IMG/VR virus record: IMGVR_UViG_3300025121_000011
Coordinates: 124,001 to 188,000 of that record
Reading direction: 5' to 3' (one strand)
DNA: 64,000 nt
The position numbers were made by a program, and so were the translations under genes. A model generated the notes under the pieces. It saw only the letters and a program-made list of their open reading frames with translations. It ran no database searches and was not told where the DNA came from. How positions within the stretch are numbered: position 1 is the first letter of the stretch; every line of letters starts with the position of its first letter. Shown piece by piece: positions 1 to 64,000 of this stretch.

Positions 1-13
1 TAATCATAATGAC

Positions 14-637
14 ATGTCTAATGTTAGTGCTCCAGAGTTTTCCAGTGGAGTAAAACTTGGCACAAGATCTGAGGCTAATCAATATATTGGCGGATTTATT
101 GAATCTAGTGATTATATTAAGGGAGATTCATTTGAATATAATGCATCCAAAGATGCTTATAAATATATTCATGTGGATCAATTATCTGAGATAGCAATGG
201 GTATTCCGATTCCGGGAATGAGTTTTACAGTTATAAATAATGGCACAAGATTTGTAAAAGTCATCCGAGATAATAATAGTATAACAGATTACTGTATTAT
301 TCGTCTTCCAGATCTCATGGCTGGTCAGACCATGACACAGATTGAAGTTAGTTTTTATACTTCTGGCGCATCTTTTAGTTCTTATGATTATGAGATATAT
401 TCTGAGGATTTAAATTTAACACGAACTCTTGAAAGTTCAGGAACTGGTACTGTCGGATTACATGGTGGAGCAGCAACATTGGGTTTTTCTAGAGCATCTG
501 GATTAAGTATTAGTGGAGCAAATAATAAGTTCTTTTATGTAAAATTTTTACGTACTAGTGTAGTGGATGAGCAATATATTGTAGATATAAGATATAAAGT
601 AACTATTAGTGATGTCCAATCTATTGGAGGATTTTAA
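14..637 (+). CDS. Hypothetical protein, probably virion-associated; likely 5'-truncated by the window edge
   Basis: 207-aa ORF; the frame stays open upstream of the ATG to the window start (aat cat aat gac atg). Beta-rich composition; stop followed by TAATG coupling to the next gene. No family recognised. Confidence 0.55.
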   Translation: MSNVSAPEFSSGVKLGTRSEANQYIGGFIESSDYIKGDSFEYNASKDAYKYIHVDQLSEIAMGIPIPGMSFTVINNGTRFVKVIRDNNSITDYCIIRLPDLMAGQTMTQIEVSFYTSGASFSSYDYEIYSEDLNLTRTLESSGTGTVGLHGGAATLGFSRASGLSISGANNKFFYVKFLRTSVVDEQYIVDIRYKVTISDVQSIGGF

Positions 638-639
638 TA

Positions 640-3600
640 ATGTCTAAATCGAATTATCCTAGCTCTTTGGATACATCTAGGGAAATCCCACCAGTACGTG
701 ATAATATTACTGAGATTGGTTCTGAGATAATTAACAGTTTACGCTCTGCAATTTTTAATATCGAGCAGACTCTTGGAATCAACCCTCAAGGATCAAGTGG
801 GAATACTGTTGCTTCTAGAATTAATTCATCCATTGATGAGAGCGGAAATATTCGCAAAGATGCTTTAACTTTAGCAAACGTACTATCGGGACCTATTGTT
901 GACACTGACGTTTCAAATGTAGCTGCAATTTCTGAAGCAAAACTTAGATTAACCTTTCCTACACAAGTTTTGCAAGATGAAATTTCTATTTTATCTAGTG
1001 AGATTATGACTTTTGCAGATCAAATAGAGGCTTTGAATGCTGTATTTTCAGCACATATATATCCTGGTTCAATTAATCGACATTTAGCTTCTGCTATTAC
1101 TGTAGAAGAAGCCGTTGTATCAGCTAGCGCCACAGCTTTCACTGGTTTAGCTGGAGAAAGTTTGCAGGCTTCATTAGAGTCATTAATAAATGGACATATT
1201 AATTTCGATGGAACTGTATCATCAACTAACACATCACATCGTGCAGACCAGTTATTCTTTGATAAGTCTAATGTTTCAGATGTAGTTTTTCAAGATTCAG
1301 TACAAGGCGCAGTAGAAGATCTTGCAAATTTAGAGGGAGTCGGACTTAGAAATCACGCCTTAAATCTATCTTCTAATGGAAGAATTAGAACAGGCTCCAT
1401 AACTGATGGATATGAAGCTTTAGGATTGGGAGATGTGGTTGTTGCTTCGGCCTCAGTCAGCTTTGTTAGGGAAGGATCCAGAACAAGATTTTCTTTTAAT
1501 TCTGCACAAACACCTCTTAATCTTGTTGAGGTTTTTGATATTCTTAATTTAAGCAATTCTGATACAGATGCTGATAACAAAGGTTATCAAATCGTAGAGA
1601 TAATAACATCTGGTGTGACTATTACTGCTGTAATAGTCTTGGGAACCCCATTGGGAGACTCAACCTCAGGACTATCTGCATCTATTTCAAAAAATCCATA
1701 TGTTGTTTATAATGCAAACGGATTAAATTGTACAGTTCGCCCAAGGGCTGATTATAGTAATACACCAGATGTTGTAATTGCAAACCCGAATTCTGCAACA
1801 ATTATTTCTAATGGAATTATGCCATCTAAAATTACAGTTAATGAGAATGCTTTTGGTTTAGCTATTGATGGTAAAACTGTCGTTCAAATTAGCACATATG
1901 ATAATAATGTTAGTGAACAAACCTTGTCTTCCGTTGTTAATAAAATTAATGAACAATCAGTTGAACAAAATCTAAATTTTTTAGCTTATAAGCTTAAGCA
2001 GGGAGATTGCTATGAATTAGCTTTAACTCATATTTTACCAAATGTGTCAAGTGATATTATCAATAGAACACTAAAAGTATCTGCCGGATCAACTAATGAT
2101 GGCACAACAGAATTAGGTTTGATTGACTCCTTAGATTTAACAATAGAAGGAAACACTGGAAATGGTTATTTGATCAATGGACTATTATTAGATTCTTTTG
2201 GACAAATAATTACTCTTACTAGTGATGATATAGAAATAATTTCCGGAACAAATACCCTAAGTTTATTTTCAGGAACATTTATAGCTTTAGGTGTTAGAGT
2301 TGGAGATTTAGTAGTAATTACTGGTTCAGATTCATCAACAGATGATGGCACATATAGAATATCAAATATTTCTTCTGGAATAATTACTCTTGATTCAGTC
2401 ACATTGTCATTAGCAGGGGATCTTGGTGCATCCGGTTCTATATATATAATCAGAGCGACAGCAGCAATAGATGAGATGAATTTTACAGAGTCCGTATCTA
2501 GTCAAGGTTCAATTATGTTTGATATCTTTATCACTGAAGATTCAGATATTCATTATCATAAAAGACTAGAAATAGATGGTGCAATCTATAATAATGGTTT
2601 TGCAGCAATTATAACAGATGTATCACGAGGATTTTTGCTATCCTCAACTTCCGCGACCGTTACAGTAAATACAAGTGGAATGGCATATTTAACAGATCCA
2701 TCTCTACAATCTGGTCAACCCATTTATGTTGGACAAACTGGACAATACAAGCTGTTGGCAAGTGACGGCCTATCTTTTGTTTCCATTGCAGTTTATAGTT
2801 CTGGTATTCCTACTGTGCAACAGGTTGTAGATTTATATGGATTTGATGAAGTATCTAGTAACAATTATAGAGTTTGTAGAGGCACTTTTTCTACTTCTTT
2901 AGGAAGAGTTCTCGGAGAATACAACGGAATAGGTGTACCATCAGTTCTTGATAAGAGGCAAAGTGGGACCGTTGATGATACGATCATTAGTGAAAATGTA
3001 TTGGAGAGATACATAGAGGGTCCGAGAAATGAATTAAGAGCCAGCGGTGTTGTTCGTGGTTTGGAGGTTACTAATCTTTTATTAATTGATAGTGGTGAAG
3101 TAGATAGTTTTGGATCTGCAATTTATTATCATGAGGTAGATATAAGTGCGGGCATTATTTATATTAGTGGAATTAGATATGAAATAGCTGGATACAGTTC
3201 TTTTAGATTTAATACTTCTGATGATTTTTATATTGGCATCAATACATCTGGATGCGTGGTGTATGGCGAACAGATAACAAATCCAGATGGATATACTGAT
3301 GGCTATACAGATCAAATCTCTTCTTTAGCTGATCAAGATATCATTCATTTAGCTTTCATAGATGCCACTACCACAACCATTACTGATCTAAGATATTTTA
3401 TTGATCGTTTAGATCTCAAATCTGGGAAAATTGTTGTATCTAAAACACAAAATTTTGGACACTTTACAGAAGTCGCTCCAGCAATTGAATATGCAAAACG
3501 ATTTACAGAGCTACATCCAGGACAGGGTACTCCGATTGTTTATATAGATCAGGGAGATTTTTCAATTTCCTCAACTATCATAATAGACTGTGATATTAAA

Positions 3601-4251
3601 ATTTGTGGAGCTGGACCAGATACTGTACTAACTAAGTCTGGAGCTTTTGCCTTTGGAACCACTCCAAACAGTGGTAATATAGATTTTGGAGATGCATTAT
3701 TCTTAGTTGGAGCAGATACCAAAACAGGTTCAAATAGAATTATTAATGGTGTCACCTTTGAAGACTTCACATATCATACATCTGATGATATCTCTGCTGT
3801 CGGTTGCGTAATTTCTATTACACAACCTCTTGTGAAATTATCGGAACCAGCAAGTAATAAGGCTACATTTAGAGTTCAGAATGTTAATTTCATAGGAAGC
3901 GATAATATCGCCTATGGTACGGGCATAGACGCAGATCTTGTAGGAGAATATGCTATTGCCGTAGGACAAGCTGATGAGATTACTTTTATTCCAGAGAGTA
4001 GTATAATCATTGGGGGGCTGGTCATGGGCAACCTGATTGTTACAGGATGCCGATTCCACAAGATGGGTGTAGAGTACGGCGGGATAACATTTCCAGATTC
4101 TGTTAGCTTTACAATTCAAAACGTAATTGTATGCAATAATATTGCCACAGATATGTCTCCAGTAGTAGCAAGTGTAGGATTTGATATTATTGAAACTATG
4201 TATATAGTAACTTTATCAAATGTTATTGAAGCAAATAATGCCAGAACATAA
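640..4251 (+). CDS. Large virion fibre/tailspike-like protein with C-terminal right-handed beta-helix (pectin-lyase-like) domain
   Basis: 1203 aa. N-terminal helical region with two H-x-A motifs (RHLASAI, SHRADQL). From about 3481, AIEYAKRF...IVYIDQGDFSISSTIIIDCDIKICGAGPDTVL is the typical entry into a parallel beta-helix, followed by NV/NII/VTGC-type rungs. Confidence 0.6.
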   Translation: MSKSNYPSSLDTSREIPPVRDNITEIGSEIINSLRSAIFNIEQTLGINPQGSSGNTVASRINSSIDESGNIRKDALTLANVLSGPIVDTDVSNVAAISEAKLRLTFPTQVLQDEISILSSEIMTFADQIEALNAVFSAHIYPGSINRHLASAITVEEAVVSASATAFTGLAGESLQASLESLINGHINFDGTVSSTNTSHRADQLFFDKSNVSDVVFQDSVQGAVEDLANLEGVGLRNHALNLSSNGRIRTGSITDGYEALGLGDVVVASASVSFVREGSRTRFSFNSAQTPLNLVEVFDILNLSNSDTDADNKGYQIVEIITSGVTITAVIVLGTPLGDSTSGLSASISKNPYVVYNANGLNCTVRPRADYSNTPDVVIANPNSATIISNGIMPSKITVNENAFGLAIDGKTVVQISTYDNNVSEQTLSSVVNKINEQSVEQNLNFLAYKLKQGDCYELALTHILPNVSSDIINRTLKVSAGSTNDGTTELGLIDSLDLTIEGNTGNGYLINGLLLDSFGQIITLTSDDIEIISGTNTLSLFSGTFIALGVRVGDLVVITGSDSSTDDGTYRISNISSGIITLDSVTLSLAGDLGASGSIYIIRATAAIDEMNFTESVSSQGSIMFDIFITEDSDIHYHKRLEIDGAIYNNGFAAIITDVSRGFLLSSTSATVTVNTSGMAYLTDPSLQSGQPIYVGQTGQYKLLASDGLSFVSIAVYSSGIPTVQQVVDLYGFDEVSSNNYRVCRGTFSTSLGRVLGEYNGIGVPSVLDKRQSGTVDDTIISENVLERYIEGPRNELRASGVVRGLEVTNLLLIDSGEVDSFGSAIYYHEVDISAGIIYISGIRYEIAGYSSFRFNTSDDFYIGINTSGCVVYGEQITNPDGYTDGYTDQISSLADQDIIHLAFIDATTTTITDLRYFIDRLDLKSGKIVVSKTQNFGHFTEVAPAIEYAKRFTELHPGQGTPIVYIDQGDFSISSTIIIDCDIKICGAGPDTVLTKSGAFAFGTTPNSGNIDFGDALFLVGADTKTGSNRIINGVTFEDFTYHTSDDISAVGCVISITQPLVKLSEPASNKATFRVQNVNFIGSDNIAYGTGIDADLVGEYAIAVGQADEITFIPESSIIIGGLVMGNLIVTGCRFHKMGVEYGGITFPDSVSFTIQNVIVCNNIATDMSPVVASVGFDIIETMYIVTLSNVIEANNART

Positions 4252-4259
4252 GGATTAAT

Positions 4260-4769
4260 ATGCCAGAAGAAAAAGTAAAATCCGCAATAGATGAAATCTA
4301 TTCTATATCTGAAAGATTAGAATCTATGGAAAAATATTTAGTCATAATAGATAATAATATTAAATTATTAAACAATAAAGTTTCTAAATTATCTAAATCT
4401 ATAAAATCTGATGAAGCCGCTGTTTCTGCTGTTGCACCAAAATTACCAAAGATAGATGTCCCTAAGATTGTATCAAATGATATCATTCCTGCTCGCAGTA
4501 AAGATTTGATAATAGGTGATATTAAATTATTTGGATATATTTTTAGTAAAAATAATTCTCCGATTAAAGGTGTAAATGTAACTATATATAATGAGATTGG
4601 AGAAGTTATTAAAGAAAAAATCACAAATGAAGATGGTCATTGGTCTGTTCGGCTACCTTCTGGTAAATATGGTGTTGAATATAATCACACATTTGGAAGT
4701 AGAAAATTTAAACCAATAAATAGAGTTATTGAATTAATAAATGGAATAAAAGAATTTGAGGTGACCTGA
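4260..4769 (+). CDS. Coiled-coil plus carboxypeptidase-regulatory-like (prealbumin-fold) domain protein
   Basis: N-terminal heptad region; C-terminal GYIFSKNNSPIKGVNVTIYN...TNEDGHWSVRLPSGKYGVEY matches the CarboxypepD_reg-like pattern. Confidence 0.65.
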   Translation: MPEEKVKSAIDEIYSISERLESMEKYLVIIDNNIKLLNNKVSKLSKSIKSDEAAVSAVAPKLPKIDVPKIVSNDIIPARSKDLIIGDIKLFGYIFSKNNSPIKGVNVTIYNEIGEVIKEKITNEDGHWSVRLPSGKYGVEYNHTFGSRKFKPINRVIELINGIKEFEVT

Positions 4770-5107
4770 TGTTAGCTGTAAAGATATATCAAAATAAAGA
4801 AGAACGAAAGGAATCTTTTAATAAAACGGTAAATAATATTACAAGTTATATATGTAATAAATTAGTCCTAGATGATGTAAAGGTTTTATCTGATGATTAT
4901 GGTGTTGAAATTGTTTCTGGACATGATCATCCATCAGTTGATGATAATATTGTTGTAGAATTAGTGATTAGAAAAACAATAGTTATTAATAAAGAGGATA
5001 TTGATAACAGGAGTTCTTTAGATAGATTTATTTCTGGTATAAAACATTTTTGTGATCAAGCAAAGATAATAGAGAAAGATCCTTATCTTCCTTTACATAT
5101 GAGATAG
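4769..5107 (+). CDS. Hypothetical protein
   Basis: 112-aa ORF coupled by TGATG overlap to the previous gene; no motif recognised. Confidence 0.55.
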   Translation: MLAVKIYQNKEERKESFNKTVNNITSYICNKLVLDDVKVLSDDYGVEIVSGHDHPSVDDNIVVELVIRKTIVINKEDIDNRSSLDRFISGIKHFCDQAKIIEKDPYLPLHMR

Positions 5108-5157
5108 GATTATAAAAATATATATTAATCATCAATATAAGTGGGAGGAGTTTAATA

Positions 5158-5970
5158 ATGTCTATTGATAATCAAGCTACTCCAGGTACAGCTTTTAATG
5201 GTGATCATCGAGTTTATTCTAATTTATTTGAAGATAATTCTATTATACAACAAGTCTGTATTATGCAACCGAAGAATCTATTAATAGATGTTTTGCGGAA
5301 ACATTTTGCTAATGATTCAATCTTTACATATAGAATGGATGAATATGGTTTTCCAAAAACCAGAGATTTGACTGGTATAGAAGTTGATTCAGAGGAAACT
5401 ACTCAAATTTTAATTAGTGATATTTTTAGATATGAAGTTAAATTTTATCCCGCTATTGTTATAAAAAATAATGGCGGCAAATATAAACCAATTTCCTTCA
5501 ATCAAAATGCTACAATTAAATATAGAAAAGATAGAGAGGAAAGTATTACTGGGTTTATTACTGATACTCTTGTCCCATCTCATAGGGTTTATGCTGGAGC
5601 ATGGGATATGAATTTTGATGTAACAATATATTCAGAAAGTCAATCTGAATTAGAAGAATTGGTTGATATGGTGGCGATGATTTTGCAATATGTTGTTTGG
5701 AATGAATTAAGAGCCAATGGTTTGTTTATTAATAATTTATCTATTAGTGGTGAAAATGCTGAACCATATGCTAATGACTATGTATACAATCAGACAATTA
5801 GTCTTTCAACATATTCAGAATGGAGGGTTGAAATCCCAATAGATAATACAATAGAAAAATTACTTTTCTATTTCGATTCTGTTCGAACTCCGATTCCTGG
5901 AATGACAACAAAAGCAGATGCTTTAGTACTTAAATATGATGATATTTTGGAACTAGCCGAGATATCTTAA
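5158..5970 (+). CDS. Putative tail terminator / tail completion protein
   Basis: GGAGGAG SD. Sits just upstream of the sheath. YPAIVI...FDVTIYSESQSELEELVDMVAMIL...YNQTISLSTYSEW has the beta-alpha-beta pattern of lambda gpU/T4 gp15-type terminators. Confidence 0.6.
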   Translation: MSIDNQATPGTAFNGDHRVYSNLFEDNSIIQQVCIMQPKNLLIDVLRKHFANDSIFTYRMDEYGFPKTRDLTGIEVDSEETTQILISDIFRYEVKFYPAIVIKNNGGKYKPISFNQNATIKYRKDREESITGFITDTLVPSHRVYAGAWDMNFDVTIYSESQSELEELVDMVAMILQYVVWNELRANGLFINNLSISGENAEPYANDYVYNQTISLSTYSEWRVEIPIDNTIEKLLFYFDSVRTPIPGMTTKADALVLKYDDILELAEIS

Positions 5971-6015
5971 CTACTAATATAAGAGTGTGAAATGAGTTTG
6001 AGGAGCTATTGAACT

Positions 6016-6147
6016 ATGTTTAAATCAATTATTAATCAAAAAATTGAACAATTATTGGTTCAAAAAAGATTTGGTAGTAATAAACATGCGGAGTTTTATA
6101 ATTCCGATATAAAAGATTTTAGAATTATAAAAGGCTTAGGAGTTTAA
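6016..6147 (+). CDS. Small hypothetical protein (43 aa; below the ORF-track cutoff)
   Basis: GAGGAG SD ending 6005, ATG at 6016, MFKSIINQKIEQLLVQKRFGSNKHAEFYNSDIKDFRIIKGLGV*, stop 1 nt before the sheath ATG; fills an otherwise empty gap. Confidence 0.4.
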   Translation: MFKSIINQKIEQLLVQKRFGSNKHAEFYNSDIKDFRIIKGLGV

Positions 6148-6148
6148 T

Positions 6149-9100
6149 ATGGCTAACATACCAGGTATAAGTTCATACGTTCAACCAGGAGTTTTTGCGA
6201 GAGATAGAGTAATTTCTCAAGGTGTTTCTCTTCCTGGAGGTACCAGAATTGTTTGTGTTGTTGGGGAAGGACTTAAAGAACGCACATTAATAGCTTCTGC
6301 TGCTGGAAGCGGTCTTGATGGTGATGATAGTTGTAGCCCGACAGATGATGCTGCTGGACGCTTTTTTAATATTGGAGCAACTTCCTTAGTAAGTGGTAGA
6401 ACAGAAGTTTATGTTAATGAAAATCTATTGTATGGTACTGAAGATGTTATTGATACAAGTAGTTTTGATGGTACTTTTGATTATAGAATAGATCTTGATA
6501 CAGGATGTTTGGAGCTTCAAGGTGCAAGCATTGGAGATCAAGATGGTAAAAAATACTCCGCTAGTTCTTTAAACATTGGAACAGGTATAATTATAGATGA
6601 TACATGTGGTACATTTGATCTTATATCCATTTTAGATACTGGCGCTCCAGCGGAACGTTGGACGGTTAGGTGTGCGGGGGTTATTAGAGATTCCAATGGA
6701 GATCCGGTTCCTGGTCGTGCAATATTTTCATTAAGTGGTGCAGTTTCTGGACAACTAAGAGATGCAGCTAATCAGCCTATACTTTTCCACAGTGCATATG
6801 TCACTGGATCAGCAGGAGCTGTATCCGGAAATGATGATGTTTGTACTGACGGCTTTGTGGTTGCCACAAGTGATGCATTTGGAGTGGGTAGTCCTGTAGA
6901 TAAAAGTGGTGATTCAACTATTTTAACTACTGATCAGTTTAGTTTTTCTGGAGATTTGGTTTCACAAGGGCAAGTTGTAGCTGGCGATTACTTATGTGTA
7001 GATGGTTATACAGGCATTGAAATTGAATCTTTTGCATATAGCTCTGGTACAGGTAAAACTACCTTAACTTTGGTTACAGATAGTTTGGATACTACTGCGG
7101 ATAATCAAACTTGGGAAATTAGAGCTACAAATCTATTTATAGATGATTATACCGTTGCACACGGAGCAACCACCGGAACCCCAGTTGTAGCAGGTAATTT
7201 TGCAAGTGGAGATGTTGGAAAAGTTCTTATGATTTGCAGTGGAGATAGTACAGGTGTATATAGCATCACCGCAGTTACCTCTTCTAGACGAATTCGAGTT
7301 CAAGATCTCGACGATTCTACAGCGGCATTCCCATCTGGCTTAACAGAGGGCTTGGTAGATGGTATAGCCGAATCAGGACTTACATGGCATTTGCTGGAAA
7401 CCAATGGTATTCTGCTTTTTGGCATTCAAGAGGGCGCGGTTCCTTTTGAGGTTGGAGATAAATTTTTTATTGATGTTAACTCCAGAGTTTTGGTACGCGG
7501 CGATGAGCTTAAAGTTCGATATATAGATTCTGTTGATATAGAAGATCCAGAGTTTTTCGTTTCTGCTCCATCTTTATATGCAAAACATGGTACTCCAAGT
7601 TTAACTAATACATTATCCTTGGGCGCTCAATTAGCTTTTGAGAATGGCGCCCCAGGTGTTTTAGCTTTACAAGCTAAGCCTTCAATTTCTAGACGAACCT
7701 CTGTTACTCTCTTAGAAGAAGTAGATAGTAATGGTAATGGAGGTTTTACGGCTTGTGGTGGGAATGAAGCAGACTGTGAAGTAGATGATTTATTGTTTGT
7801 TATTCCTATTCCAACTACGGGCTTGAAATCGGGTAGACCTGACGGTGATACACAGGTAAATATTTTTGTCATAAGAGATTCGGAAGAAACTCAGCTCTTC
7901 CCAAATAAAATTGCTTTTTATAATTCACAATATGAAAATTCTACAGGACAAACCAATTTTATTTCCAGTACTGATACTGCATTCTCTTATACTATAATTA
8001 ATACAAGTTATAAGATTACCGGTCAGGGTTTCAATGGAGAAATAGCATCTGCAACAGGTACTTTTGTTACCTCAGAGGTTGATTTTGATGCCGCAGATGT
8101 TGGAAGGATTATTGTTATTCAAAGTGTAGAAAACTCTTCTGGTACTGTATATACCACGGTAGATGATGTTAGTACACAGCTTTTTGGCTCTACAAGTCCT
8201 GGTGCAGAATTAATTATTACTGCCATTACAGATGATAGTACAGTTACTGTTGTTGCTAATGATGGTTCTTCTACAGTTATAACTGGTGATGGTTTTGATA
8301 TCCAGTTCTTCATTAAAGATGAATCTGATACAACCAATGTTAGAGCCGCTCTGCTTTTCCACAAGGATTTGGTAGATAGCGGAACTTTACAAACAGGCGA
8401 TGGAATTCGAATTTCGTATATAGACCAAAATGATGCAGATTTTTTTGATACAAATTGGTTTGACGCATTTGAAGCTTTAGAGTCTGTGGAATGTCAGATT
8501 GTTGTGCCTTTGCCATTACAAAATAGAACTGGTATCTTTAGAGCTGCCGTAACACATGTCGAAAATATGAGCACAATTGCGATTCAAAAAGAGCGATTTG
8601 CTTTCTTTGGCGCACAACAGGGTGTGACCGCTGCTGCATTAATTGGAACAGAAGATATAGCAGTAGAAGATATTGGTATTCTAGAAGGTATACAAGGTGA
8701 CGATCCAGAAGAAGTATTGAATAGTAATATAGAAGATTTGGTAGATTATCAGTTAAGCCATAATTATACAGGAAATCGTTCCATGTACTTCTGGCCAGAT
8801 CGAATTGTTAGAAACATCAATGGAACTAATGTATATATTGATGGATTTTATCTTGCTGCTTGCGCTGCTGGTTGGTTCTCTGGACATCAAAATGTTGCAT
8901 TGCCATTAACTAATAAAGTTTTACAAGGATTTTCTATCCTACGAGATAAGCAGTTAAAGAAAACTCTCCTGAACTCTTTAGGAAGCGAGGGTGTTACAGT
9001 TCTGCAACCTGTGACTGGTGGTGGCCGAGTATTGGCTGGTAGAACCACGAGTCAAAGTGGATTCGTAGAAGATGAAGAAATCTCTGTTATGTTCATCCGA

Positions 9101-9367
9101 GATACCGTTAAACAGTCTTTAAGAGCTGGAATGCAACCATTTATCGGAACTGTAGAAGACGTTAATACACATGCTATTTTAACTTCTAGAGTAGTAACTA
9201 TAATGTCCGGACTTATTTCACAGGGATTAGTTACAGACTTTAGAAATATTAAAGTAGAAAGAGATAAGGTTGATCCTAGACAATGGAATGCTTTCGTTCG
9301 ATTTTCTCCATCATATCCTATTAACTATGCATTTGTTGATATCGAAGTAGGCGTGACGGCATTTTAA
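6149..9367 (+). CDS. Contractile tail sheath protein (unusually large, 1072 aa)
   Basis: N-terminal YVQPGVFAR motif; C-terminal sheath core EISVMFIRDTVK...LISQGLVTDF...VRFSPSYPINYAFVDIEV; directly upstream of the tube gene. Confidence 0.9.
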   Translation: MANIPGISSYVQPGVFARDRVISQGVSLPGGTRIVCVVGEGLKERTLIASAAGSGLDGDDSCSPTDDAAGRFFNIGATSLVSGRTEVYVNENLLYGTEDVIDTSSFDGTFDYRIDLDTGCLELQGASIGDQDGKKYSASSLNIGTGIIIDDTCGTFDLISILDTGAPAERWTVRCAGVIRDSNGDPVPGRAIFSLSGAVSGQLRDAANQPILFHSAYVTGSAGAVSGNDDVCTDGFVVATSDAFGVGSPVDKSGDSTILTTDQFSFSGDLVSQGQVVAGDYLCVDGYTGIEIESFAYSSGTGKTTLTLVTDSLDTTADNQTWEIRATNLFIDDYTVAHGATTGTPVVAGNFASGDVGKVLMICSGDSTGVYSITAVTSSRRIRVQDLDDSTAAFPSGLTEGLVDGIAESGLTWHLLETNGILLFGIQEGAVPFEVGDKFFIDVNSRVLVRGDELKVRYIDSVDIEDPEFFVSAPSLYAKHGTPSLTNTLSLGAQLAFENGAPGVLALQAKPSISRRTSVTLLEEVDSNGNGGFTACGGNEADCEVDDLLFVIPIPTTGLKSGRPDGDTQVNIFVIRDSEETQLFPNKIAFYNSQYENSTGQTNFISSTDTAFSYTIINTSYKITGQGFNGEIASATGTFVTSEVDFDAADVGRIIVIQSVENSSGTVYTTVDDVSTQLFGSTSPGAELIITAITDDSTVTVVANDGSSTVITGDGFDIQFFIKDESDTTNVRAALLFHKDLVDSGTLQTGDGIRISYIDQNDADFFDTNWFDAFEALESVECQIVVPLPLQNRTGIFRAAVTHVENMSTIAIQKERFAFFGAQQGVTAAALIGTEDIAVEDIGILEGIQGDDPEEVLNSNIEDLVDYQLSHNYTGNRSMYFWPDRIVRNINGTNVYIDGFYLAACAAGWFSGHQNVALPLTNKVLQGFSILRDKQLKKTLLNSLGSEGVTVLQPVTGGGRVLAGRTTSQSGFVEDEEISVMFIRDTVKQSLRAGMQPFIGTVEDVNTHAILTSRVVTIMSGLISQGLVTDFRNIKVERDKVDPRQWNAFVRFSPSYPINYAFVDIEVGVTAF

Positions 9368-9538
9368 TTTAAACTTTAATAGTGATTAATACTTGATAAT
9401 TATCTGATATGTAAAAGCATTTTAAAGTTAAATACTAAAAATCTATTTGGTATATCTTATTGTTAATTCCTGTTTCTATTTATATTGAGTTTATATATGA
9501 ATACCTCATGTTATTAGACAACATGATTGGAGGGTTAA

Positions 9539-10147
9539 ATGCCTGCATATCCCAAAACCGGATCTATACTAGATAGTACCACCCGTACATCACTCTCAAC
9601 TCAAATAATTATTCTTGTAAATAATGAGCCTGTAGGGGCAATACAGAAATTTTCTGAGAGTCAAAGTCGAAACAATAAGAGAATTTCTGAAATTGGTACA
9701 GATGGCACTATTGAGTTGGTGCCTAATGCACCAACGGATATTTCTTTATCAGTTACTCGAATTGCATTTGATGGTTTAACTGTTACAGAAGCTTTTTCTA
9801 GAGGCTTTAGAAATGTACAGGCTCAACGTATTCCTTTTGATATTATAGTGATAGATCAATTTACAGGAACGGGAGATGATGCGGTTATCACTACTTATCA
9901 TAATTGTTGGTTTAAAAGTATTAGACGAAGTTATCAATCTGATGATTATATTATTTCAGAAGATTGCGATGTTGATGTAGAATATATATCTACTATCCGC
10001 GGAGGCGATGCTATAGCCTTAAGCCAGGGTGCTGGTGGTGGACGTCAATTAGCGGGCACTCAATTTGATAAGGTTGAAGGTTGGGCGGACTCTGGAGTGA
10101 GAAGAGGTGCATTAGATTATCCAGGATTAATTTCAGCTTCTTGGTAA
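9539..10147 (+). CDS. Tail tube protein
   Basis: 202 aa after the sheath; GGAGGG SD; VGAIQKFSESQSR...ISEIGTDGTIELVP...ISLSVTR...PFDIIVID...YHNCWF...IISEDCDV fits the contractile-tail tube fold. Confidence 0.85.
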   Translation: MPAYPKTGSILDSTTRTSLSTQIIILVNNEPVGAIQKFSESQSRNNKRISEIGTDGTIELVPNAPTDISLSVTRIAFDGLTVTEAFSRGFRNVQAQRIPFDIIVIDQFTGTGDDAVITTYHNCWFKSIRRSYQSDDYIISEDCDVDVEYISTIRGGDAIALSQGAGGGRQLAGTQFDKVEGWADSGVRRGALDYPGLISASW

Positions 10148-10162
10148 GATATAATCTTTGTG

Positions 10163-10192
10163 AAAAATCCCTGCTTTTTAGCAGGGATTTTT
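10163..10192 (+). terminator. Rho-independent terminator after the tube gene
   Basis: Perfect 13-bp inverted repeat AAAAATCCCTGCT-tttt-AGCAGGGATTTTT, 15 nt after the tube stop; A/T tails on both sides (possibly bidirectional). Confidence 0.85.
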
Positions 10193-10257
10193 GTACTCGC
10201 TTTTGTTAATAAAGTACGTACAATATAATTGCGTTAATATTATAATTAGGAGATGTT

Positions 10258-10827
10258 ATGCCGAAAGATAATTCTGTTAGTATGTCACACAATCAAATTG
10301 GTTCAGATAGAAATAGACGGCTTAAGTCTTTGCCAGTCAAAGAAAACATAGAAAAAGCTCAACCTATGCTTGCTGAGGCAAAAGATATTTTTGCAAAATT
10401 AGACGGTAAAGTAGCGGAAGCTCAGATTAAAGATTTAGAAGAAAGTGGACCAAGATTGGCAAATTTTCAAGATTTAGTTTTCTTAGAAAAAATGGAAAAG
10501 ACTATTGAAATTGCTGGATGGATTTTCCAAATGCATACATTAACAGCTAAAGAGCAAAGAGATCTTTTATCTCATATCATGAGCTTACCAGCAGATAAGC
10601 GACTAATATTTGCTAAACCATATACAATCTGGATGTCATTAGATACTATTAATGACACACCAATTGAGGTGGCGGCCTCTTCTGCGGGTTATGAAGATGA
10701 TTTTGATTTTATTTGTAGTTGGCAAGATCCCTTGATTGAGAGACTATTTAGCGAATATGAAAAATTATTTAATTCATCTAAGTCTGTATTTCAAGCTGAT
10801 ACAGTGGAGAATGATCTAAAAAAATAA
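10258..10827 (+). CDS. Tail assembly chaperone (lambda gpG-like position)
   Basis: Between tube and tape measure; helical and acidic; FQMHTLTAKEQRDLL...WQDPLIERLFSEYEKL resembles myovirus chaperones; ends in the slippery heptamer A AAA AAA. Confidence 0.7.
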   Translation: MPKDNSVSMSHNQIGSDRNRRLKSLPVKENIEKAQPMLAEAKDIFAKLDGKVAEAQIKDLEESGPRLANFQDLVFLEKMEKTIEIAGWIFQMHTLTAKEQRDLLSHIMSLPADKRLIFAKPYTIWMSLDTINDTPIEVAASSAGYEDDFDFICSWQDPLIERLFSEYEKLFNSSKSVFQADTVENDLKK

Positions 10828-10851
10828 TGAAGGAGCCCGGCCACAGGCTCC
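10818..10851 (+). promoter_or_regulatory. Candidate programmed -1 ribosomal frameshift signal (slippery heptamer plus 3' hairpin)
   Basis: A AAA AAA at 10818-10824 in X XXY YYZ register, 7-nt spacer, then GGAGCC (10832-10837) / GGCTCC (10846-10851) stem with an 8-nt loop. Confidence 0.6.
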
Positions 10852-11282
10852 GGTGGAAGCTATGCAAGGCTCTTGGAAAGTCAGTGGATGATACAGAATT
10901 TGCTCAGATATCTCGTGAGCAATGGTTCTGGTATAGTGCTATGATTATTCAAGATGAACAAGAAGATTATGAACATCAACGTAATCTTCTTGAATATTTA
11001 GCTTCGTTCTGGAATTCATCTGCTGTTAAGAAGATTCAGGATGCCAGATCTTCCTCTGAGGTTCATAATTTCGCTTCAGATGAAGAATTTGAACAACAGA
11101 TTTTGGGTGGAGACTATCGAGACAATAAATTCATTAAAGCTATACAGTCTATAAACGATATGAAAGATACTAATAGCTCAAGTAAAGGTGATGATGATGA
11201 TGATGATTCAATGAGGAATCTCATTATGAAAGGTAAGATTAAGCTTCCAACTGATCTTGCCACTTTAATTGATGAGGTATAA
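10827..11282 (+). CDS. Tail assembly chaperone, downstream part (gpT-like; -1 frame)
   Basis: In the -1 frame relative to the upstream chaperone; LRWKLCKALGKSVDD...QWFWY resembles the short Trp-containing chaperone ORFs that precede tape measure genes. Confidence 0.6.
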   Translation: MKEPGHRLRWKLCKALGKSVDDTEFAQISREQWFWYSAMIIQDEQEDYEHQRNLLEYLASFWNSSAVKKIQDARSSSEVHNFASDEEFEQQILGGDYRDNKFIKAIQSINDMKDTNSSSKGDDDDDDSMRNLIMKGKIKLPTDLATLIDEV

Positions 11283-11284
11283 TA

Positions 11285-13117
11285 ATGCCAATTAGTGATG
11301 TCACGAAAGCATTTGATGGTGCTGGCGAATCTGTAGCAACATTACACTCTGGAATAGATGGTCTTAATAAAGCTGTTTTAGAGGGTGGAAATGCTATGAC
11401 TGCTTTAGCTAGTAGTATTGGAAGCCTTGGTACTAGCGGGCAGCAATTGACTGGCTCCTTAGCTTCTTTAACGGATGTTATTCCAGGTCTTAAGTTGGTT
11501 GGTGGTGCATTTAATATCATCGGTTCATCAATTTTAGCGGTATCGTCTATTGCTAAAAATTTCATAAAGGTTATTGATGAGGCTGCGGGAGTAATGGATG
11601 GACTTACAGGAATCAGCAGAGGATTATCTTTGCAATTATTTGAGGTTGCAGCAGGATTTGGCGGTGGATATGATGCGGCATATGAATATAAAAATATGTT
11701 ACTTGGTATGGCAACAGACTTGGCAGATTATGAATTTGGATTCATTAATCTATCTGAATCAAAACAAATGTTTGAATCTGCTAGACAAGCAAAATTAAGT
11801 TTAGAAGACCTTACGACTACTATCATTACCTCAGATACCACAATGGTAGGTTATGCCGCTGGAATATTACAGGCTAGCTCTATGGGACTAAAATTAGCAG
11901 AATATTCTAATCTTCTTGGTGATGCAATTTATGGACAAGGATTAAATACTAAAGAAGCCATGATACAATTATCTACTTTCAGAAATGTAGCAGGCGATAC
12001 TGGTGTTTCTTTAGATGATGTAACAAGCACTTTGCAGGGTTTGTCGCGTAGTTTTAGAACAATGGGGGTTGAAGCGGATTTTGGTGAGCCAATTTTAAGA
12101 GGATTTGCAGCATCATTAGATGATATTGGATTAGGCGCAGAAAATGCTAAGGCTTTGACCGAAAATCTTAGTAAATCTATTGCAAATATCGCTTTTAACC
12201 CTGCCTTAGCTTACGTTACTTCTCAATTTGGCAATCTCGGTTATGGTAAAGGAGGCTCAGCATTAAGCGCCTCTTATGAAATTCAGGCGAAGCTTATTGA
12301 GGCAGAAAAAACTGGTGACCAAGCCGCAGTAGGAGCGGAGTTAGCTGGGGCCATGAGAGATGTTCTCACCAAGTTAGGTGGGGGAAGTATAGTAACGGTT
12401 CAGCAAGCTGCCGCAGATGCATCTTTGGCTCCAACAGCATATAAACAACAGCAGATTTTAGAAGGTATGTATGGTTTAGATTCCCAATCAAGTGCTAGAA
12501 CATTAGAGATGTTGGCCAATCTTGAAAATGCTACTAAGTCTGGAGACAAAGATTTAGAAGCGCAGTTGGCAAAGGATTTTGCAGACGGAAAAAATGTTCG
12601 AAACAGTACTCGTGGTTTTCAAGAGGCTATATCCTCTAAGGTTTCTGCTTTAGGCGCCCAAGCTATTTTACAGACATCTGCTTTACAACAAATTGGTATA
12701 CATCTTGGACTTAGAGGAATAGATAAAGAGTTCAAAGAAAAAAGTGAAGATATCGCTGGGTTAAATATATTTGAGGAAATGGTTGGAAAAATTCAGTCTT
12801 CTGAGGGAAAGGCTGCACCAACCGCTGAAGCACTTGCTGGTGGAGCAAATATGTCTTATAAAGATCTTGCTAGTATGGCCGGCAAAGTTGTAGCGGAGGG
12901 AGGAGATCCAGCTAAAATGCAGGCACAGCTTTACACAGCAATTACAGGTAAAGAGCCGCCTGCTACCGAAGATAAGGGTGGAGTTGGAGAAAATTCAATG
13001 ATTATTTTGAGTAATACTTTATCTGTTTTAAACAATACTTTAAATAGTTTTGGAACCAATATAAGTGTTAAATTAGATAGTTTAACCCAAATGCTTAAGG
13101 CACAAAATCCATTTTAA
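11285..13117 (+). CDS. Tape measure protein
   Basis: 610 aa, Ala/Gly/Leu-rich and predicted all-helical, immediately after the chaperone pair. Confidence 0.75.
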   Translation: MPISDVTKAFDGAGESVATLHSGIDGLNKAVLEGGNAMTALASSIGSLGTSGQQLTGSLASLTDVIPGLKLVGGAFNIIGSSILAVSSIAKNFIKVIDEAAGVMDGLTGISRGLSLQLFEVAAGFGGGYDAAYEYKNMLLGMATDLADYEFGFINLSESKQMFESARQAKLSLEDLTTTIITSDTTMVGYAAGILQASSMGLKLAEYSNLLGDAIYGQGLNTKEAMIQLSTFRNVAGDTGVSLDDVTSTLQGLSRSFRTMGVEADFGEPILRGFAASLDDIGLGAENAKALTENLSKSIANIAFNPALAYVTSQFGNLGYGKGGSALSASYEIQAKLIEAEKTGDQAAVGAELAGAMRDVLTKLGGGSIVTVQQAAADASLAPTAYKQQQILEGMYGLDSQSSARTLEMLANLENATKSGDKDLEAQLAKDFADGKNVRNSTRGFQEAISSKVSALGAQAILQTSALQQIGIHLGLRGIDKEFKEKSEDIAGLNIFEEMVGKIQSSEGKAAPTAEALAGGANMSYKDLASMAGKVVAEGGDPAKMQAQLYTAITGKEPPATEDKGGVGENSMIILSNTLSVLNNTLNSFGTNISVKLDSLTQMLKAQNPF

Positions 13118-13127
13118 AGGAGTTTTT

Positions 13128-14027
13128 ATGGCTAGACAAGTTATGTGGTTTTTATTGCCACAAGATCTGGAGGCTCTAATCTCTAAAACTGGAGAACATA
13201 GAGATCATCTTCCAATTTATATCAATCCTCAAAGTTTTGATATTAAAGAAACTAAGCTAATTAATCATACGTTATCTAAAGGTGGTTATATTGTCCAGTA
13301 TTGGGGCGAAGAATTGCCAATCATTACTGTAGGAGGAACTACTGGTTCCGGTGGTATTGAGGCTATAAACATATTGCGTGATATTTATCGTCACGAACAG
13401 TTAACAATGAACCGAATTTTAATACAGAGAGCTAATGATTTTGCCTCTAACTCTTCTAATACTTTGGAAAATTCAAATAGCGCTAACTCTACATCTGGAG
13501 TAACCGCCACTATAGATGCCTTGTTTAGTGGTGCGGCAACAAGTATTATAGAAGGTACAAGATCTGTGGTCGAAGAGATAACTCAGGCTTTTTTAGGCAT
13601 TTCTGATGATACCTCTAAGAAAACTACTTTACTTCCATCATTAGGTGCATTTGCTGTTTCTATTGATATATTTTTTCAAGGAGTTAAATATAGGGGATTT
13701 TTTAAAGATTTTTCAGTACAAGAAAAAGCAGAAAGTCCTGGATTGTTTGACTATAATTTTACATTTATGGTAACAAGAAGAACTGGTCGCAGAAATAACT
13801 TTATGCCTTGGCATAGAAACCCATTATATTCAGATGGCACTCCAAGATCTGCTTCAGTTCCAACTAATGGCGCAGCAACTAATGAATTATCTATTCCAAC
13901 CGAAGCAGATTATGGAAATACTCAGGAACAAATGATTGGTGGCCGATTAAAATCTTCTTTTAACCAAACTAAAGAAGGATTAGCTGATATTAATCAAGTG
14001 CCAATAAATAGGCGGAGTAAGTTTTAA
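13128..14027 (+). CDS. Baseplate tail-tube initiator-like protein (P2 gpU / T4 gp48-gp54 class)
   Basis: After tape measure; IYINPQSFDIKE...GYIVQYWGEELPIITVGG...YRGFFKDFSVQE...FDYNFTF is the tube-like fold seen in initiator proteins. Confidence 0.65.
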   Translation: MARQVMWFLLPQDLEALISKTGEHRDHLPIYINPQSFDIKETKLINHTLSKGGYIVQYWGEELPIITVGGTTGSGGIEAINILRDIYRHEQLTMNRILIQRANDFASNSSNTLENSNSANSTSGVTATIDALFSGAATSIIEGTRSVVEEITQAFLGISDDTSKKTTLLPSLGAFAVSIDIFFQGVKYRGFFKDFSVQEKAESPGLFDYNFTFMVTRRTGRRNNFMPWHRNPLYSDGTPRSASVPTNGAATNELSIPTEADYGNTQEQMIGGRLKSSFNQTKEGLADINQVPINRRSKF

Positions 14028-17000
14028 TGTCTTATAATTATATTGTTAAAAAAAGTATTTCCAATATCTTATCAAATGCTTTATCTGGAAATTATCCATT
14101 ATTTATTGGTGGAAATACTGAGAGTAATTTATTTGGAGATGGTATTGCTATAAATTTGGGACAAAATAAGTTGGAATCTCATATTCCGAATACAAGAAAT
14201 ATAGTCACTATATCTCCGGAAGCATCTATTTTAATAAAGAAAAAAGCTTTTTCTACTTTCAAGGCCAATAATGATCTTAAGTTTATGGATAAAACAGAAA
14301 AAATGCTGTTAAGAGCAACCAAAACATTATTTGCTTATAAGTGTGCTCAAATTAGAACATATGAAGCTTTAACTAAATTTGAGGATTTTTTCAAACAGAC
14401 ACATCAAATTAATCTTGGTTTGTTTATAGATTTATTAAATAATGCAAAATTCTTAGAAGCAAATACCTCTCCAACAGATCTTAGTGCGCAGAATGGCATA
14501 GGGAAAATCACTGGCGCAATTAATAATACACTTTTAGCGTTAGGATTTGATGATGTAGCTTATGATGCATACAAGGAAGACATCTTAAAAATAGTTAAAC
14601 GAAATGCATTTGCCTCAGATATAAAACTTACAACCTGGATTGTAGATCCTGAAAGCCTAGAGAACTATAACACCGGTCCAGGTACAGGTGTAATTGATTT
14701 GTGTATGTTTACCAATTTTAATACGATGTGTACGTTAGAAACATCCCCAAGTCCTGCATCTTTTACTTTAGAAGACCCATATCGTATCATGTCTGTTTCG
14801 GAAGATGACATTGAAGTTGCTATTGATGAAGCGGTTAATGGTACAATAGGATTATTAAATGCTTTGACTTCTGGAGATCCTAATAGTCCCGCATTAGATG
14901 TTTCTAGTATTGTTTCTGCTGGACTTGAAAAATTGGGTTTAGGTTCTTTAGACGGTAGTTTGGATATGGGATATATTCGTAATAGACTTAGAGTTTTCTA
15001 TCTTGGAAAATCTATTGTTAACGCTGGAGATGAGGTTCATTTTTATATTCGGGGAAATAAAACAGTTGAACATTTTAATTCCGAAGAATCTAGTTTTGAT
15101 GAAGATTATTTGCAAATTGACGAAAATGTTTTAGAAGCCGAAAGAATACTATATACTAATCAAAGAATTGATTTAGAAACTTATAAAAAACTTAGAAAAA
15201 ATTCTGATAATGCATTATCTATGACTCATGTTTATGGTGGTTTTATTACAGATGTAGAAGAAAGTTTTTCTAATGGTAAGTGGATTTTAAATGCTCGTTG
15301 TATTGATAATATGGGTTGGTTGCAGTGGGCTAGACTTAACGTAGAGCCTGCCATTGATGATCCTCAGGGTGTATTAGAAGATCCCTTGACTCCATATGAA
15401 ATTAAAACAGATGAGTCTGGTAGAGTTTTATCTGTTAGTGGACCACAATTATTAGATGAAAATAAATATCTATTGCAAAGTGGATTATTGAAATATGATT
15501 CTGGTATTTTAAATGGACAGGTAGCATCCGAGACAAACCTTTTACAGGGCCAATACAATGATGGCGGCTCTTTGCATGGCTCTAAGATTATGCAGCATCC
15601 AAGTGGATTTGTTTACAGATGGAAAGATGGTGTAATTACTGCTACGGCAAATCTTTCTGTTAATGATCCTCTTGATGAAGATGTTGTTTCAGCTAGACGC
15701 CATCGTCAATTTTATGGTTGGCCCGTCACTTCCTCTGATAGTAGTGCGCTGGGTGTTTTTAATAACTTAGATATCGCTAATATTTTAAGTATTTTAGTGG
15801 TGGGTCAACCATATAATGTGGAATCTTTTATTGAGCAAGCATATTTGGCAAATGGTTTGACCCAAACTTCTGCTAGCTCTCTTGACCCTACAAATGCCGT
15901 GACATCTATTCTTGAAGTTGCAAGAAAACAGAATAGATTGTTAGGAAACTTTAGACCATATCGAATGATTACATTAAGTAGTCAATCATTGGAAGAAGGA
16001 ACAAGCTCCTTTATAATGCGTGATAAAGCAAATAAAAGCATTGAAGCCTTAAGAGAACGAAAGATAAAATTGGCCAAAATCTTGAGAGATGTGACTACCA
16101 GAGAGGTGGTTACGGGCGGAAGCACCGGGTTACTAGCCAGAACAATTCAGTCAGAAATTGATACTATCAATACTAGCATTAATAATTTAGTCAAACCATT
16201 CAAAGATATTTCACTAGATTCTGCTGATGCATTAATTGATAATTTTAATCTTTTTGGAAATAATAGAACATTATCTTTATCTGGAAATTTTGATGCTGAT
16301 CATCAAGTTACTAGAGCCCTTACGATGGTTGGAGCGCGAAGACGTATTGAAGATGCTCGACTTAATAGAGATATGAACTTATTTATTGTTTCAGATCAAT
16401 ATGATGAAAATACAGATATTAGACCTTTTCTTCTAAAGTTCAGAGACTCTGGATATAAAGTTTTTAAAGGTGTTTATACTAGCGTTTATGAAAAAGCTGA
16501 AGCCGCGGCAGGTTTTATGAATATGGAATTTTTCTGTAATACAGAGGGAAATCTGGAGTTTAGACCTCCACAATGGAATAAAACACCTCGTTCTGTTTTA
16601 GAAAAATTAATGCAGATAGAAAAGGAAGGAGTAGTTCCAGGATTTTTAAGAGATTTGTTTGATAGAAGAACAACCTCTCTTAGGCGTGAAATTCACGGTT
16701 TAAATATAAAAATTGCATTAATATCTTTATTGATGGGTAAGTATCCAGATAAAACTTTAATTCCAAATATGATTGTCTCTGGACCCAATGCTTTAGCCTT
16801 TTTTGGTATATCTGTTGATACAATAGATGGGCAAGCAGAGTTGGGAGTATCTCAGCCTTTTAAGGCCAGTGCCTCTATTGGAGATATTCAAAATCTAGAC
16901 GATCAACTACTTGGTAATGGTTTATCTGTTAGTTTCTCTATGGGAGAAGAGGGAGACCTGCTTACTGGAAATACATCTACTATATTAGGAACTTTTGACC

Positions 17001-18778
17001 CGGTATTTCAAGAAACAGGTTCTTCTGTTTTTGATAATGTAGTTAGCACAATCGGAAACCCAGGTGGAGCAGATGCCAAAGCTATTGCAAATGCAGAAAA
17101 TCTCAATGTTGTGCGTAATAGCTTCCGAAAAATCTCAGGAGGAGGAGATCCGATGGCGGGACTAATCCCCAATGCTTCTTTTACAGATAGTGATTTTGTC
17201 TTTACCAAAGGAGAAGAGACTAAAGCTATAAGCAAATTAAATACATATCTTGGGCAACTTAAATCTGCTATTTCCGAGAGAGATAAGTTGGTAGAACTCT
17301 TAGTTCGTAATGAAGAAAAACAGAAGGAATTAGAAGAAATAGAATCCTTATTGGCTGGTGACAATAAGGATGATGGTGATAACTTTTTAACTATTGGCGG
17401 AGTAGATTTAGAAGAGACTTTTACTAAAGCTCAAAATGTTGTAAATACGGCGAAAGATATTCTAACCGGAGATTCTACAAAGGGAAGTCTATTTGATCAT
17501 TTAATTGAAGATGATACGAAAAACTTAAAGGGGCCCGGTTCAGGTCGAAGGTTTATAGTAGAAGATTATGATATTATTAGTTGCAGTTTTACCGAAACTC
17601 CTCCAGAATTCACAAGAATAGACGTTGTTGGGAATGCCCCGTTTCAAGAGGAACTTCAAGCCAAATTTGAAGAAAGATATTTTTGGGCAGGTGGAACTGA
17701 TTTTGACCTTTGGAGACAGTACGGATATAAACATATTAAAAGAGATTTACCATTTGCAAGTAATGCTGAATTACAATGCAGACCTTATGCATATTTAGAG
17801 CTTCAATTACAACGAACAAAAGTTAACCAAGGAAACTTAACAATTACTGGTAATGAATATTATGAACCTGGAGATGTAATTTATGTTAAAAGTAAGGGAT
17901 TATTGTATTATGTAACTTCTGTTGGACATGGTTTAGATTATGGTAGTCAAAAATTTACAACACAATTAACTCTTAATAATGGACATCCTCCGGGGGTTTA
18001 TTTACCAAGTCCATTAGATATTATCGGTCAACAATTAACCAAAGATCCTTTTTCAAATCAAGCAATTGTATATAGAAATTCTAATGGAGATGATAGTTAT
18101 CGTGAATTACGTCCTGATTGCGCTATATTATTTCCAAATAATACAGAAATTACTTCAGAAAATATAAATGTTCTATTGGACCACAAAGATAACATGGTTC
18201 GATTTGCTAATATGATGATTGAATTAAATACTCTTGTTTATGGAAATAAAAAAGTTTTATTAAGAGGTTTTATTCAATTTTCTGACGACATTCATCGTCA
18301 AGAGGTTGAAGCAAATATGCAGACTATTAAAGAATTATTAATCAACCCACAGATGATTACGCAATACGATAGCTCGGCCATGGGAGATGATCTTTTGGAT
18401 TCTATTTCACAGGCCGCCAGCGGTCTTATAGGAATTGATGCAGGGTCTACTAAGGGACTGACTCCCCTCATTTTACCAAATGGATTACAAGTCTCTCCAG
18501 TGCCTATGGAATCTATTATAGGCCAGATAGTTATTATGAATGGAGATGGTCAATCAGAAATAACCTGTATGAATAAAGAATTATTATCTTCCGCAGAAGC
18601 TGGAATTTTTCCTTTAGGAGGACCAAAACAAAAAACTTGGTTAGATTTTAGAGATGATTTAACTAAATTATATAAAATTATTGAAATTGGTATTATTGAT
18701 ATCAATAGAAGCTTAGATGATATTCGCGATGAATCATTTGTAAAATTAGATGCCAGCGGAGATCTGGGTATTTTTTAA
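14027..18778 (+). CDS. Baseplate hub protein (P2 gpD / Mu gp44 / T4 gp27 class) with large insertions
   Basis: 1583 aa; hub motifs VYGGFITDVEESF...ARCIDNM, EFFCNTEGNLEFRPP, and GNLTITGNEYYEPGDVIYV...YYVTSVGH...FTTQLTL. Confidence 0.75.
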   Translation: MSYNYIVKKSISNILSNALSGNYPLFIGGNTESNLFGDGIAINLGQNKLESHIPNTRNIVTISPEASILIKKKAFSTFKANNDLKFMDKTEKMLLRATKTLFAYKCAQIRTYEALTKFEDFFKQTHQINLGLFIDLLNNAKFLEANTSPTDLSAQNGIGKITGAINNTLLALGFDDVAYDAYKEDILKIVKRNAFASDIKLTTWIVDPESLENYNTGPGTGVIDLCMFTNFNTMCTLETSPSPASFTLEDPYRIMSVSEDDIEVAIDEAVNGTIGLLNALTSGDPNSPALDVSSIVSAGLEKLGLGSLDGSLDMGYIRNRLRVFYLGKSIVNAGDEVHFYIRGNKTVEHFNSEESSFDEDYLQIDENVLEAERILYTNQRIDLETYKKLRKNSDNALSMTHVYGGFITDVEESFSNGKWILNARCIDNMGWLQWARLNVEPAIDDPQGVLEDPLTPYEIKTDESGRVLSVSGPQLLDENKYLLQSGLLKYDSGILNGQVASETNLLQGQYNDGGSLHGSKIMQHPSGFVYRWKDGVITATANLSVNDPLDEDVVSARRHRQFYGWPVTSSDSSALGVFNNLDIANILSILVVGQPYNVESFIEQAYLANGLTQTSASSLDPTNAVTSILEVARKQNRLLGNFRPYRMITLSSQSLEEGTSSFIMRDKANKSIEALRERKIKLAKILRDVTTREVVTGGSTGLLARTIQSEIDTINTSINNLVKPFKDISLDSADALIDNFNLFGNNRTLSLSGNFDADHQVTRALTMVGARRRIEDARLNRDMNLFIVSDQYDENTDIRPFLLKFRDSGYKVFKGVYTSVYEKAEAAAGFMNMEFFCNTEGNLEFRPPQWNKTPRSVLEKLMQIEKEGVVPGFLRDLFDRRTTSLRREIHGLNIKIALISLLMGKYPDKTLIPNMIVSGPNALAFFGISVDTIDGQAELGVSQPFKASASIGDIQNLDDQLLGNGLSVSFSMGEEGDLLTGNTSTILGTFDPVFQETGSSVFDNVVSTIGNPGGADAKAIANAENLNVVRNSFRKISGGGDPMAGLIPNASFTDSDFVFTKGEETKAISKLNTYLGQLKSAISERDKLVELLVRNEEKQKELEEIESLLAGDNKDDGDNFLTIGGVDLEETFTKAQNVVNTAKDILTGDSTKGSLFDHLIEDDTKNLKGPGSGRRFIVEDYDIISCSFTETPPEFTRIDVVGNAPFQEELQAKFEERYFWAGGTDFDLWRQYGYKHIKRDLPFASNAELQCRPYAYLELQLQRTKVNQGNLTITGNEYYEPGDVIYVKSKGLLYYVTSVGHGLDYGSQKFTTQLTLNNGHPPGVYLPSPLDIIGQQLTKDPFSNQAIVYRNSNGDDSYRELRPDCAILFPNNTEITSENINVLLDHKDNMVRFANMMIELNTLVYGNKKVLLRGFIQFSDDIHRQEVEANMQTIKELLINPQMITQYDSSAMGDDLLDSISQAASGLIGIDAGSTKGLTPLILPNGLQVSPVPMESIIGQIVIMNGDGQSEITCMNKELLSSAEAGIFPLGGPKQKTWLDFRDDLTKLYKIIEIGIIDINRSLDDIRDESFVKLDASGDLGIF

Positions 18779-18786
18779 GGTGAAAT

Positions 18787-21108
18787 ATGAAACTATATAC
18801 AGAATTTCCAGAGTTTATTTATGAAGCACTAATTACTTCGGTAGATTTTAAAAAAGGAATATGTTCTCTTAGTCCTTTATCTCCCGGATTAGACAACCAA
18901 ATTGAAAATGTTCCATTACCACATCATTTAGGAATTGGAAATTCAGGTATATTTCATGGACTTGAAGTTGGCTCTAGAGTTATCGCTGCAAATACTAAGG
19001 GCAGTGGAAGAGAATTTTCTGTTATATTAAGCACTTTGCCAAAAGAAGCTTTATATAAAAATGCCTTTAGATCTGGAAGGAAACCTGATAATACTCCGGC
19101 TGGCACGCTTCCATATCCAGAGCTGGAAGAAGGAAGAATGGTGTTTCGTGGAGGAGAGGGAAATGCTTTATGGTTAATGGAGGATGGAGATATAGACTTA
19201 TCTACTGCTGCTGGTAGTGGATTATTTTATAAAAAAGATAGACTTAAATTTGCACAATATTCAGTAGCTGAGATGCAAATTTATTATTCAAATGCTGGAA
19301 AGCATATTTCAGGAGGAATCAAAAGAACTTCACCAACTCAAATGAGTTTAAGGCCACCGCTAGATGTTGGAGAAACACCCATTGAGTCTGATTTAGAATT
19401 TCATACTCGTTCTGTAGAAATTGGATTCTTCAGTGGTACCAAAGTATACAACAGAAAGACAGGTTTAAAAACTCGAAATCCGCTACTTGCTGAAAAAAGA
19501 TCTATAGTAAATGAATTTTCTGTTGATTCTAAGTTTGCAGGATTTGATAATGAATTATTACGTGGTTCAAGTCTTTCAGGAGTATATGCTAAAGTTAATT
19601 TAAATGGTAGATATAAAGACCCGGGAAACACATTAGATTTGGGACCTGGGCAACTACTTGAAACCATTAGTGGAAATGTTGTATCTATTACTGGAAAAAT
19701 TTTAGATATTAACTATAATCCACTTTCTTATGGAAGACCTCAGAACCGGGCTCCTCTAGCTTTAAGCGCAGAGACTATTGAAATTTCTAAAAAGATAAGT
19801 CGAAGAGGAATAGGTCATCACTTTCAGCTATCTACAGCTAGTGTTAGTACAGAGAAAAATAATTCTACAAATAACTTTGTATTTGATATAGATAAAGAGG
19901 GTTCTTTAAAAATAAATATTCCACGGTCTTCAGATACTGGCAATATATTTTATTCATCTATGGCTGATTTTTCAACTGGTACTCCAACGGTTTCATATAC
20001 AAATGAAAGTAGTAAAGAATTTGTTCCGGTTGTCTTAAGAAATGAATTTGGTGATGTTTTGCTGCCAAAGGCAGATTGGGAAAAGTGGCCATATCGAGAA
20101 ACTGGCATTAGGTTTTCTAACACAGATACAGATCCATATTTCCCATCCGGAACCGAAAGCGCAAGTGTAAGAAATCCAATTAGAATTAATCAAACAAAAT
20201 ATCATAATATGTATGCTACTGCCGAAAGATTACTGGCTTCTATGATTGATAAAATTAACATACCAGAATCCTTTGTTGATGAAAATGGTTTAGCAACAGG
20301 CTTGGCGGCATTAAAATCTTATGAAGTATTATATCCTGAAGAGTATTATACAGAAGATGAAAGTAATATAGATCCAGATTTATTTCCAAGATACATGTCT
20401 GTGGCAATAATTCAGCCACAATCTCCAGCTATATATACCGGAGGAGATACCGTTGTTGGTGGAATGTTATTTAACAAAGATGTCAGTATGTGTTCTAATT
20501 CTTTTAAATTACAAAAAGATGGAAATGGATTTTCTGTTTCTACAGTAGATAGTCAAGGAAATCCTCTTCGTGCGGCAGGGGGCGTTAGTGCTCATCTTAA
20601 TATAGAGGGAGCTATTTATACTTCTATAGGTGCTGATAATATAGACAAAAAGAGTGTAATGGTAGATACTCAAGGAAGTATTGTTTCATGGTTTGGAAAA
20701 GATAAACACGGTAGAAGTATTATAACCCAAACTGATGGAGATGTGCTAATTAACGTAGGTGGGTCATATGAGGGAGCTGGCAGTAGCCGTCCCGTGATGA
20801 ACACTGGTCGACTTGAACTTAGGGTGAATGTAACTGATAAGAAATTCTTAACTACAGATTTTAATACAGAAGAGGGAGATATTACCGAAGATAATGCCAA
20901 TCCCGGCGCATCATCAGATATTATAATTTCTCTAAGTGAAAATGGTATAGTAATTGCTGGTATGAAGCCTGGAATACCAATGGTTATTAGAAATCATGAT
21001 AAGATTTTAATCGAAAGTGCCAGTGAAGAGATTATTTTAAAAGGCACAGATGTACGTTTTATAGATGCATCTGGTAGAACCAAAACTATAAAATCAGAAG
21101 GTAGATAA
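18787..21108 (+). CDS. Baseplate central spike protein (gpV/gp5 OB-fold)
   Basis: After the hub; N-terminal ITSVDFKKGICSL...NVPLP...GLEVGSRVIAA is the gpV-type OB-fold; C-terminal short beta-strands (IRNHDKILIESASEEIILKG). Confidence 0.65.
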   Translation: MKLYTEFPEFIYEALITSVDFKKGICSLSPLSPGLDNQIENVPLPHHLGIGNSGIFHGLEVGSRVIAANTKGSGREFSVILSTLPKEALYKNAFRSGRKPDNTPAGTLPYPELEEGRMVFRGGEGNALWLMEDGDIDLSTAAGSGLFYKKDRLKFAQYSVAEMQIYYSNAGKHISGGIKRTSPTQMSLRPPLDVGETPIESDLEFHTRSVEIGFFSGTKVYNRKTGLKTRNPLLAEKRSIVNEFSVDSKFAGFDNELLRGSSLSGVYAKVNLNGRYKDPGNTLDLGPGQLLETISGNVVSITGKILDINYNPLSYGRPQNRAPLALSAETIEISKKISRRGIGHHFQLSTASVSTEKNNSTNNFVFDIDKEGSLKINIPRSSDTGNIFYSSMADFSTGTPTVSYTNESSKEFVPVVLRNEFGDVLLPKADWEKWPYRETGIRFSNTDTDPYFPSGTESASVRNPIRINQTKYHNMYATAERLLASMIDKINIPESFVDENGLATGLAALKSYEVLYPEEYYTEDESNIDPDLFPRYMSVAIIQPQSPAIYTGGDTVVGGMLFNKDVSMCSNSFKLQKDGNGFSVSTVDSQGNPLRAAGGVSAHLNIEGAIYTSIGADNIDKKSVMVDTQGSIVSWFGKDKHGRSIITQTDGDVLINVGGSYEGAGSSRPVMNTGRLELRVNVTDKKFLTTDFNTEEGDITEDNANPGASSDIIISLSENGIVIAGMKPGIPMVIRNHDKILIESASEEIILKGTDVRFIDASGRTKTIKSEGR

Positions 21109-21110
21109 GT

Positions 21111-24100
21111 ATGTCCAAAATTTTAGCCTCAGCTCTTCCAATTAAACAATTAGAAGAGTGTGGAGAAATAATAAAAATAAACTGTGATGAAGAAGATTCT
21201 CCAAATACTGCACCAAGCGGTTATGAAGTAGTTTTCCCAATAGGTGCTGGCCAAAAATTACCATTATCTGGTGGAGCCATAGTAACATTAGATTTCGGTT
21301 CTATTAAAACAGATATAAATTCAGAAGCACAAACACTGTTAATTAAAGAAGTAGGAATATTATCTGCTTCATCTTTCTCAGCCAATATAGATGGATTGGT
21401 TCAAGCCAGGATAATCGTTAATACAATCATTTATGAAGTTGGAAAACATGCTGCATTAGATAATTCTCCACAAATTTTTATTTCTACTTTATCTGGAGAT
21501 GACAGCAATTTAAATCCAGATAGCTCTAGTGCGGATGTAACAAAGATTTGTGAGTTAAGATATATTCCTGTTGAAATTTTAATAGCAATTGGAAATGCAT
21601 TTTCCTCTTTGGAAGATGCTGGGAATTTTGGAACTTTAGAATCTCCATTATATGGAGCCTCTGGATTGACTTTTAAAGATTTCACAGGAATTTCCGCTTC
21701 TCTTCCGAATTTAACAATTGCAGCAATGATTGACCTACTGCCATTTTATAATATTGAAGAACAAGAGATTGTCAAAAGAAGAGGCAAATCTCCCACTGGT
21801 GGCTATTATACTGTTGTTGGAGATATTGCATATCTTAAGATTCCAGACCTTTCAGGCCGAGATTCTGCGGGATTTGATCCAGATTTGTATAATGAAGATG
21901 AGCAACGAAATTTATATTTTGAAATTTTAAGCGATTCTGTATTAAGTAGAATAACAATTACAGATATAGCACCTCCACCATATGCAATTGTATCAAATTA
22001 TGAAGATGAATTTCCTACTTCTGGAACTTTTATTATAGAAGTAGAATCCGAATCAGAAATTGAACAAGCATACTTATCTTTAATAGTTAACGATATAACT
22101 GTTCCCAAAGTAAAGGGTATGCATGTTTATGGAAATGGCATTGAGTTGGTCACAATTCCAATGCTTACAAAACCTATTTCTTCTTCTTTGGGAGCCTCAA
22201 ATCCAACCTGGAGTTATGAAAACTATATTGGTGATGCACCATCTGTTTCTTTATCAAAGTATTTTAATATCGAATTAACAACTTTACAGTCAGTAGCTTT
22301 AGCTGGTGAGTATGGAAAGTTATCTACTGATAATGATAATATAAGCTTATCATCAGTTCTGGGAGAGCAAAATCGTCCTGAGATTTTATTAGGAGATCGG
22401 TCTCAAATACATTCGATTAAACAAAATGATAAAAAGTATTACAATCCTAAAATGACCATGGCCAGAGACCTGTTGGCCCAAACTAGACCTAGGTTGTACG
22501 AATCCGAAAACATTCCGGTCTCTTGGGTTGCTGGAAGCGTTTCCGGTGGTAATGGAACACAGTCTATAAGTTTTAAAGCTGCTGATTTAAACTCTATTAT
22601 TCAAAGAGGAGAAACTACTGAATTTGCATTATATATTACTAGTGGAAATCAAATCACTAGAGTGCCTGGACCAAACATATCTCTTCGACAAGAAGTACCC
22701 TCTATTACAAGTATAAATCCAAATGGATTTGCCGGTAGTGATCCAATTGAGGAAAGTCGGGTTATTTCTATTTCTGGTGAAAGCTTAAGTAATGTATATC
22801 AAGTTGTATTCAGCTCAGAAGACAGTGGCATTATTCTTAGTTTTAATATCTCATCATATAGTGATGGAGTTCTTACTTCAGTAGATTCAGAAGTTGGCGT
22901 TCTTCTTGGAACAACTGCCTTTTCTATTATAAACATTCCAGATACTATTCTAAATGTATATGTAGAAACTTCTGGTGGAATGATTAGTAATTCTCTGCCA
23001 ATTTATATTAGAAGCACAGATAGTACTATTGTAGTACCACCAGAGCCTCGTGATCAAAGAATAGACTTTGTTTCAGAAGAATTTACTTCCGCATCTTTTT
23101 CTAATAATCCTTCTGGCATTCCATTATTAAGTGATGGACAAAGTGCTGAAATTAAAATCCGTTCTAAGTCTAAAGTATTTTCTGGAAAATATCCAGTATA
23201 TGCGTATTTAGCTTTACCAAATAGTACAGAATGTCAAGAAATCATGAATGAGTTTGATTTAAATATTAGAACTTTTTCTTCTGAATCTATATTGGTAGCA
23301 GCGGGCATAGAATTTCAATTATCAAAAAATAAATTAGATAATTTTTATAGTAATAGTAAAAAAACAGCTACTATTAAATTTCCAGGATCAGATTATTATG
23401 GTTATAACTTTTCACGTTTAGCTGGCCAAAAAACTGCATATTTATTGTTTACAAATGATAGTTTAACAAATTTAACTGGTGATGGCGATTCGTTTGCTTT
23501 AACATCAAATAGTTATAGTTTATTAACTTTGGGTCAAGACAGTACTAGTGATCCAAATGATCCACCAGCATTTGTAAATCCCGGATATATTACTGGTGTA
23601 GTGGCAGAAGTTGGAAATGATCTTATCTATTCTCTCACAAATACTCTACAAGAAGATTTAGATATTAAAACCATTTTTGATGGCAGTTCTATTAGGGTTG
23701 GTGATATTAGCGTATATCAGGCGATTCCTAAGTTGGCACTTATTTTTTCTGGAACTGATATGCCTAGAATGCGCAAAAGACATGATTTCTATCTTGGTGG
23801 TGAAAAATTAAGTAAAATAAAATTAGCTCAACCATTATCAATTAGAGATAATGGAAAAGAAGTTTTGGCTGTATTTAAAAATATAAATAGTAAAAATGAA
23901 GGGGCTTTAAGCCTTGGTGTTGAAGTAAATGATAAACGATTTAATGTAAAATATAATTCTAGCTCTGTTTATGCCTCTTCTACCAGTTGTGTTAAAACTG
24001 GAGCGTTTGGTTTTAATGTAAAAGATAGAAGTATAGCTACTTCCAAATCCATTGTTAATGATGGATCTCCACAAGCAGATATTTCGTTATTAGATAGTTA

Positions 24101-27100
24101 TATTGTAAATAGTTCAACTATTATTGCACCATTAGATTCTTTAATGCAACCATTAGGTGATGGTATCATTACTCAAGATCCAAGTAGCATAACATATTTT
24201 TTACCATATAATCCTATATCTATAGCATCTCAACAGGGTGACATTACTTTAAAAATCTATACTCCTGGAGATTTAACTGAATCAGATACAAAAATTATAG
24301 CTGGCGCAACAAAGGATGATATTTCTATTTTAAATAGACAATATTTAGAAATTCCCAACGGATCTATATATCGCTCTGGACAATATTTAGCTGACTCTCT
24401 TGCTACAAGTGAAATAACCAAAGCATTATTGTTTAATAGAGTCCGTATTGATGAATCAGCGTCTATAAAGTTTAATGTACCAGAAATTATAGGAATGGGT
24501 TTAACACAGGAGGATTTATCTAAAGAGGTCCCAGTTTTTGTACCTGTGCGTTCTGGTGTGAATATTTATGTTAGAGTTAAAAATGTGAAGAAGAATTTTT
24601 CTATAAAAGTAGGCGATGTAGTTTTAAAAACAGTTAGTCCAATTAGAGTTTCAAACCAAATTGCTACTTTTGACGCACAATTTATTGTACCTCCAGCTTT
24701 AGCAGGAACCATATCAATAGATGATTGTATAATCATTTGTGCATCTGGAACAAATTCCGATAGAATGAAAGCAAAGAAAATGTTTGGCTCTGGTTTTGTA
24801 GAATCCATAGAAGATAGAATGAATGCCTTGTTGCTTGGTTTAGCTGGAAAAGTACCTGATATAGATGATCTTAAGGAGCTTCTTAAGAATTCGCCTCTTA
24901 GGTTTTTACAAATAAATCTAGATGTATCTTTGGTTCCTACAGAATTGATAAATAATTTTTGTAACTTATCATTCCAGTTGCTGGCTGATTTAAAGTTAGC
25001 ATTAAATGGATTTCAGGTCTTAATGATTCCTATTCAAGTTATTTTTTGTATTATTGATGTGTTATGTTCTTTGCTGAATCCAGTTAAGACAGCTAAAGCT
25101 ATGATTCGATTATTTGAATGCTTATACGATCTAGTATTATTACTTCCACAAATTTCTATTCCCGTAATGTTTCTGCAACTTATTCTGCATCTTCTTGAAC
25201 TTTTAAAGTGCGTGATTGATAAAATTTTAGGTGTTATTGTCGCTATCAATGAGATTGTAGCAGCAATACAAAAAGCTATTATTGCTAAAAGTTGGGCTTC
25301 ATTAAGAGCTTTAGAAGAAGTTTTATCTGAATATTTATTTACATTAAATGTTGATTTAGATATCTTAGCACCAGTCATCGCTATTTTATCTATTTTTCTA
25401 CAATTATTACAATTAGTATTCAGATTTCCTTGTGAAGTAACACCAAATGATGGCTCTGGTGATTGTCTCATTGATGGAACTATGCTTGCCGGATTGGTAC
25501 AGGGTGTTGTGGCACCAGATGAGGCTATTTTATCTGCAAATCTAATTCCAGTTGCACAAGTTTATACCGAAGATTCTATAGAAACAGCGGTTTCTAATGG
25601 GGGTTCAACGCCTATATATCCTGTCGCAGGAGATGTTATTGCAGTTAATTCTGGTCCAGAGGAAACATATTATGATGATATGAAAGTTGATGAAGAAACA
25701 TTGAGATCAACTAACAATAGAGATTTTAATATAAGCATGGGAGTATCAACAACTAAATCTAAAAAGGGTTTTAAAAATCCTGCTGGTGTAGAATTTGAAT
25801 TCAAAAGTAGATACGCAAATACTTTCTTTGTTAAGAATAAAATCTTTGGACCAGATCAATCGGGCGACTCTCCGCTATTATTAATCGAAGAAGATGGTTC
25901 TAATGAACTAAAAATTGCATCTGGATATGGAAACTTTGTTAGTCCAATTGATATAGAGACTTTTATTACAATTAAAGATGATAAAGGAACCGTCAAATCT
26001 CTTGAGCAAAAAATATTAGTACCCATTTATGAAGTTGATGAAGAAACAGCAGAAGTAACTCAAGCAGGAACCGAAACTGTTACCAGAACATTCGATAGAA
26101 TTCCGAAGATGGCCATTTTAGATGATGAATTTAATCTTTATTTTATAGAAGAAAATGGTATTATTTTTGAAAATAATAATGAAATATCCTCGATTAAAGC
26201 TAGGATGGTTAATGGTGTTTCGGCACCAAAACATAAGTTTTCAAAAGAAGAACAAGATGTCGATATTAATCTTGATGGTACTATAGATGAAGATGACGCC
26301 TCTGCTAATGTATATGATTTTCCACAAATTTATTTTGTTGATATGCGTTCTATACTAAGTGATATAAACGCTTTCTGTGATAATGCATCTATGAATAGCT
26401 TTATTTTGGATGAAGATAATACTGCGGAAATTACTCAAATTATAGAAGAAAGTAAAACATGCTTAGATGAATTTATGGCAATTGTTAAGGGTTTTGGTAC
26501 ATCTATTCGTAATAGTATGAATGAGGGTAAGGTTCCGGACTTAATTGATGTTCCGGCTTTTCAAACAGCAGTAGCATCTTTAATTGCTTGCCTAGGAAAA
26601 AATACAGATGATATTTGCATTTATGTTGTTAATTCTTTAAATACATCTTTCAAGGTATTCGAAGATCAAGATTTGACTCCATCTGAAAAGTATATAGTTC
26701 CTGTATTAAGTTCTGAAATTTTAGACTCTATTGGTTATGCGGAAAATCCTCCTGCAATCACTGGAGCCACAGAGTATGCTGATGGAGATGGGGATAATGC
26801 CATTATTAATTCTGGAGGTAAAGCAACTATTATTGTGGTACCGCGAGATGCAATGGATGTTGAAATTGGCGGAGACTTATCCGATAAAATTTCCTTGGAG
26901 ATTGTTTCAGATCAAACTGGTACTGCGGAAATTATTGTAGAAAATAATATTATCTTTACCAAAAGTGGAAGTAATTATATAGCATATGTCACTGCAACTG
27001 GTGAAGGAGAGGTTAAGCTTAGGGCAAAGGTATGTAATCGAACCATACAAGCTTTAACATATTTTGCAGAGTCTGATTTACCAAATGCTAGTGATTCTAA

Positions 27101-27287
27101 TGTAGATTGTATAAAAGATGTTAGCCAAACTAGTGTTGCAGTTAATGTATCTGGTTTAATAAAAGTTGATAGAATCATATCTGTATTCTTTATAAACAGA
27201 AATAACATCAGGTTATCTGAATCTGAAAATGCTGGAACTTTTGCACAATCTACTCCTCAGACCTTTGGAACTAAACTGGAGAACTAA
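21111..27287 (+). CDS. 2058-aa virion-associated protein with IPT/TIG-like and Ig-like domains and a hydrophobic helical bundle
   Basis: PSITSINPNGF...VISISGESLSNVYQVVF (IPT/TIG); strongly hydrophobic helices at about 24950-25433; Ca-loop-like DINLDGTIDEDD (26262-26297); C-terminal invasin-like GKATIIVVPRD...YIAYVTATGEGEVKLRAKV. Confidence 0.55.
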   Translation: MSKILASALPIKQLEECGEIIKINCDEEDSPNTAPSGYEVVFPIGAGQKLPLSGGAIVTLDFGSIKTDINSEAQTLLIKEVGILSASSFSANIDGLVQARIIVNTIIYEVGKHAALDNSPQIFISTLSGDDSNLNPDSSSADVTKICELRYIPVEILIAIGNAFSSLEDAGNFGTLESPLYGASGLTFKDFTGISASLPNLTIAAMIDLLPFYNIEEQEIVKRRGKSPTGGYYTVVGDIAYLKIPDLSGRDSAGFDPDLYNEDEQRNLYFEILSDSVLSRITITDIAPPPYAIVSNYEDEFPTSGTFIIEVESESEIEQAYLSLIVNDITVPKVKGMHVYGNGIELVTIPMLTKPISSSLGASNPTWSYENYIGDAPSVSLSKYFNIELTTLQSVALAGEYGKLSTDNDNISLSSVLGEQNRPEILLGDRSQIHSIKQNDKKYYNPKMTMARDLLAQTRPRLYESENIPVSWVAGSVSGGNGTQSISFKAADLNSIIQRGETTEFALYITSGNQITRVPGPNISLRQEVPSITSINPNGFAGSDPIEESRVISISGESLSNVYQVVFSSEDSGIILSFNISSYSDGVLTSVDSEVGVLLGTTAFSIINIPDTILNVYVETSGGMISNSLPIYIRSTDSTIVVPPEPRDQRIDFVSEEFTSASFSNNPSGIPLLSDGQSAEIKIRSKSKVFSGKYPVYAYLALPNSTECQEIMNEFDLNIRTFSSESILVAAGIEFQLSKNKLDNFYSNSKKTATIKFPGSDYYGYNFSRLAGQKTAYLLFTNDSLTNLTGDGDSFALTSNSYSLLTLGQDSTSDPNDPPAFVNPGYITGVVAEVGNDLIYSLTNTLQEDLDIKTIFDGSSIRVGDISVYQAIPKLALIFSGTDMPRMRKRHDFYLGGEKLSKIKLAQPLSIRDNGKEVLAVFKNINSKNEGALSLGVEVNDKRFNVKYNSSSVYASSTSCVKTGAFGFNVKDRSIATSKSIVNDGSPQADISLLDSYIVNSSTIIAPLDSLMQPLGDGIITQDPSSITYFLPYNPISIASQQGDITLKIYTPGDLTESDTKIIAGATKDDISILNRQYLEIPNGSIYRSGQYLADSLATSEITKALLFNRVRIDESASIKFNVPEIIGMGLTQEDLSKEVPVFVPVRSGVNIYVRVKNVKKNFSIKVGDVVLKTVSPIRVSNQIATFDAQFIVPPALAGTISIDDCIIICASGTNSDRMKAKKMFGSGFVESIEDRMNALLLGLAGKVPDIDDLKELLKNSPLRFLQINLDVSLVPTELINNFCNLSFQLLADLKLALNGFQVLMIPIQVIFCIIDVLCSLLNPVKTAKAMIRLFECLYDLVLLLPQISIPVMFLQLILHLLELLKCVIDKILGVIVAINEIVAAIQKAIIAKSWASLRALEEVLSEYLFTLNVDLDILAPVIAILSIFLQLLQLVFRFPCEVTPNDGSGDCLIDGTMLAGLVQGVVAPDEAILSANLIPVAQVYTEDSIETAVSNGGSTPIYPVAGDVIAVNSGPEETYYDDMKVDEETLRSTNNRDFNISMGVSTTKSKKGFKNPAGVEFEFKSRYANTFFVKNKIFGPDQSGDSPLLLIEEDGSNELKIASGYGNFVSPIDIETFITIKDDKGTVKSLEQKILVPIYEVDEETAEVTQAGTETVTRTFDRIPKMAILDDEFNLYFIEENGIIFENNNEISSIKARMVNGVSAPKHKFSKEEQDVDINLDGTIDEDDASANVYDFPQIYFVDMRSILSDINAFCDNASMNSFILDEDNTAEITQIIEESKTCLDEFMAIVKGFGTSIRNSMNEGKVPDLIDVPAFQTAVASLIACLGKNTDDICIYVVNSLNTSFKVFEDQDLTPSEKYIVPVLSSEILDSIGYAENPPAITGATEYADGDGDNAIINSGGKATIIVVPRDAMDVEIGGDLSDKISLEIVSDQTGTAEIIVENNIIFTKSGSNYIAYVTATGEGEVKLRAKVCNRTIQALTYFAESDLPNASDSNVDCIKDVSQTSVAVNVSGLIKVDRIISVFFINRNNIRLSESENAGTFAQSTPQTFGTKLEN

Positions 27288-29047
27288 TGGCAGATATTAT
27301 TACAGCAGGTGATAGTAGATTAAATGGTGCTATTAAAAAGGCAACAAGTACTCTTAATAATGCATTTGGAAATGGGGAGGATTTATCTGGACAAGAGTCC
27401 TATAGATTTTTACGAGCAGAGGAGTTGGCGTTTGCTTATGCAAAAGACGCATTAGATGGTCCAACTTTATCTAAAGATTTTCTGGAAATTGCACAATCAA
27501 TAAAAAAAATGCGTTCTAGTTATCTTCCGATTGATTTCTTTAAAACTCCAGATGGAACTTTTGACGCTTCATTAGCAGATGAAATTGGAGAACAAGAATC
27601 ATATGAAAATACCTTTATGCGAATGTTGGGTATGCCATCTACAGCCAATAGTCGCTTAGCTTCTGCTGAAGATTTAATATATATTAGTAATGATGGAAAG
27701 GTTCATATTAATGCCTCTGCTTATGAAATAGAAAAAGAAGTTTTAGATCAGAGAAATAAAGAAAGGCAAAATAGAGGGGTAATTATTAATAATTCTATTT
27801 ATAACATTAATAATTTAACCCCAGAATTTTTAAATACCATTAAACAAGCAGAAGAATCTTTTGATACTGGTGCCGTAGTGGCTGGAGATTTAACTACATC
27901 TGCTGAAGATGAAAATACAATCGCTTCTGAAGCAAGAATTACCAATATAGATAATGACTTATTTAAATTCTCTTATTTATTACTTCCAGCAATTCAAGAT
28001 GAACGTGTTTCTAGCTGTATTAATGAATCAGATAAAATAATTGCAAGCCCATTTTCTCCAGTTGGTGGACGAGTAGTAAATGGAAATAAGGTTCGACCTA
28101 CCTTATTGGAGAGTGTGATTAGAATTCGCTTAGATAGATTATCTGGAACAGATACTTTTTATAATTCTCCAAATGATGATTCTTCTGGGGAGTTATCTAT
28201 TACTTTATCAACTGGTACAGAAGAAATTCCAGTTAATACAAATTCCTATGGAATTTTGGAGTCATTAATAATTTTAAGATTAAGAGCTGCAATCAGTGGT
28301 TTAGCTCAAAGATTGAGTGAAGATATCGATGATGCTATAGAAATATTTGAAAGTATAAGAATAGTACCAGATGATGAATCCTACACTGATAAATCATCTG
28401 GTAGTAAAATAGAACAAGATGATCGAGCTAATAATGGAAGAGATGCAAAGCCAAACGGTGATAATTCTGATGTGGAAGCAGATACATATAAGCAAATTTT
28501 AGAGGATCAGCTTTTGTTGGAAGATGCTATCATGTCTTTATTAGGTGATAATAGTGGAGTTCTTGATTTGCAAATTCAAACCCAACGTAATTCTTCAATG
28601 CATGAAGCTCATTTAATGAGTGGATTGATTGGGATTATCAATCTACCTAGACGCAGGATTCAAAAAGAAATTAATGATCGAAAAGAAAAAAGAAATCAAA
28701 AAGCTGATGGAGCTGGAGGATTTAAAACTACCAATATTAATACAATTATGGGTGTAGCAAATGGTGTTGGAATTGTAGATGTAGCTGTTTTCTCTTTAGC
28801 ATTATTTTCTATGTCTGAAGAAGGTTTAGTTGGATTACTATCTACACAAGATTATGAGAATTTATTATCTAATGATTATTCTTCATTACCAATTTCATCC
28901 ATTTTAAAAAGCGATATGGTGGATTCTGTTAATGAATATTCAAGTCTAGTAATAGCGGGATATAAATTATTTCAAAAAGAATTAAAATCTCATGATCAAG
29001 AATCTTTAACTGGGATTGCTTTATCATATGCCAATAATATTGTATAA
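27287..29047 (+). CDS. Hypothetical protein in baseplate module
   Basis: 586 aa, TAATG-coupled to the 2058-aa gene; mainly helical; no family recognised. Confidence 0.55.
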   Translation: MADIITAGDSRLNGAIKKATSTLNNAFGNGEDLSGQESYRFLRAEELAFAYAKDALDGPTLSKDFLEIAQSIKKMRSSYLPIDFFKTPDGTFDASLADEIGEQESYENTFMRMLGMPSTANSRLASAEDLIYISNDGKVHINASAYEIEKEVLDQRNKERQNRGVIINNSIYNINNLTPEFLNTIKQAEESFDTGAVVAGDLTTSAEDENTIASEARITNIDNDLFKFSYLLLPAIQDERVSSCINESDKIIASPFSPVGGRVVNGNKVRPTLLESVIRIRLDRLSGTDTFYNSPNDDSSGELSITLSTGTEEIPVNTNSYGILESLIILRLRAAISGLAQRLSEDIDDAIEIFESIRIVPDDESYTDKSSGSKIEQDDRANNGRDAKPNGDNSDVEADTYKQILEDQLLLEDAIMSLLGDNSGVLDLQIQTQRNSSMHEAHLMSGLIGIINLPRRRIQKEINDRKEKRNQKADGAGGFKTTNINTIMGVANGVGIVDVAVFSLALFSMSEEGLVGLLSTQDYENLLSNDYSSLPISSILKSDMVDSVNEYSSLVIAGYKLFQKELKSHDQESLTGIALSYANNIV

Positions 29048-29146
29048 TGTTGTGATCATTAAATGTCCTATTTTCAACTGAAATAATCTTTCTATTATTT
29101 TCATAAGATATTTACGAGAAACGATATACTATGGAGATAAGCATTT

Positions 29147-29578
29147 ATGTCATTTGATCTTAAAATAGTTAGAGGTGATATTTCTATTAAGAGTGATGGT
29201 AGTATAGATTTGGTTACTGGAAATAGTAAATTAAAACAAGATATTATTAAAATTATGCTTACATCTTTAGGAGAGAATAAATATCATCCAACCTATGGAA
29301 GTGAAACCGGCTCATTAAAAATTGGATCGGTTTTAGATACTGAAATGATGGAATTAGATTTGTCTTCTTCCGCTGAAGAGGCTGTAAGAAAGATAATGTC
29401 TTTGCAACGAGTTCAAGCTAAAAAGCAATTTTTATCCCCATCAGAAGTAATATTAGAATTAGTTGGAGCTTCTGTAGAAAGAGATGCAGTAGATCCAAGA
29501 ATGTATAATATCTTTATTTCTGTTTTAACAGAAAAACTAGATAACATTACTGAAAATGTAACAGTTAGAATATCCTAG
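29147..29578 (+). CDS. Baseplate wedge protein, gp25/gpW-like (sheath initiator)
   Basis: 143 aa; DLKIVRGDI...KLKQDIIKIMLTSLGENKYHPTYGS motif; directly before gpJ. Confidence 0.85.
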   Translation: MSFDLKIVRGDISIKSDGSIDLVTGNSKLKQDIIKIMLTSLGENKYHPTYGSETGSLKIGSVLDTEMMELDLSSSAEEAVRKIMSLQRVQAKKQFLSPSEVILELVGASVERDAVDPRMYNIFISVLTEKLDNITENVTVRIS

Positions 29579-29586
29579 GAGAAGCC

Positions 29587-32500
29587 GTGGCTTTATTTAG
29601 ATCATATAGTGAAATTGTAACTTCGATGACCAATAGGCTTCGACTTACTCAACCCAATTTAGATACTAAACCAGGCACTGTGGCTTGTGATTTATTTATT
29701 GATATTCAAGCGGAACAGATTGAAAGTTTGCATAAATCATTAATGTTAGTAACGGAAAAACAATCTCCAGATAAAGCCGTTGGAAGAGATTTAGATAGGT
29801 GGGCTCTTAATTTTGGAATCATAAGAAAATCAGGAACACCGGCATCTGGGTTGGTCGTTTTTACGGTAGATGATTTAACTGTAGATATACCAATTCCTGC
29901 CGGTACAATAGTAAGTTCTAGAAATGGTATGAGTTTTAAAACCATCGGAAGCTATTTAATGTCTTCAACAGAGAAAAATAAACATGCCGCAACGGCAAAT
30001 AGGTTAAAAAAAAGCCTTAATTTAGCAGGTATAAATGATAGTTATGCGGTTGAAGTTTCTGTTGAAGCATCCAGAGCTGGAAGCTCTGGAAATATTTCAA
30101 CTTTTCAAATCATTAGCTCTAATCTTAACAGCTCAGCCAAAGTAACCAATATTGGTTCGTTTAATAGAGGATCTAATACTGAAAGTGATAATGCTTTTAA
30201 AAGTCGCATCTTTGCTGTCTTTAGTGGAGCTAATACAGGTACTGCTGCTGGATATCGAAATGCTGCATTAGGTATTAGTGGCGTATTAGATGTTTTAATT
30301 GTAGAACCTGGTAATACGTTAATGGAGCGAGATGGTACCGAAACCATTGAAATCAATGATGGAAGCTATAGAATTTTAAATTCTGGCACAGGTGGAAAAG
30401 TAGATTTATATGTTCTTGGTTCTAAATTAGAAGAAGTAGTAGAGTCTTTTGTTTTTACTGACTTTTCTGGTACTGGTGATGTTACTGATGAAAGAAACGA
30501 TATCATTCCTGGGTTACAAGGTTTAGATGAAACACTTACATCTGAAGAACGAAGAGTGCTTGCTTTTAAGACTGGAGCGGTGCCATTACAGCCGATTGAC
30601 TCCATCATATCTGTTATTGGTAGTTCATCCGGTATTCTTGCTGAAGCATCTTTAGATACAAATAAAAATGTAACAGGTAATTATAAATTAGAAAAAGATA
30701 CGAATATTGAAACTGGTGGCAGTCCATTTGGGTTTGATAAAGTTGTATTTGTTTCAAATACTAAAGATGTTATTGGTGAAACAATTATTAAAACTGATAC
30801 TAATAGTATCGATGCACTCAGATTTACTGAAATAAATGACTTGGATAATATTTATGAAGATATTCAGGTTTCTAGTGAAAACTCTACAATTTCCTCTGCA
30901 AATAGAGGTATTGTTTATTTATCTCATAAACCAATTACAAATGTAACCAGTGTGGTTAACACTACTACTGGTGAAGTGTATACTATTAAATCATCAAATA
31001 TTGATCAAACTACCGGATTAAATACTACGGGAGAGATTGAAATTACTGGCAAAACTCTTCCAACTAGTGCTGACGTTTTAAGCATAGATTATATCTGGAG
31101 ACTATTTTTTGATCGATATATTGATTATAATGGTGAAATCAGTCCATCTATTTTTATAGACGAAGATGTGGCAGACTCTATTGACTGGGGTGTTGCAAAT
31201 GGAATTACTAGAGAAGAAGCTACAGTAAGTAAAACTGATGATGGATTAGAATATCAAGTTACAACAGATTATAATATTTCCAGAGTATTATCTGTTTTTA
31301 CCGCAATACCAACTACTGCTATAGCTAGTATGATTCAAATATCAGATAGTTTAAGCGTATTGGGTTTGATTTTAGCTTCTAGTGAAGATAGCGTAGTTAA
31401 TGTTGTTTCTATTACAGATAGCGCGGGATTAGAAGTTTATAAAACTAAAAATAACGATGGAAGTTTTAGTGGACGAGAAATATACTTCTCATCTGATAGT
31501 CCAGCATTAAGTGGTTCTACATACAATGTGTTGTATAATAAAGTTGAACTTTATAGTATTGAAAATTCAGATGGTTCCTTTGCTGATAAAATTATTATTA
31601 TGCCTTCGGCAGATATCTTAGAAGGTGCAGAAGTTTTAACAACAGTGAATGACTTATATTTAACAGATGATGTTATTTATGTTGATTATGTGGCAGATAT
31701 ATCTACGCTTTTACCATCTAAATCCTTATCAGATTTGCCCGCTTCAGGTTTGGCCGGTTCTAATGCTATTGTAGATGGCACTTTTTCTATAATTGAAGAT
31801 AGCTCTCAACCTATATTTTATACTTTTGATTCTACCAATAATCCTAGCACTATTTCTAGATTTGGCCCAAGTCGATTGGCAGTAGATATTTCTGGTTCCA
31901 CTACTAGTGGGAAAATTAAACTCGCCGGTACCACTCTATCTAGAACTGAGTTTACAGTATATGCAGGAGTATCAGTTAGTGGATTAACTATTAATTTAAA
32001 TTCTGAGTTAAAAACATTTTTTAAAGTTACTTCTTTACCTTCTAGTCTTGGAATCGCTAGATTAGATAAAATAGAAGTAGTAGATACTGGTGAAGTATAT
32101 GATCTATCTGGTTATTTTATTAAAACATCTTCATATGATTTTCATTCTGCATCCAAAAATACTTCTTTGACTAATTATCAAGTTACGCTTCCTTCTACTC
32201 AAAATAATTCAAGCATCTCATTATCAAGTGGACAGCAATTAAAGATTTCATTATTACTATTTAATACCGCAGATTTTGAAGAGTTATTTTTTAGTGAGGA
32301 CGGCACAATATATACAAATAAAGTATTTGGCAGAGTAGATAAAATCTCTGTATCATCTGGATTTAGAAGTTCAGTTGGTACTTTGGTAGGTTCTATTTCT
32401 ATAGCAATGAAAAATCAACCAGAAAATAGCAATACATATTTAGTAGATTATGATTTTAAATCACCTAAAGAAGGTGAAAGAATAACGATTAGATATAATT

Positions 32501-32901
32501 TAAACAAATTAATAACTAGCGTAACTTCAGGTTTAGAAGAAGTTCGCTCTATAACTGCTGATGTATTGGTTAAAGAAGCTTTTGAATTGTTAGTCGATGT
32601 AAGTGGAGAGATTTTGGTAAATAAAGATGCAGAAAAAAGTTCCTCTACTATCAAAGAAAATGTGGAGAATGCAGTAGTAAACTTATTAAACGCCTCTGTA
32701 CTTGGTGGCACAGTTGATTATTCAGATATTATTTCAATTGCTACATCTATAAATGGAGTAGATTCTATCAATGTTTCTTTATTTAATGAAAAGGACTCTA
32801 CTGGTCGTCGTTCTTACATTAAAGCTTTAGATAATCAAACTATCACAGCAAATAATGTATCTTTTAAAGTAGTATCAAGACAAGATTTTAGGATTACATA
32901 A
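29587..32901 (+). CDS. Baseplate J-like wedge protein (P2 gpJ / T4 gp6 class), enlarged to 1104 aa
   Basis: GTG start with AGGAG SD; GRDLDRWALNFGIIRKSGTPASG, IPAGTIV, GSNTESDNAFKSRI...GTAAGY, and C-terminal IKENVENAVVNLL...VDYSDII...INGVDSINV. Confidence 0.9.
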   Translation: MALFRSYSEIVTSMTNRLRLTQPNLDTKPGTVACDLFIDIQAEQIESLHKSLMLVTEKQSPDKAVGRDLDRWALNFGIIRKSGTPASGLVVFTVDDLTVDIPIPAGTIVSSRNGMSFKTIGSYLMSSTEKNKHAATANRLKKSLNLAGINDSYAVEVSVEASRAGSSGNISTFQIISSNLNSSAKVTNIGSFNRGSNTESDNAFKSRIFAVFSGANTGTAAGYRNAALGISGVLDVLIVEPGNTLMERDGTETIEINDGSYRILNSGTGGKVDLYVLGSKLEEVVESFVFTDFSGTGDVTDERNDIIPGLQGLDETLTSEERRVLAFKTGAVPLQPIDSIISVIGSSSGILAEASLDTNKNVTGNYKLEKDTNIETGGSPFGFDKVVFVSNTKDVIGETIIKTDTNSIDALRFTEINDLDNIYEDIQVSSENSTISSANRGIVYLSHKPITNVTSVVNTTTGEVYTIKSSNIDQTTGLNTTGEIEITGKTLPTSADVLSIDYIWRLFFDRYIDYNGEISPSIFIDEDVADSIDWGVANGITREEATVSKTDDGLEYQVTTDYNISRVLSVFTAIPTTAIASMIQISDSLSVLGLILASSEDSVVNVVSITDSAGLEVYKTKNNDGSFSGREIYFSSDSPALSGSTYNVLYNKVELYSIENSDGSFADKIIIMPSADILEGAEVLTTVNDLYLTDDVIYVDYVADISTLLPSKSLSDLPASGLAGSNAIVDGTFSIIEDSSQPIFYTFDSTNNPSTISRFGPSRLAVDISGSTTSGKIKLAGTTLSRTEFTVYAGVSVSGLTINLNSELKTFFKVTSLPSSLGIARLDKIEVVDTGEVYDLSGYFIKTSSYDFHSASKNTSLTNYQVTLPSTQNNSSISLSSGQQLKISLLLFNTADFEELFFSEDGTIYTNKVFGRVDKISVSSGFRSSVGTLVGSISIAMKNQPENSNTYLVDYDFKSPKEGERITIRYNLNKLITSVTSGLEEVRSITADVLVKEAFELLVDVSGEILVNKDAEKSSSTIKENVENAVVNLLNASVLGGTVDYSDIISIATSINGVDSINVSLFNEKDSTGRRSYIKALDNQTITANNVSFKVVSRQDFRIT

Positions 32902-35900
32902 TGGCTTTAAGACCTACTGCATTTTCAATTCCATCAACCACTCAACTTAAAATTACTTTTAGTGATAACTTATCTGAACAGTTATCAAAAGAGAATTTTG
33001 AAGTTGAATCATTAAATGCAGCAATTAGTAATTTAATTATTATAAGTATTGAAATTACTAAGAATATAGTTCTTTTGACTACCAGACCTCATGTATCTGG
33101 TAACTATTATCTTTTAAAACTATTAGATACTACGGATGTAATTTTCTCTTCTGAAAAGGGTTCTAGATTATTAGATAGTCCTATATCTCGTGAGTTATTT
33201 TTTGTCGGAATTGATACAGTTAATCCCATCAGAGATAGAATGTTACAAAACATTCCCAGTTTATTTGATGTTGATAATACTACTTTGAGAAACATTATTT
33301 CAGCTCAAGCAGATGAAATGCTTCGGGCTCAAGTTGCGATTGGCCGAAATCTAAGTAATAATTATATTAGCATACCCGTTGAAGATGAAATTCGCGTTCG
33401 TGGACCTGGAGCAACAGATAGACTTGCCAATGAAAATGCATATGAAATCACAAGAGTATCTGATAATCTATCTACATCATTATCTAAATACGATAAATTA
33501 GAATATACTAGTGACAATTCTTACACGCTGTTACAGTCCATACCATTTTTCCCAATTTCTTTACAGCAAGTTTTGGTTGAGGATGAAGAAATATCATCTA
33601 ACTCTGTTGGTAATGATTTTAACGGATTTCTATTAAGTCTATCCAAATCAAATGTGATTCGAGTTTTATCTATTACTCATATTAGAAATGGTGAAACAGA
33701 AGATTGTAATGGAAACTTAGGTACAGATTATGATTTAAATATTTATAAATATTCATTGACTAATAATAAATATGACCAACTTAATGCATACTCTTTTGCT
33801 CAATTATATAGCAATCAAGTTCTTTTGTCTGAATTTAGTAATATTTCACGTCCATCTTCCTTAGATACGATTAAAATAACTTATCTATATAAAAATTTAG
33901 GAAGAGCAATAATAGAGAATTCTGTTAGTGTTTCAAAAATAATTTCCAAGATTAATGAATCTGTCCCATCCAATGCGGTGAAATTTTTCTTAGATCACGC
34001 TCCAATAGTAGATAGTGATAATGAAATCTATAGCTCCAAGGGTGGAGTAATATTTCATATTAATGAAAACTCTATAGATACACCAAATGAATTTGCTGTA
34101 GAACTTTTATTTGGTACCTCCAGGATGCCAAAATATATTGGAGAATATACTATAAATTATGAAACTGGTGAAGTTTTTGTAATTGGAACAAAAATCGGGG
34201 AAGGTACTGGATATAATAATTATGTAATGGATTATAATTATAGAAAAGAATTTACACAAGATGTTGACTTTTCTATTAGCGATCAAGATGTTGTTGCCCA
34301 TCCTAATCGAAATCTGATTGGAGCAGAAGCTGAAATAACATTTAGTTATGATAAAGTCTATGCATCTGGGTCTGATTATGCTCCTTTGTCTCATATAGAA
34401 GTTATTAATGAACAGGTCAAAAATAAACTTTCTGGTTCATTTAGCATAACAACCCAACATGCTCCAATTACAGATATTTTTAGAATATATAATCAAACTA
34501 CTGGAGAGGTATATAATCCCTTATATCATTCAGATACAGAAGTGTTTTTTTCAGGAAATAAATCTCCAGAAATTGTAGAAATAAATTCAGAAAATGCTAA
34601 ATTTAATCGTATTACAAATGAAGAGTTATCAGTAATTGGCAAATTAATTTCTCCGGCTTTTAATATCAGAATTACTTCAAATCCTTCTACAAATTTTATT
34701 GCATTTGAACCAGGAATCCCAGCTGAATTAATATCAATTAATTCAGATAATTATTTTGTTAGGACGACTAGTTCTGTAGAGGGAATAATAAGTACAGAAG
34801 ATATACAAATTAGATTTTTTGGAACGCCTGATGTTAATAATTTAATTAATTCTTTTGCCATAAGTCTTACCGCTACATTACCATCTGTAAATTCTGAAGC
34901 TATCATTGGTATTAGCACATATCAGATTTATTTAGATAATGAAGGTATAATTAATAAAAATTTAGATTCTATAGGAAATCTGGTTAATACCTCTCTTTCT
35001 TTTTCGGATGCCACTTTGTTTTTAGTAGAAAAGTATTTTACTCCAATTAATTCTGTTTCTGGAATTGATGACACTTCAGATGGAGGAATTAGTAAAGCAC
35101 TTACATCTTTAAAGACTACAGATTTTTACTCTAACTTATCTAGATTACGTAAGGTTGGGGACTATACTGTTGATTATGAAAATGGAATAATATACTTAGC
35201 TGTAGATAAAGATCAGGATATCTATTTAGGATCAGCGTCTTATTATTGTTATAATATCAAAGCACATAATGGAAATGTTTATTATGCTTCGGGTGCTGTT
35301 AAGAAAGTAAACAGTCCGGATTCTATAGAAGAAGCTAGTTTAATTTATAACGATTTACATAATGATGATGAATTTATTAAAATTCTCGATCTAGAGTCTT
35401 CTATTTCTATATGGGATGGTGTAACTGAAGCTGGTGATTTAAATGGTAATTTTCAAATTACATTAGAAGTTCTTTCGGATTACAGTGTTGTTGTTCCATA
35501 TGATATATTAACCATTTTATCTATTAATCAAGTTATTGATTTAACTGGTATTAACCTAGATGATAGTGATATCAACAATAGGATAGCAGAATCTACTCGC
35601 TCAAGTTTATTAACAACTATTTCTAATGGTGGTAAAAATTTATATGATCCAATTCGAATGAGTTTTTCAAAAAATGTTATTGATTTGAAAACATCTAAAG
35701 AACGCAGAGTTTATGCTGATAATACTGGTGATTTTACAGTTACGATTTACGATAACGCTGTGGATTCAATTTATAAAGTAACAAATGTTACCACAGAAAT
35801 TGATCTTTTTGATCATAAGTTAAATATTATTAAACTATCTGATGTTGAAATTTTAAATACAATTCAAAGTAGTCCTACGACAGGTACTGTGTATATATCA

Positions 35901-38900
35901 ATAAGTGATATCAGCAAAATCGACACTAATTCAGATTTCTTATTAGATGCATCTGGTAACAGATTTTCTATTTTAGCAATAGACTCTATTCTCTCTACGT
36001 TAACCGTTGAGAGTCCCGCTATTAACAATATTACAGCGATGCTCCCAGACTTAGATGTATCTGGTGATTATACAACTATAGTTGTAAAACCAACTATAAC
36101 TATCACTGATTCTTATTTAAAAATAGTTATACCATCAGATGCTCCAATATCTTCTGGTACCTTATTTAGAATAACATATTTAACTAATCTAATTCCAAGT
36201 GTTGGAACTGCTTTAGCAATTGATTATAGATATGGAACAATTTATATAGACTATACTTATATTAAAGATTATCTAACAGTATCTTATGAATATGGTGATA
36301 ATACCTTAGACTGGAGTATTAACGATTCAATTTCCGAAGGTGATGTATATTATGTTTCTTATAACTATGGTGCGGGTAGAGAGGCTTTGCAAGCCAATTT
36401 TGGAAGTTTAACAAATATTCCATTCTTTGAGAATTTTCCTTTATCTGTTGATCGAGAACTTTATAGAAGTGCTATTTCTGGCATTTTACAAACTTTCCCA
36501 AAAGGGCCTACAATTCCGGCTTTTAAAAGTTTGGTAAAATCCTTCACAGATATGAATCCAAATATTGATGAATTAACTTTTGGCAGGTGGATTTTAGGTA
36601 GAGATTACCTACATGTAACTAAACCAGAATTTACGGGATCTTTAGAGTTTAGAGATGGTAGGTTTGATGATGGATTATTATTCCAACCAGACACTACAGT
36701 GAATATACCTACAATATCTAGCTTATCATTACAAGAAGGAACTCTTGAGGGATGGGTCCGTCCTTCTTGGTCTGGCATTGATAATGATGCAGATATTACT
36801 TTTGAAATAGATAACATTGGAGACCAAAAATACTTTATAGATGCTAAAGATAAGTATAAAGATAATGATTGGAAAATAATTAATATAAATAATATAGGCG
36901 GATTAGATGAAACAGGGCTAGGTTCTAGATTGTTTAATTATAATTCAGATGCAAGCGCTGCCAATGGAATATCAATAGGCCCATTTTTATTATCTAAAGA
37001 GATATCACATTATAATGTAGCAACAGATTCGACACAAAAGATAAGAATTAAAGCCACACAAGCATCTGTTAGAATTTTAGATGATATAACTCCTATCACA
37101 TTGGCTCCGGTGTATTCTGTCGCAACCTTTGGTATGCTAGATGGAATTAAATATATAGGAGCAGAACTTACTTTAAAAGAAGTCTTTACAAATATTTCAT
37201 TTGCTACAGGATCTTATATTGCATCAATAGATGATTTACCAGATTATGACAGGATGCATTATCTACGCTCCTGTTCTTGTTCGGTTACGAATAATATTTC
37301 TAAATTAGAAGGATTTAACTCAACATTATTAAAAATTGACCTAAATACTAGTATTAATTTATCTACATCATTAAATCAATTTGCTATAGTAAATAACTCA
37401 ATTTCTACTTTTGTGGTGATAGATAGCGTTGGAAACTGTTGGCAAGTTAAGGCTCTAGAAGATCCTTCTGGTCAGCTTTATATGAGCACTTTGATGCCAA
37501 CTGTTTTGAAGACTATATATCTTGAAAGGTTTCCTCTAAATAGACAACACGTTAGTCAAGATGGTGTAGATGCTATAAACGCTTTGGAGCCTTCCGGTAC
37601 TTTTAACCTGTATATTAAATCCGTAACAGCCTCAGCTTATAATATTGTTAATTCAATAAGTGCTTTTAACTATTTACAATTTTTTGCAATTGATTGGAGT
37701 AATTATATAGATATTACTATAATCAAGTCTTTATCCGAAAATCTAGTTTCAATCCAAGTTGGTAAACAAACTCAATCTTTGTTTTATAGTGATTTAGCTT
37801 CAACAACTGATGTATCTCTTTTTGGTTCTACACATTATCCTAATGGTGCAATTTTTGGATGTGCTCAATCAGATGTTTATACACAAGTCCAATCATATAA
37901 AAATAGAATTACTGTACATAATAGATATAGTTTAAGCGACATTCACATTGGACATGACGGATATAATCCAATTAGTATGCCATTTACTATTAATCGAGAA
38001 GATTCACCTAATTATGCAATTGGATTGCCTCCAACAATCGATACAGAGGATGGAATCTTTATCGGATATGATGAATTATGCAAATCACCTTTATCAGATC
38101 AGACTGGGCAATGGGTATTTCGAACCAGATCTACCAGAGGCATAAGCATTCCAGAGAGCGTAACTTTTATTGGAAATACTTATACCAGTAATTATACTGT
38201 TTATGAAATAGATCATATATTCTCTGGTGTTATTACTACTGATGGTGCTTTTTCCTCTGTGGTTAGAGCCTCTAGAGATGATATTGGTGGATGCTTAAAT
38301 AGTCCAGAATGTAGTGCATCTTTTAGATATTGTGGCGGAGAATTGCTAGAAGCTTCGGGTTGGGTTAATTTAGAAGAAACAGGCTCAACTCTAATAAATA
38401 CCATTCTGACTGGCGCTGGTACCTTCTATGAACCATGGAGTAAAATCGGAAACTTTAGTACCACAGAGAGCGATGGCATTTATAGAATGATTTCCGGCTC
38501 AGAAGATGAATGTCGAGATGAAGTAGGCAATTATTTATTTACTAAATTACCATGTGGCAATAATATAGAATATATCACTTCTGTAAGAGTTATAGATATT
38601 GATCTTGGTGTTATAACTTATGGAGTTGGTGAATTTTTTGGAGCAGTTTCCGGTAATTTAGTAGGCATAACTCCACTACATATTTCTTTTTCTTATGCAG
38701 ATATTAAAATTACATTAGCGCTTACCAATAGTCTAGAACCTTTAATAGTCTTATATGATAACTATGACAATAATATCATAAACTATGTCTCATTTAATTG
38801 GAATGACAATCTATATCATGAATATAAGATTATTATTTTAGAATCTACTCAAATATTAAGATTATATGTCGATAATCTTCTTTTATCACAAATATCATTA

Positions 38901-41900
38901 GCTGAATTTATAACTCCCATTATCAATACAGAATCTTATTTAGCCATTCATGTTTTAGACGGAGGGGTGGTTTCTGTAGATGATTTTATATCTAATGGAT
39001 TAAGTAATACTATTGATGTTGATTTAATTGAATACACTGGATCAAGTTATAATGGAAATATTCAATTAGAAGATACTGATATCTTTATACATACTGAATC
39101 TAAAATAGAATTTGAATTTCATATAGATCAATTAGATGGCTATGATGCATACGACGCATATGATGCTTATGACGGATATATTACTCCTGTAGTTGGAATT
39201 GATGAAATATTGGTTTCTGCTGATCGAGCCAAATATTTTATAGATTCGGCTTTGGATGATAATTTTGGGCGAATATCTGTTTTCAATGATGGAAAAGGAT
39301 TTCTAAATTTTAGAATATATGACGAATCCTTATCATTAGGAAAAGAAGTTGGTATGTATAATTTAGCTACCAATATTAAAGATTGGATTGCTGGAGAATC
39401 ACATCATATCGCAATAAGTTGGAAACTCAACTCTATTGATGATAAAGATGAAATGCATTTATTTATTGATGGTATAGAATCACCAAATATTTATAAGTTT
39501 GGTGGAGTTATTCCTCTAAAAGTTAATGCAAAGTTTTCTGATGTTAGCCAAGAATCTTTACATAGTTTTTTAACACATGATGTTGATTTTTGCAATACTT
39601 ATACAAATGGAATTATAAACGCCGGTTCTGCAAGTTTTTCATCTGTAGATTTAATCTTTACCGATGAAATGATTGGCCGAAGCATTCTATTTACTGGTGG
39701 AACAAATATTTCTAGTTTATTAAATAAAGAATATATTATAAAAAGTGTTACAAGTGGTGTTGTTACCTTTGGTAGGGGAAGCGGTTTAGAGACAATTATT
39801 TTTTCTGCATCTGCTTCGGATATAGAATTCAAATTTCCACCTACCGCTGGTATTAATTCTTCAATACTTACAGATCTTAGAAACTCTAAGTTTACTATTT
39901 ATCGAACATTATCAGATGGTTCAATCCAGGAGCTAGGCGGAATATTATATGAGGTCAACGGCGGTATAATAGATATTATTAGTGGTTCTAATATCGAAGA
40001 TCCAAAGTATCGAGCCAATCTTTCTACAAGATTAATAGAATTTATTGGCCTCAATTCTAATTGTGATACAATTGCTACTGTATTAATGAGTGATGTTGAT
40101 ATTCATATAGAAACTATGGGATTAAATCTTCAAAGATATAGAGATGTTGTAGACTTGTCCGCATCTTCTTATATAACGGATGATTCTCCATACGATGGAA
40201 CCAGTATTTTAAAACTTTATAATATTGAACCATTATCCCTATCTGATGTAGAGATAAGAAGAATAATTCTAGATAGAATGGTAATAGATATTGGAGATAT
40301 TCAATCAAGAGTAGATGGAAATTATTTAGCATCCTTTAGTATAACTTTAGATACTACTAGCAATAAGGTGTCTTCTGCGGCTGGACGCATAAATAAACAG
40401 AATTTAGGTAGAGTTGTTAAATTGTGGTTTGAATCTGATAACGTAGTATTTTGCGAAACAGATGGTTATGATGGTTATGCGATGGAAAACGCAATTACTA
40501 TTTATGGAATTACGACTGATGGTACAGATGAAGAAACTTTCAGTATTTATAAAAATGGTTATTTTAGTGGTACAAAATTTTTTACTACCATATCTAAAAT
40601 AGATGGCGCAATGATAATCGCAGATCCCAATTATTTTGAATTGGGGGTAGTTTCTATAAAAGAAGATGATTTAATTACAGTTTCTAATAATAATGGTGAT
40701 TATGCCGAAATTATAAGTTATCAAAATGGTACACTTACATTAAGTACCGCAGGATCAAATAATAGTTTTCCATTTGAATTACACAAAGGAAGATATGAGG
40801 TTGAATATCCATCTTATTTACATATATCAGTTCCAGATTTAGGTAAAAAACTTTATATTGGTTCTAATTATAATGGAGAAAAAAGTTGGAATGGTGTAAT
40901 AGATGAGTTTAGAATTATTTCAGAGATGTCTAATGACACTAGAACTTATGAAAGTGAAACGTCAGGTACACGCAGTATTACTAGAGACTATCATAGTAGT
41001 AATGCTTTTTGCACAGATTCTCAAACTTTAGCCTTAATTCATTTTGACAATCCAATAGATAAACAAAACCGTCGTCTAAGAAATAAAGAATTTTTAGATG
41101 AATATAACAATATTAAATTTAAACTCTCAGTTGCACAAAGAGAAGAGTTGTTAGCTTTAATTAGTGATAGTGCTAATTTTATATCTGCTATGATCAAAAT
41201 GGGATTTAACCAGGACCAAGCAGAATCCACATATTATGAAACTTTATATGCAGAAAATGGTCCTATTATAAATGAGGCTGAATATTATAACAATTTTAAT
41301 GAAACACAGATTAGTTATGAAAGTGTAAATGATACTTTTGGAAAGTCTGGTTATTTTAGATCTGATTCTGGATTGTTATATAATAATGATCTTGGATATT
41401 TTAGAGCACAAGAGGGAACAATTGAGTTTTGGACTAGTCCGGTCTTAGATACAAAAGTAGATACAGAGCGCAGATATTATGTTGATATTGCAGATATTAA
41501 ACGCGAACGTATTATGTCTAAATCTTCAAATATAATCGAACTTAATAATGCAGCAAGTGAAATACTTAGTGTAAAATTATTAACATCTGCTGCAAGATTC
41601 GAAAGTTATTATACAGACTCTGAATTAGATACAATTTTATTTGATGAAGTTTCCAGAAATAAAATAAGTGGATTATTATCTGGTGGATCTAGTGTTGATA
41701 AGGATTTTATGACGGGCGGGAAGTTATCTGCCAATGGGTTAACCATCACTCTCGCGCAAGCTTTACCAGGAGTCAATATTGATATGATTGTTACTTATAT
41801 TCCAATAGATTCTTCTGGGGATAGAGTATCAGTTTTTAAAGATGAATATAGTCAAATTGTTTTTAGCATCACTGCTGATGGAGTTGATAATGTTGTTACA

Positions 41901-42536
41901 TCGGATGTCAATTGGAAGAAAAATACTTGGCATCGGATAATGTGTGTTTATAAAACTAATACAAAATCTGCTGATACTATGAAAATTTTTGTAGATGGAC
42001 AAGAAGGAGATGTAATTAGATATGGTACTGGAATGGTCTATGGTACTGGATATATATATGGACAATTTATTCAAGATACAGGACAGGCTGCTTCTAAGGA
42101 TTATAGAATTAACTTAGGAACTGAATTTAGAGTAATCTCTATTGGTTCAGATATTTATGGAGATCATAGCGCTAGATCTAGAATTGATAACTTACGTTTT
42201 AGTAATATTATGAGAAATACAACTAGAGACTCATTGGGTCATTTCATAGATACTAATTATTCAAGTAATACTGATACCATTTATCCAGTAATAGAAGATG
42301 ATGCAACAACATTTATTTTAGATTTTGATGCAGATGGTGAAATAGTTGATAAATTTGCTACTGTTATTGACCCTAAATATGGTATATTTGATTTTAATAT
42401 AGATGTTATAGACAATTTTAATAAAGTAATTGGTATAAATGACGGTGAAATAGAGGATCTAATCACAGAATTGGTTAATAGGTTAAAACCTGCACATTCT
42501 AATGCTCTTGTAAAGTTTACTAAGAGTAAGTGCTAG
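32901..42536 (+). CDS. Giant (3211 aa) baseplate wedge / receptor-binding protein: gpI-like motifs plus Ig-like and LamG domains
   Basis: N-terminal Ig-like domain (QLKITFSDNL...LLTT); DRELYRSAI...KGPTIPAF (from 36450) and terminal LKPAH (42483-42497) are gpI/gp48-type motifs; LamG motifs EGTLEGWVRP, HHIAISW...LFIDG, YIGS...GVIDEFRI, EGTIEFW, TWHRIMCVY, RIDNLRFS. Confidence 0.65.
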   Translation: MALRPTAFSIPSTTQLKITFSDNLSEQLSKENFEVESLNAAISNLIIISIEITKNIVLLTTRPHVSGNYYLLKLLDTTDVIFSSEKGSRLLDSPISRELFFVGIDTVNPIRDRMLQNIPSLFDVDNTTLRNIISAQADEMLRAQVAIGRNLSNNYISIPVEDEIRVRGPGATDRLANENAYEITRVSDNLSTSLSKYDKLEYTSDNSYTLLQSIPFFPISLQQVLVEDEEISSNSVGNDFNGFLLSLSKSNVIRVLSITHIRNGETEDCNGNLGTDYDLNIYKYSLTNNKYDQLNAYSFAQLYSNQVLLSEFSNISRPSSLDTIKITYLYKNLGRAIIENSVSVSKIISKINESVPSNAVKFFLDHAPIVDSDNEIYSSKGGVIFHINENSIDTPNEFAVELLFGTSRMPKYIGEYTINYETGEVFVIGTKIGEGTGYNNYVMDYNYRKEFTQDVDFSISDQDVVAHPNRNLIGAEAEITFSYDKVYASGSDYAPLSHIEVINEQVKNKLSGSFSITTQHAPITDIFRIYNQTTGEVYNPLYHSDTEVFFSGNKSPEIVEINSENAKFNRITNEELSVIGKLISPAFNIRITSNPSTNFIAFEPGIPAELISINSDNYFVRTTSSVEGIISTEDIQIRFFGTPDVNNLINSFAISLTATLPSVNSEAIIGISTYQIYLDNEGIINKNLDSIGNLVNTSLSFSDATLFLVEKYFTPINSVSGIDDTSDGGISKALTSLKTTDFYSNLSRLRKVGDYTVDYENGIIYLAVDKDQDIYLGSASYYCYNIKAHNGNVYYASGAVKKVNSPDSIEEASLIYNDLHNDDEFIKILDLESSISIWDGVTEAGDLNGNFQITLEVLSDYSVVVPYDILTILSINQVIDLTGINLDDSDINNRIAESTRSSLLTTISNGGKNLYDPIRMSFSKNVIDLKTSKERRVYADNTGDFTVTIYDNAVDSIYKVTNVTTEIDLFDHKLNIIKLSDVEILNTIQSSPTTGTVYISISDISKIDTNSDFLLDASGNRFSILAIDSILSTLTVESPAINNITAMLPDLDVSGDYTTIVVKPTITITDSYLKIVIPSDAPISSGTLFRITYLTNLIPSVGTALAIDYRYGTIYIDYTYIKDYLTVSYEYGDNTLDWSINDSISEGDVYYVSYNYGAGREALQANFGSLTNIPFFENFPLSVDRELYRSAISGILQTFPKGPTIPAFKSLVKSFTDMNPNIDELTFGRWILGRDYLHVTKPEFTGSLEFRDGRFDDGLLFQPDTTVNIPTISSLSLQEGTLEGWVRPSWSGIDNDADITFEIDNIGDQKYFIDAKDKYKDNDWKIININNIGGLDETGLGSRLFNYNSDASAANGISIGPFLLSKEISHYNVATDSTQKIRIKATQASVRILDDITPITLAPVYSVATFGMLDGIKYIGAELTLKEVFTNISFATGSYIASIDDLPDYDRMHYLRSCSCSVTNNISKLEGFNSTLLKIDLNTSINLSTSLNQFAIVNNSISTFVVIDSVGNCWQVKALEDPSGQLYMSTLMPTVLKTIYLERFPLNRQHVSQDGVDAINALEPSGTFNLYIKSVTASAYNIVNSISAFNYLQFFAIDWSNYIDITIIKSLSENLVSIQVGKQTQSLFYSDLASTTDVSLFGSTHYPNGAIFGCAQSDVYTQVQSYKNRITVHNRYSLSDIHIGHDGYNPISMPFTINREDSPNYAIGLPPTIDTEDGIFIGYDELCKSPLSDQTGQWVFRTRSTRGISIPESVTFIGNTYTSNYTVYEIDHIFSGVITTDGAFSSVVRASRDDIGGCLNSPECSASFRYCGGELLEASGWVNLEETGSTLINTILTGAGTFYEPWSKIGNFSTTESDGIYRMISGSEDECRDEVGNYLFTKLPCGNNIEYITSVRVIDIDLGVITYGVGEFFGAVSGNLVGITPLHISFSYADIKITLALTNSLEPLIVLYDNYDNNIINYVSFNWNDNLYHEYKIIILESTQILRLYVDNLLLSQISLAEFITPIINTESYLAIHVLDGGVVSVDDFISNGLSNTIDVDLIEYTGSSYNGNIQLEDTDIFIHTESKIEFEFHIDQLDGYDAYDAYDAYDGYITPVVGIDEILVSADRAKYFIDSALDDNFGRISVFNDGKGFLNFRIYDESLSLGKEVGMYNLATNIKDWIAGESHHIAISWKLNSIDDKDEMHLFIDGIESPNIYKFGGVIPLKVNAKFSDVSQESLHSFLTHDVDFCNTYTNGIINAGSASFSSVDLIFTDEMIGRSILFTGGTNISSLLNKEYIIKSVTSGVVTFGRGSGLETIIFSASASDIEFKFPPTAGINSSILTDLRNSKFTIYRTLSDGSIQELGGILYEVNGGIIDIISGSNIEDPKYRANLSTRLIEFIGLNSNCDTIATVLMSDVDIHIETMGLNLQRYRDVVDLSASSYITDDSPYDGTSILKLYNIEPLSLSDVEIRRIILDRMVIDIGDIQSRVDGNYLASFSITLDTTSNKVSSAAGRINKQNLGRVVKLWFESDNVVFCETDGYDGYAMENAITIYGITTDGTDEETFSIYKNGYFSGTKFFTTISKIDGAMIIADPNYFELGVVSIKEDDLITVSNNNGDYAEIISYQNGTLTLSTAGSNNSFPFELHKGRYEVEYPSYLHISVPDLGKKLYIGSNYNGEKSWNGVIDEFRIISEMSNDTRTYESETSGTRSITRDYHSSNAFCTDSQTLALIHFDNPIDKQNRRLRNKEFLDEYNNIKFKLSVAQREELLALISDSANFISAMIKMGFNQDQAESTYYETLYAENGPIINEAEYYNNFNETQISYESVNDTFGKSGYFRSDSGLLYNNDLGYFRAQEGTIEFWTSPVLDTKVDTERRYYVDIADIKRERIMSKSSNIIELNNAASEILSVKLLTSAARFESYYTDSELDTILFDEVSRNKISGLLSGGSSVDKDFMTGGKLSANGLTITLAQALPGVNIDMIVTYIPIDSSGDRVSVFKDEYSQIVFSITADGVDNVVTSDVNWKKNTWHRIMCVYKTNTKSADTMKIFVDGQEGDVIRYGTGMVYGTGYIYGQFIQDTGQAASKDYRINLGTEFRVISIGSDIYGDHSARSRIDNLRFSNIMRNTTRDSLGHFIDTNYSSNTDTIYPVIEDDATTFILDFDADGEIVDKFATVIDPKYGIFDFNIDVIDNFNKVIGINDGEIEDLITELVNRLKPAHSNALVKFTKSKC

Positions 42537-42598
42537 CCAGCCTCTATTAATTATCCTACTTTTTATTAGGAATTGGATAACTATTTAGGAGTAAACTA

Positions 42599-45500
42599 AT
42601 GGCTAGCAAAGACCGACAAATCCCAGCACGAATAAATTTCTATGATGGGCAAAAGGTTACCGAATCAGATATGGATACAGAACAGATCCACAAAACATCT
42701 GTTATATCTAATATGATTTTGGATTTTCATGGAAGTGGGGTTGTTGATGATAATCCATTTGAAGATACGATTCTTTTTGATACAAGGTTTCCTGGAACAC
42801 ATGTTATAGACTCTTCTGATGAAAACGCATCTAAAGAGGATATTGAAAACGGAAGTTATGATGGTAAGGCTATATATTTGGATAGACAACCCACTGATAC
42901 AATTCGTGGAAATAGACTTGTTTTAGAATTGGTTGACTCATCTGTATTGGGCCGCAAAACAGCGAAAGTTCTTATTATAGGTAGAGCATTTGATGGAGTT
43001 AATGAAGTTGGTGAATTAGTTGTAGAATTAATTGAATTTAAAAATAATGAAGAAAAATTAACGAGTTATTATTATCGTCAAATAATCGCCATATTGTTTA
43101 ATAATTTTTCGGGAGGAGTTGGGAAAACTGAAACTGAAACTTCTGCTATAAGCGAAGATTTAATTACAGATACAGGTGGATATTTAACGGTTAAAGAAGC
43201 AGAACCTCTTAAGGTTTATTCTAATCCATACATGTCATATCAAATTGAATCACCAAATATTGGATTACGAAATTTTATAACATCTGATATTAATAATTCT
43301 ATTTCTGATGAAATCACAGAAGCTTTAGGTTCTGCCATCAGCATTACCGATATGTATATCGAATTAGATGGACAAGGATCTATTTCTTTCTCTGCCAATG
43401 CAGACTCAACAATAAGCTATGGACAAAAGTTCTTATCATACTCTAATAATATTCAAAGAATAGATTTGCTTTTAGCAGTAATAGAAGATACTTCCGTACC
43501 AGCAGAACAAAAATTTGATTGGTCTGGTGATTTAGTAATTTCTATTCACGAATTATCATCAGAACCAAAGTGTTCTACTGACGCCATTCCTGATGATCTA
43601 ATTAATTTTGATCCAGAATTATCTCCAATAGTAGAGATGTCTTTTAGTCAAGCTGACTTTGAGGGTTTGGGATTTGTATTAAATGATACATCACAGTTAA
43701 TAAGCTTTAATTTTGCCGGAACATTAATAGCAGATCCGCAGATTTCACCATCTGTACAAACAAATAAGTATTATGCATTTTTAATAAGTCGACGAGGAGA
43801 TAACAGAACCGGAACTATTCTTTTAGAAAAGGGTTTTGATAAGGTTACTAAAAAAAATCTAGATGGTGTTCCTTTAACGACTATAGAGGAGTTTTCTAAA
43901 CAACAAAGCAAATTCACAGAATTCGATCCCAATACACAAAGATATATAGATGATTCTAGTAGCTCATTATGGTACATTGTTCATTCTGATGATGTTGAAG
44001 TTGTAAACGGAACAGCTTATTCTGATGATGGATTTGCAATTACATTAGAGAAAACAGAAGATTTTATTGGGAATTCAGAAATTTCTAAATTTGAAAGACA
44101 TATTTCTTTGGCAAATATTTCTTCTGATGCCAAAAATTATGTTGTTCTATCGCATAGTGAAAAATTTACTACACCCAGGGCTCATCCTAGGACTGGAAAT
44201 AGAACTTTTACCAGAATAGAAGATACCGGACTAATTTCTATAGTAGATGCCACAGGTTTAACAGATCTGTTAGAGAACAGTACTCCGCTATTGCTTGCTA
44301 AAGTGATAGATCAAAATGTAAGAGATGCTCAAAGCATTACTGGTGAAGCAGATAAACCAGGCATTATTTTACCAGACCGAGTAATAATAATTGATCCATC
44401 TACAGAGTTATCTACTTCTAATTTGATTGGTAGAATTTTTATCCCAGATACCAATTGTCAATGTACAGCTAGATATAGAATTGGTAAAGTAGAATGTAAT
44501 ATCATTAAAACTGGAGACCTTAATGATGATGGAGACATTACTAATGCTGATTTATCTTTGTTATTAAATATTGTTGGAAATACAATCAACTCTGAAGCAA
44601 CAGAACGCAAGATTTTAAGTGGAGAGTTAGATTTACAAGATTTCCTATTATCAGATCTCGATTCTAACGATACAGTTGACGGATTTGATATAGAGCTTAT
44701 GGAAGATGCCATTGATGGATATATCAACTTTACCACAGCAGAAGAAATTAAGTTTTTAACGCTTAGATTAGAAAATATTCTAGAGGATAGTGATTCTCCT
44801 ATCATCTTTACCGATATATTGGGAAGTGGTATAACTACTGCTAATTCTAGTACCTTATTATTCGAAGCATCTTCGGAACAAAAAGCACTTATTATTAGGT
44901 CTGGTGACACAGTTGAGATTGAGCAATCTTCATTAGATGCTGGTGTTTATACCATAGCAACAAAGAGTATTGCTTCCGATAATCTAACTGTTACCGTTAC
45001 CGTACTGGATAGTACTGGTACAGCTCCAATATTTATTGGAGATCTTGGATTTAATGTAACAATTGTAAGTGGTACAGAAGTAAATACATATGTAGATAAT
45101 AACTCATTAGTTAATGTCCCATTTACATCTACTAGTTATTCTATTGATTTTGTTGAATATCCATACGATGAAGTTTTCTTAAATATTTGTGATTTAAGAA
45201 GATTCGTAGGTGTTAGTTTTATTGAGCAAGCAACAAATACTTGTATTTGTGAAGAAACGGATTGTTTAAGTACGCCAAGCTGCGAACCAATATATAAAAA
45301 TCAAACTTTTATTCCTGGTGATTTATATGTAACGGGAGATATACTTTCTGATACAAATACTCCATATCATGGAGATTTCGAATTTGCTAAAATTCAGATT
45401 CCTTTACCTCCAGGCAGCATCACTGATTGTGCTATAAATTTATATACAAATTTTATTAAAGCTGATGATCTTAGTAGTTGCAAAACAGCCTCTGGCTATC

Positions 45501-47146
45501 CAGCTATGAAATATTCTGATGGTACTTATGTTGGTTGTGATGATAATGGAGCTGATACAGACTTAACTAAAGGTCGAGTTAAAATTTCACAAGCTATAGG
45601 TAGCCTGTATGTAGATTCTTTAATTGATGGTTATGCAACAGATGGCTATGCTGATGCTACGGCTTCATCATCTTCAGAAGAATTAGTAACCGAAAACTTT
45701 ATAGATCATAGTTATACATCTTTCTCAACCTGGATTGAAGATCCTTTTAATAATGTTATAATTACTACATTATCTCATCCATCTGGAACAAATCAACCTG
45801 CTACTTTTCAGTTAACTACAGCACTAGATGCTAGTTTGAGATTTGGAAGATTAAACACACCAGCAGTAGCTGATGATTTTGAAGATGATTTCGTTGTAGA
45901 TTGGACAGCATCCAGAACAACTTGGCCCAGCGCAAGCTTAACTTCTGGTGTAATATCTTCATTTATGACACTAACCGTTGATAACGTAGATGGTTCTAGT
46001 GCGGAATACAAATTAGGTTGGATGGCTCAAGTATCTGGTACCGTTCTTTTCTTTTCCGGAACAACAACCAACAGTTTAAGTGTTGTTACATCTTCATTCT
46101 CTCATCAAGTTTCTGCACCAGATAGCTTAGGGGATGATGTTTTGTTTAGATTCCGCAGAATTAATGATGTTATTACCGCACATTATTTAGTTCCAGGTGC
46201 AATATCAGAGCTAGAAACCCCATTTGGTCAATATGTTAGAATTGGTACTAATCCAACCATTCAAGCAGGAAGTGGGCCGGCGTCTATTAGCTTTGAAATA
46301 AATCAAAATAGCTTACCAAATGTTGGGCTTGCCTTCTTTACATCATTAAGTGAAGTAGTAATTAAGTCTTCATATTTATCTAATGATAGTCCCACCAGTG
46401 TAACTATTGGAAGAGATGCACTAACATCTATTATAGATCGTGTAGCATATACTTTTCCTATTAACTTAACTAGTAGAACAAATATAGTTTCTGCTAATCT
46501 AATTCTAACTTCTGCTTCAAACGCTACAATTACAGATACATTTAATGTGATTCCACTAGATATTTTAAATGCAGATAATTTAGGTAAATATTATGATTAT
46601 CCATTATCTCAAAACAACTCACTAATAGCGTCCTTTGCACCTGGTACAATAGTAAGCGGCGGGTCAATCACCATCGATGTAACTAATGCGGTCATTTCTA
46701 TGATGGCAGAAGCCGGACATTTACCTGGTTTTATAAAAGGATTTGTAATTGAACCAGATTTAACCGCAGATTCTGAATTTTTAATCAATACTGCTGCAAC
46801 ACTTGAAATTGGATATGAAGATATTACAACGGGTGTTATTTTCAAGGTTGGCATATCTATAGATCCCACTACTGGAATAGCAACCTTTAATACTAGAAAC
46901 ATTCTATATGATGCCATTCTAGAAGAATCCAGAACCGTTATCAACTTCGGCGTTTATTTAAAGAAAGCCGGATTTATCAATAATGATTTATATATTTCTA
47001 TTGCAGATATAAAAAGAATCGGTCTCGGTACATGTGCAGATGAAAGTGTACTAGCAGATGATGATGAATGTTGGTTTATCGCGGGATCTACTGCAACTGG
47101 GACATTTGTAGGCGGAAGCTTCCCCTGCCAATACCACCTGCCATAA
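42599..47146 (+). CDS. 1515-aa tail/baseplate-attached adhesin-like protein with dockerin-like and DNRLRE-like domains
   Basis: AGGAG SD; N-terminal RINFYDGQKVTESDMDTEQ resembles baseplate-attachment N-termini; paired Ca loops GDLNDDGDITNAD and SDLDSNDTVDGFD; C-terminal IVSANLIL...ITIDVTNAV...GFVI. Confidence 0.55.
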   Translation: MASKDRQIPARINFYDGQKVTESDMDTEQIHKTSVISNMILDFHGSGVVDDNPFEDTILFDTRFPGTHVIDSSDENASKEDIENGSYDGKAIYLDRQPTDTIRGNRLVLELVDSSVLGRKTAKVLIIGRAFDGVNEVGELVVELIEFKNNEEKLTSYYYRQIIAILFNNFSGGVGKTETETSAISEDLITDTGGYLTVKEAEPLKVYSNPYMSYQIESPNIGLRNFITSDINNSISDEITEALGSAISITDMYIELDGQGSISFSANADSTISYGQKFLSYSNNIQRIDLLLAVIEDTSVPAEQKFDWSGDLVISIHELSSEPKCSTDAIPDDLINFDPELSPIVEMSFSQADFEGLGFVLNDTSQLISFNFAGTLIADPQISPSVQTNKYYAFLISRRGDNRTGTILLEKGFDKVTKKNLDGVPLTTIEEFSKQQSKFTEFDPNTQRYIDDSSSSLWYIVHSDDVEVVNGTAYSDDGFAITLEKTEDFIGNSEISKFERHISLANISSDAKNYVVLSHSEKFTTPRAHPRTGNRTFTRIEDTGLISIVDATGLTDLLENSTPLLLAKVIDQNVRDAQSITGEADKPGIILPDRVIIIDPSTELSTSNLIGRIFIPDTNCQCTARYRIGKVECNIIKTGDLNDDGDITNADLSLLLNIVGNTINSEATERKILSGELDLQDFLLSDLDSNDTVDGFDIELMEDAIDGYINFTTAEEIKFLTLRLENILEDSDSPIIFTDILGSGITTANSSTLLFEASSEQKALIIRSGDTVEIEQSSLDAGVYTIATKSIASDNLTVTVTVLDSTGTAPIFIGDLGFNVTIVSGTEVNTYVDNNSLVNVPFTSTSYSIDFVEYPYDEVFLNICDLRRFVGVSFIEQATNTCICEETDCLSTPSCEPIYKNQTFIPGDLYVTGDILSDTNTPYHGDFEFAKIQIPLPPGSITDCAINLYTNFIKADDLSSCKTASGYPAMKYSDGTYVGCDDNGADTDLTKGRVKISQAIGSLYVDSLIDGYATDGYADATASSSSEELVTENFIDHSYTSFSTWIEDPFNNVIITTLSHPSGTNQPATFQLTTALDASLRFGRLNTPAVADDFEDDFVVDWTASRTTWPSASLTSGVISSFMTLTVDNVDGSSAEYKLGWMAQVSGTVLFFSGTTTNSLSVVTSSFSHQVSAPDSLGDDVLFRFRRINDVITAHYLVPGAISELETPFGQYVRIGTNPTIQAGSGPASISFEINQNSLPNVGLAFFTSLSEVVIKSSYLSNDSPTSVTIGRDALTSIIDRVAYTFPINLTSRTNIVSANLILTSASNATITDTFNVIPLDILNADNLGKYYDYPLSQNNSLIASFAPGTIVSGGSITIDVTNAVISMMAEAGHLPGFIKGFVIEPDLTADSEFLINTAATLEIGYEDITTGVIFKVGISIDPTTGIATFNTRNILYDAILEESRTVINFGVYLKKAGFINNDLYISIADIKRIGLGTCADESVLADDDECWFIAGSTATGTFVGGSFPCQYHLP

Positions 47147-47191
47147 AAAGCATTATTTAAATAAAATAATAATAATAACTATAGGATTAAA

Positions 47192-47416
47192 GTGCCAATA
47201 CCAATAACATGCATGATTACTTGGGCATGCGATAGCCCTGGGTGTAGTAATAAAGTTGATCTTTACACCAATATATCTGATAACTACCTTCCAGCAAGGA
47301 TGCCCTCTGGCTGGACTATAATGCTTAATGACATAGACCTTAATAAATCTAAAGTTATTTGTGATAAACATTTAATTAAAATTAGAGATGTAGTAAGAGA
47401 AGATATAAGGAGATGA
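47192..47416 (+). CDS. Small putative zinc-binding protein (CxxxxC...CxxH)
   Basis: GTG start with AGGA SD; 74 aa containing CDSPGC and CDKH. Confidence 0.55.
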   Translation: MPIPITCMITWACDSPGCSNKVDLYTNISDNYLPARMPSGWTIMLNDIDLNKSKVICDKHLIKIRDVVREDIRR

Positions 47417-47451
47417 TTAAAGTTTCTTTTTCATCAAGTAAGAAACTTTAA
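47417..47451. repeat. 12-bp perfect inverted repeat (possible terminator or operator) at the structural/glycosylation boundary
   Basis: TTAAAGTTTCTT (47417-47428) / AAGAAACTTTAA (47440-47451), 11-nt loop, right after the 74-aa ORF stop. Confidence 0.45.
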
Positions 47452-47496
47452 GAATAAAATAGATCGCGCCATACATAATATAGTATATTCTATTTC

Positions 47497-47538
47497 GTAT
47501 ACAGTATACACTTCTGTTAGAATATATATATTATATTC
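47497..47538 (+). promoter_or_regulatory. Candidate extended -10 promoter for the glycosyltransferase operon, with flanking palindromes
   Basis: TGtTAGAAT at 47515-47523 (TGn plus 5/6 match to TATAAT); GTATAC-a-GTATAC at 47497-47509; GAATATA/TATATTC at 47520-47538; GAGGAG SD at 47563-47568. AT-richness weakens all of these. Confidence 0.3.
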
Positions 47539-47573
47539 AGCCTGGTATGCAAAAGATCTAAAGAGGAGTATCG

Positions 47574-48680
47574 GTGTCAAATATATTAAAAATCAGAAGC
47601 AGAGGCATAATGGGAACCCATCACAGTTGGGCTGTAGTGATGAGATCTCTATTTGCAGTGTGGATTTCTCAGGGACATGATAGTTATATCACAACCACAA
47701 ATTCATATGATGGATTTCCTGAGGAATGGCGTAAGTTTTGTGATCGCGAATATCATCGTCCGGATTTAGATATTTGTTACACTTTGCCTAGAAATTTTAA
47801 TGCGAGATTCATGAAGAAGTCGCGTAATAAAATGGCAATTTATAATTATGAAACAAGTTTACTACCAAAGGAGTGGGTGAAGGATGTTTCTCATATTGAT
47901 TTTTTGTTGCCATCTAGTGAATTTTCAAAATGGGTATTTACTAATAGTGGAATTAGTTCTGATAAATGTGTTGTGATTCCGCATGGAATAAATCAAAGAG
48001 ATTTTTTAGATAAATCTACCATTACATTAGGCAATAATAAAACTTTTAGATTTTTAAATATTTCGATTCCTCATTATAGGAAGAATATAAATGTTTTATT
48101 AGAAGCATATTACGCTGCTTTTGATGCATCGGATGATGTGTGTTTGGTTTTAAAAACAGATTTAAATCCGCCAAAGGATCGAAAAAGATTTTTATTTGAA
48201 GCGGATATAGCAGAACAAATACAGCATATCCAAGTGTATTATAATAAAATTGGTAAGAGTTTGCCTCAAGTGGAGATAGTACAGCAAAGTTTGCCAAGTA
48301 TGATTCCTCTTTATAATTCATGTAATTGTCTTGTTAGCGCATCTTCTTCTGAGGGATTTGGATTACCATTATTAGAAGGTCTTGCTGCACATATGTTGGT
48401 TGTTTCTCCGCGTTGCACAGGACAATTAGATTTTTTAAATGATCAAAATTCTATATTATATAATGTAAAAGAAGTGATAGCTCCTCCACATTATCAATAT
48501 TGGAGGCCAACAGATGGTGCTACAACCTTTATGCCGCATAAAGATGATTTAGCCGAGGCTATGTTAAGTGCTTATAATAATTATCAAGTGCTACAAGAAT
48601 CATTTGAAGCTGGTCGACAAGAGGTTCTTAAACAATTTACATGGGAAAGTGCCGCTAATAAGATTTTGGAATTATTATGA
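47574..48680 (+). CDS. Glycosyltransferase, GT-B fold (GT4-like)
   Basis: GTG start; VIPHGIN, HYRKNINVLLEAY, YNSCNCLVSASSSEGFGLPLLEG, FTWESAA. Confidence 0.9.
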   Translation: MSNILKIRSRGIMGTHHSWAVVMRSLFAVWISQGHDSYITTTNSYDGFPEEWRKFCDREYHRPDLDICYTLPRNFNARFMKKSRNKMAIYNYETSLLPKEWVKDVSHIDFLLPSSEFSKWVFTNSGISSDKCVVIPHGINQRDFLDKSTITLGNNKTFRFLNISIPHYRKNINVLLEAYYAAFDASDDVCLVLKTDLNPPKDRKRFLFEADIAEQIQHIQVYYNKIGKSLPQVEIVQQSLPSMIPLYNSCNCLVSASSSEGFGLPLLEGLAAHMLVVSPRCTGQLDFLNDQNSILYNVKEVIAPPHYQYWRPTDGATTFMPHKDDLAEAMLSAYNNYQVLQESFEAGRQEVLKQFTWESAANKILELL

Positions 48681-50212
48681 TTATATTTGATTCTTTAAAA
48701 CATAAAAATTGGAATGGTAGGGGTTTAACTAAAAGTGGCGACAATTTAGTAATAGTAAAGTCAGCAAATTTAAAACATAAAGTTAATCTCACCATGGGAA
48801 CGTATACTCTTAAGATTATAGCCAAGAAACGTAGTGGCAATGGTGTTATTAATTTTTCTATTCAAAATACAGATAAGGTTTGTTATTTAAATAAAAACAT
48901 AACTCTCTCGAATTCTACTTGGACTGAATATGTATTTCATTTTGAATGTACGCAAGATGTTTTATCAGAGTTAATTATATCTAGAAGCAGCAATGTTTAT
49001 GGGTCAATAGAAATTGGAAGACTTTTAGTTCAAAAACAGGTTATTAATAATACTTCAATAGAAAAAAAGATAATAGTTCCTATTTATACTCATGAAGTAA
49101 AAGAAGGAATATATTCGAGTTATCTAATGAAAAATTCAAAGCAAAAGATTGGAATCATAATTCCATATAGCATATATGGTGGGGGAGAGATATATTTACA
49201 AGAGATATTGAATCATGTTGATGAGCATCAAGTCAATATAACTATGATATATTCCAAACCTAATCCAATTAAGTTTAAGCTTCCTGATGCGATTCAACAT
49301 CGTGATGCAAAGGTTCCAGAACATCTTGTTGGAGTTTTAAAATCTGAAAGATTTGATTATATAGTTTTTTATAATAGTTTATCTATTTATAATATTTTAT
49401 CTCAGCTTAAAGAGAGCGGAGAAATAAATTCTAAGATTATTGAAATCTATCATAGTGATTTTTTATGGCCAGATGCCGTGGCCAAAATAAGAACTCGAAA
49501 AGGAGTGGATGAATTCATTTCTGTTTCGTCAAGTCTCGGAAAAGATATAATCGGGATTAAAGATGCAAATAAACACGTCATACCTGTAAGTATAGATATT
49601 GAACGATTTATTCCACGTAATAAAATACAGATAAGGCAACAGCTCGGGATAACCACATCTGGTAGAATCTTTGGAACGGTGGCTAGATTGTCTCCAGAAA
49701 AGAATTTAACTTATATTTTAGAATTGGCTAAAATTCTTCGTGATGATTTATTCTTAATAATAGGGGATGGCCCGCAAAAATCTTTCCTTGAACTTAATAA
49801 GCCGAACAACGTAATTTTAATGGGATTTCAAAACAAGATAGAATATTATTATAACGCTTTAGATGCTTTTATATTGCCCTCTATTATTGAGGGTACTCCA
49901 ATTTCTATTTTAGAAGCTATGTCCTCTGGAATACCAGTATATGCATCCAAGGTTGGAGCAATACCAGATATATTGCAGCATTCATATAGTGGATGGTTTT
50001 TATCTATGAATCTTAAAAAAGATTGCCAGCTCATTGAGCAATCTTGGATCGATGCAGATATCGTTGAGCACGCCAGAGAATATATCCGGGAAAATCATTT
50101 GATTAAGGATAACGTAGATATGTTTTACAATTTGCTATTAAATAGAAATAACTTTTACAGTATGTCTTCTGATTCAATAGGTAGACTGAAATTCTCAGGA
50201 GAGTTCATCTAA
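48677..50212 (+). CDS. GT4 glycosyltransferase with N-terminal carbohydrate-binding-like beta-sandwich
   Basis: N-terminal about 120 aa with TYTLKIIAK...WTEYVFHF (galactose-binding-domain-like); GT4 motifs YGGGE, GTVARLSPEKN, PSIIEGTPISILEAM. Confidence 0.85.
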   Translation: MIIFDSLKHKNWNGRGLTKSGDNLVIVKSANLKHKVNLTMGTYTLKIIAKKRSGNGVINFSIQNTDKVCYLNKNITLSNSTWTEYVFHFECTQDVLSELIISRSSNVYGSIEIGRLLVQKQVINNTSIEKKIIVPIYTHEVKEGIYSSYLMKNSKQKIGIIIPYSIYGGGEIYLQEILNHVDEHQVNITMIYSKPNPIKFKLPDAIQHRDAKVPEHLVGVLKSERFDYIVFYNSLSIYNILSQLKESGEINSKIIEIYHSDFLWPDAVAKIRTRKGVDEFISVSSSLGKDIIGIKDANKHVIPVSIDIERFIPRNKIQIRQQLGITTSGRIFGTVARLSPEKNLTYILELAKILRDDLFLIIGDGPQKSFLELNKPNNVILMGFQNKIEYYYNALDAFILPSIIEGTPISILEAMSSGIPVYASKVGAIPDILQHSYSGWFLSMNLKKDCQLIEQSWIDADIVEHAREYIRENHLIKDNVDMFYNLLLNRNNFYSMSSDSIGRLKFSGEFI

Positions 50213-51327
50213 TGAATTCTGTTAGAATGTTTGGACCGTTGGGTTCTGCATCTGGATATGCCAATGCAGTAAGAAATTTTGCATTGGCATTTTCTAAGTC
50301 TGAAATACCGACCAAATTTCACTTTGGGCAAAAAGCCGAAGCAGAATATTCTTTATTTATGGAGAGTCTTAAGCGTTACTCAGGAGATACAAATATAGAT
50401 TTTTATTTACATGGTCCACCTTGGAGTACACATCGTAGTAGGGCATATAAAATTGGTTATTTTTATTGGGAGGCGGATCGTCTGCCGTTGAGTTGGGAAA
50501 GAATGATAAGTCAAGTAAATGAATTATGGGTACCTTGTCAATTAGTTGAACAAGCATGTAGAAAGGCTAAATTTAAAGGTCCCATTAAACTAATTCCAAC
50601 GCCTTCGGATCCGTGGGAAACAAATCAAAGATTAATTATTCCATCAGATGTGTCAAATCAATATATTGTTTCAGATGATGTATTTAAATTTTATTCTATT
50701 TTTCAATGGCATGAGCGTAAAGGATACAAGGAATTACTACAAGCTTATTATAAAACTTTTAATGAAGATGATAATGTAATTTTGATATTAAAGGTGAATC
50801 CACTTAATATTAGGGGCTATACCAGAGATAAAATTAAAGTTGATATTATGGAAATAAAAAGAAGACTTAATCAAAAATACTTTCCAAGAGTCTATTTATC
50901 TAGAGATATTTTAAATGTATCACACATTCAGGCTTTACATAATACAGCTGATTGTTATGTTTCGGCTCATCATGGAGAGGGATGGGGAGTGCCAATACAT
51001 GATGCTATGTTAGCTGAGAATCATTTGATTGTACCAAAATTTGGAGGAGTGACAGATTACTTGGATGAAAATAGTGCTAATTTAGTAGATTTTAAAATAG
51101 GCCCAGTTAGTGGAATGGAGTGGTCCAATCTTTATGGTTCTTATCAAAATTGGGCTTATCCTGGTGTCAATTCTTTGTCCCAGAAAATGCGAGAAGTTTT
51201 TGATAATCCACTACATTATTATCCGAAAACTATCAAGGCAAAAGAAATTGCAGAAACAATGACCACAAGTGCTGTTGCAAGATTGATTAATAAAGAATTA
51301 ATTATACCTAGGAAGAGTAATGCTTAA
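50212..51327 (+). CDS. Glycosyltransferase, GT-B fold (GT4-like)
   Basis: SASGYANAVR, FQWHERKGY, DCYVSAHHGEGWGVPIHDAM; similar in layout to 47574..48680. Confidence 0.9.
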   Translation: MNSVRMFGPLGSASGYANAVRNFALAFSKSEIPTKFHFGQKAEAEYSLFMESLKRYSGDTNIDFYLHGPPWSTHRSRAYKIGYFYWEADRLPLSWERMISQVNELWVPCQLVEQACRKAKFKGPIKLIPTPSDPWETNQRLIIPSDVSNQYIVSDDVFKFYSIFQWHERKGYKELLQAYYKTFNEDDNVILILKVNPLNIRGYTRDKIKVDIMEIKRRLNQKYFPRVYLSRDILNVSHIQALHNTADCYVSAHHGEGWGVPIHDAMLAENHLIVPKFGGVTDYLDENSANLVDFKIGPVSGMEWSNLYGSYQNWAYPGVNSLSQKMREVFDNPLHYYPKTIKAKEIAETMTTSAVARLINKELIIPRKSNA

Positions 51328-52240
51328 AATTTTAGATTATTATTGTCATCAAGGGCATCAGAGGGAATTCTTTCGCACAGGCCATGAGTTTTATCTAACT
51401 GGCCTAGATTCGCTTAAGCCAAATTGGAATACTGCCCATAGGCCGCTAGGCTCTAATGTAATTTTAATTGACGAGAGAGCCGCTCATGGGCTAAAATTTG
51501 ATATAGTGATTGTTCGCTCTCCGCTTAATCCCAAAAGATATTCTCGTTTTATAGAGAAGGGAGCTATTCCAGTTGCCGTCAGTCAAAATACAACTCCATT
51601 TGCGGTAGATTCTAAAGTTAGACATATAGTATGGAACTCTTCGGTTGCTATGAACAATAGTTCCGGATTTTATCCAAAGAATATTAAGCATCATTACATA
51701 GTACATGGATTTGATCCCAATGAATTCCGTCCGATAGATGGCATAATAAAAAATGGAAGAGTGTTATCCGTCTCTAATGTATTTAAAAAGCGAGATCATT
51801 TTTTAGATTACAAAAAATTTGATCTTGTTAATCAAGAGCTTGGAAATATCTGTGATGTACTAGGACATGGGAATAATGATATTAATTCGTCGATTGGAGA
51901 GGCGTCTAGTTTTAATGAATTAATACGTTATCATAATCTGTATAATGTTTATTTTAATACAACAATTCGGTCTGCAATGCCAAGAAGTCGAGCAGAAGCA
52001 ATTATGAGTGGCATACCAACTTGTACAACTTGTAATTATGATATTGGAAAATATTTTACTCATAATAAAGATATAGTGTATGCGAATACTAAAGATGAAA
52101 TGATTAGAGAAATTAAAAAGCTTTTGGCAAATCCAGAGTTAGCACATAAAATAGGGGTAATGGGTAGAGAAACCTCTATCAAGCACTTCCATATTGATGA
52201 CTATCTGTTAAAATGGAATAATGTCTTTACAGGATTATAA
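51320..52240 (+). CDS. Glycosyltransferase, GT-B fold (divergent)
   Basis: YIVHGFDPNEF, YFNTTIRSAMPRSRAEAIMSGIP, LLANPELAHKIGVMGRE, WNNVF; acceptor-domain start LKILDYYCHQGH. Confidence 0.75.
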   Translation: MLKILDYYCHQGHQREFFRTGHEFYLTGLDSLKPNWNTAHRPLGSNVILIDERAAHGLKFDIVIVRSPLNPKRYSRFIEKGAIPVAVSQNTTPFAVDSKVRHIVWNSSVAMNNSSGFYPKNIKHHYIVHGFDPNEFRPIDGIIKNGRVLSVSNVFKKRDHFLDYKKFDLVNQELGNICDVLGHGNNDINSSIGEASSFNELIRYHNLYNVYFNTTIRSAMPRSRAEAIMSGIPTCTTCNYDIGKYFTHNKDIVYANTKDEMIREIKKLLANPELAHKIGVMGRETSIKHFHIDDYLLKWNNVFTGL

Positions 52241-53745
52241 TGAAAGTTTTATTAGTGGTGGATAGCTATAATTGGGCTCTCTATAATAGGGCCATTAGTC
52301 TACAGTATTATATTAAGGATCATGATTTTTTAATTAAAAGTTTTAAAGATGTAGATAATATAGACTTTAATAAGTTTGATATTGTATATATTCTTAATTG
52401 GCCTATACATGGCTATATCCCTAATAAAATTAATAAAAAACAGAGACGAAGATATAGACTTATAACTTCCGTTTCAAGTCATATCAATAGGCCACATGCT
52501 TCAAGATTAAATGGAATTTTTAAATATTACGATGCTATTAGTTGCTCTAATATCTCTCTGTATGAAGAATTCAAGCCTCATTATAATAATGTATTCTATA
52601 CCCCATTTGGAGTTGACACTATTACCTTTACACCAAAAACAAATCCATCTGATTATAAAAACATAGTTGGTTGGGTTGGAAATAAAAATAGAGCAGTAAA
52701 GCGATTTTCCGAAATTAAAGAGGCTGTAACATCTATTCCAAATATTGAATTTAAATATGTAGATGAATCTTATGGCTATAGCAGAGCTAAAATGGCAGAT
52801 TATTATAATTCTATCGGCTGTTTGGTTTGCTTTAGTGAGTCAGAGGGAACCCCAAATCCCATTTTAGAAGCAGCGGCATGTGGTCGTCCGATTATCTCTA
52901 CTTTGGTTGGAAATGTATCGAAACTTCTGGAATCTACAAAAGGAATATATATAGTAAACACTAAAGAGGAAATTATCGAGACAATTGGTAATATTAGAAA
53001 TTATGATATGCATGCTGTTGGAATGGAAAATAGAAATGCTATCAGTCATGATTGGTCTTGGGGCCGACAATATTTAAACTTTATTCAATTTTTAGGAGTG
53101 AAACATACGGCTATGGCAGACATAAATAAAATTATTTGGTTTTGGAATGTGAATGATGCAGAGACAGCAAAATATAATAGAGTAACCTCATCTAAAAGTG
53201 AAGCAGTATGGGGAGAGAAGTCCATTTCCTCTATTATTGAAACAGATATTATTTCTCATGTTGGAGATTTAAAGGGTAAAAAAGTTCTGGATTTTGGATG
53301 CGGAGTTGGCAGAATATTAAAATATACAGCTAAGTATTCAGATAATTGTCACGGAGTAGATATTGCTCCGAATATGTTAAAGTTTGCTAAAGAGTATATT
53401 GATAATCCAAATGTTGTTTTACGTCAATCTAATGGAAAGCAGCTTCCATACTCAGAAGGAGAATTTGATGTAATTTATTCATTTCATGTTCTACAGCATA
53501 TTCCTACCAGAGAAATGCTGGTTGATACTTTAAAAGAGATAAAGAGGGTTCTTCGCAAAAATGGAAAAGCAGTATTACATTTCACTCACAAAGTTAGTGA
53601 ATTTGATAGAGACGCTGGCCAATTTGCAGGATACAGGCCGACACCTGAAAACGCCGAGAAGTTAATTAAGGAGGCTGGATTTACATTAATTAAAACAAAT
53701 ATTAAAGCAGATAAGCATTTTTTATTGTATTTAACTAAGGCGTAA
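52240..53745 (+). CDS. GT4 glycosyltransferase fused to class I SAM-dependent methyltransferase
   Basis: N-terminal SESEGTPNPILEAAACGRPIIST; C-terminal VLDFGCGVGR...GVDIAPNML...LPYSEGEFDVIYSFHVLQH...RVLRKNG. Confidence 0.9.
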   Translation: MKVLLVVDSYNWALYNRAISLQYYIKDHDFLIKSFKDVDNIDFNKFDIVYILNWPIHGYIPNKINKKQRRRYRLITSVSSHINRPHASRLNGIFKYYDAISCSNISLYEEFKPHYNNVFYTPFGVDTITFTPKTNPSDYKNIVGWVGNKNRAVKRFSEIKEAVTSIPNIEFKYVDESYGYSRAKMADYYNSIGCLVCFSESEGTPNPILEAAACGRPIISTLVGNVSKLLESTKGIYIVNTKEEIIETIGNIRNYDMHAVGMENRNAISHDWSWGRQYLNFIQFLGVKHTAMADINKIIWFWNVNDAETAKYNRVTSSKSEAVWGEKSISSIIETDIISHVGDLKGKKVLDFGCGVGRILKYTAKYSDNCHGVDIAPNMLKFAKEYIDNPNVVLRQSNGKQLPYSEGEFDVIYSFHVLQHIPTREMLVDTLKEIKRVLRKNGKAVLHFTHKVSEFDRDAGQFAGYRPTPENAEKLIKEAGFTLIKTNIKADKHFLLYLTKA

Positions 53746-53749
53746 TCTA

Positions 53750-54625
53750 ATGATTAAGGGAAATATTCTATGCGTAATTGATGTCTATAATTGGGCCATG
53801 CATAATAGATTTCTAGCTCTAAAAAAATATCTTGGAAATGAATATAGTTTTGATGTGATTTTAGCTTCTGATCTTCAAAGAGATCATTTTAAGCTTTATA
53901 ACATAGTTTATTGTCTTAATTGGGTATTGCATAAAAATATTGCGAATCTTTTGCCATCTCCAGATAAAAGAACATTTAAGCTTGTTACGACCGTATGTAG
54001 TCATAGAACTAGAAATAATCCAGCGGAATTAGCCGAGGTTTTCAAACATTATGATAAAATTAGCGCATCCAGTGCATTCTTATTTAAAGAGTTAAAGCCT
54101 CTATATAATTCTAAAATGATTTATACCCCATTTGGAGTTGATAATACAGTTTTTAAAAAAGATACACCTAATGATCTTTATTCAAATAAATTTGGATTTG
54201 TTGGAAAAACAAATCGTCCGTTAAAAAGATTTTCAGAAGTTAATGAGGCTGTTAATGGATCTGGAGCTATATTAAAGGTTGTTAATCATAAGAGTAATTT
54301 CGATAGACAACAGATGGTTAAGTTTTATAATTCAATAGGTACGGTAATCTGCTTTAGCGAAACAGAAGGTACTCCAAATCCAGCTTTAGAAGCTGCGGCT
54401 TGTTCTAGAGCAATAATATCCACACCGGTAGGTAATATTCCAGAATTGTTTGGCGATAAATATCCGTTATCTATGGTAACTTCCAAGGCAGAAATGGAAA
54501 AACAAATCTCACTGTTAATGGCTGATAAAAAGCTGCTTAATGACTGTGGATCTTATCTGGAGGAAAGAATTCGAAAGGACTGGAATTGGTCTAAAATGTC
54601 TGAAAATTTTATGGAGTTATTTTGA
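53750..54625 (+). CDS. GT4 glycosyltransferase (close paralog of the 52240 GT domain)
   Basis: YNWAMHNR, YTPFGVD, KRFSEV, SETEGTPNPALEAAAC. Confidence 0.9.
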   Translation: MIKGNILCVIDVYNWAMHNRFLALKKYLGNEYSFDVILASDLQRDHFKLYNIVYCLNWVLHKNIANLLPSPDKRTFKLVTTVCSHRTRNNPAELAEVFKHYDKISASSAFLFKELKPLYNSKMIYTPFGVDNTVFKKDTPNDLYSNKFGFVGKTNRPLKRFSEVNEAVNGSGAILKVVNHKSNFDRQQMVKFYNSIGTVICFSETEGTPNPALEAAACSRAIISTPVGNIPELFGDKYPLSMVTSKAEMEKQISLLMADKKLLNDCGSYLEERIRKDWNWSKMSENFMELF

Positions 54626-55731
54626 AAATCGGCATATTAAGAAGTCCCCTTGGAATAGGCGGTGCAGAGCTAAGCCTATTAGATATGGCTATCAATCTTA
54701 AAATGATAGGTCATGATGTTTGGATGCATTATGACATTGGAGATACGCCATCCATGAAAGATTTTAATAAACATGGAAGCCTACAATTTCGATATGGAGC
54801 AGATACAAATTTTATTTTCGAAAACAAACAAATTACAGATGAAATGTGGGCTATTGAACAGTTAAAGACTACAGATGTAGTAATTATGATTCACAGACAT
54901 CTTTATTCTGAAGACTTGGTAAATGCTATTAATCTGGTTTCAAAAAAACTAGTATATGCCCCTGGAAAAAATAGTCATCATGTCTTTGGAAAATATCAGG
55001 ATAATAAAGGGTTCGGACATCTTATTCAGAATATAGATAAGATTATGTTTAATTCTAATTATACATTAAACATTCACTTAAATACCGGATATTCGCTTCA
55101 TTATCAGAAACTCTTAACACACGTACATCCACCAATTTATTTAGATTATTATACTAAGCGGTATGAGAATATTGATCAAAGGGCCTCCAGACAAAAATTA
55201 TGTTTCAAAGAAGGATATTTTCATATTGGTATAGTTGGAAGGCTTATTCCATCTAAAGAACCATTGGAAGTTGTTAAATTAGCAAATCAATTTTCAAAGT
55301 ATAATATCCCGTTTAAGATTCACTTTATAGGGGATGGCCTTCTAGGTGGCCAGACACGTCAAAAAGTTAAAAATGAAAATTTGGAAGAGTATATAAAATT
55401 CTGGGGCATGCTAAATGATCCATTAGAGCATATCAGTTGTTTAGATGTTGTTCTGCATTTATGTAAGCACGAAAGTTTATCTAGAGCTATAAGAGAATCT
55501 ATGTTAATGGGCAAACCTATTGTCGCATTCAATGGGGCTGGAAATTTAGAATTGCTAAGGCATCCAGAACAAAGAAAGTTACTTTTTTCAAAAAATCAAG
55601 ATGTACCTGAAATATTAAAATATTTGGCAGAAAATGGGCTGACGCGAGATGAACTAGGAAAGCTATCTATAGAGCAAATAGTAATAATGGAGCGAAATGC
55701 AATTAAGAATCTGGAGAATCTAATCAAATGA
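54622..55731 (+). CDS. GT4 glycosyltransferase
   Basis: TTG start with GGAG SD; IGGAELS, IGIVGRLIPSKEP, FIGDG, ESLSRAIRESMLMGKPIV. Confidence 0.85.
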   Translation: MKIGILRSPLGIGGAELSLLDMAINLKMIGHDVWMHYDIGDTPSMKDFNKHGSLQFRYGADTNFIFENKQITDEMWAIEQLKTTDVVIMIHRHLYSEDLVNAINLVSKKLVYAPGKNSHHVFGKYQDNKGFGHLIQNIDKIMFNSNYTLNIHLNTGYSLHYQKLLTHVHPPIYLDYYTKRYENIDQRASRQKLCFKEGYFHIGIVGRLIPSKEPLEVVKLANQFSKYNIPFKIHFIGDGLLGGQTRQKVKNENLEEYIKFWGMLNDPLEHISCLDVVLHLCKHESLSRAIRESMLMGKPIVAFNGAGNLELLRHPEQRKLLFSKNQDVPEILKYLAENGLTRDELGKLSIEQIVIMERNAIKNLENLIK

Positions 55732-56630
55732 AAAAAGTACTGTTACTGCCAGATACTAGAGGTTGGGCATATGATGTGATTGCCAAAAATATTGCTCCTT
55801 ATTTTACAAGATATCAGCCTACAATAAAATACGTTGGAGATATTTTGAATAAAAAAGATACGGTAGATTATAACAATTATGATGTAGTTATGGGTTTTTT
55901 TTGGTATGACATGTTATCATTAGGTCCTAAAATTTATAAAAACTATAATCCAAAAAAGACATGTGTTGGAATACACGGTCATAATAGTTGGATTAAGCGA
56001 AAAATTAAACAAGAAGATGCCGTTAAGATGGTTGCTATATATCCAGGAATAGGGTGTATTTCTCAAAAATTAATAAATATTTTTAAACACGCTAATCCAA
56101 TTTTTACTCCAAGTGGATATGCTTCTAATTTTTTATTTAAAGATTTAGTTAAAAGTGAAAAAATGATTTTTATGTGGGTAGGTGATCCTAAAGTTACACA
56201 CCACGGAGATATAAAGGGTTATAATGATATCATAAGGCCGGTATTTGACTCAAGACGGGATGCGGAGCTTGTTATTGCTACAAAAGAAAGTAAAATTCCA
56301 TATGATAAAATGCATGAATTTTATTACCAAGGAAATGTATATATTTGTATGAGTCAGACAGAGGGTAGCCCTCTGCCAATTATAGAAGCTATGGCTTGTG
56401 GTCGCCCAGTAATATCAACTAATGTTGGTATTGCTCCAGAATTAATCAATAGCAAAAATGGGTATTTAATCGGAAGAAGTAAAGAAGAATTAAATAGAGC
56501 TATAAATAATGTGATTGCTAATGCTAATAATTTACCAATTATGGGTCGAGAAGCCAGATCATCTGTGGAAGAGAGAACATGGGAATATTCGGCTCTTAGT
56601 TATGAAAAATTATTTGATAGGGTCATGTGA
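55728..56630 (+). CDS. GT4 glycosyltransferase (paralog of the 52240/53750 GT domains)
   Basis: LLLPDTRGWAY, MSQTEGSPLPIIEAMACGRPVISTNVG, RTWEYSA. Confidence 0.9.
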   Translation: MKKVLLLPDTRGWAYDVIAKNIAPYFTRYQPTIKYVGDILNKKDTVDYNNYDVVMGFFWYDMLSLGPKIYKNYNPKKTCVGIHGHNSWIKRKIKQEDAVKMVAIYPGIGCISQKLINIFKHANPIFTPSGYASNFLFKDLVKSEKMIFMWVGDPKVTHHGDIKGYNDIIRPVFDSRRDAELVIATKESKIPYDKMHEFYYQGNVYICMSQTEGSPLPIIEAMACGRPVISTNVGIAPELINSKNGYLIGRSKEELNRAINNVIANANNLPIMGREARSSVEERTWEYSALSYEKLFDRVM

Positions 56631-56632
56631 AT

Positions 56633-57955
56633 ATGAGTAAGAAAAGAAGCATTATTTATATAGCAACGGATCGTACTTGGGCTGGAACTCTAAATCTATA
56701 TGGTGGATATAACATTTATCCAAACCTAGAGGAAATGGCTAAATATGGAACTCTATATCAGAATGCTATAGCTACAGCCGGTTCCACATTAATGTGTCAT
56801 AGTTCAGAATGGACTGGTAAATATACCTGGGATTTACACCCAGGCATTCCAATGCTGAAGCGTGGATATAACACAGTTATGCCTACGCAGGATTCTGTTT
56901 TTTATCAAATGGAAAATAGAGGATACGAAACTCATCTTGTGATGGTTAAAAAAAATCCAAAGAAGTGCTTTGACACATATTCTCAGGTTAAAAATCTTTG
57001 GACAAATGATACTAAAATTCATTTGATTAATGATTGGGATGTTAGTGGAAATACAACTAATAGATTAACGCAAATCAAGGAAGCATTATCTTGTGTTAAT
57101 CAATCTCAACAAAAAAACAAACCAGCCTTTGTTTGGGTTAAATGTCATGGTCTTAACGAATTCAATAAGAGAATGGAATATTTGAAATATAATGGACAGC
57201 AGAGGATTACACTGGATGATCTATATAATGCAGAGATTGATGAAAGTATTGGAATAATCTTAAAAGAAATTGGATTTCCGAAAAATGACGAAATTGAAAT
57301 AATTTTCGCATCAGATCATGGATCTTTTCATGGACAAGGTGGCAAGTATTTTTATGGATATTGCTTAGATCAGGAAATTATACATGTTCCATTAATCAGT
57401 TCTATTGGTGGAGGCAAATTAGTTACTAAGGCATTTAGTATGCGAAATGTCAAGAACATGCTTATTGATAGAAGTTTTATTCCAGATGAGAAATATATTT
57501 TCTCAGAAACATTATATCCTGGGCAAGTTTCCGATAAGCCTAATAATGGAATTAGCTCTATGTCAAAGATAATGGTTAGAAGAGATAAGTATAAGTACAT
57601 CTATGCTAGATATGGACAAGATGGAAATTCAGATAAACCGGAAGAGATGATGTATGATTTAGAATATGATCCACACGAGAAAATAAATTTAATTCCAGTT
57701 TTAAAAGGTGAAAAGTTTCGTGATATTACTCGTGGTGATTTATCTGGTAAAAATATGACTACCGTCTTTACTAGATTGCATACAAATATTGAAACAATAA
57801 AAGATCCGAATATATCCCCTCGGTATCTAAAAGATAGATTTCGCTCAGGCTCCTATGTTGGCTGGACAGAAGTTTATGATATTTGGAGCGAGCTTCAAGC
57901 ACAAGCTCGCGCAATCTGGTCGCAGACAGGAAGAGAAAAGCATTTTAAAGTATAG
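56633..57955 (+). CDS. Alkaline-phosphatase-superfamily (sulfatase-like fold) hydrolase/transferase
   Basis: IIYIATDRT, YPNLEEMAKYGTLYQNAI, GSTLMCHSSEWTG, IIFASDHG, IHVPLI, YKYIY, MYDLEYDPHEKINL. The ATG at 56633 is preferred over the track's GTG at 56627. Confidence 0.8.
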   Translation: MSKKRSIIYIATDRTWAGTLNLYGGYNIYPNLEEMAKYGTLYQNAIATAGSTLMCHSSEWTGKYTWDLHPGIPMLKRGYNTVMPTQDSVFYQMENRGYETHLVMVKKNPKKCFDTYSQVKNLWTNDTKIHLINDWDVSGNTTNRLTQIKEALSCVNQSQQKNKPAFVWVKCHGLNEFNKRMEYLKYNGQQRITLDDLYNAEIDESIGIILKEIGFPKNDEIEIIFASDHGSFHGQGGKYFYGYCLDQEIIHVPLISSIGGGKLVTKAFSMRNVKNMLIDRSFIPDEKYIFSETLYPGQVSDKPNNGISSMSKIMVRRDKYKYIYARYGQDGNSDKPEEMMYDLEYDPHEKINLIPVLKGEKFRDITRGDLSGKNMTTVFTRLHTNIETIKDPNISPRYLKDRFRSGSYVGWTEVYDIWSELQAQARAIWSQTGREKHFKV

Positions 57956-57963
57956 GAATGTAA

Positions 57964-58740
57964 ATGAATAACAAAGTAACCTTTATATTTATATTTACTA
58001 CCGGAAGAACAGGCACAGCAATGCTTGCCCAAATTTTCGGTTTAGAAAAATATAATAAGCAAAAATTGTATTTTACTGATAGCAATCGTAATGTTGTGGC
58101 ACACGAATGCTGGGATGATATTCCAGTTGATTTAATTAAGAATACAAAGTTTGGTTCCACAGAATATATTAAAATTTGTGATAATTATCTTGTTAAAAAG
58201 CATAAGGAAATTCTTTCAAAATCTAAATCTATACAGAATATTTTTATTACCGATCATAAGTTGGGCCGTTATTTTTCTGATTATTTAGTTAGCAATATCA
58301 AGTTTGATTATAAAATTATATTGTTACGCCGAAACAAAGAAGATGTCGTTGCCTCATTTTTAGAGAAAATGGCAAAAGTAAAAAATAGATCAACCAAGAG
58401 TCAATATGTTTATTTTCAGAAAAGACTCTGGAAAAATTCCTTTTATTCTCCATTTGATATGTCTGCGCTTTATCCGGTTGATCCAATAGATTGGGCTATT
58501 CGAGATGAAGAAGAGCGTATAAACTGGTACTTTGATGAGGTTAAAAGACAATGGAATAGGTTGTCTAATATTATACCAATAGATAAGAGACTGGAAGTTA
58601 AATTTGAAAACATTATAGGTGGCAGCGAAAGAGATTTAAATGGAGAAATAATTCAAAATAGTGAATTATATAAAATAAGCAAATTTATTAATTTGCCATA
58701 TAAAAAAGCTTTTTTAGATAGAAAGGTAAACGCCAGATAA
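57964..58740 (+). CDS. Sulfotransferase family protein
   Basis: FIFTTGRTGTAML (5'-phosphosulfate-binding loop), VAHE, IILLRRNKEDVVASF (3'-phosphate-binding motif), RLEVKFENI. Confidence 0.7.
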   Translation: MNNKVTFIFIFTTGRTGTAMLAQIFGLEKYNKQKLYFTDSNRNVVAHECWDDIPVDLIKNTKFGSTEYIKICDNYLVKKHKEILSKSKSIQNIFITDHKLGRYFSDYLVSNIKFDYKIILLRRNKEDVVASFLEKMAKVKNRSTKSQYVYFQKRLWKNSFYSPFDMSALYPVDPIDWAIRDEEERINWYFDEVKRQWNRLSNIIPIDKRLEVKFENIIGGSERDLNGEIIQNSELYKISKFINLPYKKAFLDRKVNAR

Positions 58741-58750
58741 AGGGGCCGTT

Positions 58751-59848
58751 ATGAAAATTGTTATCTTAGCTGCGGGGAAGGGTGCTCGCTTTAAAAGAGA
58801 CGTTCCAAAGTGTCTTTCAATGTTAGGACAAGAAACTGTTGTTTCTCGGCAAATTAACCAAATCATTAAGTTTATTCCTAATAGTGAAATTATAGTTGTT
58901 ACCGGATTTAAAAATGATTTGGTAAAGAATTATATTATTGGATTAGATTCAAGCATTAAGATTGTTTGCAATAATAAATTTGAAAAAGACCAGAATATTT
59001 ATTCTGTTTTAATAGGTATTAAAGATCTTAACGAAGGTGTTTTAATTTTAGAAGGTGATTGTGTTTTTTCAGATTTTGCTTTTCAGGAAATATCGAAAGC
59101 AATTGATAATAATTCATCGAATGCGTTATTTTTTTTAGGACAACAGGGTGATCAAAGTATGGCGAATGGAGTTGTAAAATTTAATAATAGGAATCAATTT
59201 AGTGATTTCTTAATAGGCTTAAAAAACACTTCTATTGCTGGTTACCACAGTATGATAGGCGTGACTTGGATTCCGGTTGATATGATATCAGAATATCGAG
59301 AGAATTTAGAATCCGAAATAGTCATATCTATGAAGGAATATTACTTTAAACCACTATTAAATCCACCATTATCTTTTAATGTTTTGTGTGCAGTAATAAA
59401 GGGTGATACTTGTACGTTTAATACTCAAGATGAATTTAAGTTAGCTAAAAAAATTTCAAGTAATAATATTGATATAGTTTTATATCCGGTAAGTAAATTA
59501 ATACATATAGAGGAATATAATTCAGAAAGAGTACAGTGGCTCTTAGATAAAATTCTTCTTGAGAAGACATGGACACGGCCTCTTTGTATTAGTTCAGAAG
59601 GTTTAGTAATGGATGGACAACACAGAATGGAGGTTGCGAAGAGGATGGGGCTTAATTTTGTGCCGGTTTTAATATTTGATTATAGTCAAGTTCCGATTTT
59701 TTCATTACGAGATAAAATATCCTTTACCTATCATGATGTAATAGAAAGAGCATTGGCTGGAAATATTTATCCATACAAAACGGTAAAGCACATATTTAAT
59801 GAAGATCTTTTAAATTGTAATTATACATTAGAGAGTTTATATGATTAA
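58751..59848 (+). CDS. Nucleotidyltransferase (LicC/PntC-like) fused to a ParB/sulfiredoxin-fold domain
   Basis: VILAAGKGARF...PKCL, ILEGD, FNTQDEF; C-terminal IHIEEY...TWTRPLCI...VMDGQHRMEVAKRMGLNFVPV. Confidence 0.8.
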   Translation: MKIVILAAGKGARFKRDVPKCLSMLGQETVVSRQINQIIKFIPNSEIIVVTGFKNDLVKNYIIGLDSSIKIVCNNKFEKDQNIYSVLIGIKDLNEGVLILEGDCVFSDFAFQEISKAIDNNSSNALFFLGQQGDQSMANGVVKFNNRNQFSDFLIGLKNTSIAGYHSMIGVTWIPVDMISEYRENLESEIVISMKEYYFKPLLNPPLSFNVLCAVIKGDTCTFNTQDEFKLAKKISSNNIDIVLYPVSKLIHIEEYNSERVQWLLDKILLEKTWTRPLCISSEGLVMDGQHRMEVAKRMGLNFVPVLIFDYSQVPIFSLRDKISFTYHDVIERALAGNIYPYKTVKHIFNEDLLNCNYTLESLYD

Positions 59849-61061
59849 CGTTCGAACCATAACCCTTCAAAGTAAACCTTCTGAAGCAACATTAACTACT
59901 TGTATAAACCAGTTAGAATTATTTAAAAATTTGATTGAAAAATTTGATAAAATATATTTACAAGCAAGAACCAGCAGGGTTGTGATTGAAACGGTGGACT
60001 CCGCAGAGTCATATAAGCAATCCCTCTTACTGATAGAAGCATGTAAGTTTCATAATTTTTGGGGAATTTGCGTTCCAATTAATTTATACCAAGACCCTAA
60101 TAATATTAAATACGCTTATGATTTATTAGAAGAAGAATCTGTTTTTATTAATCTTATCTCTACGGAAGATGATTCTATGAGTTTATATGGAGTCAAATCT
60201 GCTGCCAAATTTATTTTTGATGCATCAAGACAAGATCCCATGCATAATTTTAGAATAGGGGCGTCTTCCGTAAAACAAAACAAAACACCATTCTTTCCGT
60301 TTTCTACAGCGGTAAATAATGGAGAATTTACCGTTGGGCTAGAGCTTATAGATTTTTTTCTTAATGTTATAGAGACTTATGATAGACAACCATTATCAGA
60401 GATTAGAAAGAAATTATGCGAATCTCTATCATCTGAATTAGATGACTTAGAAAAGATATGTGAACAATTAAGCAAAGAGTTTGGGCTATCTTTTGGAGGA
60501 GTTGACTTATCTATAGCTCCATATCCGTATCCATTAGAGGATCAAAGTGTAGTAACCTTGATAGAAAAAATTGGGAATATGGGGCGCTCTCGCGGTGAAC
60601 CTATATTTGAATTTGGATCAAATGGAACATATTTTATTAATGCCTTTCTTACTAATATTTTGAAACAGACTGCCTTAGCTCACGGAAGTGTTGGATTTAA
60701 TGGTGTAATGTATTCTCTACTGGAAGATACTTATCTTGGGCTGAGATATGAGGAAGAGGCTTTTGATGTTAATTTATTAAAATTTTTATCAACATCTTGT
60801 GGTTGCGGTGTAGACATGATGCCATTGGATGGAGATACAGATATTAATACTATAGCTTCCATAATTATGGATAATTTTACGGTATCATCTTTGTTACAGA
60901 AACCACTAGGAATTAGACTTCTACCGATTCCCGATTCTAGAATTGGAGATCGAACAAAATTTCATCATCTTTTTTTTACCAATACAAAAATTCGGAGTAT
61001 AGGGTCTGGGGTTACTTTTCAGAATCTGCCAACACAGGATTCTATTTATAAGATTAAATAA
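59841..61061 (+). CDS. DUF711 (UPF0210, PFL-like fold) family protein
   Basis: VRTITL, GVDLSIAPYP, GT...AFLT..LK, GFNGVMYSLLED, CGCGVDM, KPLGIRLLPIP...GD. Confidence 0.8.
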   Translation: MINVRTITLQSKPSEATLTTCINQLELFKNLIEKFDKIYLQARTSRVVIETVDSAESYKQSLLLIEACKFHNFWGICVPINLYQDPNNIKYAYDLLEEESVFINLISTEDDSMSLYGVKSAAKFIFDASRQDPMHNFRIGASSVKQNKTPFFPFSTAVNNGEFTVGLELIDFFLNVIETYDRQPLSEIRKKLCESLSSELDDLEKICEQLSKEFGLSFGGVDLSIAPYPYPLEDQSVVTLIEKIGNMGRSRGEPIFEFGSNGTYFINAFLTNILKQTALAHGSVGFNGVMYSLLEDTYLGLRYEEEAFDVNLLKFLSTSCGCGVDMMPLDGDTDINTIASIIMDNFTVSSLLQKPLGIRLLPIPDSRIGDRTKFHHLFFTNTKIRSIGSGVTFQNLPTQDSIYKIK

Positions 61062-61074
61062 AGAAGAGGAATGC

Positions 61075-61782
61075 ATGAATCAAGACGATATTAAAGAGAT
61101 TTTCAATAAGCGTTCTAATAAGTTAAAAGATCATGATCCGTGGAGATATGGAGAGAGTCTATCATTAAAGACGGATCTTATCGAGATAGAATGGATTAGA
61201 AATAACTGTAAGTATAAGAAAGCCTTATTAGATATTGGTTGTGGAACAGGGCGGCATGTTATTGAATTATCAGGAGATTTTGATGAGATTTTGGCCGCAG
61301 ATTTTGCTCAAGGAAATATAAATGTTTTAAATACAAAAATAGCTGAGATGAATATCTGCAATATACAAACCGTAGTTTCTTCAGCTCAGGACATCACTTT
61401 GCAAGCCGAAAGAAGAAAATTTGACATCATTATCGGAATAGGGCTTGTCCAATATTTAAATAATGATGAGTTTTTTAGTTTCTTCGAAGATTGTCACAGT
61501 CTTTTAAATAATCATGGCAGACTTTTGTTAAAAATTCCAATGTCAGAGACAGAAACATTTTCTTTTGATGGATATTCTGAATTACTAGAAAGTGAATATT
61601 TCTCTTTTTATAGAAATATAAATGATATTTTCAAAGGATTCTATAAATGGTTTAGCTTATATAAACTCGAAAGGGTTTTTACATTGGAAAATTTGGGTAA
61701 AGAATTATGGATAATAGAAAATCACGATAACTCTAAGCAGATATGGTTTTTGCTGGTCAAAAAAGAAACGGAGGAATTATGA
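61075..61782 (+). CDS. Class I SAM-dependent methyltransferase
   Basis: LLDIGCGTGRH, ADFAQGNI, FDIIIGIGLVQYL, LLNNHGRLLL. Confidence 0.9.
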   Translation: MNQDDIKEIFNKRSNKLKDHDPWRYGESLSLKTDLIEIEWIRNNCKYKKALLDIGCGTGRHVIELSGDFDEILAADFAQGNINVLNTKIAEMNICNIQTVVSSAQDITLQAERRKFDIIIGIGLVQYLNNDEFFSFFEDCHSLLNNHGRLLLKIPMSETETFSFDGYSELLESEYFSFYRNINDIFKGFYKWFSLYKLERVFTLENLGKELWIIENHDNSKQIWFLLVKKETEEL

Positions 61783-61877
61783 ATGCGATAGGCTTGGTTG
61801 GAAAAGGTTTTGTAGGCGGCGCTTTATTCGATAGCTTTACTAAACGCAAACAAGAGGTAATAGTATATGATAAATGA
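61779..61877 (+). pseudogene. 5' remnant (32 codons) of a second UDP-glucose-dehydrogenase-family gene
   Basis: GGAGG SD; MNAIGLVGKGFVGGALFDSFTKRKQEVIVYDK*; 16/29 identical to the N-terminus of the intact gene at 62022. Confidence 0.75.
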
Positions 61878-62010
61878 TTTATCAAAAGAATATTTTGACT
61901 TAATAAAAATAGGAAGAACTTTTACAAGACATAATTTAGGCACTTTAATCAATGAGATTGAAAGACGTGAAGATACAAAGCAAAATTGGTTTTTATTCGA
62001 AAAGAAATAA
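61867..62010 (+). pseudogene. 3' remnant of a second methyltransferase paralog
   Basis: EYFDLIKIGRTFTRHNLGTLINEIERREDTKQNWFLFEKK* (61888-62010) aligns without gaps at 18/40 identity to 61645-61764 of the intact methyltransferase. Confidence 0.7.
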
Positions 62011-62021
62011 CGGAGTATAAG

Positions 62022-62807
62022 ATGAAAATAGGATTAATTGGTATTGGATTTGTTGGTGGAGCTATTAGGGATTTTTTTATTAAAACAGATGAGACGCTTT
62101 TATTATATGACAAATATAATGATAATTATAATGATAAAGAATCCATATTGGAAGCGGATATGATTTTTATATGCGTTCCAACTCCACATATGGAAAATAA
62201 TGGATATGATATTTCTGCTATAGAAGATTCGTTGTCTTTTCTAGATTCTCATAAATATAACGGACTAGTAATAATTAAAAGCACTGTTCTTCCTGGAACA
62301 ATAGATTCGTTTTCGAAAAAATTTAAATTGAAAATTATACATAATCCGGAATTTCTAACCGCAAGAACGGCGTCTAAAGATTTTGAAAATCAAAAGGTAA
62401 TTATTATCGGGGCGAAAGATTCAGATATAATATGCGAATTAGTAGAGTTATATACAAAACATTTTCCGGATTCTATTATTAATATTGTTAAACCGTCTGA
62501 ATCAGAATCAATAAAGATTATGGCGAACAGCTTTTACTCTACGAAAATTCAAATTCTAAATGAATTCTATGGCTTATGTCAGGCTCTTGGTATAGACTAT
62601 GAAGTTGTTAAAAATAATATAGTAGGTCTTGGCTGGGTAAATAATATGCACACCTCTGTGCCTGGCCATGATGGAAAACTAAGTTATGGCGGAGCATGCT
62701 TTATAAAAGATACTCGTGCTCTTTTAGACCAAATGAAGAAAGCACATGTTAATCATCAGGTTTTAGAAGGAGTTGTTAATGAGAGAAATATCATGCGAGA
62801 TGATTAA
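62022..62807 (+). CDS. UDP-glucose/GDP-mannose dehydrogenase family protein (short form)
   Basis: GGAG SD and ATG at 62022; IGLIGIGFVG, FICVPTP, IKSTVLPGT, HNPEFL, KIMANSF, YGGACFIKD. Ends without the usual C-terminal domain. Confidence 0.9.
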   Translation: MKIGLIGIGFVGGAIRDFFIKTDETLLLYDKYNDNYNDKESILEADMIFICVPTPHMENNGYDISAIEDSLSFLDSHKYNGLVIIKSTVLPGTIDSFSKKFKLKIIHNPEFLTARTASKDFENQKVIIIGAKDSDIICELVELYTKHFPDSIINIVKPSESESIKIMANSFYSTKIQILNEFYGLCQALGIDYEVVKNNIVGLGWVNNMHTSVPGHDGKLSYGGACFIKDTRALLDQMKKAHVNHQVLEGVVNERNIMRDD

Positions 62808-62825
62808 TAATTTAGGATTTTTATC

Positions 62826-63770
62826 ATGAGTATTAATCGAGTTAAAGAAGGGTTTTATTATACAGATGGAAATATAACCGGAAAGGCACATAAAAGTTGG
62901 TATCGTGGAAAGACATGTAATTTTAATCCAAATATTAAAAATATTTTAGAAGTAGATAGTGTAGATAAATATATTTTAGCTGGATGGTTACCAGATGCCC
63001 CATTTATTGATAAAACAACTGTAATAACAACATTTGGCAGTTGTTTTGCTTTGTATATATCTGAATACCTTGATAAAAAAGGCTATAACGCTTCTCTTAA
63101 GGATGGAAATAATCTAATTGATTTTAAAGCAGGGGTAAATAATACATTTGCGATTAGACAACTGATAGAGTGGGTGTACAATGGGAAAAGCTTTGCAGAG
63201 GAAACATGGCATAGAGATGATAAAAGTATAATTGAAAAGAGTGAATCTCTTAGAAGTAAAACCTTAGAAAGATTTTTAAAAACTGATGTTTTTATAATTA
63301 CATTAGGTCTTAGCGAAATTTGGTATAATAAAGAGACTAATGATGTCTTTTGGAGGGCAATACCAGAAGATCAATTCGACCATAATAAGCACGGATTTAG
63401 AGTCTCTACCTTTCAGGAAAATAAAGATAATATTCGTTATATTTACAACACTATTATATCATTTAATAAGAATGCTAAAGTAATTTTTACAATATCTCCT
63501 GTTCCATTGGTTGCAACATTTCGCCCAGTGTCATGTCTATCTGCAAATTCAGTCTCAAAAGCTATTCTAAGAGCGGCAATAGATGAGTTTTATCGAGAGG
63601 AAAATGGAGATAATATTGACAATATATTTTATTGGCCTTCTTATGAGATTGTAGAAAAGATATTTAATTATAAATTTAATGGTGGGGCTTATGACTTCGA
63701 CTATCGACATATTAAAAAAGAATGTGTAACAGAGATTATGAGATTATTTGGTCAGTATTATACGATTTAA
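62826..63770 (+). CDS. GSCFA domain protein (SGNH/GDSL-like)
   Basis: TFGSCFA, FIITLGLSEIW, VIFTISPVPLVATF, ANSVSKAILR, YWPSYEIV, DYRH. Confidence 0.9.
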   Translation: MSINRVKEGFYYTDGNITGKAHKSWYRGKTCNFNPNIKNILEVDSVDKYILAGWLPDAPFIDKTTVITTFGSCFALYISEYLDKKGYNASLKDGNNLIDFKAGVNNTFAIRQLIEWVYNGKSFAEETWHRDDKSIIEKSESLRSKTLERFLKTDVFIITLGLSEIWYNKETNDVFWRAIPEDQFDHNKHGFRVSTFQENKDNIRYIYNTIISFNKNAKVIFTISPVPLVATFRPVSCLSANSVSKAILRAAIDEFYREENGDNIDNIFYWPSYEIVEKIFNYKFNGGAYDFDYRHIKKECVTEIMRLFGQYYTI

Positions 63771-63902
63771 CATAAATCTTTTGTAATGATTTGATATTAA
63801 TCATTTAAAATATTAAGAAAATTGCATTGATGGAATAACATTTACACGGTAAATTATATATTGCGCTGCCGATTCTGGCAATAGAATTACAAAGGATACT
63901 AT

Positions 63903-64000
63903 ATGAATGCATTGGTAACTGGTGGGGCAGGCTTTATTGGAAGTCATTTGGTTGATGCGTTAGTAGCGGATCAACATTTTGATAAAATACTTGTGATAGA
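63903..64000 (+). CDS. NAD-dependent epimerase/dehydratase (3'-truncated by the window end)
   Basis: MNALVTGGAGFIGSHLVDAL...VID, the extended-SDR Rossmann motif. Confidence 0.85.
   Translation, partial: MNALVTGGAGFIGSHLVDALVADQHFDKILVI

What the first reader, a model, noticed from the sequence alone, without database searches (positions are those of the whole stretch)
39135..39179. Tandem D-[G/A]-Y motifs recur in three different tail proteins: candidate modification sequon
Seen: DGY-DAY-DAY-DAY-DGY at 39135-39179 and DGYDGY at 40461-40478 (3211-aa protein), DGYTDGY at 3286-3306 (1203-aa), DGYATDGY at 45626-45649 (1515-aa), plus single DGY at 1405, 7001 (sheath), 37956 and 44714. The five-copy array uses different codons in each unit (gat ggc tat / gat gca tac / gac gca tat / gat gct tat / gac gga tat), which argues for selection on the peptide rather than DNA slippage. 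The motifs appear to sit in inter-domain linkers. Established: acidic-context tyrosines are sulfated by sulfotransferases (e.g. Xanthomonas RaxST on RaxX), and Tyr O-glycosylation occurs on some S-layer proteins. Inference: these could be the acceptor sites for the adjacent sulfotransferase/GT operon, or a shared binding or Ca-binding tag.
Basis: partly seen in the sequence, partly recalled or inferred. Interest (0 to 1): 0.72.

Follow-up and report, generated by a model that had tools for sequence, protein, structure and literature searches.

The report
Conserved Asp-Gly-Tyr repeats in tail proteins
Three unrelated baseplate/tail proteins of an uncultured 335-kb groundwater phage carry short tandem Asp-(Gly/Ala)-Tyr units in exposed loops; these are kept by selection across a whole lineage of huge phages and may be attachment points for sugars, but that function is unproven.

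Summary
Every reported D-[G/A]-Y array sits at the stated coordinates. Tandem arrays occur four times where shuffling predicts 0.01, and in the 335-kb genome only in these three virion proteins. The single DGY/DAY sites are at chance level.

Homologues show selection on the peptide:
- In about 65 full-length relatives of the 3211-aa protein (34-65% identity), nearly all keep DGY at the same alignment site, and most carry arrays at that site and a second one; 13 shorter relatives (26-42%) also carry arrays. Copy number is 1-10 and spacing 0-1 residue.
- The 1515-aa family keeps DGYxxDGY; its second unit is invariant.
- Tyr in arrays is never Phe or Trp (300/0/0), against 198/83/24 for isolated D[GA][YFW].
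- Most arrays use mixed codons.
- AlphaFold places both sites of the 3211-aa protein in low-confidence loops.

The sulfotransferase link fails: three near-complete relatives with arrays lack that enzyme. A soluble glycosyltransferase island follows the tail genes in every relative examined, so it cannot discriminate. One clade reduced to single units has also lost the catalytic part of one glycosyltransferase, which is one evolutionary event.

Best reading (about 0.35): a lineage-specific, Tyr-dependent short motif read by a phage factor, most plausibly a Tyr O-glycosylation site. No modification has been shown.

The parts
39135..39179 (+). Site 1 array, five D-[G/A]-Y units (aa 2079-2093 of the 3211-aa protein)
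   Evidence: Nearly all of the ~65 full-length homologues keep DGY at this alignment site, with 1-10 units. It lies in a pLDDT<50 segment of the AlphaFold model.
40461..40478 (+). Site 2 array, DGYDGY (aa 2521-2526 of the 3211-aa protein)
   Evidence: It is a loop between two strands of a confident beta-sandwich (block pLDDT 54, flanks above 90). Homologues have either 1-4 units here or a tight two-residue turn. Two homologues insert a ~250-aa domain right after the units.
3286..3306 (+). DGYTDGY (aa 883-889 of the 1203-aa protein)
   Evidence: It is conserved only in the closer clade (>=48% identity) and lies in an indel-prone loop between conserved blocks.
45626..45649 (+). DGYATDGY (aa 1010-1017 of the 1515-aa protein)
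   Evidence: DGYxxDGY is present in 86 of 120 homologues. The second unit is invariant in 31 diverse sequences. A variable Ser/Thr/Glu-rich stretch follows.
32901..42536 (+). 3211-aa virion protein directly after the baseplate-J gene; carries sites 1 and 2 and a C-terminal Laminin_G_3 domain
   Evidence: 81 homologues of 2200-4700 aa were found on contigs up to 420 kb.
42599..47146 (+). 1515-aa putative tail-fibre protein; has a dockerin-like Ca-binding segment around aa 640-710
   Evidence: The dockerin hit in homologue P0187 is at aa 637-701.
640..4251 (+). 1203-aa protein upstream of the sheath gene; counted as a virion protein by position only
29587..32901 (+). Baseplate wedge protein (Baseplate_J / gp6-like); context that places the 3211-aa gene in the baseplate/fibre module
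47574..48680 (+). GT4-type glycosyltransferase; first gene of the island, present in every relative examined
48677..50212 (+). 511-aa glycosyltransferase: N-terminal CBM4_9-like beta-sandwich, disordered linker, then a GT-B (GT4) fold
   Evidence: The array-poor clade keeps only a ~250-aa ORF matching aa 1-140.
50212..52240 (+). Two further core glycosyltransferases (371 and 306 aa)
   Evidence: The 306-aa one is missing in the array-poor clade.
52240..63770 (+). Variable part of the glycan island: GT-methyltransferase fusion, three GTs, sulfatase-family protein, sulfotransferase, nucleotidyltransferase, DUF711, methyltransferase, UDP-glucose dehydrogenase-like, GSCFA
   Evidence: None has a TM-like segment. 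The island continues beyond the window.
57964..58740 (+). Sulfotransferase-like protein (Sulfotransfer_1, 23.6 bits); not conserved among relatives that carry arrays

Best explanation
The D-[G/A]-Y units form a lineage-specific short linear motif displayed one to ten times on flexible, surface-exposed loops of baseplate and fibre proteins. New units arise by slippage of a 9-nt unit. They are then kept by purifying selection on Asp and, above all, on the Tyr hydroxyl.

The reading I think most likely is that each unit is an acceptor site recognised by a phage-encoded soluble enzyme of the glycosyltransferase island that follows the tail genes, giving Tyr-O-linked glycans on the tail periphery. 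In this phage the glycan may be further methylated or sulfated.

Shown: the arrays, their conservation, their exposure, the Tyr invariance and the syntenic soluble GT island. Inferred: that any enzyme reads the motif, that the modification is glycosylation, and that Tyr is the modified atom.
For: 1. Tandem clusters number 4 against 0.01 expected. They occur only in three virion proteins of the 335-kb genome, and only in the same orthologues in three near-complete relatives.
2. The three carrier proteins share no detectable similarity, so the motif arose independently in each.
3. Positional conservation reaches down to about 34% identity in the aligned full-length 3211-aa homologues, with variable copy number and spacing (0, 1 or 2 residues); shorter relatives at 26-42% identity also carry arrays. 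Variable spacing suits independent recognition units and does not suit a periodic fold.
4. Tyr is never Phe or Trp in arrays (300/0/0). Isolated D[GA][YFW] tripeptides in the same proteins are 198/83/24, and ordinary Tyr columns hold 15-19% Phe. Asp outnumbers Glu 178 to 8, and only Gly, Ala and rarely Ser occur in the middle.
5. 46 of 60 arrays and 83 of 111 neighbouring unit pairs differ in codons, so units persist long enough to collect silent changes.
6. Both sites of the 3211-aa protein are low-confidence loops beside confident beta-strands.
7. The same unit is kept in phages from groundwater and marine samples. That argues for a phage-intrinsic reader rather than a host-specific receptor contact.
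8. A GT island directly follows the 1515-aa gene in every relative with enough sequence. All 16 of its ORFs in this window lack TM-like segments, and no lipid-carrier initiating transferase, flippase or polymerase was found.
9. The clade reduced to single units has lost the catalytic part of the 511-aa GT and the 306-aa GT.
10. Virion glycosylation by phage GT genes is documented in mycobacteriophages (Freeman et al. 2023, as cited in PMC12619734). O-glycosylation of Tyr exists in bacterial S-layers (PMC2943079).
Against: - No modification has been observed.
- The GT island is present in every relative examined, so co-occurrence cannot discriminate.
- The co-loss of arrays and GTs is one evolutionary event, perhaps two (sign test p = 1).
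- Two array-poor loci (L070, L071) still keep DGYAxDGY in the 1515-aa homologue without the 511-aa GT.
- A single DGY persists at site 1 in the array-poor clade, so the last unit may simply be part of the fold.
- The 511-aa GT carries a carbohydrate-binding-module-like domain and a generic GT4 fold. That suits a glycan-extending enzyme as well as a protein-directed one.
- Peripheral GT4 enzymes that act on lipid-linked sugars also lack TM helices, so the island could instead remodel host surface glycans.
- No GT4 enzyme is known to glycosylate Tyr (own knowledge).
- DGY 9-nt microsatellites also arise sporadically in unrelated cellular genomes.
Confidence: 0.35

Rival explanations
1. The arrays are unmodified functional loops. 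DGY would be a docking tag for a conserved phage partner (an assembly factor or another baseplate protein), or a generic cation- or polysaccharide-contacting 'Velcro' that needs the Tyr hydroxyl and the Asp carboxylate. No covalent modification is involved.
For: Most of the evidence under the best explanation fits equally: exposure, Tyr/Asp selection, restriction to baseplate/fibre proteins, and variable copy number giving avidity. The 1515-aa protein also has a dockerin-like Ca-binding segment, so cation binding is already a theme in it. A single DGY is kept at site 1 even where the GTs were lost.
Against: - Calcium sites usually accept Glu and Asn and do not need Tyr, yet here Asp outnumbers Glu 178 to 8 and Tyr is invariant.
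- Sugar-stacking sites favour Trp, which never occurs in arrays.
- A host-receptor contact should diversify, yet the same tripeptide is kept in phages from different habitats.
- No candidate partner was identified.
Confidence: 0.3
2. The arrays are neutral or nearly neutral low-complexity linkers. A structurally conserved seed DGY at a loop edge is copied by replication slippage, and the copies are merely tolerated as a flexible spacer.
For: One relative has arrays with identical codons in 6 and 5 units, which indicates recent slippage. 28 of 111 neighbouring unit pairs are identical. The sites are indel-prone and also accept unrelated inserts. The same 9-nt repeat arises sporadically in unrelated cellular genomes. 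The last unit of site 1 is nearly invariant and could act as the seed.
Against: - Most units have diverged at silent positions with no replacement of Asp or Tyr, which requires purifying selection.
- Arrays are kept at the same sites in homologues down to about 34% identity.
- The motif arose independently in three unrelated proteins and nowhere else in 300-400-kb genomes.
Confidence: 0.12
3. The array tyrosines would be sulfated by the sulfotransferase at 57964, as RaxST sulfates RaxX.
For: The arrays are acidic, rich in small residues and exposed, like known sulfation sites (own knowledge). The relative with the longest arrays (G010) has a 34%-identical sulfotransferase.
Against: - The enzyme is absent from three relatives that are at least 94% complete and keep arrays.
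- It is absent from most partial relatives as well.
- No PF13469 (the TPST/RaxST family) is present in the four genomes tested, including this one.
- The match to Sulfotransfer_1 is weak (23.6 bits) and sits inside a sugar-modifying island, which suggests sugar sulfation.
- Known sites usually have the acidic residue directly before Tyr, whereas here Gly or Ala is at -1 (own knowledge).
Confidence: 0.04
4. The arrays form a periodic structural element, namely a collagen-like or polyglycine-II-type helix with a small residue at every third position that bundles between subunits of a fibre.
For: With zero spacing the small residue recurs every third position. Collagen-like Gly-X-Y runs of variable length are common in phage fibres (own knowledge).
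Against: - About half of the unit junctions in the 3211-aa family carry a one-residue spacer.
- The 1515-aa family uses two-residue spacers and the 1203-aa family one, which breaks any fixed three-residue register.
- Ala replaces Gly in 3 of the 5 units in this phage.
- Most arrays have only 2-3 units.
- AlphaFold gives no ordered structure here.
Confidence: 0.03

Closest known systems
Virion glycosylation of mycobacteriophages (Che8, Corndog, Myrna; Freeman et al. 2023, known to me through its citation in PMC12619734 and from memory)
   Same: Phage-encoded glycosyltransferase genes lie next to the structural genes, and the modification is thought to happen in the cytoplasm on virion proteins.
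   Different: There the glycans are on the C-termini of the capsid and tail-tube subunits and were shown by mass spectrometry. Here the candidate sites are internal Tyr-containing loops of baseplate/fibre proteins, the island is far larger (at least 9 GTs plus sugar-nucleotide enzymes), and nothing has been measured.
Glycosylation of short acidic repeats by GT4 enzymes: Ser-Asp repeats of staphylococcal Sdr/Clf proteins by SdgA/SdgB, and serine-rich repeat adhesins by GtfA/GtfB (own knowledge)
   Same: A very short acidic repeat in an exposed linker has variable copy number and is modified in the cytoplasm by soluble GT4-family enzymes encoded beside the substrate gene.
   Different: The acceptor there is Ser and the enzymes carry a DUF1975 acceptor-binding insert. 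Here the only hydroxyl residue of the unit is Tyr, and the one GT with an extra domain has a CBM4_9-like module instead. SdgB chains matched the 511-aa GT only through the generic donor-binding domain.
Tyrosine O-glycosylation of bacterial S-layer proteins (Paenibacillus alvei SpaA, Thermoanaerobacter; PMC2943079)
   Same: It shows that beta-Glc or beta-Gal linked to Tyr exists in prokaryotes on surface-array proteins.
   Different: That pathway builds the glycan on a lipid carrier and transfers it outside the cytoplasm with an oligosaccharyltransferase at two to four sites per protein, and no sequon has been defined. The phage island has no membrane protein.
Protein tyrosine sulfation (TPST; Xanthomonas RaxST on RaxX)
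   Same: Acidic, small-residue-rich, exposed Tyr sites, and a sulfotransferase gene in the same genome.
   Different: The sulfotransferase is not of the TPST/RaxST family and is missing from most relatives that keep the arrays. The acidic residue is at -2 and +1 rather than -1.
Short repeated motifs in phage fibres, such as the His-x-His iron-binding repeats of T4 gp37 and collagen-like Gly-X-Y runs (own knowledge)
   Same: A tiny motif is repeated a variable number of times in tail-fibre proteins, and its side chains are under selection.
   Different: Those motifs sit in a fixed register inside an ordered trimeric fold. The DGY units have variable spacing and lie in loops predicted to be disordered.

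Membership tests
Tyrosine-sulfation substrate and enzyme pair (TPST/RaxST type) | A TPST/RaxST-family sulfotransferase (Pfam PF13469) is encoded with the substrate | tested here: not met
   PF13469 has no match in this genome or in three near-complete relatives. The 57964 protein scores 14.8 bits against a cut-off of 27, and 23.6 bits on PF00685.
Tyrosine-sulfation substrate and enzyme pair (TPST/RaxST type) | The enzyme co-occurs with the substrate motif across relatives | tested here: not met
   It is absent from G001, G002 and G003 (94-100% complete, arrays present). It is present only in G010 and L072.
Tyrosine-sulfation substrate and enzyme pair (TPST/RaxST type) | Sulfate ester on the Tyr | not testable with these tools
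   This needs mass spectrometry of virions or of recombinant protein.
Phage virion glycosylation system (mycobacteriophage type) | Phage-encoded glycosyltransferases adjacent to the virion structural genes | tested here: met
   The island starts 428 bp after the 1515-aa gene here, and is syntenic in all relatives with downstream sequence.
Phage virion glycosylation system (mycobacteriophage type) | Glycan covalently bound to virion proteins | not testable with these tools
   There is no isolate and there are no proteomic data.
Phage virion glycosylation system (mycobacteriophage type) | Acceptor at the C-terminus of the capsid and tail-tube subunits | tested here: not met
   Arrays are internal and occur only in the 3211-, 1515- and 1203-aa proteins, not in the sheath or tube proteins.
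Repeat-directed GT4 protein glycosylation (SdgB/GtfA type) | A short acidic repeat in an exposed linker, next to GT4 genes | tested here: met
Repeat-directed GT4 protein glycosylation (SdgB/GtfA type) | The GT carries the DUF1975-type acceptor-binding domain | tested here: not met
   No such Pfam match appears in any island GT. The extra domain of the 511-aa GT resembles CBM4_9.
Repeat-directed GT4 protein glycosylation (SdgB/GtfA type) | Ser/Thr acceptor in the repeat | tested here: not met
   The unit holds no Ser or Thr. Spacers are Ser or Thr in only a minority of junctions.
S-layer-type Tyr O-glycosylation | Lipid-carrier pathway: initiating phosphoglycosyltransferase, flippase and O-oligosaccharyltransferase | tested here: not met
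   No TM-like segment occurs in any of the 16 island ORFs, and no such Pfam family was found. Host enzymes could in principle substitute.
Collagen-like or polyglycine-II repeat | An uninterrupted three-residue period with Gly at every third position | tested here: not met
   Spacers of 0, 1 or 2 residues are mixed within and between arrays, and Ala occupies 41 of 300 middle positions.

The most novel reading that the evidence does not exclude
DGY is a previously undescribed Tyr-O-glycosylation sequon read in the cytoplasm by soluble phage glycosyltransferases. On this reading a lineage of huge aquatic phages would decorate the periphery of its baseplate and fibres with phage-made glycans, which in this phage may be methylated or sulfated. 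The number of attachment points would be tuned by slippage of a 9-nt unit.
Probability: 0.25. Interest if true: 0.8.

Novelty: new variant of a known kind. Interest (0 to 1): 0.55.

Why it matters
A three-residue motif that arose independently in three unrelated virion proteins is a strong signature of a trans-acting reader. It occurs nowhere else in 300-400-kb genomes, and its tyrosine is never exchanged for phenylalanine.

- It would define the first glycosylation sequon for tailed-phage virions.
- It would be the first Tyr-directed sequon made by soluble enzymes.
- It would explain why this lineage of huge phages keeps a 15-25-kb sugar island next to its tail genes.

Whatever the function, the motif is a simple, searchable marker for this lineage and for the exposed loops of its giant baseplate proteins.

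Tried and rejected
- Complex prediction of the 511-aa GT with the site-1 loop gave no verdict (score 0.00). This counts neither for nor against binding.
- Foldseek of the 611-residue segment model found only weak multi-domain beta-sandwich matches (TM about 0.1). No fold was assigned.
- Foldseek and PDB sequence searches of the 511-aa GT found only generic retaining GT4 enzymes such as BshA, PimB', HepE, MshA and PglA. This says nothing about the acceptor.
- The PDB search for the sulfotransferase found nothing.
- INPHARED holds no close phage. The best match is 25.6% identity to a sheath fragment.
- Pfam and PHROGs give no family for the 1203-, 1515- or 3211-aa proteins, apart from Laminin_G_3 in the last.
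- BLASTP among the large structural proteins found no shared domain around the motifs.
- A trait test on a tree found one independent pair only, so there is no statistical power.
- Contigs from four runs laid on 38600-40700 showed no variants or indels. They are assembler contigs, so rare variants would not be seen.
- A GT search in other lineages that carry DGY arrays (a 1556-aa family at 28% GC) failed because those records are only 7-10% complete.
- A scan of cellular genomes returned mostly short ORFs or actinobacterial low-complexity stretches, with no informative context.
- A DGYDDGY match elsewhere in G002 lies in a 75-codon frame and is probably not a gene.
- A full-text search for DGYDGY and related strings found no relevant paper.
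- Whether this phage belongs to the 'moraphages' of PMC12619734 was not tested.
Full report
WHAT THE WINDOW IS

The window is bases 124,001-188,000 of a 335,169-bp virus record with direct terminal repeats, at 34% G+C. Independent assemblies of several groundwater and soil metagenome runs hold the studied stretch letter for letter.

The first 47 kb is the tail module of a contractile-tailed phage:
- a sheath of 1072 aa (PHROG 2839)
- a tube-like protein
- a tail tube initiator-like protein
- a gp25-like baseplate protein
- a 1104-aa Baseplate_J protein
- a 3211-aa protein with a C-terminal Laminin_G_3 domain
- a 1515-aa protein

From 47574 to the window's end, and about 10 kb beyond it, lies a sugar island. 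It holds at least nine GT4-type glycosyltransferases, two methyltransferase domains, a sulfatase-family protein and a weak sulfotransferase. It also holds nucleotidyltransferases, dehydratases/epimerases and a UDP-glucose dehydrogenase-like protein. No close relative is in the GenBank phage collection.

Shuffling each protein 1000 times gives these results:
- Structural ORFs hold 17 D[GA]Y units against 5.4 expected.
- There are four multi-unit clusters against 0.01 expected, and no shuffle reached four.
- With each cluster counted once there are 10 sites against 5.4 (fraction 0.04), so the six isolated sites are unremarkable.
- Non-structural ORFs hold one unit against 1.5 expected.

Across the whole genome (367 ORFs, about 102,000 aa) clusters occur only in the 1203-, 3211- and 1515-aa proteins. 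These three proteins share no detectable similarity.

CONSERVATION IN RELATIVES

The 3211-aa protein has 81 homologues (26-65% identity) on contigs up to 420 kb.
- Among the ~65 full-length homologues that were aligned (34-65% identity), DGY sits at two fixed places. Site 1 lies between a conserved 'KIEFEF-NID' block and a 'VDE..SSD' block. Site 2 lies between 'FDSDN..FC' and 'ITIYG.T.DG'.
- Copy number runs from 1 to 10.
- Units are contiguous or separated by one residue (85 and about 93 junctions).
- One distant clade keeps a single unit at site 1. At site 2 it has either a tight two-residue turn or one unit.
- Two homologues insert a roughly 250-aa domain right after the units at site 2. 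Two others insert Cys-rich repeats at site 1. Both sites are therefore exposed and tolerate insertions.
- The 13 shorter relatives (2216-2387 aa, 26-42% identity) were not aligned; 12 of them carry arrays, mostly around aa 1157-1224.

The 1515-aa family has 120 homologues. DGYxxDGY is present in 86 of them and is followed by a variable Ser/Thr/Glu-rich stretch. The second unit is invariant in an alignment of 31 diverse members.

In the 1203-aa family the DGYTDGY pair is present only in the closer clade (at least 48% identity). It lies in an indel-prone loop.

In three near-complete relatives (316-395 kb) a genome-wide pattern search finds arrays only in these orthologues. One further match lies in a 75-codon frame.

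A scan of all IMG/VR contigs for a DGYDGYDGY-coding pattern gave 45 loci. Of about 27 that lie in ORFs of at least 150 aa:
- 14 belong to the 3211-aa family.
- Three belong to one family, of which L040 matches the 1203-aa protein, with the array at a different site.
- Five belong to a separate 1556-aa family.

SELECTION ACTS ON THE PEPTIDE, AND ON TYR IN PARTICULAR

In the 3211-aa family, D[GA][YFW] tripeptides with a neighbouring unit within 7 residues are Tyr 300, Phe 0, Trp 0. Isolated ones in the same proteins are Tyr 198, Phe 83, Trp 24. Ordinary Tyr columns of the alignment hold 15-19% Phe.

After a unit, the first position is Asp 178 times and Glu 8 times. The middle position is Gly 151, Ala 27 and Ser 2.

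At the DNA level, 46 of 60 distinct arrays use more than one 9-mer, and 83 of 111 neighbouring unit pairs differ. Units therefore persist long enough to collect silent changes without losing Asp or Tyr. One relative does have arrays of six and five units with identical codons, so slippage is the source of new units.

The single DGY at 1405 behaves like an ordinary structural position. Nine of 32 homologues have Phe there.

STRUCTURE

An AlphaFold2 model of aa 1990-2600 with a 63-sequence alignment has mean pLDDT 75.
- Site 1 falls in a segment with pLDDT below 50.
- Site 2 falls in a loop with block pLDDT 54, between two strands of a beta-sandwich whose flanks exceed 90.

The motifs are therefore not buried. 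Fold searches did not name the domains.

THE PROPOSED ENZYMES

The sulfotransferase at 57964 scores 23.6 bits on Sulfotransfer_1 and is below threshold on the TPST/RaxST family.
- It has no counterpart in three relatives that are at least 94% complete and keep arrays.
- It was found only in one partial genome and one locus.
- PF13469 is absent from all four genomes tested, including this one.

Sulfation by this enzyme therefore cannot explain why the arrays are kept.

The glycosyltransferase island is different.
- Its first genes directly follow the 1515-aa gene in every relative with downstream sequence. Later genes vary: NeuB and a cytidylyltransferase in one, GT2, DegT and a nucleotidyltransferase in another.
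- None of the 16 island ORFs here has a TM-like segment. No lipid-carrier initiating transferase, flippase or polymerase was seen. This is compatible with a cytoplasmic acceptor but does not prove one, because peripheral GT4 enzymes of lipid-linked pathways also lack TM helices.
- Because the island was found in every relative examined, co-occurrence says nothing.

The only differential signal comes from the clade L009/L066/L070.
- It has no multi-unit arrays in the 3211-aa homologue.
- At the position of the 511-aa GT it has a roughly 250-aa ORF that matches only the first 140 residues. It lacks the 306-aa GT.
- L071 may be a second case, but only 3.8 kb downstream is available.
- On a tree this is one independent pair.
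- L070 and L071 still keep the DGYAxDGY pair in the 1515-aa homologue.

The 511-aa GT models with mean pLDDT 91. It has a CBM4_9-like beta-sandwich, a disordered linker and a generic retaining GT4 fold. A complex prediction with the site-1 loop gave no verdict.

INTERPRETATION

The facts point to a short linear motif read by something the phage itself supplies:
- independent origin in three proteins
- restriction to the tail periphery
- variable spacing, which rules out a fixed-register fold such as a collagen-like helix
- strict need for the Tyr hydroxyl and the Asp carboxylate
- retention in phages from groundwater and marine samples, which presumably have different hosts

I rank an acceptor site for Tyr O-glycosylation by the adjacent soluble GTs first, at about 0.35. 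I rank an unmodified docking or ion/ligand-contact motif a close second, at about 0.30. A tolerated slippage product comes third (about 0.12), because it does not explain the missing replacements. Sulfation (0.04) and a periodic helix (0.03) are largely contradicted.

Known analogues exist for each half of the idea. Phage GT genes beside structural genes glycosylate mycobacteriophage virions (cited in PMC12619734). Short acidic repeats are glycosylated by GT4 enzymes in staphylococci and streptococci (own knowledge). Tyr-linked glycans exist on S-layers (PMC2943079). None of these combines a Tyr acceptor, a soluble pathway and a phage tail, and no paper in the library mentions DGY repeats in this context.

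VERDICT

This is a real, conserved and apparently undescribed sequence feature. Its function is unproven. The sulfotransferase link fails. The glycosyltransferase link remains a reasonable, testable hypothesis.

Noticed in passing
window 47574-63770 and genome 187903-197599 (L086:903-10599): A sugar island of about 25 kb directly follows the tail genes. It holds at least 9 GT4-type transferases, methyltransferases, a sulfatase-family protein, a sulfotransferase and sugar-nucleotide enzymes, and no predicted membrane protein. Its first genes are syntenic in all relatives seen and its later genes vary (NeuB/CMP-transferase, GT2, DegT).
   Followed up: partly
L086:2723-4867 (genome 189723-191867): A 714-aa GDP-mannose 4,6-dehydratase is split into two matched stretches with a LAGLIDADG domain between them, which suggests an intein or homing-endonuclease insertion.
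   Followed up: no
L008:9210-9944 and L008:20432-21292: In the closest relative, small LAGLIDADG-type ORFs sit between the 3211-aa and 1515-aa genes and inside the GT island. They are absent at these places in the window.
   Followed up: no
window 48677-50212: The 511-aa glycosyltransferase has an N-terminal CBM4_9-like beta-sandwich (aa 1-120, TM about 0.8 to CBM-bearing models) joined by a disordered linker to the GT-B fold. The array-poor clade keeps only this N-domain in a ~250-aa ORF.
   Followed up: partly
P0034 and P0036 (homologues of window 32901-42536), site 2: A domain of about 250 aa (Pfam PF14240, YHYH) is inserted right after the DGY units at site 2. P0017 and P0021 carry Cys-rich repeated inserts at site 1. 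Wherever the site-2 loop is extended, a Cys precedes it ('FC..DGY').
   Followed up: no
G010:C1:71333-71386 and 72749-72793 (same record as L075): Arrays of six and five DGY units are built from identical 9-mers (GACGGTTAT, GACGGATAT), which indicates recent slippage expansion. This record also has a 34%-identical sulfotransferase.
   Followed up: partly
window 44500-44730 (aa ~640-710 of the 1515-aa protein): This is a dockerin-like, EF-hand-type Ca-binding segment. Homologue P0187 passes the Dockerin_1 threshold at aa 637-701. The single DGY at 44714 ('DAIDGY') lies at its end and is invariant or nearly so in the family.
   Followed up: partly
window 21111-27287 (aa ~1190-1430): The 2058-aa protein has a cluster of five hydrophobic, TM-like segments. 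It could be a membrane-inserting ejected protein or the true tape measure. The 610-aa ORF at 11285-13117 has only a weak tape-measure PHROG hit.
   Followed up: no
L013, L032, L038, L041, L050: A separate family of 1556-aa proteins on 28% G+C viral contigs carries DGYDGYDGY at one conserved place ('STHDGYDGYDGYVDK'). The records are too incomplete to check for neighbouring GT genes.
   Followed up: partly
whole record: The phage comes from groundwater metagenomes, while homologues of its tail proteins are also recorded in Tara ocean data and in bins labelled Patescibacteria or Pacearchaeota, which are probably mis-binned. It may be related to the aquatic 'moraphages' (PMC12619734), which also have four core GT orthogroups. 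This was not tested.
   Followed up: no

What the first reader, a model, noticed from the sequence alone, without database searches (positions are those of the whole stretch)
47574..64000. Glycan build-and-decorate operon of 16+ kb directly behind a giant phage tail module
Seen: 8 GT-B glycosyltransferases in a row, then an AlkP-superfamily enzyme, sulfotransferase, nucleotidyltransferase-ParB fusion, DUF711, methyltransferase, UDP-sugar dehydrogenase, GSCFA protein and epimerase, mostly translationally coupled and co-oriented with the tail genes. No Wzx/Wzy/ABC exporter, polyprenyl-phosphate initiating transferase or any membrane protein appears in the visible part. Established: some mycobacteriophages glycosylate capsid and tail-tube proteins with their own GTs, and giant viruses glycosylate their fibrils. 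Inference: a cytoplasmic pathway making a complex methylated, sulfated and possibly phospho-substituted glycan, most plausibly for the virion surface. Alternatives are DNA hypermodification or host-surface remodelling.
Basis: partly seen in the sequence, partly recalled or inferred. Interest (0 to 1): 0.8.

Follow-up and report, generated by a model that had tools for sequence, protein, structure and literature searches.

The report
Jumbo-phage glycan build-and-decorate module
A 335-kb uncultured jumbo phage carries, right behind its tail genes, a membrane-free gene set of about 28 kb that builds and decorates a complex sugar chain; its first four enzymes are shared by the whole phage lineage, the rest is swapped between relatives, and what the sugar is attached to is still unknown.

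Summary
Window 47574-64000 holds eight consecutive GT-B glycosyltransferases, the fifth fused to a SAM methyltransferase. They are followed by a sulfatase-fold enzyme, a sulfotransferase, a nucleotidyltransferase fused to a SerK/SbnI-like ParB/Srx kinase, DUF711, a methyltransferase, a short UDP-sugar dehydrogenase, a GSCFA protein and an epimerase. None has a membrane segment.

The window is part of a 335,169-bp IMG/VR phage contig, and independent assemblies cross the 47.4-kb junction without a difference. The module runs about 11 kb past the window end, adding an intein-split GDP-mannose dehydratase and two or three more GTs, and stops at a tubulin gene.

In seven of seven relatives examined, two giant tail-module proteins are followed by orthologues of GT1-GT3, and by GT4 in all six contigs that reach it. 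The genes behind them differ: Kdo/nonulosonate genes, a ManNAc/deacetylase set, or the window's type.

The fusion, DUF711 and the methyltransferase form a conserved unit found in 57 of 63 cellular loci. It resembles the CDP-threonine "post-glycosylation modification" pathway of flagellin. The sulfatase-fold enzyme has Thr in place of formylglycine and always sits next to genes that make cytidylyl-activated head groups.

The acceptor is unresolved: virion proteins about 0.45, host envelope about 0.3, DNA unlikely. This is a new variant of a known kind.

The parts
29147..32901 (+). gp25-like (29147-29578) and gp6-like (29587-32901) baseplate wedge proteins. They anchor the upstream region as a contractile-tail module.
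   Evidence: PHROG phrog_2669/120 and phrog_6 (E 2e-41). Sheath at 6149-9367.
32901..42536 (+). 3211-aa giant tail-module protein with a ConA-like lectin domain near its C-terminus. Its length is conserved in all relatives (3208-3267 aa).
   Evidence: Pfam Laminin_G_3 E 3e-10. 65% identity in L063. Synteny.
42599..47146 (+). 1515-aa conserved structural protein directly upstream of the GT core. It is a candidate acceptor or fibre (inferred).
   Evidence: 50-66% identical full-length orthologues of 1511-1523 aa precede GT1 in 7 of 7 relatives. No family hit.
47192..47573 (+). Variable spacer: a 74-aa Cys-containing ORF (47192-47416), then an AT-rich inverted repeat and 157 nt before GT1.
   Evidence: The small ORFs at this place are not homologous between relatives, and some relatives hold HNH endonuclease genes here.
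47574..52240 (+). Conserved core: GT1 (47574-48680), GT2 (48677-50212, with an N-terminal CBM-like jelly-roll), GT3 (50212-51327), GT4 (51320-52240). All are GT-B/GT4-type.
   Evidence: Pfam. Sequence-confirmed orthologues at 36-72% identity in the four DNA-compared loci L065/L063, L070, L071 and L072. L073 and the DNA-less P0004 and P0007 contigs match by gene length and Pfam only; GT2 of L073 is 50% identical. The P0007 contig ends in a partial ORF at the GT4 position. More than 120 cluster representatives of GT1 at 50% identity or more. GT1 model pLDDT 95, GT-B fold. CBM-like lead.
52240..56630 (+). Second tier: GT5 fused to a SAM methyltransferase (52240-53745), GT6 (53750-54625), GT7 (54622-55731), GT8 (55728-56630). 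Shared only with a sub-lineage.
   Evidence: Pfam. 57-69% orthologues in L074. The same domain and length series on the contig of P0004. Absent from L065, L070, L071, L072 and L073.
56627..57955 (+). Sulfatase-fold (S1-like) AlkP-superfamily enzyme with a Thr nucleophile. Proposed head-group phosphotransferase or phosphodiesterase acting on the glycan (inferred).
   Evidence: Pfam Sulfatase. T-L-M-C-H aligns where sulfatases have S/C-x-P-x-R. D15 and S229-D230-H231-G232 invariant, T54 conserved in 90% or more. Model pLDDT 84.6, nearest to carbohydrate and choline sulfatases at TM 0.5-0.59. Gene context.
57964..58740 (+). PAPS-type sulfotransferase, inserted between the sulfatase-fold gene and the fusion gene. 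Absent from L074 and L139.
   Evidence: Only one relative in 5.8 billion clusters (47% identity).
58751..61782 (+). Conserved three-gene head-group unit: nucleotidyltransferase plus SerK/SbnI-like ParB/Srx kinase fusion (58751-59848), DUF711 (59841-61061), and a class I SAM methyltransferase (61075-61782).
   Evidence: Same order at 44-52% identity in L074 and in a Paceibacterota contig, L075, where it lies between LicD and a TagF-like gene. Operon seen in 57 of 63 cellular loci.
61779..62010 (+). Recombination scar: a fragment of a second UGDH 5' end followed by a fragment of a second methyltransferase 3' end. Both are closer to the L074 alleles than to the window's own genes.
   Evidence: local alignment scores 111 against 86, and 146 against 95.
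62022..62807 (+). Short two-domain nucleotide-sugar dehydrogenase. The catalytic GGxCxxKD motif is present and the C-terminal UDP-binding domain is absent.
   Evidence: A 270-aa orthologue at 45% identity in L074.
62826..63770 (+). GSCFA-family (SGNH-like) protein. It is specific to this window relative to L074.
   Evidence: Pfam PF08885, E 1e-40. No counterpart in L074.
63905..64000 (+). Start of a 319-aa NAD-dependent epimerase (TviC/GalE-like). The module continues beyond the window to window-equivalent position about 75,344.
   Evidence: Downstream genes in L057 and L066.

Best explanation
This is a phage-encoded glycan assembly-and-decoration module whose proteins all lack membrane segments. 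It belongs to an uncultured jumbo-phage lineage with genomes of about 290-420 kb.

Shown:
- It lies directly after the baseplate and giant tail-protein genes and runs for about 28 kb. About 16.4 kb of that lie in the window.
- It has three tiers. A core of four GT4-type transferases is inherited vertically by every relative examined. A second tier, GT5-GT8, is shared by a sub-lineage. An outer set of sugar-nucleotide and decorating enzymes differs between close relatives and shows recombination scars and homing endonucleases at its borders.

Inferred mechanism:
- GT1-GT4 build a conserved core oligosaccharide on a conserved acceptor in the cytoplasm.
- GT5-GT8, and two or three later GTs, extend it.
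- The sugars come from UDP-uronic acid (dehydrogenase plus 4-epimerase), GDP-6-deoxyhexose (GDP-mannose dehydratase) and possibly a heptose or glycerol-phosphate nucleotide.
- The chain is O-methylated and sulfated.
- It also receives a phosphodiester-linked small head group. The kinase-nucleotidyltransferase fusion, DUF711 and the methyltransferase make this as a CDP-activated, methylated hydroxy-amino-acid-like compound. The Thr-nucleophile sulfatase-fold enzyme would transfer it.

Most likely acceptor, not shown: virion structural proteins of the tail, such as the adjacent conserved 1515-aa and 3211-aa proteins. That would give the particle a strain-variable, anionic glycan coat.
For: Phage origin and integrity:
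- The window is 100% identical to IMGVR_UViG_3300025121_000011, 335,169 bp.
- The stretch 47147-48363 is 100% identical in a separate assembly.
- Logan contigs of three runs span 44800-50500 with no difference.
- Downstream lie a TubZ/PhuZ-like tubulin and a helicase, not housekeeping genes.

Gene content. No membrane segments.

Tiered conservation:
- The giant proteins followed by GT1-GT3 occur in 7 of 7 relatives. GT4 follows in the six contigs that reach it; the P0007 contig ends in a partial ORF at that position.
- Where DNA was held and compared (L065/L063, L070, L071, L072), GT identities of 36-72% are about as high as the neighbouring structural protein's 50-66%.
- GT1 has more than 120 cluster representatives at 50% identity or more, on contigs up to 420 kb.
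- GT5-GT8 occur only in L074 and on the P0004 contig.
- Outer sets differ: Kdo plus NeuB in L065, L070, L071 and L072; Epimerase_2/PIG-L/TviD-like in L073; the window type in L074.
- Scar. Endonuclease genes.

Head-group unit:
- SerK and SbnI hits, with both domains' motifs invariant.
- The trio is 44-49% identical in a Paceibacterota contig, where it lies between LicD and a TagF-like gene.
- The operon is present in 57 of 63 cellular loci. In two Pseudomonas it lies directly after flgJ-flgK-flgL.
- A characterised analogue exists: FtaABCD / PA1088-1091, which works through CDP-N-methylthreonine (PMC10714395, PMC11833859, bioRxiv 10.64898/2026.02.12.704994).

Sulfatase-fold enzyme: Thr replaces formylglycine, and it is adjacent to cytidylyl head-group genes in 4 of 4 contexts, including a cytidylyltransferase-PEP-mutase phosphonate cluster.

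For a virion acceptor:
- The position is late-module and co-oriented.
- The core GTs are lineage core genes.
- The best solved structural match of GT1 is a chlorovirus GT, and matches among viral proteins are better still (TM 0.74-0.78).
- There is precedent in mycobacteriophages (as summarised in PMC12619734) and in giant viruses (PMC9614988).
Against: - No acceptor was or could be shown, and no RNA run was listed that holds the locus, so timing of expression is unknown.
- In the window an inverted repeat and 157 nt separate GT1 from the tail genes, so co-transcription with late genes is not established.
- The 3211-aa and 1515-aa proteins have no tail-fibre family hit.
- Kdo genes in most relatives and a heptose-type adenylyltransferase-like gene point as much to LPS-core chemistry as to a protein glycan.
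- Similar GT-rich islands beside tail-fibre genes in pelagimyophages were interpreted as host O-chain modification (PMC7029224).
- The role of the sulfatase-fold enzyme as a transferase rests on gene neighbourhood only. Its closest folds are hydrolytic sulfatases.
- The head group's identity is unknown. DUF711 has no known function.
Confidence: 0.5

Rival explanations
1. Host-envelope remodelling. The soluble phage enzymes act at the cytoplasmic face of the host membrane on a host lipid-linked intermediate, either lipid A-Kdo as in LPS-core/LOS assembly or a host Und-PP-sugar. Host MsbA/Lpt or host flippases export the altered glycolipid. This changes the cell surface during a long infection and blocks superinfection or adsorption of progeny to infected cells.
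For: - LPS-core assembly needs only soluble or peripheral GTs and no dedicated exporter (established knowledge), so the lack of Wzx/Wzy/ABC genes does not argue against it.
- Most relatives carry a near-complete CMP-Kdo pathway (SIS isomerase, KdsA, HAD phosphatase, cytidylyltransferase) plus NeuB.
- The window lineage has an RfaE-domain-II-like adenylyltransferase (TIGR02199, 56 bits).
- WaaG is among the structural matches of GT1.
- This is the interpretation given to the analogous island of pelagimyophages (PMC7029224).
- A universally conserved acceptor, lipid A-Kdo2, would also explain a conserved four-GT core.
Against: - No Kdo transferase (GT30), heptosyltransferase (GT9), initiating phosphoglycosyl transferase or any membrane-anchoring segment was found.
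- The core GTs behave as vertically inherited lineage core genes next to structural genes, rather than as host-specific accessory genes.
- The position behind the tail genes suggests late expression, which is late for a surface change.
- The host is unknown.
Confidence: 0.3
2. DNA hypermodification. The GTs glycosylate a modified base, such as 5-hydroxymethyl-pyrimidine, in phage DNA to evade host nucleases. The outer genes supply unusual sugars.
For: - Phage GT-A and GT-B enzymes put mono- to trisaccharides on 5hmC, including Kdo, heptose and hexuronic acid (bioRxiv 10.1101/2023.12.21.572611).
- Strain-level variation is also expected under pressure from nucleases.
- A dCMP deaminase gene ends the cassette in L074.
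Against: - Ten to eleven GTs, a sulfotransferase, a phospho-head-group unit and a CBM-like domain on GT2 far exceed any DNA glycan described.
- No C5-methyltransferase, TET/5mYOX or thymidylate-synthase-like hydroxymethylase lies between window-equivalent positions 47.5 and 80 kb.
- T4 beta-glucosyltransferase is not among the 50 best structural matches of GT1.
- The methyltransferases are small-molecule class I types.
- The DNA assembled normally and identically from several runs, which is only weak evidence.
Confidence: 0.06
3. Another acceptor. The product is a free or protein-primed intracellular or secreted oligo- or polysaccharide, or it modifies a non-virion phage protein or a small molecule.
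For: - GT4 enzymes include small-molecule and soluble-polymer transferases (BshA, MshA, GlgM, glycogen synthase) among the matches of GT1 and GT2.
- All enzymes are soluble.
Against: - There is no obvious use for a strain-variable, sulfated and phospho-decorated soluble glycan in a lytic cycle.
- The conserved position behind structural genes is not explained.
Confidence: 0.1
4. It is not phage DNA: a bacterial O-antigen or capsule locus joined to phage sequence by mis-assembly near 47.4 kb.
For: Many genes have their nearest family names in bacterial cell-wall biosynthesis. The head-group trio is 44-49% identical to a Paceibacterota contig.
Against: - The junction is identical in an independent IMG/VR assembly.
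- It is spanned without differences by 82-144-kb Logan contigs of three runs.
- The same junction (1515-aa protein followed by GT1) occurs in seven diverged relatives.
- GC content and GC skew are continuous across it.
- Phage genes (tubulin, helicase) follow the module.
Confidence: 0.01

Closest known systems
'Host recognition cluster' of pelagimyophages and cyanomyophages: a hypervariable island holding tail-fibre genes plus glycosyltransferases and LPS-type sugar genes (PMC7029224)
   Same: - A large aquatic or environmental myovirus.
- A GT-rich, strain-variable island placed among or next to tail-fibre genes.
- Sugar-nucleotide genes such as UDP-glucose dehydrogenase and rfaE-like genes.
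- Function untested.
   Different: - Different phage lineage. The sheath has only one weak hit among 50,697 deposited phage genomes.
- Here a fixed four-GT core precedes nested variable tiers.
- The GTs are GT4-type, not mainly GT8.
- There are also a sulfotransferase, a phospho-head-group unit and a Thr-type sulfatase-fold enzyme.
Giant-virus glycogene clusters: Mimivirus clade-specific clusters that glycosylate fibrils, and the 38-kb carbohydrate cluster of CroV with a Kdo pathway (PMC9614988)
   Same: - A virus-encoded, host-independent cytoplasmic glycan machinery with bacterial-type sugars.
- Clusters specific to clades.
- Kdo genes in relatives. Sulfate-metabolism genes are reported in one Mimivirus-clade cluster.
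- GT1's best structural matches include chlorovirus and Klosneuvirus-type GTs.
   Different: - Those are eukaryotic viruses.
- For Mimivirus, attachment to fibril proteins is shown experimentally. Here nothing is shown.
Virion glycosylation in mycobacteriophages: phage GTs that glycosylate capsid and tail-tube C-termini (Freeman et al. 2023, as cited in PMC12619734)
   Same: A phage's own GT genes acting in the cytoplasm on structural proteins would be the same principle.
   Different: - Those systems have two to four genes and simple glycans.
- This one has about 28 genes with sugar-nucleotide synthesis, sulfation and phospho-head-group chemistry.
- No S/T-rich C-terminal extension was identified here.
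FtaABCD (C. difficile type A) and PA1088-PA1091 (P. aeruginosa b-type) flagellin post-glycosylation modification via CDP-(N-methyl)threonine (PMC4441256, PMC10714395, PMC11833859, bioRxiv 10.64898/2026.02.12.704994)
   Same: - The same logic: phosphorylate a hydroxy-amino acid, add CMP, N-methylate with a minimal class I methyltransferase, and transfer the phospho-head group to a sugar on a protein-bound glycan.
- In two Pseudomonas the DUF711-type operon occupies the flagellin glycosylation position after flgL.
- In a Paceibacterota contig the unit is flanked by a TagF-like gene, as FtaD is.
   Different: - The kinase is SerK/SbnI-like (ParB/Srx fold) and fused to the nucleotidyltransferase, not a HAD-type FtaA.
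- There is an extra DUF711 protein.
- The phage has no TagF or LicD gene; a Thr-type sulfatase-fold enzyme sits there instead.
Phage DNA glycan hypermodification clusters (bioRxiv 10.1101/2023.12.21.572611)
   Same: Phage GT-B enzymes, cytidylyltransferases, and Kdo, heptose or uronic-acid chemistry.
   Different: - No neighbouring C5-MT, 5mYOX or ThyS-like gene.
- No T4-BGT-like match.
- Far more transferases and decorations than any DNA glycan known.
'Moraphages', aquatic jumbo phages with four glycosyltransferase orthogroups in their core genome (PMC12619734)
   Same: Jumbo phages known from metagenomes in which four GT families are core genes. Their function is undiscussed beyond general options.
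   Different: - Relatedness could not be tested, because the moraphage genomes were not available to the tools.
- Those genomes reach 307 kb at most and no tubulin is mentioned.
- This is a lead only.

Membership tests
GT-B fold, CAZy GT4-like glycosyltransferases (GT1-GT8) | C-terminal Glycos_transf_1-type nucleotide-sugar-binding domain | tested here: met
   Pfam hits in all eight ORFs, seven of them above the gathering score. GT3 scores 19.4 bits, below the 26.4 cut-off.
GT-B fold, CAZy GT4-like glycosyltransferases (GT1-GT8) | Two-Rossmann-domain GT-B architecture | tested here: met
   Tested for GT1 only: model pLDDT 95.3, TM 0.65-0.71 to solved GT4 enzymes. The other seven were not modelled.
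GT-B fold, CAZy GT4-like glycosyltransferases (GT1-GT8) | E-x7-E type motif in the C-terminal domain | tested here: met
   E260-G-F-G-L-P-L-L-E268 is invariant in 32 GT1 homologues. The corresponding E405...E413 is invariant in GT2. The others were not checked.
Type I (S1, formylglycine) sulfatases | C/S-x-P-x-R motif that is converted to formylglycine | tested here: not met
   T-L-M-C-H aligns to S-T-P-A/S-R of two sulfatases. Thr is conserved in 90% or more of the subfamily and no member has the motif.
Type I (S1, formylglycine) sulfatases | Sulfatase two-domain fold and metal ligands | tested here: met
   Model pLDDT 84.6; the top 50 PDB matches are almost all S1 sulfatases at TM 0.5-0.59. 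D15, D230 and H231 are invariant.
PAPS-dependent sulfotransferases | Sulfotransferase fold and family profile; 5'-PSB loop and 3'-PB motif | tested here: met
   PF00685 at 23.6 bits (cut-off 22). Atlas features 0.94-0.97 and TM 0.65-0.70 to sulfotransferase clusters. TGRTGT and RRN-x-E-D-x-x-x-S seen by eye. Activity not tested.
UDP-glucose/GDP-mannose dehydrogenase family | N-terminal NAD domain, central domain with catalytic Cys, and C-terminal UDP-binding domain | tested here: not met
   The N-terminal and central domains and GGACFIKD are present. The C-terminal domain is absent at 261-273 aa. The short form is conserved in L074, so it is a variant and not a truncation artefact.
Fta / PA1088-1091 CDP-threonine post-glycosylation modification pathway | HAD-type phosphotransferase FtaA | tested here: not met
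   No HAD protein in the unit. A SerK/SbnI-like ParB/Srx domain is present instead.
Fta / PA1088-1091 CDP-threonine post-glycosylation modification pathway | Cytidylyltransferase (FtaB) and small class I N-methyltransferase (FtaC) | tested here: inconclusive
   NTP_transf_3-type nucleotidyltransferase and a 235-aa class I methyltransferase are present.
Fta / PA1088-1091 CDP-threonine post-glycosylation modification pathway | TagF-like CDP-alcohol phosphotransferase (FtaD) | tested here: not met
   No Glyphos_transf or LicD hit in the phage module. Both are present next to the unit in the Paceibacterota contig L075.
Wzx/Wzy- or ABC-dependent O-antigen/capsule locus | Initiating polyprenyl-phosphate transferase, flippase or ABC exporter, polymerase; membrane proteins | tested here: not met
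   No such Pfam family and no hydrophobic segment in 28 module proteins from 47.5 to 75.3 kb.
Phage DNA sugar-hypermodification gene clusters | GT next to a C5-methyltransferase plus 5mYOX/TET, or to a thymidylate-synthase-like hydroxymethylase | tested here: not met
   None lies between 47.5 and about 80 kb. The rest of the 335-kb genome was not read.
Phage DNA sugar-hypermodification gene clusters | Modified bases in virion DNA | not testable with these tools
   Needs nucleoside LC-MS or raw long-read signal.
Virion protein glycosylation systems (mycobacteriophage or giant-virus type) | Glycan covalently bound to capsid, tail or fibril protein | not testable with these tools
   Only position, synteny and analogy are available.
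   PHROG hits. A 335-kb IMG/VR contig with 56 sheath relatives.

The most novel reading that the evidence does not exclude
The lineage dresses its tail or baseplate giant proteins with a 'phage O-antigen': a conserved four-sugar core, lineage-specific extensions and strain-specific anionic caps. The caps would be Kdo or nonulosonate in most members, and uronate, sulfate and a phosphodiester-linked methylated amino acid here. The cap of this phage would be made through a CDP-amino-acid intermediate by a kinase-cytidylyltransferase fusion with DUF711. A previously unrecognised class of Thr-nucleophile, sulfatase-fold head-group transferases, which also serves phosphonate decoration in bacteria, would install it.
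Probability: 0.2. Interest if true: 0.85.

Novelty: new variant of a known kind. Interest (0 to 1): 0.6.

Why it matters
- GT-rich islands beside tail genes of large environmental phages have been noted for twenty years without a tested function. This lineage offers an unusually clean case. It has a fixed four-enzyme core that can be co-expressed with the neighbouring conserved structural protein, and natural 'swap' variants of the outer genes.
- If the glycan sits on the virion, tailed phages would join giant viruses in making their own complex, variable glycocalyx. That bears on adsorption, particle stability, grazing and immune recognition.
- Two enzyme leads have value whatever the acceptor is. 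The first is a widespread, uncharacterised operon (nucleotidyltransferase, SerK-like kinase, DUF711, methyltransferase, often a racemase) that probably makes a CDP-activated amino-acid-type head group. The second is a small Thr-type sulfatase-fold family that always sits beside cytidylyl head-group genes.
- Both leads can be tested in cultured bacteria such as Pseudomonas mangrovi and Roseovarius litoreus.

Tried and rejected
- Megablast of the module against 50,697 deposited phage genomes found nothing. tblastn of the sheath found one weak hit, so there is no cultured relative.
- The search for related loci with single proteins (DUF711, the sulfatase-fold enzyme, the 1515-aa protein, the GT1 alignment) mostly found only the window's own contig and one relative. 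Context in relatives had to be reached through protein searches and the look-up of encoding contigs.
- The sigma-70 promoter and terminator scans gave counts no higher than shuffled sequence. Inspection of intergenic regions gave no convincing shared late-promoter motif. No statement on transcription units is made.
- No RNA run holding the locus was listed, so there is no expression evidence.
- No tRNA genes in the window.
- PHROG, Pfam and Atlas searches gave no usable family for the 3211-aa and 1515-aa proteins, apart from one lectin-like domain.
- The small ORF before GT1 is not conserved. A Stc1-like hit in a relative was too weak to use.
- The idea that the trio makes phosphocholine from serine was considered. 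It was dropped to 'head group unknown', because methyltransferase matches are generic and DUF711 is uncharacterised.
- Calling the sulfatase-family enzyme a sulfatase partner of the sulfotransferase was rejected. The formylglycine motif is absent, and relatives keep the enzyme without any sulfotransferase.
- Membership in the 'moraphage' lineage could not be tested.
- The 334-aa and 317-aa proteins behind GT4 in Kdo-type relatives gave no Kdo-transferase or other hit.

Full report
**What is there.**
- Eight consecutive ORFs (47574-56630) carry the C-terminal domain of GT-B, group-1 glycosyltransferases.
- The third scores below Pfam's cut-off, but it is a paralogue of GT1 and is conserved in relatives.
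- They are followed by:
  - a sulfatase/AlkP-family protein (56627-57955);
  - a sulfotransferase (57964-58740), for which Pfam is marginal but the ESM Atlas gives 0.94-0.97 by features and TM about 0.7 by structure;
  - a nucleotidyltransferase whose C-terminal third matches the ParB/Srx-fold kinases SerK and SbnI (58751-59848), with PF02195 on relatives;
  - DUF711 (59841-61061);
  - a 235-aa methyltransferase (61075-61782);
  - a nucleotide-sugar dehydrogenase with only two of its three domains (62022-62807);
  - a GSCFA protein (62826-63770);
  - the start of an epimerase (63905 onward).
- Most junctions overlap or are under 14 nt apart.
- No protein has a hydrophobic stretch of membrane-helix strength. 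The maximum is 1.44, against 2.12 for a GtrA control.

**It is phage DNA, and the join is real.**
- The sheath and DUF711 queries return the window at 100% identity inside IMGVR_UViG_3300025121_000011, a contig of 335,169 bp.
- PHROG profiles identify a 1072-aa sheath, a tube-like protein, and gp25-like and gp6-like baseplate proteins upstream.
- The stretch 47147-48363 is identical in another IMG/VR assembly.
- Logan contigs of 82-144 kb from three runs cross 44800-50500 without a single difference.
- GC content and skew are continuous across the junction.
- The runs that hold the sequence are labelled groundwater and soil metagenomes.
- Past the window end, the locus (L057, L066) continues with:
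  - the complete TviC/GalE-like epimerase;
  - an RfaE-domain-II/TagD-like nucleotidyltransferase;
  - a GDP-mannose 4,6-dehydratase interrupted by a LAGLIDADG intein;
  - an asparagine-synthase-like ATP-pyrophosphatase;
  - a weak GT-B protein, a GT2-family GT and another GT4.
- A TubZ/PhuZ-like tubulin, a 1205-aa protein and a helicase follow. The module therefore spans window-equivalent positions 47.5-75.3 kb and holds 10-11 GTs.
- There is no flippase, polymerase, ABC exporter or initiating transferase anywhere in it.

**Relatives show a tiered design.**
- GT1 has more than 120 cluster representatives at 50% identity or more over its full length, on contigs up to 420 kb.
- In seven relatives the order is the same: a protein of about 3210 aa, a protein of about 1515 aa, a short variable spacer, then GT1-GT2-GT3. 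GT4 follows in the six contigs that reach that position; the P0007 contig ends in a partial ORF there.
- In the four loci compared at sequence level (L065/L063, L070, L071, L072), identities to the window are 52-72% for GT1, 36-52% for GT2, 55-68% for GT3 and 47-57% for GT4. The neighbouring 1515-aa protein is at 50-66%. L073 and the DNA-less P0004 and P0007 contigs match by gene length and Pfam families.
- The core GTs therefore evolve like the structural genes beside them.
- Behind GT4 the content changes:
  - Four relatives have two unknown proteins, a HAD phosphatase, NeuB, two cytidylyltransferases, KdsA and a SIS isomerase. These are Kdo and nonulosonate pathways.
  - One has UDP-GlcNAc 2-epimerase, a methyltransferase, a GT, a PIG-L deacetylase and a TviD-like protein.
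  - Two share GT5-GT8 with the window (57-69% identity in L074). They then insert a DUF2334 protein, an FkbM methyltransferase and a flavoprotein before the sulfatase-fold gene.
- Against L074, the window alone has the sulfotransferase, the GSCFA protein and the intein-bearing dehydratase.
- Traces of exchange are visible:
  - Between the window's methyltransferase and dehydrogenase lie fragments of a second dehydrogenase 5' end and a second methyltransferase 3' end. Both are closer to the L074 alleles than to the window's own genes.
  - Free-standing LAGLIDADG and HNH endonuclease genes sit at the borders in relatives.

**The 'oddities' form one unit.**
- The fusion protein, DUF711 and the methyltransferase keep the same order at 44-52% identity in two places. 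One is the phage relative L074. The other is a contig named Candidatus Paceibacterota, where the unit is flanked by LicD and a TagF-like glycerophosphotransferase within a cell-wall glycan locus.
- A scan of species-representative genomes found 63 loci across bacteria and archaea. Counts out of 63: the ParB-like domain 63, a nucleotidyltransferase 59, DUF711 57, a second nucleotidyltransferase 49, the methyltransferase 43, and an Asp/Glu racemase 34.
- In Pseudomonas mangrovi and another Pseudomonas, the operon lies directly after flgJ-flgK-flgL. That is where pseudomonads keep their flagellin glycosylation genes. Only 2 of the 63 loci show this.
- The closest characterised logic is the FtaABCD / PA1088-1091 pathway. 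Phosphothreonine is made, converted to CDP-threonine, N-methylated by a minimal class I methyltransferase, and transferred by a TagF-like enzyme to the sugar on flagellin.
- The phage unit has a different kinase and an extra DUF711 protein, so it is an analogue and not a member.
- I infer that it makes a CDP-activated, methylated hydroxy-amino-acid-like head group. Its identity is unknown.

**The sulfatase-family enzyme.**
- In alignments to solved sulfatases, T-L-M-C-H stands where S/C-x-P-x-R is converted to formylglycine.
- An exhaustive search found only 11 representatives below E 1e-30 among 1.84 billion.
- In this small subfamily the Thr is conserved in 90% or more, and the metal ligands D15, D230 and H231 are invariant.
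- The model (pLDDT 84.6) is nearest to carbohydrate and choline sulfatases, TM 0.5-0.59.
- In the window, in L074 and in L139, the gene lies just upstream of the fusion and DUF711. In L140 a 39%-identical member lies just upstream of a cytidylyltransferase-PEP-mutase fusion with a decarboxylase and an alcohol dehydrogenase, which is a nucleotide-activated phosphonate pathway. Such pathways are described in PMC6697681, where LicD-like enzymes are the suspected transferases.
- In four of four contexts the gene therefore accompanies genes for a cytidylyl-activated head group.
- I propose that it moves that head group to the glycan through a phospho-Thr intermediate, as Thr-type AlkP-superfamily transferases do with lipid donors (established knowledge for EptA and LtaS). 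A trimming phosphodiesterase is the alternative. This rests on gene neighbourhood only.

**What the glycan is attached to.** Nothing here shows it.

For virion proteins:
- The place is behind and co-oriented with tail genes in every relative.
- The core GTs have core-gene status.
- All parts are soluble.
- A CBM-like jelly-roll sits at the N-terminus of GT2 (Atlas TM 0.63-0.68, a lead only).
- GT1's best solved structural match is a chlorovirus GT (TM 0.71), and viral proteins match better still at 0.74-0.78.
- There are precedents in mycobacteriophages and giant viruses.

For the host envelope:
- LPS-core assembly needs neither flippase nor polymerase genes of its own.
- Kdo and heptose-type genes are hallmarks of that chemistry.
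- The analogous island of pelagimyophages was read that way.

Against DNA:
- The module has far more steps than any described DNA glycan.
- No C5-MT, TET or hydroxymethylase gene is nearby.
- There is no T4-BGT-like match.
- Most of the genome remains unread, however.

I put the virion at about 0.45, the host envelope at about 0.3, another acceptor at about 0.1 and DNA at about 0.06.

**Comparison and novelty.**
- GT-rich variable islands beside tail-fibre genes are known from pelagimyophages and cyanomyophages (PMC7029224).
- Four GT orthogroups are core genes of the 'moraphages' (PMC12619734). Relatedness to them could not be tested.
- Clade-specific glycogene clusters are established in giant viruses (PMC9614988).
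- Three things appear to be new here:
  - the explicit core, second-tier and outer-tier architecture with recombination scars;
  - a sulfotransferase combined with a CDP-head-group unit in a phage;
  - the two enzyme leads, namely the DUF711 operon and the Thr-type sulfatase-fold family.
- I rate it a new variant of a known kind, with interest 0.6.

Noticed in passing
L057 15883-18027 (window-equivalent 65723-67867): The GDP-mannose 4,6-dehydratase is 714 aa. The two halves of the enzyme are separated by an insert of about 370 aa with a LAGLIDADG domain, which looks like an intein inside a sugar-nucleotide enzyme of a phage.
   Followed up: partly
window 61779-62010: Fragments of a second dehydrogenase 5' end and a second methyltransferase 3' end lie between the intact methyltransferase and dehydrogenase. 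Both are closer to the alleles of relative L074. This is a footprint of unequal recombination between cassette variants followed by deletion.
   Followed up: yes
L065 13570-14433; L070 9006-9692; L073 9159-9551: Free-standing LAGLIDADG and HNH homing-endonuclease genes sit exactly at the borders of the GT core in relatives. They may drive cassette exchange.
   Followed up: no
window 62022-62807; L074 13014-13826: A two-domain nucleotide-sugar dehydrogenase of 261-273 aa, with the catalytic Cys motif present and no C-terminal UDP-binding domain, is conserved between relatives at 45% identity. A dehydrogenase gene also follows the cluster in L140. How it binds its substrate is unexplained.
   Followed up: partly
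L076-L138 (63 loci), e.g. L113 6908-11543: A widespread, apparently uncharacterised operon: nucleotidyltransferase, SerK-like ParB/Srx kinase, (second nucleotidyltransferase), DUF711, methyltransferase, (Asp/Glu racemase). It occurs in Pseudomonadota, Patescibacteria, Bacillota, Bacteroidota and archaea. In two Pseudomonas it directly follows flgL.
   Followed up: partly
L140 1349-5758: A member of the Thr-type sulfatase-fold subfamily lies directly upstream of a cytidylyltransferase-PEP-mutase fusion, a TPP decarboxylase and an Fe-alcohol dehydrogenase. This suggests the same enzyme family also serves phosphonate decoration.
   Followed up: no
L066 15223-16674 (window-equivalent 75322-76773): A TubZ/PhuZ-like tubulin gene immediately follows the glycan module, then a 1205-aa protein and a DEAD/ResIII helicase.
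   Followed up: no
window 48677-49130 (GT2 residues 1-150): GT2 carries an N-terminal beta-sandwich that resembles CBM4_9 and galactose-binding-like carbohydrate-binding modules (Atlas TM 0.63-0.68). A lectin-like domain on a transferase hints at a glycan acceptor.
   Followed up: partly
window 6149-9367: The tail sheath protein is 1072 aa, far longer than usual. It has 56 relatives in IMG/VR (43-77% identity), on contigs up to 335 kb, but only one weak hit among deposited phage genomes. The lineage is widespread but uncultured.
   Followed up: partly
whole window: Runs that hold this exact sequence are labelled groundwater and soil metagenomes, from at least five studies. GT1 relatives sit on contigs of 285-420 kb, so genome size in the lineage may exceed the 335 kb of this contig.
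   Followed up: no
window 57964-58740: The sulfotransferase has a single relative (47% identity) among 5.8 billion protein clusters. Atlas nevertheless lists sulfotransferase clusters made up mostly of phage proteins, so phage sulfotransferases exist but this one is nearly an orphan.
   Followed up: partly
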